The notes: a model not told the origin generated them from the letters alone. 24,441 nucleotides of DNA from Alphaproteobacteria bacterium (GCA_003695135.1 RFIR01000027.1:1-24441); one strand, 5' to 3'. Shown: positions 1-24,441, counted from the first letter of the stretch. A program made the numbers and translations.

Positions 1-8292: not shown

Positions 8293-8601
8293 AGGTGGCA
8301 CCTTCCGCGAACCGGCGGCGGTGAAGGGGGCATCATGTCCGGGAGACCGATCGTGCTCTCATACCAGCCGCCCTGATCACTGACCTTTGCCCGGCTTCCT
8401 GCCGTGAGCGAGGTGATGGTGTCGGGGTCGCTGGCGAGAACGATCCGGGCCGCACGGCCCCGACAGATGATCGCTCGGCAGCCGTCAGGGCGCGTTCAAT
8501 CGCGATATCACCCGGCAGGCGCGGGGCGCGTTCCGCCGAGCTGAAGGTGAATGCGCCATACGGCCAGGCGAGCATCCTCGCGCAGGTGCAATGATTGAAA
8601 A

Positions 8602-8780
8602 ACCCCAGCGAAACTCCGGAACGACGGGGCATCCCCGGCGAGACGCGTTTTCTGCCAACCTGTGCTACGCGCGCATAAAGTAATTAGAAGAGACCCCTGA
8701 AAAACTCCGGCGCGACAGGGCATCTCAGGCAAGACACGTTTTCTGCCAGTGTGTACTGCGCGCGCGTAAAGTAATTAGAA
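8602..8780. repeat. Direct tandem repeat: two 88-nt copies (8602-8689, 8693-8780), period 91 nt
   Basis: Hand ungapped alignment gives 72/88 identical positions. Both copies contain CGTTTTCTGCCA and end in TAAAGTAATTAGAA. Confidence 0.9.
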
Positions 8781-8910
8781 AATAATTTCCAAATCAATAT
8801 TTATCAGCCAACAGTGAAAATAATCGCAACATGTCCGGCGCCGCATTTCGCGGCGCCCGAGCCTACCGGGAACAACCAAGCCACGGATCCGCTGCAGCGG
8901 CTCTGCCTTT

Positions 8911-9228
8911 TCAGGCGCAGTAGATCTGGTAGAGCGTGCGAAGGATCTCGGCCGCCTCGGGGCTGTCGAGGGAATAGAAGACCGATTGCGCCTGCCGGCG
9001 CGTCGACACCATCCGGTGCGCCCTCAGGATCGCCAGCTGCTGGGAAATGGCCGACTGGCTCAGCCCGATTGCCTCCTGCAGCTCGTGCACCGATTTCTCT
9101 CCACCCAGCAGCTGGCACAGGATCAGCAGGCGATTGTTGTTGGCCATCACCTTCAGGAGGTCTCCGGCCCGATCGGCATTGTCGCGCAGTTTCTGCAGTT
9201 CGGTCGAACCGATATCCATCATGTCCAT
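8911..9228 (-). CDS. ArsR/SmtB-family repressor of the persulfide-sensing SqrR/BigR/SoxR/sHdrR type (~105 aa)
   Basis: LLKVMANNNRLLILCQL..EKSVHEL..GLSQSAISQQLAILR..VSTRRQAQSVFYSL..LYQIYCA. One Cys in helix 2 (C38) and one at the C-terminus (C104), the pair characteristic of this subfamily. The start is one of three close ATGs (9228, 9222, 9219). Confidence 0.9.
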   Translation of the reverse strand: MDMMDIGSTELQKLRDNADRAGDLLKVMANNNRLLILCQLLGGEKSVHELQEAIGLSQSAISQQLAILRAHRMVSTRRQAQSVFYSLDSPEAAEILRTLYQIYCA

Positions 9229-9337
9229 CTCTGCCCACCTTCCGGTCCGACCGGACCCTGCGGCTCGCGCATTCGTGAACGCACCTGCCGGCATGTCCGT
9301 GCCACCTGCATAGCAGCTTGACCTTTCACGCTTTTTA

Positions 9338-9355
9338 ATATTCAGTTATGATAAT
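9338..9355 (+). promoter_or_regulatory. Candidate repressor operator overlapping the putative -10 of dsrE2-tusA
   Basis: ATATTCAGTTATGATAAT; imperfect palindrome AT-N2-TCA-N4-TGA-N2-AT; 15/18 identical to the dsrA promoter site. Confidence 0.65.
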
Positions 9356-9393
9356 AAACCAAATTACAGATCTTGCAATGGGAGGCCGCACCG

Positions 9394-9897
9394 ATGCTGG
9401 ACAGCAGCGAGCTCGAGAATGCCAAGAGCATGTCGATCATCGTCACCAAGGGGACGCTCGACTGGGCCTATCCGCCCTTCATCCTTGGCACTACCGCCGC
9501 GGCCATGGATGTCAAGGTGTCGATGTTCTTCACCTTCTACGGGCTGCCGCTGCTCTTGAAGGATCTGGATCTGAAGCTCAGCACCCTGGGCAATCCGGCG
9601 ATGAAGATGCCGATGATGGGGATGCACATGGCGATGCCGAACTTCATGCCGATCATTCCCGGCGTGGACCGGCTGGCGTCGAACATGATGAAGAACCTGA
9701 TGAAGAAGAAGGGCGTGGCCTCGATCGAGGATCTGCGCGAGGCGGCGGTGGATAGCGATGTGCGCATGATTGCCTGCCAGATGACACTCGACCTGTTCGA
9801 GCTGAAGACCGAGGACATGATCGACGGCATCGAGCTGGGCGGCGCGGCGACCTATATGGAGACCGCGCTGAAATCCGACATCAACCTGTTCATCTGA
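9394..9897 (+). CDS. dsrE2: DsrE2-type sulfurtransferase (DsrE/DrsE family, 167 aa)
   Basis: ATG at 9394 after GGAGG. SIIVTKGTLDWAYPPFIL, FFTFYGL and RMIACQMT match the DsrE2 pattern. Confidence 0.88.
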   Translation: MLDSSELENAKSMSIIVTKGTLDWAYPPFILGTTAAAMDVKVSMFFTFYGLPLLLKDLDLKLSTLGNPAMKMPMMGMHMAMPNFMPIIPGVDRLASNMMKNLMKKKGVASIEDLREAAVDSDVRMIACQMTLDLFELKTEDMIDGIELGGAATYMETALKSDINLFI

Positions 9898-9935
9898 CAC
9901 GTACGGCACCTGCCTGCGACGAGAAAGGAGAAGCG

Positions 9936-10160
9936 ATGGCCGAACATGTGCTGAATGCGGAGGGCCTGAACTGCCCCCTCCCGATCCTGAAGGCGAAGAA
10001 GGCGCTGAAGGACGTGCCGCCGGGCGAGATCCTCAAGATCAGCGCCACCGATCCCGGCTCGGTTGCCGATTTCGCCGCCTTCTGCAATCAGACCGGCAAC
10101 GAGCTGGTGAGCTCCACGACCGAGGGCAACGTATACAGGTTCGAGATTCGCCGTACCTGA
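9936..10160 (+). CDS. tusA: TusA sulfur carrier
   Basis: AAGGAG RBS; LNAEGLNCPLPILKAKKAL with the CPxP motif; ATDPGS; 74 aa. Confidence 0.95.
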   Translation: MAEHVLNAEGLNCPLPILKAKKALKDVPPGEILKISATDPGSVADFAAFCNQTGNELVSSTTEGNVYRFEIRRT

Positions 10161-10180
10161 AGCCGCGCGCAATGCAAACG

Positions 10181-10213
10181 GCCCCGGGCGGTTCGGCCCG
10201 GGGCTTTCTTATT
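10181..10213 (+). terminator. Rho-independent terminator after tusA, possibly bidirectional with dsrN
   Basis: GCCCCGGGC-GGTTCG-GCCCGGGGC followed by TTTCTTATT; sits directly between the convergent tusA and dsrN stops. Confidence 0.85.
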
Positions 10214-11585
10214 TCCGGCACCGCCTGACATGGGCGACGAAGCGGTCGACCCACGGGCAGCCATCGGTGTGACGCAGATGGCAAAAGCCGGCCAGAAGGT
10301 TTCCGACCACGATCCCGTCATGCCGGCCGTCCACCCCATGCCCGCGCAGCATGTCGCGGGCAAAGCGCGTGTCGGCCGGCAGCCCCTCGAGGCTGGCATA
10401 GTGAAACTCGTGCGCGCGCGCCTCGGCATTCTCCACCCCCCAGGGCTGGCCGGGGCGGGTGCGAAATGCGGTGTAGCCGCGCCCCTGCGGGCGGGCGTGC
10501 ATCACCGCCTCGGCCGCGATGGCACCGACCATCGGCCAGCGTTTCCCGTCCCAGCCGATGGCCCGGCAGAGATACATCAGCCCGCCGCATTCGGCATAGG
10601 CCGGCATGCCGTTCGCGATGGCCTCGCGGATTGCCGCGCGCAGATCGGCATTGGCCGCCAGCGCCTCGGCATGGGTTTCGGGAAATCCGCCGCCGATGAA
10701 CAGACCCTCGGCCGGCGGCAATACGCGATCCGATAGCGTGTCGAAGGGCACGAGCTCGGCCCCCGCCCGCGCGAAGGCCTCCAGATCGTCGGGATAGTAG
10801 AAGCCGAAGGCGGCATCGCGGGCGATCGCGATGCGCACCGGTTGGCCCGTGGCGGTCATGGCCGGTGCGGGGCAGGGGGGCACGGCGAGCTCCGGTGCGG
10901 CGCGCGCGATCTGCATCAGCCGCGCCACATCGAGCGAGTCGGCGAGGATGCGGCCGATCTCGTCCAGATGTGCGGCCCGTTCGCCGCTTTCGGCCGGGGT
11001 GGTCAGGCCCAGATGCCGCTCGCCGATCTCCAGCGCCCGGTTGCGCCGCACCGCGCCCAGCACCGGCAGGTCGCAATAGAGCTCCACCGCTGCGCGCAGC
11101 TTGGCCTCGTGCCGCGCGCCCCCGGTTCGATTGAGGATGACGCCGGCGATATCGACCGCCGCGTCGAAGCGGCGATAGCCCAGGAGCAGCGGGGCGATGC
11201 CGCGGGTCATGCCGGTGGTGTCGATGACTAGCACCACCGGGGCGCGCATCAGCTTGGCGAGCTCGGCATTGGAATCGGCGCCTTCCGGGTCGAGCCCGTC
11301 ATAAAGCCCCTTGTTGGCCTCGATCAGCGCCAGCGCGCCCTCGGGCGTGCGCCGGGCGAGCAGGCCAAGCAGCTCCGCCCGCCCCATGGTGTTGAAGTCG
11401 AGATTGTAGCAGGGTCTGCCCGCCGCCAGCCCCAGCCACATCGGGTCGATGTAATCGGGTCCCTTCTTGAAGGGCTGGACCTGCTGCCCGGAGGCGCGCA
11501 GCGCCGCCGCCAGCCCGGCGGTGATCACGGTCTTGCCCGAGGATTTGTGCGCCGCGGCCAGAAGCAGGCGGGGGGGTGCGTTCAT
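10209..11585 (-). CDS. dsrN: DsrN, cobyrinate a,c-diamide synthase-like siroheme amidase
   Basis: AAAHKSSGKT P-loop, FKKGPDYIDPMWL, IEANKGLYDG, glutamine amidotransferase GGGFPE / YAECGGLMYL / HEFHY; last gene of the dsr operon. Confidence 0.93.
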   Translation of the reverse strand: MNAPPRLLLAAAHKSSGKTVITAGLAAALRASGQQVQPFKKGPDYIDPMWLGLAAGRPCYNLDFNTMGRAELLGLLARRTPEGALALIEANKGLYDGLDPEGADSNAELAKLMRAPVVLVIDTTGMTRGIAPLLLGYRRFDAAVDIAGVILNRTGGARHEAKLRAAVELYCDLPVLGAVRRNRALEIGERHLGLTTPAESGERAAHLDEIGRILADSLDVARLMQIARAAPELAVPPCPAPAMTATGQPVRIAIARDAAFGFYYPDDLEAFARAGAELVPFDTLSDRVLPPAEGLFIGGGFPETHAEALAANADLRAAIREAIANGMPAYAECGGLMYLCRAIGWDGKRWPMVGAIAAEAVMHARPQGRGYTAFRTRPGQPWGVENAEARAHEFHYASLEGLPADTRFARDMLRGHGVDGRHDGIVVGNLLAGFCHLRHTDGCPWVDRFVAHVRRCRK

Positions 11586-12592
11586 GCCGCGGCCGGTAGG
11601 CCGTCACGGTCCCGATCCGCCCACATCCGCTCGGCCAGCGCCTGCGCGGCCGGGATCGTGTCCGCCCGGCCCAGAAGCTTCAGCGCAACGGCGAGGGTTC
11701 CGGTGACCGCCGCCTCGCCATAGGCGCTTGTGCGTTCCCCGCGCCACACCGCGACCAGATCGGCGGGATCCATGGCGCTGTCGGCCGGCTGATGCGGATC
11801 GGCGAGGATCGCGGGCCAGGTCTCGATTTCCGGCTCGGCCGCGCCATGGGTGGTCCAGACCACGGTCGGCTTGTTGGGCCGGCGCTCGATCTCGCCGCCC
11901 TCGCCGCGGAAGACCGCCATGTGCGGCTGGCCGAGCAGCCGCCCCGCGCCGGCATGGATGTCCATGAAGCCGCGATGAAAGATGCCCTGCATCATCGCCG
12001 GCGCCCCGAACGGGTTGAGCATGCGCGAGAAGCTGTGCACCGGCGAGCGCAGGCCGAGGATCGGTCTGAGCTCGATCAGATGGCGCAGCACCGGGCTCAG
12101 CACTTCAAGCGGCACATAGGCGAAGTTGCGGGCGCGGATGTGATCGGCGGCCTCGGCCAGGCTCTGCGCCGGGGCAAGCCCGAGGCGGCGGAGCACGTCG
12201 GAGGTGTAGACGCGGCCCGGCGTGTGGCCCTCGGTGCCATGCATGAAGACGCGGATCCCGGCGCCGGCCAGCGTCAGCACCGAGAGCAGGAACCAGGGCA
12301 GCTGGATGCGCTTGCCGGCATAGGAGGACCAGTCGAGATCGACATCGGGAATCGCGGCCGGCAGCGCGATGGTCGCGCGCGTGCCGAGGGTGAAGCCGGC
12401 GATCTCCTCCGGCGTCTCCTCCTTCAGCCGCAACAGCATCAGGAAGGCGCCGATCTGTTCGGGCAGGGCCTCGCCGCGCAGGATCATCGCCATCGCCTCG
12501 CGCGCCTCCTCCAGCGTCAGCGCGCGCGACTTGGTCTTGCCGCGGCCGAGAATGGCGACGAATTTCGCAAATGGGTGGGCTTCGAGCGACAT
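11582..12592 (-). CDS. YbiB/TrpD2-like protein (glycosyltransferase family 3 / anthranilate phosphoribosyltransferase fold), 336 aa
   Basis: ATG at 12592 after GGAGG (track start 12913 overlaps dsrP). ILGRGKTKSRALTLEEA, QIGAFLMLLRLKEET, DLDWSSYAGKR, LRPILGLRSPVHS, FRGEGGEIERRP. ATGA overlap with dsrN. Confidence 0.85.
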   Translation of the reverse strand: MSLEAHPFAKFVAILGRGKTKSRALTLEEAREAMAMILRGEALPEQIGAFLMLLRLKEETPEEIAGFTLGTRATIALPAAIPDVDLDWSSYAGKRIQLPWFLLSVLTLAGAGIRVFMHGTEGHTPGRVYTSDVLRRLGLAPAQSLAEAADHIRARNFAYVPLEVLSPVLRHLIELRPILGLRSPVHSFSRMLNPFGAPAMMQGIFHRGFMDIHAGAGRLLGQPHMAVFRGEGGEIERRPNKPTVVWTTHGAAEPEIETWPAILADPHQPADSAMDPADLVAVWRGERTSAYGEAAVTGTLAVALKLLGRADTIPAAQALAERMWADRDRDGLPAAA

Positions 12593-12605
12593 GGCGTCCT
12601 CCGGT

Positions 12606-13820
12606 TCAGGCGGATTGCACCCTTGCCTGCGCCGCAAGATTGGCATCGCCGAGATTGGTGGGCAAGATGCGCAGCACCTTGACCCCGAGCAGTGTAAGCG
12701 CCGCCGCGATGCCGACGCCGCCCAGCCCCAGCGCGATCTCGCTCCAGCTCGGCGTGTAGGCGGCGACCACCCCGTCCTGAAAGCTGCTGGAGGTAACGAA
12801 ACCGGGGAAGATCTCCAGCGGATAGGCCTGCCCGCCGATGATGATGACATAGAGCTGCGCGAAGCCACCGGCGATGACGAAGAGCGAGGCCAGAACCGCG
12901 TCTCCAATGCCAAGGTTCTTGCTGCCGAAGATCATCGCCATCGGCAGCAGACCGCCCAGGATCACCTGCCCGCCCCAGAAAAGCCATGTGTAAAGACCGC
13001 CGGTTCTGAGAATGAACGCCTCGATCCCGGCATGTTCCTGCGCGTAAAGGTTGGTCAGATGCTGCACGGCGGTGAAGTACAGCACCGCCGCCACGAACAG
13101 CGCCAGGAGCCTGGCGAGGCGGGTTACCAGCCCGAGACCCAGCGGGCGGTTGCCCAGGCGGGAGAGTGTCACCAGAACGATGATGAACACGGCGAGCCCG
13201 AAGCTGAACGACATGGCGATGAACAAGGGCGCCATGATCGCCGCGTCATAGGCGGGCCGGGCCACCAGCCAGCCGAAGATCGAGCCGGTGCCGGTGGTCA
13301 GCGCCAGCCGCCACAGGAAGGCAAGCAAGCCTGCCGCCGGCACGTAGCGCCTTGCCCCGCCGCGCGACATCTGCACGAAGAGATAGAGCGCGGTGACCAC
13401 GATGAAGCCGGTATAGAGGAAGATGTTCCAGGCGAAGATGGAGGAGAAGTTGTAGGTGGTCATCGCCACGATCAGCCGGTCGGCCCGGCCGAGATCGAGC
13501 ACCAGCACCGCCAGCCCGCCAACCAGCAGCGCGATCGCCAGAAGACCCGAGAGCCGGGACAGCGGCTTGTAGGCGCTGCGGCCGAAGACCGAGGCGATGG
13601 AGGCGACGTTGAGCGCGCCGGATGCAGCGACGATGAGGAAGATGGCGAAGATGTGCGGCGTGCCCCAGACGATCTGGTTGGTCATGCCGGTGACGATGTG
13701 GCCGCCTTCCTCGATCACCACCACGGCGATCAGACCGGCGAGCAGCGCAAGCGCGACGATGGCCGCCGCGCCGGCGAGGCCGCGGCTGAGGCCGATTTCG
13801 CGATAGATCGTGCGTTCCAT
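12606..13820 (-). CDS. dsrP: DsrP, NrfD/PsrC-family integral membrane subunit (404 aa)
   Basis: ATG at 13820 with AGGAGG upstream. GMTNQIVWGTPH, LVLDLGRADRL, NFSSIFAWN; about ten hydrophobic segments; follows dsrO. Confidence 0.92.
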   Translation of the reverse strand: MERTIYREIGLSRGLAGAAAIVALALLAGLIAVVVIEEGGHIVTGMTNQIVWGTPHIFAIFLIVAASGALNVASIASVFGRSAYKPLSRLSGLLAIALLVGGLAVLVLDLGRADRLIVAMTTYNFSSIFAWNIFLYTGFIVVTALYLFVQMSRGGARRYVPAAGLLAFLWRLALTTGTGSIFGWLVARPAYDAAIMAPLFIAMSFSFGLAVFIIVLVTLSRLGNRPLGLGLVTRLARLLALFVAAVLYFTAVQHLTNLYAQEHAGIEAFILRTGGLYTWLFWGGQVILGGLLPMAMIFGSKNLGIGDAVLASLFVIAGGFAQLYVIIIGGQAYPLEIFPGFVTSSSFQDGVVAAYTPSWSEIALGLGGVGIAAALTLLGVKVLRILPTNLGDANLAAQARVQSA

Positions 13821-13833
13821 CCTCCGCGCCCTC

Positions 13834-14589
13834 CTAGAGCCCCGCGTAGCGCACGCCCGGATCGAGTCCGAGATCGTCGCGCAGCGCCATGCTTGGATAT
13901 TGCGCAAGAGCCTTCGAGATCTCGCTTTCGGGATCGTTGAGATCGCCGAACAGGATCGCGTTATGGCCCGTGGCCGCGCAGGCCTCGACACAGGCCGGCA
14001 CCCGCCCGGCATCGACCCGGTGCACGCAAAGGGTGCAGCTTTCCACCGTGCCGCGCCCGCGCGGGGCGAAGCTGCGCTTGTCGGCGTCGGGCACCGTCTC
14101 GTGGATGAAGCTGCGCGCCTTGAACGGGCAGGCCATCATGCAGTAGCGGCAGCCGATGCAGATATGCTTGTCCACCAGCACGATGCCGTCGGCACGCCTG
14201 AACGAGGCGCCGGTCGGGCAGACATCGACACAGGGCGGGGATTCGCAATGCTGGCACATCACCGGCAGGGACAGCTCGCGCCCGGTGGCGATCTCGGTCA
14301 GATCGACCTTGCGGATCCACTGCGCATCGGTCTCGGGATGGCCGGTGTCGTGCCAGCCGTTTTCCTGCGAACACGCGCTCACGCAGGCGCTGCAATCGGG
14401 ATCGCACTTGCCGGCATCGACCAGCAACCCCCAGCGATGGTTTGCATCCGCCTCGGCCTCGGCGCTGCCGCCGAATGCGGTCAGCGTCACGCCGGGGGCC
14501 AACGTGATCGTTGCCACCGCCGCGCCTGCGCGCAGGAAATCGCGGCGCGAGGGCGGGACGGCATCGGGTCTCGGGGTAGGCTGCTTCAT
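13834..14589 (-). CDS. dsrO: DsrO, Tat-exported 4Fe-4S ferredoxin subunit
   Basis: SRRDFL Tat motif; CQHCESPPCVDVCP, CIGCRYCMMACP, CTLCVHR..PACVEAC. Confidence 0.95.
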   Translation of the reverse strand: MKQPTPRPDAVPPSRRDFLRAGAAVATITLAPGVTLTAFGGSAEAEADANHRWGLLVDAGKCDPDCSACVSACSQENGWHDTGHPETDAQWIRKVDLTEIATGRELSLPVMCQHCESPPCVDVCPTGASFRRADGIVLVDKHICIGCRYCMMACPFKARSFIHETVPDADKRSFAPRGRGTVESCTLCVHRVDAGRVPACVEACAATGHNAILFGDLNDPESEISKALAQYPSMALRDDLGLDPGVRYAGL

Positions 14590-15089
14590 TCCGTCGCCTC
14601 CGGCTGCGGGGCAAAGGCCGTGCCCTTTTGCAACGCTTCCAGATAATCGGCGATCATTGTCGCGGTCTCGGGTGTATTGCCCATGGCGCGCGCCTTCTCG
14701 ATCACCCGCAGACCGCGCGCATCGGGCGTCGCCTTGTGACAGGTGAAGCAGTCGATGCTGACCGCGGCATATTCATGACAGACCGCGCAGAAGCCGCCGG
14801 GATCGCCTGCCGCGACCGGCCGGGCATCCGGGCCGGTTACGGCGTGGCAGACGAGGCACTGGCGCAGGCTGGCCCTGACCGTGCGATCGCCCATGCGCAG
14901 CGTCAGGTCGCGGTCGTGGCGCAAGAGATCGGGGTGGTGCCTGCGCCAGTATTCGTTGCCTTCCGGGTGCGGCGTGCCGATGGCCTTTGGCACCTCCGGC
15001 CACAGCGCCCGGTCCTGCCCGGCCGATGCCGCGGCGGCCAGCAGCACCGGCAGCGCGATCAGGGCCAGCAGATGCGGCAATCGTATCAT
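14586..15089 (-). CDS. dsrJ: DsrJ, triheme cytochrome c
   Basis: Signal peptide; CLVCH, CAVCH, CFTCH; HPDLLRHDRDLTLRMG; ATGA overlaps with both neighbours. Confidence 0.92.
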   Translation of the reverse strand: MIRLPHLLALIALPVLLAAAASAGQDRALWPEVPKAIGTPHPEGNEYWRRHHPDLLRHDRDLTLRMGDRTVRASLRQCLVCHAVTGPDARPVAAGDPGGFCAVCHEYAAVSIDCFTCHKATPDARGLRVIEKARAMGNTPETATMIADYLEALQKGTAFAPQPEATE

Positions 15090-17035
15090 TCACCGAGCCC
15101 CATCTTGATATAGCCGGTGGGGCAGACATCGGCGCAGATGTGACAGCCGATGCAGCGCGTGTAGTCGGTATAGACATAGCGGCCCACCGTGCGGTCCTTC
15201 TTCGGCACGCGATGCACCGCATCCTGGGGGCAGAAGATCACGCAGTTGTCGCATTCGAAGCACATCCCGCAGGACATGCAGCGCTCGCCTTCCTTGCGCG
15301 CCTGCTCCTCGGTCAGCCCGATGATGCGCTCCTGGAAATTGCCGAGGACCTGATCGCCCTCGAAATGAATCTCCTGGCGCTGTTCGCGCGGGACAAAGTT
15401 GAAATGCCCCTTGAACAGCTCGGTATGCGGAATGATCTGGGTATCGGAGCGATCCTCGTAATTGTGGATGGCGAAATCCGACTCCGATGTGCCGCGCTTT
15501 TGAAGATGATCATAGGGCGCGGGGTCCTTGTGGCGGCGGTGCAGCTCCTCGAGCAGATTGAAATGGTGCACATCCACCTTCGGGCGGCGCTCGATCGTGC
15601 CGTCATCGAGAAAGTCCGAGATCACCTCGGCCCCGATCCGGCCATGACCGATGGCGGTGGTCAGAAGATGCGGGCGCAGGATGTCGCCGCCGGCGAAATG
15701 CTTCTCGCGCCCCTTGACCGGGGTCGAGGGGGTGGCGTCGATGAAGCCGCGCCCGTTGTCGAGACCCTCCAGCCCGGTCAGATCGCCCATCTGGCCGATG
15801 GCGGCGATGATGATGTCGGCCTCCAGCACGAATTCGGTGCCCTCGCGCGGGATCGGCTTCATGCCGTCCATGTCGCATTCGCACATCCTCAGGCCCACCG
15901 CCTTGCCGGTCTCGTCCTTGATCACCTCCAGCGGCATCACCCCGCCCCTGATCTTGATGCCCTCGCGCATGGCATCCTCGCGCTCGCGCTCGGCCGCGGT
16001 CATCTTCTCGACGGGAAACAGCGAGGTCAGCGTCGCGGTCATCCCCTCGCGCACCAGCGAGCCGGCCACGTCATGCCCGGCAAAGTTGATCAGCGCCCCG
16101 TCGGGGTGTTCGGGGACATTGACCTTGGAGATATGGCCCAGCCGGCGGGCCACCGAGGCGACATCGACCGAGGTATCGCCGCCGCCGACCACCACCACCC
16201 TGCGCGCGGTGCCGAAGACATAGCCCTGATTGAAGGCGTCGAGAAACTCGATGCCGTTGATGCAGTTCTCGGTGCCCTCCCAGCCCGGGATCGGCAGATC
16301 GCGCCCCTTCTGCGCGCCCAGCGCCCAGTAGATGGCATCATAGGCCTCTTCCAGCGCCTCGACGGTAATGTCGGTGCCGACGCGGGTGCCGGTCCTGACC
16401 TCGACGCCCAGATCGATGATGCGCCCGATCTCCTTGTCGAGCATCTCGCGCGGGGTGCGGTAGCCGGGGATGCCGTAGCGCATCATCCCGCCCAGCTCCT
16501 CATGGGCCTCGAAGACGGTCACCGCATGGCCATCGAGGCGCAGGAAATAGGCTGCCGACAGGCCGGCCGGCCCGCCGCCCACCACCGCGACCTTCTTGCC
16601 GGTATCGGGTCCCGGCTCGGGCAGCTTGACGTGGTTCTCGTTGGCCCAGTCGCCGACATATTGTTCGACCGCATTGATGCCGACGAAATCATCGACCTCG
16701 TTGCGGTTGCAGCCCGCCTCGCAGGGCGCCGGGCAGACCCGGCCCATGGTGGCGGGGAAGGGGTTGGCCGCGGCCATGCGCTGGAAGGCGTATTCCTGCC
16801 AGCTCATGCCCTCGACGGGCGGCTTGTCCATGCCGCGCGCGATCGCCAGCCAGCCGCGGATTTCGTGGCCCGAGGGGCAGGAGCCCTGGCAGGGCGGGGT
16901 CTTGTGGACATAGGTCGGGCATTTGTAGGAATGATCGGCCTGAAAGATCCGCTCCTCCAGATCCCAGTCCTCGGCAGTCTGACCCTCGCTGAAGCGCCGG
17001 AAGGTGGGTTTCGGCTGGTTCGCCATCTCGTTCAT
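15086..17035 (-). CDS. dsrL: DsrL iron-sulfur flavoprotein (NAD(P)H:acceptor oxidoreductase, oxidative type)
   Basis: GGAGGA RBS; CPTYVHKTPPCQGSCPSG, GRVCPAPCEAGCNR, GGGPAG, YGIPGYR, GGGDT, C-terminal CMSCGMCFECDNC and CIGCHICADVCP. Confidence 0.95.
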   Translation of the reverse strand: MNEMANQPKPTFRRFSEGQTAEDWDLEERIFQADHSYKCPTYVHKTPPCQGSCPSGHEIRGWLAIARGMDKPPVEGMSWQEYAFQRMAAANPFPATMGRVCPAPCEAGCNRNEVDDFVGINAVEQYVGDWANENHVKLPEPGPDTGKKVAVVGGGPAGLSAAYFLRLDGHAVTVFEAHEELGGMMRYGIPGYRTPREMLDKEIGRIIDLGVEVRTGTRVGTDITVEALEEAYDAIYWALGAQKGRDLPIPGWEGTENCINGIEFLDAFNQGYVFGTARRVVVVGGGDTSVDVASVARRLGHISKVNVPEHPDGALINFAGHDVAGSLVREGMTATLTSLFPVEKMTAAEREREDAMREGIKIRGGVMPLEVIKDETGKAVGLRMCECDMDGMKPIPREGTEFVLEADIIIAAIGQMGDLTGLEGLDNGRGFIDATPSTPVKGREKHFAGGDILRPHLLTTAIGHGRIGAEVISDFLDDGTIERRPKVDVHHFNLLEELHRRHKDPAPYDHLQKRGTSESDFAIHNYEDRSDTQIIPHTELFKGHFNFVPREQRQEIHFEGDQVLGNFQERIIGLTEEQARKEGERCMSCGMCFECDNCVIFCPQDAVHRVPKKDRTVGRYVYTDYTRCIGCHICADVCPTGYIKMGLGE

Positions 17036-17057
17036 CGGCTTCCTCCGCTGGGCCGTC

Positions 17058-18602
17058 TCAGCCGGCTGCCTTGTCCTCGGTTTCGTCCTCGTCTGTCTCC
17101 TGCCCGGTCAGGATGATCGCGTTCGACACCATCTGGTGGACGGAGACGATGGAATCCATCTCGTAGCCGAACTCGGGCATCACCTTGGAAAACTGCGTCT
17201 TGCAGATGGCGCAGATCGCGGCCATGTGGGTGACGCCGTGTTCCTCGGTCACCTGCTGCAGCGCCGTCATGCGCGGCGTGGCGCCCTTCTTGCGCAGCTC
17301 CATCAGATCGTCGGTCAGCAGTCCGCCGCCGCCGCCACAGCACAGCGTCGATTCCATGATCGTGTCGCGGTCCATGTCGTAGAAATGGTTGCAGACCGCA
17401 CGCAGGATGTTGCGCGGGATCTCGAACTGGCCGCCGGGCTTGTCTCCCATGCGGCTGGCGCGCGCGACATTGCAGCTGTCATGGAAGGTCAGTCGGATGT
17501 GATCGTTCCTGGAGCGGTCGAATTTCAGCTTGCCGCGCTCGATCAGATCCCAGGTGTATTCGCAGATATGCTGCGGCACCGGGTAGTTCGGATCGAGAAA
17601 GTCGAACGGCCCGGCCAGCGTGTTGAGGTAGGAATAGGCCACCCGCCAGGCGTGGCCGCATTCACCGAAGATGATGCGCCTGACGCCCAGATCCTCGGCC
17701 GCCTTGCGGATCCTGAGCGCCAGCTCGCGCATGTTCTCGTAGGAGCCGATGAACAGCCCGAAATTCGCCGCTTCCGAGGCATAGGAGGAAAGTGTCCAGC
17801 TCGCGCCCGCCTCGTGGAACACCTTGGCATAGCCGATCAGCCCGTCGATATGGGGTTCGGCAAAGAAATCGGCCGAGGGGGTAACCAGCAGTATCTCGGC
17901 GCCCTTCTCGTCGAGCGGAAGGCGCACCGAGATGCCGGTATCGTCCTCGATATCCTCTTCCAGATCCTCGAGAGTTGCCCGCAACGCCTTGGGATTCAAT
18001 CCAAGATTGTTGCCGATATCCTTAACCTTGCCGATGATCTCATTGGCGTATTTCTGGCCGATGCCGACGCTGTCGAGGATCTCGCGCGCGGCCATGGTGA
18101 TCTCGGCGGTATCGATGCCATAGGGGCAGAAGACCGAGCAGCGCCGGCATTCCGAGCACTGGTGGTAATAGGAATACCATTCCTGCAGCACGTCCTCGGT
18201 CAGGTCACGCGCGCCCACCAGCCAGGGAAAATGCTTGCCGGCGAAGGTGAAATAGCGCCGGTAGATCGAGCGCAGCAGGTCCTGGCGCGCCACCGGCATG
18301 TTCTTGGGATCCCCGGTGCCAAGAAAATAGTGGCACTTGTCGGTGCAGGCACCGCATTTGACGCAAGTATCGAGATAGACCTGAAAGGCGCGGTTCTTGC
18401 GGGCCAGCTCGGCCATCTTGGCCAGCGCCACCTCCTTCCAGTTCTCCACCAGCTCGCCGGGAAAGCCCAGCTTGGCCTGATGCTCGGGTGCGGCGGTGAA
18501 CGGCTTGAGCCCCTCCATCGCCCCGCATTTGAGGTCCGGTATCTCCAGCGGGTCGGGGACGAAGCGCGGACCGTCGGGATGGTCCATGTCGAGCGTGGCC
18601 AT
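17058..18602 (-). CDS. dsrK: DsrK, HdrD-like catalytic subunit
   Basis: CVKCGACTDKC, CSECRRCSVFCP, GECGH, TFHDSCN, CCGGGGG, CAICK. Confidence 0.95.
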   Translation of the reverse strand: MATLDMDHPDGPRFVPDPLEIPDLKCGAMEGLKPFTAAPEHQAKLGFPGELVENWKEVALAKMAELARKNRAFQVYLDTCVKCGACTDKCHYFLGTGDPKNMPVARQDLLRSIYRRYFTFAGKHFPWLVGARDLTEDVLQEWYSYYHQCSECRRCSVFCPYGIDTAEITMAAREILDSVGIGQKYANEIIGKVKDIGNNLGLNPKALRATLEDLEEDIEDDTGISVRLPLDEKGAEILLVTPSADFFAEPHIDGLIGYAKVFHEAGASWTLSSYASEAANFGLFIGSYENMRELALRIRKAAEDLGVRRIIFGECGHAWRVAYSYLNTLAGPFDFLDPNYPVPQHICEYTWDLIERGKLKFDRSRNDHIRLTFHDSCNVARASRMGDKPGGQFEIPRNILRAVCNHFYDMDRDTIMESTLCCGGGGGLLTDDLMELRKKGATPRMTALQQVTEEHGVTHMAAICAICKTQFSKVMPEFGYEMDSIVSVHQMVSNAIILTGQETDEDETEDKAAG

Positions 18603-18608
18603 GGCGCG

Positions 18609-19331
18609 CTACCTTTCCAGCTCGGCCGCCCAGGGCGCGAGATGGCGCACCTCGCGCGGATTGTCGACCTGATTGCGCGTCGGGCTGAAGAACACCCCCG
18701 GCACGTGCAGGAGCTTGGAGATCGGGAACACCAGCATCAGCACCAGCACCAGCGTCAGATGCACCAGCAGGATCGGGTCGGCGGGCAGCGGATTGATCTG
18801 AAGCCGGAACAGGCCGAGGAAGAACGCCTTGACCGCGATGATGTCGGGCCGGGCGACGAAGCGCATGCCCAGCCCGCTCAGCCCGATCGCCACCAGCAGC
18901 GCCAGCATCAGATGGTCGGAGGGATTGGTGATGTAGCGGATGCGTTCGACCAGGACCCGGCGCGCCCACAGCCCGGCCAGCCCCGCCACCATCGCGAAGC
19001 CGGCATAGATGCCGTAGGGCTGGATGAAGCGGACCCAGAACCAGACCGGCTCGGTGAAGTACCGCAGATGCCGCATCAGCACCAGCAGCAGCGCGAAGTG
19101 GAACACCCAGCCGAACAGCCAGATCCATTTGTTGGACCTGAACAGGCTTTCGAACAGCACCACCTCGCGCGCCATGCGCAGAACCACCCCGCCCCGCGTG
19201 ACCGGGGCCGGCGTGGTCGGGATCTTCAGTGGCGCAGGCGTACGTGCGTATCTGGCGATCTTCCACGCCAGCCCCACCACCAGAAAGGCCGTGGCGGCGT
19301 AGAACAGCAGCGCATAGATCACGGACAGCAC
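18609..19331 (-). CDS. dsrM: DsrM, NarI-like diheme cytochrome b
   Basis: GTG start after GAGGAGG; PAPLKIPTTPAP, FESLFRSNKW, His ligands in FH..MRH and VH..KLLH. Confidence 0.95.
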   Translation of the reverse strand: MLSVIYALLFYAATAFLVVGLAWKIARYARTPAPLKIPTTPAPVTRGGVVLRMAREVVLFESLFRSNKWIWLFGWVFHFALLLVLMRHLRYFTEPVWFWVRFIQPYGIYAGFAMVAGLAGLWARRVLVERIRYITNPSDHLMLALLVAIGLSGLGMRFVARPDIIAVKAFFLGLFRLQINPLPADPILLVHLTLVLVLMLVFPISKLLHVPGVFFSPTRNQVDNPREVRHLAPWAAELER

Positions 19332-19387
19332 GCGGATTCCTCCTCGCCTTTTTTTATGATTATTGTTTTTTTACAGTCGGTTGGCCG

Positions 19388-19720
19388 TCAGACACATCCG
19401 GTCGGCTTGGGCAGCCCAGCGATCTTGCAGGCCTGTTTCGCGGGCCCGTAGGGGAACAGCTCGTAGAGATACTTGTTGTTGCCCTTCTCCGGCCCCATCG
19501 ACTTCTTGATCGCCTTGATCAGTACCCGAACCGCCGGGGCAATCTGGTATTCCTCGTAATAGTCGCGAAGGAAGTTCACCACCTCCCAGTGCTCGTCGGT
19601 CATCTCGATGTTTTCCGACTTGGCGATCTCCTCGGCCAGTTCCTTCGACCAGTCCGAGAGATTGATGATGTAGCCTTCCTCGTCGGCCGGGATCGTGTGG
19701 CCGTTGACCTTGTATTCCAT
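19388..19720 (-). CDS. dsrC: DsrC sulfur carrier (110 aa)
   Basis: ATG at 19720 after GAAGGAG; DEEGYI..W, HWEVVNFLRDYY, LFPYGPAKQACKIAGLPKPTGCV with both conserved C-terminal Cys. Confidence 0.97.
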   Translation of the reverse strand: MEYKVNGHTIPADEEGYIINLSDWSKELAEEIAKSENIEMTDEHWEVVNFLRDYYEEYQIAPAVRVLIKAIKKSMGPEKGNNKYLYELFPYGPAKQACKIAGLPKPTGCV

Positions 19721-19770
19721 CTCGCTTGCTCCTTCTTCGCCGCGCCCGCCGGGGCGCCGCATTCACATCT

Positions 19771-20079
19771 TCACAGCCAGGCCTGGGTGCGGTCGTGTTC
19801 TGCCACCAGATCGACGAAGCCGCGATAGTCGACGCCGGTCACTCCCGCGATCATCCGGTCCTCGGGCAGGCCGCGCGCGGCGATATCGGGCGTCAGCACG
19901 TAGAGCTTCACGGCCCCCGCCTTCGCCGCGACCCTGTCCGACAGCGCGGTGCCCGACAGCGCGCCATAGACGCCGTCCTCGATCATCAGCACCGCGTCGC
20001 CCGGCCGGCAATGGGCCAGGCAGCTTTCCAGCGTGCGGGTCTCGAAGGGCGACTTGTTGACGGTGTGCAGCGTTGACAT
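19771..20079 (-). CDS. dsrH: DsrH (TusB-like)
   Basis: LHTVNKSPF, LMIEDGVY, DIAARGL, YRGFVDLVAEH. Confidence 0.95.
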   Translation of the reverse strand: MSTLHTVNKSPFETRTLESCLAHCRPGDAVLMIEDGVYGALSGTALSDRVAAKAGAVKLYVLTPDIAARGLPEDRMIAGVTGVDYRGFVDLVAEHDRTQAWL

Positions 20080-20088
20080 CGGCAGCCC

Positions 20089-20499
20089 TCAGAAACTCAG
20101 GATCACGTCCTGTTCGGCCATGATCGCGGCCATCTCTTCGCGGCTGACGACGCGGATCGAGGGCTTTTCGGCCCAGTCGTCATCCTCGTCCTCATAGGTG
20201 ATCTCTTGCAGATCCTCCGCGCTCAGGCCGCGTTCTTCCAGCGACTCGCGCTCGACATAGAGCCTGGTGACCTCATAGTCGCCCAGCGCGCGGAAGGTGG
20301 GCGAGAAGTTCTTCACCCCGATCGCGGCGGTATCCTGACCGCTGGTCAGCTGGAACACGCCGTCATCGAGAAAGGCGAGGCTGACATCCTGATCGAAGGC
20401 CGCCCCGATCAGCACCACCTCCAGCGCCTCCAGCGCATAGATGGTGCCATAGGGCGCCTTGCGGTTGACGTAGAGGAATTTCTTCACGTCCTCAGACAT
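20089..20499 (-). CDS. dsrF: DsrF (TusC-like)
   Basis: KKFLYVNRKAPYGTIYALEALE, FLDDGVFQL, SLEERGL. Confidence 0.95.
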   Translation of the reverse strand: MSEDVKKFLYVNRKAPYGTIYALEALEVVLIGAAFDQDVSLAFLDDGVFQLTSGQDTAAIGVKNFSPTFRALGDYEVTRLYVERESLEERGLSAEDLQEITYEDEDDDWAEKPSIRVVSREEMAAIMAEQDVILSF

Positions 20500-20511
20500 T
20501 TGTCCCCGCCC

Positions 20512-20904
20512 TCAATCGCCGAACATCACCAGACGGTCGGTCTGGATCGCCATCTCGATCAGCTGGCCGAGGCCCGAGATGCGAAAGCCCTCGGCGATGT
20601 TGTCGGCATCCTTGCCCTGCCGCTTCGCCTCGTTGGCATCCAGCAGCCCCCGCCGCTGCGCCGCGGCGATGCAGACCACAAGATCGGTGCCGTGCTCGGC
20701 AGCCAGCGCGGTCCAGTTTTCCTGGATGTTGCGCTCGTCCTGCGGCGGTACGCTGAGCCGGGTCGAGACATTGACCCCGTCATGGTAGAAGAACACCCGC
20801 GGCACCTCATGCCCGGCGGCAAGGGCGGCGCGCACGAAATTGTAGGCGCTGTCGGCCGCCTGATGCGTGTAGGGGCCTTCGCTGACCACGACACCGATCT
20901 TCAC
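20512..20904 (-). CDS. dsrE: DsrE (TusD-like) sulfurtransferase
   Basis: GTG start; EGPYTHQA, VFFYHDGV, active-site VVCIAAAQRRG, SGLGQL. Confidence 0.95.
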   Translation of the reverse strand: MKIGVVVSEGPYTHQAADSAYNFVRAALAAGHEVPRVFFYHDGVNVSTRLSVPPQDERNIQENWTALAAEHGTDLVVCIAAAQRRGLLDANEAKRQGKDADNIAEGFRISGLGQLIEMAIQTDRLVMFGD

Positions 20905-20913
20905 CGTACCACC

Positions 20914-21999
20914 TCAGAAATGGATGTGTGCGGAGTGGTTCATGGTGTGGCGCGCGCCGGTCCAGGTATCGAGGTGATGCTTGGTGAAGGCGAGCCCCGT
21001 CATCTCGAAGAACCGGTTCCAGCCGATGCGCTCGATCCACTCGCCCAGCCGCTCCCAGTCCTTGGCGTCCTCCTTGTAGGTGGCGACGATCTTGCGGACC
21101 ACTTCCCTGACCTCCGGCCAGTGCGGCGGGTTGTTGGGCAGGTTGGCGACGGCCAGCTTGTGGAAGGTCGGCTTTGAGCGCGCATTGGAATGCTTGCCGC
21201 CGACCCAGATGGCGATCTTGGTCGATTCCTTGCCGTTGATCTGCATCGGCGGGCAGGGCGGATAGCAGGCGCCGCAGCAGACGCATTTGCGCTCGTCAAC
21301 CTCCAGGCTCGGCTTGCCGTTGACCAGCGCCGGGCGGATCGCCGCAACCGGGCAGCGCGCGACCACCGCGGGGCGTTCGCAGACATTGGCCACCAGATCG
21401 TGGTTGATCTTTGGCGGTTTGGTGTACTGCACGTTGATCGCGATATCGCCCTGCCCGCCGCAGTTGATCTGGCAGCAGGATGTGGTGATGCGCACCCGGT
21501 TGGGCATCTCCTCGTGGATGAATTCCTCGTGCAGCATGTCCATCAGGCTCTTGACCACGCCCGAGGCATCGGTGCCGGGGATGTCGCAATGCAGCCAGCC
21601 CTGGGTATGGCTGATCATCGAGACCGAGTTGCCGGTACCGCCGACCGGGAAGCCCTCCTCCTGCAGCTTCGAGATCAGCGCCGGCACCTTGGCGAATTCC
21701 GAGACCATGAACTCGATGTTCGAGCGGGTGGTGAAGCGGACATGACCCTCGGCGAATTCGTCGGCGATGTCGCACAGCTTGCGGATGGTGAACACGTCCA
21801 TCTGCCGCTGGGTGCCCGCGCGCACCGTCCAGATCTCGTCGCCCGACTTGGCCACGTGATGCAGCACCCCCGGGCGCGGCCGGTCGTGCCAGGCCCAGTT
21901 GCCATAGTTCTTCTTCATCACCGGGTGCATGAACTGGAAGGGGTCGGGGACGCCGACCTCGTCCGGCATGCGGGGCTTGTCCTGGGCTTTCTGATCCAT
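20914..21999 (-). CDS. dsrB: Reverse-type dissimilatory sulfite reductase beta subunit
   Basis: NYGNWAWHDRPRPGVLHH, TQGWLHCDIPGTDASG, TSCCQINCGG, CVCCGACYPPCP, WERLGEWIERIGW. Confidence 0.97.
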   Translation of the reverse strand: MDQKAQDKPRMPDEVGVPDPFQFMHPVMKKNYGNWAWHDRPRPGVLHHVAKSGDEIWTVRAGTQRQMDVFTIRKLCDIADEFAEGHVRFTTRSNIEFMVSEFAKVPALISKLQEEGFPVGGTGNSVSMISHTQGWLHCDIPGTDASGVVKSLMDMLHEEFIHEEMPNRVRITTSCCQINCGGQGDIAINVQYTKPPKINHDLVANVCERPAVVARCPVAAIRPALVNGKPSLEVDERKCVCCGACYPPCPPMQINGKESTKIAIWVGGKHSNARSKPTFHKLAVANLPNNPPHWPEVREVVRKIVATYKEDAKDWERLGEWIERIGWNRFFEMTGLAFTKHHLDTWTGARHTMNHSAHIHF

Positions 22000-22057
22000 C
22001 CTGTCCTCCCTCGGCCGCCCGGCTGGTGCCGGGCAGCACCGAAATTCCTGCCTCGCT

Positions 22058-23347
22058 TCAGTCGGTGTCCGATCCGACCGTCATGCCGGCCGCGTGCGCC
22101 TTGCGCTCGAACCACTTGGCGGCCTCGTCGTCGAAATCGTCCGTGCGCACGAAGCAGGAGGTCCGCGGGTGGTTGACCATGTTCGGGTCGGGGTCGATGC
22201 CAAGCGCCTCGAGGAAGGCCGGCAGTCCGATCCGGTCGATGGTCTCGCCGATGCGCTCGTGCTCCAGCGCGTTGTCGGCGAAGAACTCCACCATGTTCTC
22301 GGCCAGCTCGGTGAGCTTCTCGAAATCCTCATCCGTCTCCAGCTTCATGAAGGGGATGATCATGGTGCCCATCAGATCGCCGATCTTCAGCGCCCGCTTG
22401 CCGCCGACCAGAATCGACACGCCCTTGTCGTCGCCGGGGCTCAGCGCCTTGGTCATGACGTTGATGCAGTGCATGCAGCGCACGCAGGAGCGGTTGTCGA
22501 TCTCCAGCGTGTCATCGTCATTGAGGCTGATGGCGCGGGTCGGGCACATCGAGACCACCGTGTCGATGGTGTATTTGCGGCCCTTCTCGGCGATGTGCTC
22601 CTTGACCTTGTCCTGATCGATCTTGATGTCGTCGCGCCAGGTGCCGATCACCGCGAAATCGGAGCGGTGGATGGCGTTCACGCAGTCATTGGCGCAGCCG
22701 GAGAACTTGAACTTGAACTTGTAGGGCAGCGCCGGGCGGTGCATCTCGTCGAGCAGCGTGTTGATGATCGTCCGGTGCGCCCGGACCTCGTCATAGCAGG
22801 ACTGCTCGCAGCGGGCGTGGCCGACGCAGCTCATCGCCGTGCGCAGCGCGGGACCGGCGCCGCCGAGATCGAAGCCGAGCTCGTTGAGCTCGTCGAACGC
22901 CTTCTGGGTGTTCTCGGTGGTGCAGCCCTGGAACATGATGTCGCCCGACTGGCCGTGGAAGGCGATCAGCCCCGAACCATGGCGTTCCCAGATGTCGCAC
23001 AGCTTGCGCAGGACGTCCGTGGTGTAGTGATAGCCCGCCGGCGGCATCACGCGGAGCGTGTGGAACTCCTTCGATTCGGGAAACTTGTCGGCGACCTCGG
23101 AAAAGCGCGGGATGATGCCGCCGCCATAGCCGAACACCGAGACCGTGCCGCCTTTCCAGAAGCCGAGCTGCTCCTGATAGGAATGATTGAGCTGGCCCAG
23201 AAGGTCGTTCATCATCTTCCGGTTGCCCTCGGAGCCCTCGTCGCGCAGGCGCTTGAGCCCTTTCACGAAGCTCGGCCACGGGCCATCCTCCAGCGGATCG
23301 AGCATCGGTGTCGGGTGCTTGCCGTTGGTGGGATCGCCATCTTTCAT
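22058..23347 (-). CDS. dsrA: Reverse-type dissimilatory sulfite reductase alpha subunit (429 aa)
   Basis: ATG at 23347 after GGGAG (track start 23602 is too long). TPMLDPLEDGPWPSFV, FWKGGTVSVFGYGGGIIPRF, SCVGHARCEQSC, FKFKFSGCANDC, CVRCMHCIN. Confidence 0.97.
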   Translation of the reverse strand: MKDGDPTNGKHPTPMLDPLEDGPWPSFVKGLKRLRDEGSEGNRKMMNDLLGQLNHSYQEQLGFWKGGTVSVFGYGGGIIPRFSEVADKFPESKEFHTLRVMPPAGYHYTTDVLRKLCDIWERHGSGLIAFHGQSGDIMFQGCTTENTQKAFDELNELGFDLGGAGPALRTAMSCVGHARCEQSCYDEVRAHRTIINTLLDEMHRPALPYKFKFKFSGCANDCVNAIHRSDFAVIGTWRDDIKIDQDKVKEHIAEKGRKYTIDTVVSMCPTRAISLNDDDTLEIDNRSCVRCMHCINVMTKALSPGDDKGVSILVGGKRALKIGDLMGTMIIPFMKLETDEDFEKLTELAENMVEFFADNALEHERIGETIDRIGLPAFLEALGIDPDPNMVNHPRTSCFVRTDDFDDEAAKWFERKAHAAGMTVGSDTD

Positions 23348-23470
23348 GTCGTCTCTCCCTGAAAGCCCGGTTCGTCGTTTCGCAGTCCTCGGTGCGGCCG
23401 TCGCCGCGGTGGTGTTCCCTGTCCATCCGGGGCGAGCGCGGAGGTTCGACGCTTCCCCATTGATTTGAAC

Positions 23471-23488
23471 ATTATGATAGTTGAATAT
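23471..23488 (-). promoter_or_regulatory. Candidate repressor operator in the divergent dsrA/tauD-like promoter
   Basis: Minus strand reads ATATTCAACTATCATAAT, 15/18 identical to 9338-9355, within an AT-rich promoter patch. Confidence 0.65.
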
Positions 23489-23534
23489 AAGAAATACCCA
23501 AACCACGGAATTTTGCAAACGAAAAATGGGGAAT

Positions 23535-24441
23535 ATGGACCGCACATCGCCATCGGCAGCAACAGGCCCGCCGCCAGCAAAGGCGGCGGCAGGAAAATTC
23601 ACGCGAGATCAATGGCTTGAAGTGTGGCGTCTTGATGACGACCGTGCCTATCGCGCCTGGCGCGAGATGCGCCTGGCCGATACCGAAGGCGGCGCGGCGG
23701 CCGAATTCGTGACAGTCTCTGACCTCGCGAATCCCCGCGAGACGGAGCTTGCCGCCCTTCGCGCGCGCTGCGCGAGGTTCAATCTCGTCCTCTATCGCTC
23801 CGAGCGCCAACCCGGCGACGATCGGGGGTTGCGCGCCGCCCTGCGGTCTCTGGCCGGCCGGCTGGGGCTGCGCATCGCCGAACGGCACCGTTCGGTCGGC
23901 GCGCAGGGCATCGTGGCACTGACCTTTTCCGACGCCCCGCGTCAGCGCGGCTACATCCCCTATTCCCGGCGCGGCATGAACTGGCATACGGATGGCTACT
24001 ACAATGACGCGGCCAGCCGCATCCGTGCCTTCCTGCTGCATTGCGCACGGCCGGCGGCGAGGGGCGGGGAAAACCGGCTGCTCGATCCCGAGATCGCCTA
24101 TATCCGCCTGCGCGACGAAAATCCGGCCCATGTCGCCGCGCTGATGCAGGCGCAGGCAATGACGATCCCGGAAAACCGCGAGGCCGATGGCAGCCTGCGC
24201 CCCGCCTCGGTGGGGCCGGTCTTCGCCACCGATCCGGCGACCGGCCGGCTGGTGATGCGCTATACTGCGCGCACCCGTTCGATCGAATGGCGCAACGATC
24301 CGGCGGTGCGGGCCGCGGCCGATTGCCTACGCGAGATCCTCTCCCGCCCGGATCCGGCGATGATCGCGGTGCGGCTGAAGGCGGGCGAGGGGGTTCTCAA
24401 CAACAACGTGCTGCACGATCGCACCGCCTTCGAGGATGACG
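23535..24441 (+). CDS. TauD/TfdA-family Fe(II)/2-oxoglutarate dioxygenase-like protein, truncated at the window edge
   Basis: Not in the ORF track because it has no stop in the window. ATG at 23535 (alternative 23526), open to the end. LDDDRAYRAWRE..GYIPYSRRGMNWHTDGYYN..LLHCARPAARGGEN..GEGVLNNNVLHDRTAF gives the HxD...H facial triad. Confidence 0.88.
   Translation, partial: MDRTSPSAATGPPPAKAAAGKFTRDQWLEVWRLDDDRAYRAWREMRLADTEGGAAAEFVTVSDLANPRETELAALRARCARFNLVLYRSERQPGDDRGLRAALRSLAGRLGLRIAERHRSVGAQGIVALTFSDAPRQRGYIPYSRRGMNWHTDGYYNDAASRIRAFLLHCARPAARGGENRLLDPEIAYIRLRDENPAHVAALMQAQAMTIPENREADGSLRPASVGPVFATDPATGRLVMRYTARTRSIEWRNDPAVRAAADCLREILSRPDPAMIAVRLKAGEGVLNNNVLHDRTAFEDD

What the first reader, a model, noticed from the sequence alone, without database searches (positions are those of the whole stretch)
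8911..23488. SqrR/BigR-type repressor plus a shared 18-bp operator at both sulfur promoters: candidate persulfide-controlled rDsr regulon
Seen: ATATTCAGTTATGATAAT (9338-9355, +) upstream of dsrE2-tusA, and ATATTCAACTATCATAAT (23471-23488, -) upstream of dsrA. They are 15/18 identical, 14 kb apart, in the same orientation relative to their genes, and each overlaps a plausible -10 (TATGAT / TATCAT). The core ATTC-N8-TAAT is one base from ATTC-N8-GAAT, which I recall as the Rhodobacter SqrR consensus. The two-Cys ArsR gene is divergent from the first site. Established: this subfamily releases DNA on persulfide-induced Cys crosslinking and controls sqr, sox and shdr genes. I know of no characterised dedicated repressor for an rDsr operon.
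Basis: partly seen in the sequence, partly recalled or inferred. Interest (0 to 1): 0.8.

Follow-up and report, generated by a model that had tools for sequence, protein, structure and literature searches.

The report
Shared SqrR-like operator at rDsr promoters
A two-cysteine ArsR-family (SqrR/BigR/HlyU-type) regulator gene sits beside a sulfur-oxidation (rDsr) gene cluster whose two promoters carry the same conserved 16-18 bp box, so it is probably a persulfide-released repressor of the whole pathway, for which I found no published dedicated regulator.

Summary
The two 18-mers are at the stated coordinates and are 15/18 identical. Each is sense-oriented to its gene: -54 from dsrE2 and -139 from dsrA.

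They are not chance. A weight matrix built only from orthologous loci ranks them first and second in the whole 3.69 Mb assembly (35.4 and 32.3 bits; next hit 25.2).

The core ATTC(A)-N8-TAAT(A) recurs at the same two promoters in orthologous loci with conserved gene order (tauD-like <- | -> dsrAB..N -> <- tusA <- dsrE2 | -> arsR). Six of seven arsR-adjacent loci carry it exactly at dsrA.

It lies in the -35/-10 spacer at dsrA but 15-17 nt downstream of the -35 at dsrE2. That argues for a factor site rather than a core-promoter element.

The regulator keeps both sensing cysteines of SqrR (C41/C107) and two of SqrR's four base-contacting residues (Q61, Q66). It is the only ArsR of this type detected in the genome.

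More distant dsr loci carry perfect SqrR boxes (ATTC-N8-GAAT) upstream of dsrA.

Binding, repression and persulfide response are inferred, not shown. The right half-site always has T where SqrR's box has G, and three loci have the box without an adjacent arsR.

Verdict: a well-supported new member of a known regulator kind with a new target. I found no report of it in the literature searched.

The parts
8911..9228 (-). arsR: a 105-aa dithiol ArsR/SmtB regulator of the SqrR/BigR/HlyU type. An alternative start is at 9219; the 127-aa ORF starting at 9294 is probably too long.
   Evidence: Pfam HTH_5, E 1.7e-12. Best NCBIfam model is BigR at 85 bits, below its 155-bit cutoff. PDB hits: HlyU 82 bits, SqrR 80 bits, BigR 72 bits. 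Cys38 and Cys104 align with SqrR C41 and C107. Orthologs are 99-105 aa.
9338..9355 (+). Operator 1 (core ATTC-N8-TAAT at 9340-9355), 38 nt upstream of the dsrE2 ATG and about 110 nt upstream of arsR.
   Evidence: Conserved in 13 orthologous dsrE2 promoters. Matrix score 35.4 bits, rank 1 in the genome. Overlaps a candidate -10 for dsrE2 (TATGAT) and one for arsR (TATTAT).
9318..9323 (+). -35-like TTGACC of the dsrE2 promoter, 15 nt upstream of TATTCA.
   Evidence: CTTGAC(C/T) is conserved 15-17 nt upstream of the box in all orthologous dsrE2 promoters that were printed.
9394..10160 (+). dsrE2 (9394-9897) and tusA (9936-10160), the sulfur-relay genes.
   Evidence: NCBIfam DsrE2 equivalog at 219 bits, above its 210-bit cutoff. 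Pfam TusA, E 2.4e-22.
10209..23347 (-). The rDsr operon: dsrA (22058-23347), then B, E, F, H, C, M, K, L, J, O, P, a YbiB/TrpD2-like gene (from 11582 to about 12590), and dsrN (10209-11585).
   Evidence: Pfam and NCBIfam hits. Same gene order in orthologous loci.
23471..23488 (-). Operator 2 (core 23471-23486). The A of ATTC is at -139 from the dsrA ATG, and the site edge is 37 nt from the TauD-like ATG.
   Evidence: The same core sits at -137 to -179 in 8 orthologous dsrA promoters. Matrix score 32.3 bits, rank 2 in the genome.
23526..24441 (+). TauD/TfdA-family dioxygenase-like gene, cut by the window end, divergent from dsrA and sharing the operator-2 intergenic region.
   Evidence: Pfam TauD, E 2.7e-23. 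In L080 and L081 the same position holds tauD-like, a 65-aa ORF, DUF6967 and cysG, divergent from dsrA.

Best explanation
The 105-aa ArsR-family protein encoded at 8911-9228 is a SqrR/BigR/HlyU-type dithiol sensor. As a reduced homodimer it most likely binds an asymmetric 16-18 bp box, (T/C)ATTCA-N7-TAATA. The box occurs once in the arsR/dsrE2 intergenic region and once in the tauD-like/dsrA intergenic region. At dsrE2 the box covers the -10/start region, 15-17 nt after a conserved CTTGACC. At dsrA in most orthologs it fills the spacer between a -35 (TTTACA) and a -10 (TATAAA). Bound protein would therefore block RNA polymerase and repress the dsrE2-tusA sulfur relay and the dsrABEFHCMKLJOP-N operon together. 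It may also repress arsR itself and the divergent tauD-like operon. When cytoplasmic sulfane sulfur (persulfide or polysulfide) rises, Cys38 and Cys104 would be bridged by a di- to tetrasulfide, as in SqrR and HlyU. The protein would then leave the DNA and the pathway that consumes sulfane sulfur would be induced. What is shown: the sequences, their conservation and positions, the conserved gene order, the cysteine alignment, and the alignment of the DNA-contact residues. What is inferred: binding, repression and the persulfide response.
For: 1. Non-circular genome scan. A weight matrix built from 21 orthologous sites, with the window's own sites excluded, ranks the two window sites first and second in the 3.69 Mb genome (35.4 and 32.3 bits; next 25.2).
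2. Conservation. ATTC-N8-TAAT is sense-oriented at -47 to -65 of dsrE2 in 12 loci, and 2 more loci have ATGC. It is at -137 to -179 of dsrA in 9 loci including the window. The inner N8 varies.
3. Linkage. Of 7 loci with arsR divergent from dsrE2, 6 have the exact box at dsrA. Two loci with dsrE2 next to dsrN but no arsR have CGAT in the right half.
4. Different registers. The box sits differently relative to the -35 element at the two promoters, so it is not a core-promoter element.
5. Family precedent. SqrR's box is ATTC-N8-GAAT, and Q66 makes most of the ATTC contacts. Q61 and Q66 are conserved here as Q58 and Q63.
6. Sensor residues. Both sensing cysteines align with SqrR, and the HlyU alignment likewise has a Cys in the same two columns.
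7. Single candidate. This is the only ArsR of this type detected in the assembly at E<=1e-3.
8. Wider pattern. Distant dsr loci carry perfect SqrR boxes upstream of dsrA or dsrE2. L135 and L137 carry SqrR-like regulators beside dsrE2-tusA.
Against: There is no experimental or expression evidence. The right half-site has T where SqrR's box has G in all 23 sites, so the two half-sites are unequal (ATTC versus ATTA), which is unusual for a homodimer. Two of SqrR's four base-contact residues differ here (R60 to S, K84 to Q). Three loci (L097, L104, L119) have the box at dsrE2 but a Sulf_transp gene instead of arsR next to it. L117 has arsR but GTAT at the dsrA site. The left half ACATTC at dsrA is conserved well beyond the arsR-linked clade and overlaps the -35, so part of its conservation may be due to promoter function. 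The orthologous promoters share ancestry, so the counts are not independent. The assembly is 84% complete.
Confidence: 0.62

Rival explanations
1. The box is a real operator, but a different transcription factor binds it (for example a LysR/CbbR-type protein or one encoded elsewhere). The ArsR would then control only itself, dsrE2-tusA or the sulfur transporter.
For: The core also fits the loose LysR/CbbR pattern TNA-N7-TNA, and cbbR lies within about 3 kb of arsR in the orthologous loci. Three loci keep the box without an adjacent arsR. The asymmetric half-sites are atypical for SqrR-type dimers.
Against: The window has no cbbR within 9 kb of arsR yet keeps both sites. The rhodanese-HigA gene is absent from the gene tables of the orthologous loci. 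LysR sites usually lie around -65, not over the -35/-10 spacer. The ATTC half-site matches the experimentally defined SqrR half-site, and the residue that contacts it is conserved.
Confidence: 0.15
2. The shared sequence is an AT-rich core-promoter feature inherited by descent, with no dedicated repressor. The similarity to SqrR's box is coincidental.
For: At dsrA the left half overlaps a conserved -35 (TTTACA) and is kept in loci whose right half has diverged. TATGAT within site 1 scores as a -10. Orthologous promoters are not independent samples.
Against: The same box sits at different registers relative to the -35 at the two promoters, which are not homologous to each other. Spacer positions ATTC and TAAT are conserved while the N8 between them drifts. 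Exact ATTC-N8-TAAT matches are concentrated at these two promoters: 19 of 41 hits in 1.09 Mb of dsr loci.
Confidence: 0.12
3. The ArsR binds the boxes but acts as an activator or anti-silencer, as HlyU does, rather than as a repressor.
For: HlyU is the best-scoring solved homolog (82 bits). It has S and Q at the two positions aligned with SqrR R60 and K84, as the window ArsR does (read from the alignment; window positions). The HlyU operator contains ATTCAG.
Against: The site positions, over the -35/-10 spacer and over the -10/start region, are typical of steric repression. HlyU's dyad (TAATT-N7-AATTA) has a different spacing. In a 68% GC genome these are short AT-rich boxes, not extended silenced regions.
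Confidence: 0.08

Closest known systems
SqrR of Rhodobacter capsulatus (PDB 6O8K-6O8O; DNA complex described in bioRxiv 10.64898/2026.05.15.721447)
   Same: Same ArsR/SmtB winged-helix fold family. About 41% identity over 95 aligned residues. Both sensing cysteines align (C41/C107 with Cys38/Cys104). Base-contact residues Q61 and Q66 and the SQQL helix motif are conserved. The operator has the same left half-site ATTC and the same 8-bp spacing. It is associated with sulfur-oxidation genes.
   Different: The right half-site is TAAT, not GAAT, in all 23 sites. Contact residues R60 and K84 are S and Q here. The target is the cytoplasmic rDsr pathway and the DsrE2-TusA relay rather than sqr, rhodanese or trxC. 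It is not an ortholog (about 41% identity).
HlyU of Vibrio cholerae and V. vulnificus (PDB 4K2E, 4OOI, 5ZNX, 3JTH)
   Same: Best-scoring solved homolog (82 bits). It is a persulfide-specific dithiol sensor with the same cysteine pair. It has S and Q at the positions aligned with SqrR R60 and K84, as the window protein does, by my reading of the alignment. Its operator contains ATTCAG.
   Different: HlyU activates virulence genes. Its operator dyad TAATT-N7-AATTA has a different spacing, and it has no link to dsr genes.
sHdrR and SoxR of Hyphomicrobium denitrificans (ArsR-type sulfane-sulfur-responsive repressors)
   Same: Alphaproteobacterial two-cysteine ArsR repressors encoded inside a dissimilatory sulfur-oxidation island. 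They bind several intergenic regions of that island and control sulfur-transferase genes (dsrE3C, tusA) together with the oxidation machinery (PMC10451225, PMC12423496).
   Different: They control the sHdr-LbpA and Sox systems, not rDsr. No consensus operator is stated in the passages of those papers that I retrieved. Their sequence relationship to this protein was not measured here.
BigR (Xylella/Agrobacterium; PDB 3PQJ/3PQK; NCBIfam NF040642)
   Same: It is the best NCBIfam model hit and has the same dithiol architecture.
   Different: The score of 85 bits is far below the 155-bit equivalog cutoff, so this is not a BigR ortholog. BigR controls a blh/sulfite-exporter operon.

Membership tests
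ArsR/SmtB winged-helix repressors | HTH_5 (PF01022) DNA-binding domain in a protein of about 100 aa | tested here: met
   PF01022 E 1.7e-12; NF033788 at 83 bits against a cutoff of 55.
Dithiol persulfide-sensing ArsR clade (SqrR/BigR/HlyU/YgaV) | Two conserved cysteines, one in helix alpha2 (SqrR C41) and one in C-terminal alpha5 (SqrR C107) | tested here: met
   Cys38 (ILCQL) and Cys104 (IYCA) align column for column with the SqrR and HlyU cysteines. Both are conserved in all 20 homologs examined.
Dithiol persulfide-sensing ArsR clade (SqrR/BigR/HlyU/YgaV) | No metal-binding motifs of the metalloregulators (alpha3 CVC, alpha5 His/Asp/Glu site) | tested here: met
   Read directly from the translation: a single Cys in ILCQLL, and no His in the C-terminal helix DSPEAAEILRTLYQIYCA.
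SqrR-type operator recognition | 16-bp box ATTC-N8-GAAT, contacted by R60, Q61, Q66 and K84 | tested here: inconclusive
   The left half ATTC and the 8-bp spacing are met. The right half is TAAT in all 23 sites. Q61 and Q66 are conserved, but R60 is S and K84 is Q.
SqrR-type regulators | DNA release on persulfide- or polysulfide-induced intramolecular Cys-Sn-Cys bridging | not testable with these tools
   Needs purified protein, GSSH or polysulfide treatment, mass spectrometry and EMSA or anisotropy.
BigR equivalog (NF040642) | Score at or above the curated cutoff of 155 bits | tested here: not met
   85.3 bits.
Local repressor of adjacent sulfur genes | Regulator gene syntenic with its targets, and its box conserved at the target promoters | tested here: met
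   The arrangement arsR | dsrE2-tusA beside dsrN is conserved in more than 10 contigs. The box is conserved at both promoters.

The most novel reading that the evidence does not exclude
Persulfide-gated ArsR repressors may be the general transcriptional switch of the rDsr pathway in Proteobacteria, carried out by at least two lineages that form a natural specificity pair. One is a HlyU-like lineage (Ser and Gln at SqrR positions 60 and 84) that reads the asymmetric ATTC-N8-TAAT box. The other is a SqrR-like lineage (Arg and Lys/Thr at those positions, as in L135 and L137) that reads the symmetric ATTC-N8-GAAT box found upstream of dsrA, dsrC-like or dsrE2 genes in other dsr loci. A single operator per promoter would couple the DsrE2-TusA relay, DsrAB and possibly siroheme supply (the tauD-like...cysG operon) to the cytoplasmic sulfane-sulfur level.
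Probability: 0.3. Interest if true: 0.7.

Novelty: new member of a known kind. Interest (0 to 1): 0.55.

Why it matters
rDsr is one of the two main cytoplasmic routes by which sulfur-oxidising bacteria convert stored or imported sulfane sulfur to sulfite. From my own knowledge, work on Allochromatium vinosum showed sulfide induction, DsrC binding near dsrA and a post-transcriptional role for DsrS. No dedicated transcription factor has been assigned, and none turned up in the literature searched.

This locus offers a concrete, testable candidate: a small soluble protein and two short defined operators. Conserved orthologous sets are available for cross-checks.

It would extend the SqrR/sHdrR/SoxR principle, in which sulfane sulfur itself is the inducer, to the third major oxidation module.

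It would also supply a naturally asymmetric operator variant. That variant would be useful for understanding half-site specificity in the ArsR family and for annotating rDsr regulation in metagenomes.

Tried and rejected
- Taxonomic relatives. None of the 40 relative genomes searched has a close ortholog; the best identity is 49%.
- The genome-contig scan gave only a Hyphobacterium MAG hit (59% identity) with no sulfur-gene context and no box.
- Six other Alphaproteobacteria have DsrA at 72-79% identity. Their dsr operons lack adjacent dsrE2-tusA-arsR. None has an exact ATTC-N8-(G/T)AAT upstream of dsrA, by my reading of the printed upstream regions. They carry related but different AT-rich boxes that I could not resolve into one motif.
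- RNA evidence. No RNA holder is listed; the DNA comes from a hot-spring metagenome study.
- Rfam found nothing in the window. The dsrA 5' leader does not fold better than shuffles (z = 0.97).
- The sigma-70 scan finds no promoter at site 2.
- Fur-box resemblance (GATAAT in the window's N8) was rejected because the N8 is not conserved in orthologs.
- The CbbR pattern TNA-N7-TNA fits, but it carries too little information to mean much.
- Other matrix hits in the genome (hemJ upstream on C542; AT-rich stretches on C31 and C493) are at the level expected by chance. ATTCA-N7-TAAT has no hit at a hemJ gene in G431.
- No close TrxC ortholog was found in this assembly.
- HlyU operator comparison: it shares ATTCAG, but the dyad spacing differs.
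- Handles for the L076 and L077 records were not available. For the P0018 contigs only the gene table was returned, without DNA.


Full report
**1. What is in the window**

The window comes from an 84%-complete, 68% GC alphaproteobacterial MAG. The DNA traces to a hot-spring metagenome study.

- arsR at 8911-9228 (-)
- dsrE2 at 9394-9897 and tusA at 9936-10160 (+)
- a convergent 13-kb operon on the minus strand, running from dsrA (22058-23347) through B, E, F, H, C, M, K, L, J, O, P and a YbiB/TrpD2-like gene to dsrN (10209-11585)
- a TauD-family gene divergent from dsrA, starting at 23526

**2. The observation**

Both 18-mers are where stated and are 15/18 identical.

The degenerate pattern has only these two hits in the window, even with 3 mismatches allowed; 0.01 are expected from shuffles. 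No other mismatch-free hit exists in the 3.69 Mb assembly. ATTCA-N7-TAAT occurs three times in the genome, against about one expected from base composition. The third copy is upstream of a hemJ-like gene.

**3. Orthologous loci**

Taxonomic relatives lack the regulator. The large protein collection, however, holds orthologs at 56-80% identity.

Their contigs show one conserved layout:
- tauD-like(-65 aa-DUF6967-cysG) <- | -> dsrAB...P(GT3)N -> <- tusA <- dsrE2 | -> arsR (-> Sulf_transp) <- mrp <- cbbR -> cbb genes

A metagenome scan with DsrK added 80 dsr loci.

*The dsrE2 promoters.* All printed arsR-dsrE2 intergenic regions align as CTTGAC(C/T)-N15-17-TATTCA-N7-TAATA. One has TATGCA. In all, 12 loci have exact ATTC-N8-TAAT at -47 to -65 and two have ATGC.

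*The dsrA promoters.* The same core sits at -137 to -179 in the window, G431 (a Rhodobacteraceae MAG), L080, L081, L098, L102, L108, L110 and L122. It is usually embedded as cTTTACATTC-N8-TAATATATAAA, that is, inside the spacer of a TTTACA-N16-TATAAA promoter.

Because the box occupies different registers relative to the -35 at the two promoters, it is not itself a core-promoter element.

Across 1.09 Mb of dsr loci there are 41 exact hits. Nineteen of them are at these two promoter positions, always in the sense orientation.

Positions that were not used for the search are also conserved: A5 in 19/23 sites, A9 in 20/23, T10 in 23/23 and A17 in 20/23.

**4. A non-circular test**

I built a weight matrix from the 21 orthologous sites only, leaving out the window's own sites. 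Scanned over the whole genome, it ranks the two window sites first and second (35.4 and 32.3 bits). The next hits score 25.2, 24.8 and 24.8.

**5. Linkage to the regulator**

Seven loci have arsR divergent from dsrE2. Six of them have the exact box at dsrA; L117 has GTAT in the right half.

L095 and L099 have dsrE2-tusA next to dsrN but no arsR. They have CGAT at the dsrA position and no box at dsrE2.

There are counter-examples. L097, L104 and L119 keep the dsrE2 box, but a Sulf_transp gene sits where arsR would be. In those genomes the regulator may be encoded elsewhere.

The left half ACATTC at dsrA is conserved beyond the arsR-linked clade, partly because it overlaps the -35.

**6. The protein**

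It aligns with SqrR at 80 bits (about 41% identity), HlyU at 82 bits and BigR at 72 bits. Cys38 and Cys104 fall on SqrR C41 and C107. Metal-site motifs are absent.

The SqrR-DNA crystal structure preprint names R60, Q61, Q66 and K84 as the base contacts, with Q66 making most of the contacts to ATTC. Here the aligned residues are S57, Q58, Q63 and Q81. They are identical in eight of the ten other arsR-linked orthologs; L110 and L117 have G at position 57. HlyU has Ser and Gln at the two changed positions, by my reading of the alignment.

The protein is below the BigR equivalog cutoff.

It is the only ArsR of this type detected in the assembly.

**7. Wider pattern**

Perfect SqrR boxes with AT-rich spacers lie upstream of dsrA in L095, L099, L133, L135, L136 and L153. 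One lies upstream of a dsrC-like gene in L135 and one upstream of dsrE2 in L143.

L135 and L137 carry a different ArsR (41-47% identity) beside tusA-dsrE2. It has SqrR-like Arg and Lys/Thr at the contact positions.

In G431 a further box lies about 22 nt before a trxC-like gene. trxC is a SqrR-regulon gene in R. capsulatus, and a published primer there shows ATTC-N8-GAAT abutting its start codon. G431 also has two ArsR paralogs, so that site cannot be assigned to one of them.

**8. Mechanism and alternatives**

The best reading is a persulfide-released repressor acting at both promoters. It possibly also acts on arsR and on the divergent tauD-like operon (one search shows a divergent -10 overlapping site 1).

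The alternatives are a different factor binding the box, a purely promoter-derived conservation, or HlyU-like activation. They are weighed in the Rival explanations section.

**9. Literature**

Searches returned SqrR, BigR, YgaV, HlyU, sHdrR and SoxR work on sqr, sox, shdr and virulence targets. None links this family to rDsr.

**10. Limits**

Everything beyond sequence, position and conservation is inferred. The orthologous promoters are related by descent. The MAG is incomplete. No expression data exist.

Noticed in passing
window 23526-24441; L080:2162-4958; L081:3651-6452: A conserved operon lies divergent from dsrA: a TauD-family dioxygenase-like gene, a 65-aa ORF, DUF6967 and cysG (siroheme synthase). 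It suggests that siroheme supply is co-located, and perhaps co-regulated, with DsrAB. The role of the TauD-like protein is unknown.
   Followed up: partly
window 11582 to about 12590 (-): A YbiB/TrpD2-like 'glycosyl transferase family 3' gene (NF006564, 381 bits) sits between dsrP and dsrN. It recurs at that position in many but not all dsr loci. I know of no assigned role for it in the Dsr pathway.
   Followed up: partly
G000:C420:1090-1107: A perfect palindrome TATTAG-N6-CTAATA lies about 100 bp upstream of a DUF302-like gene (assigned by eye from its N-terminal sequence). It is the third-best matrix hit (25.2 bits). TATATTAG-type boxes also precede ArsR paralogs in other Alphaproteobacteria (L006, L009, L034, L063). 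This may be a related operator class.
   Followed up: partly
G000:C542:13492-13509 (-): ATATTCATTAAGGATAAT lies about 45 bp upstream of a hemJ-like gene, sense-oriented, and scores 24.8 bits. ATTCA-N7-TAAT has no hit at a hemJ gene in G431. About one hit is expected by chance.
   Followed up: partly
L135:3190, L135:5005, L133:2323, L136:4943, L153:4855, L095:4880, L099:4879, L143:9222: Perfect SqrR-type boxes (ATTC-N8-GAAT with AT-rich spacers) lie upstream of dsrA, a dsrC-like gene or dsrE2 in more distant dsr loci. L135 and L137 have a SqrR-like ArsR convergent with tusA-dsrE2.
   Followed up: partly
L176 (G431:C18:824005-824020): An ATTC-N8-TAAT box lies about 22 nt upstream of a thioredoxin-2 (trxC-like) gene in the Rhodobacteraceae MAG that carries the orthologous dsr-arsR locus. 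It parallels SqrR control of trxC in R. capsulatus.
   Followed up: partly
L097, L104, L119 (dsrE2 / Sulf_transp intergenic regions): In loci without arsR, the YeeE/YedE-type Sulf_transp gene is directly divergent from dsrE2. Its promoter side carries a conserved ATATG(C/T)TAAT element that resembles the right half of the box.
   Followed up: no
window 23344-23460 (-): A 38-codon ORF starts just after operator 2 and ends in ATGA, overlapping the dsrA start codon. Its conservation was not checked, and the leader shows no significant RNA structure.
   Followed up: partly
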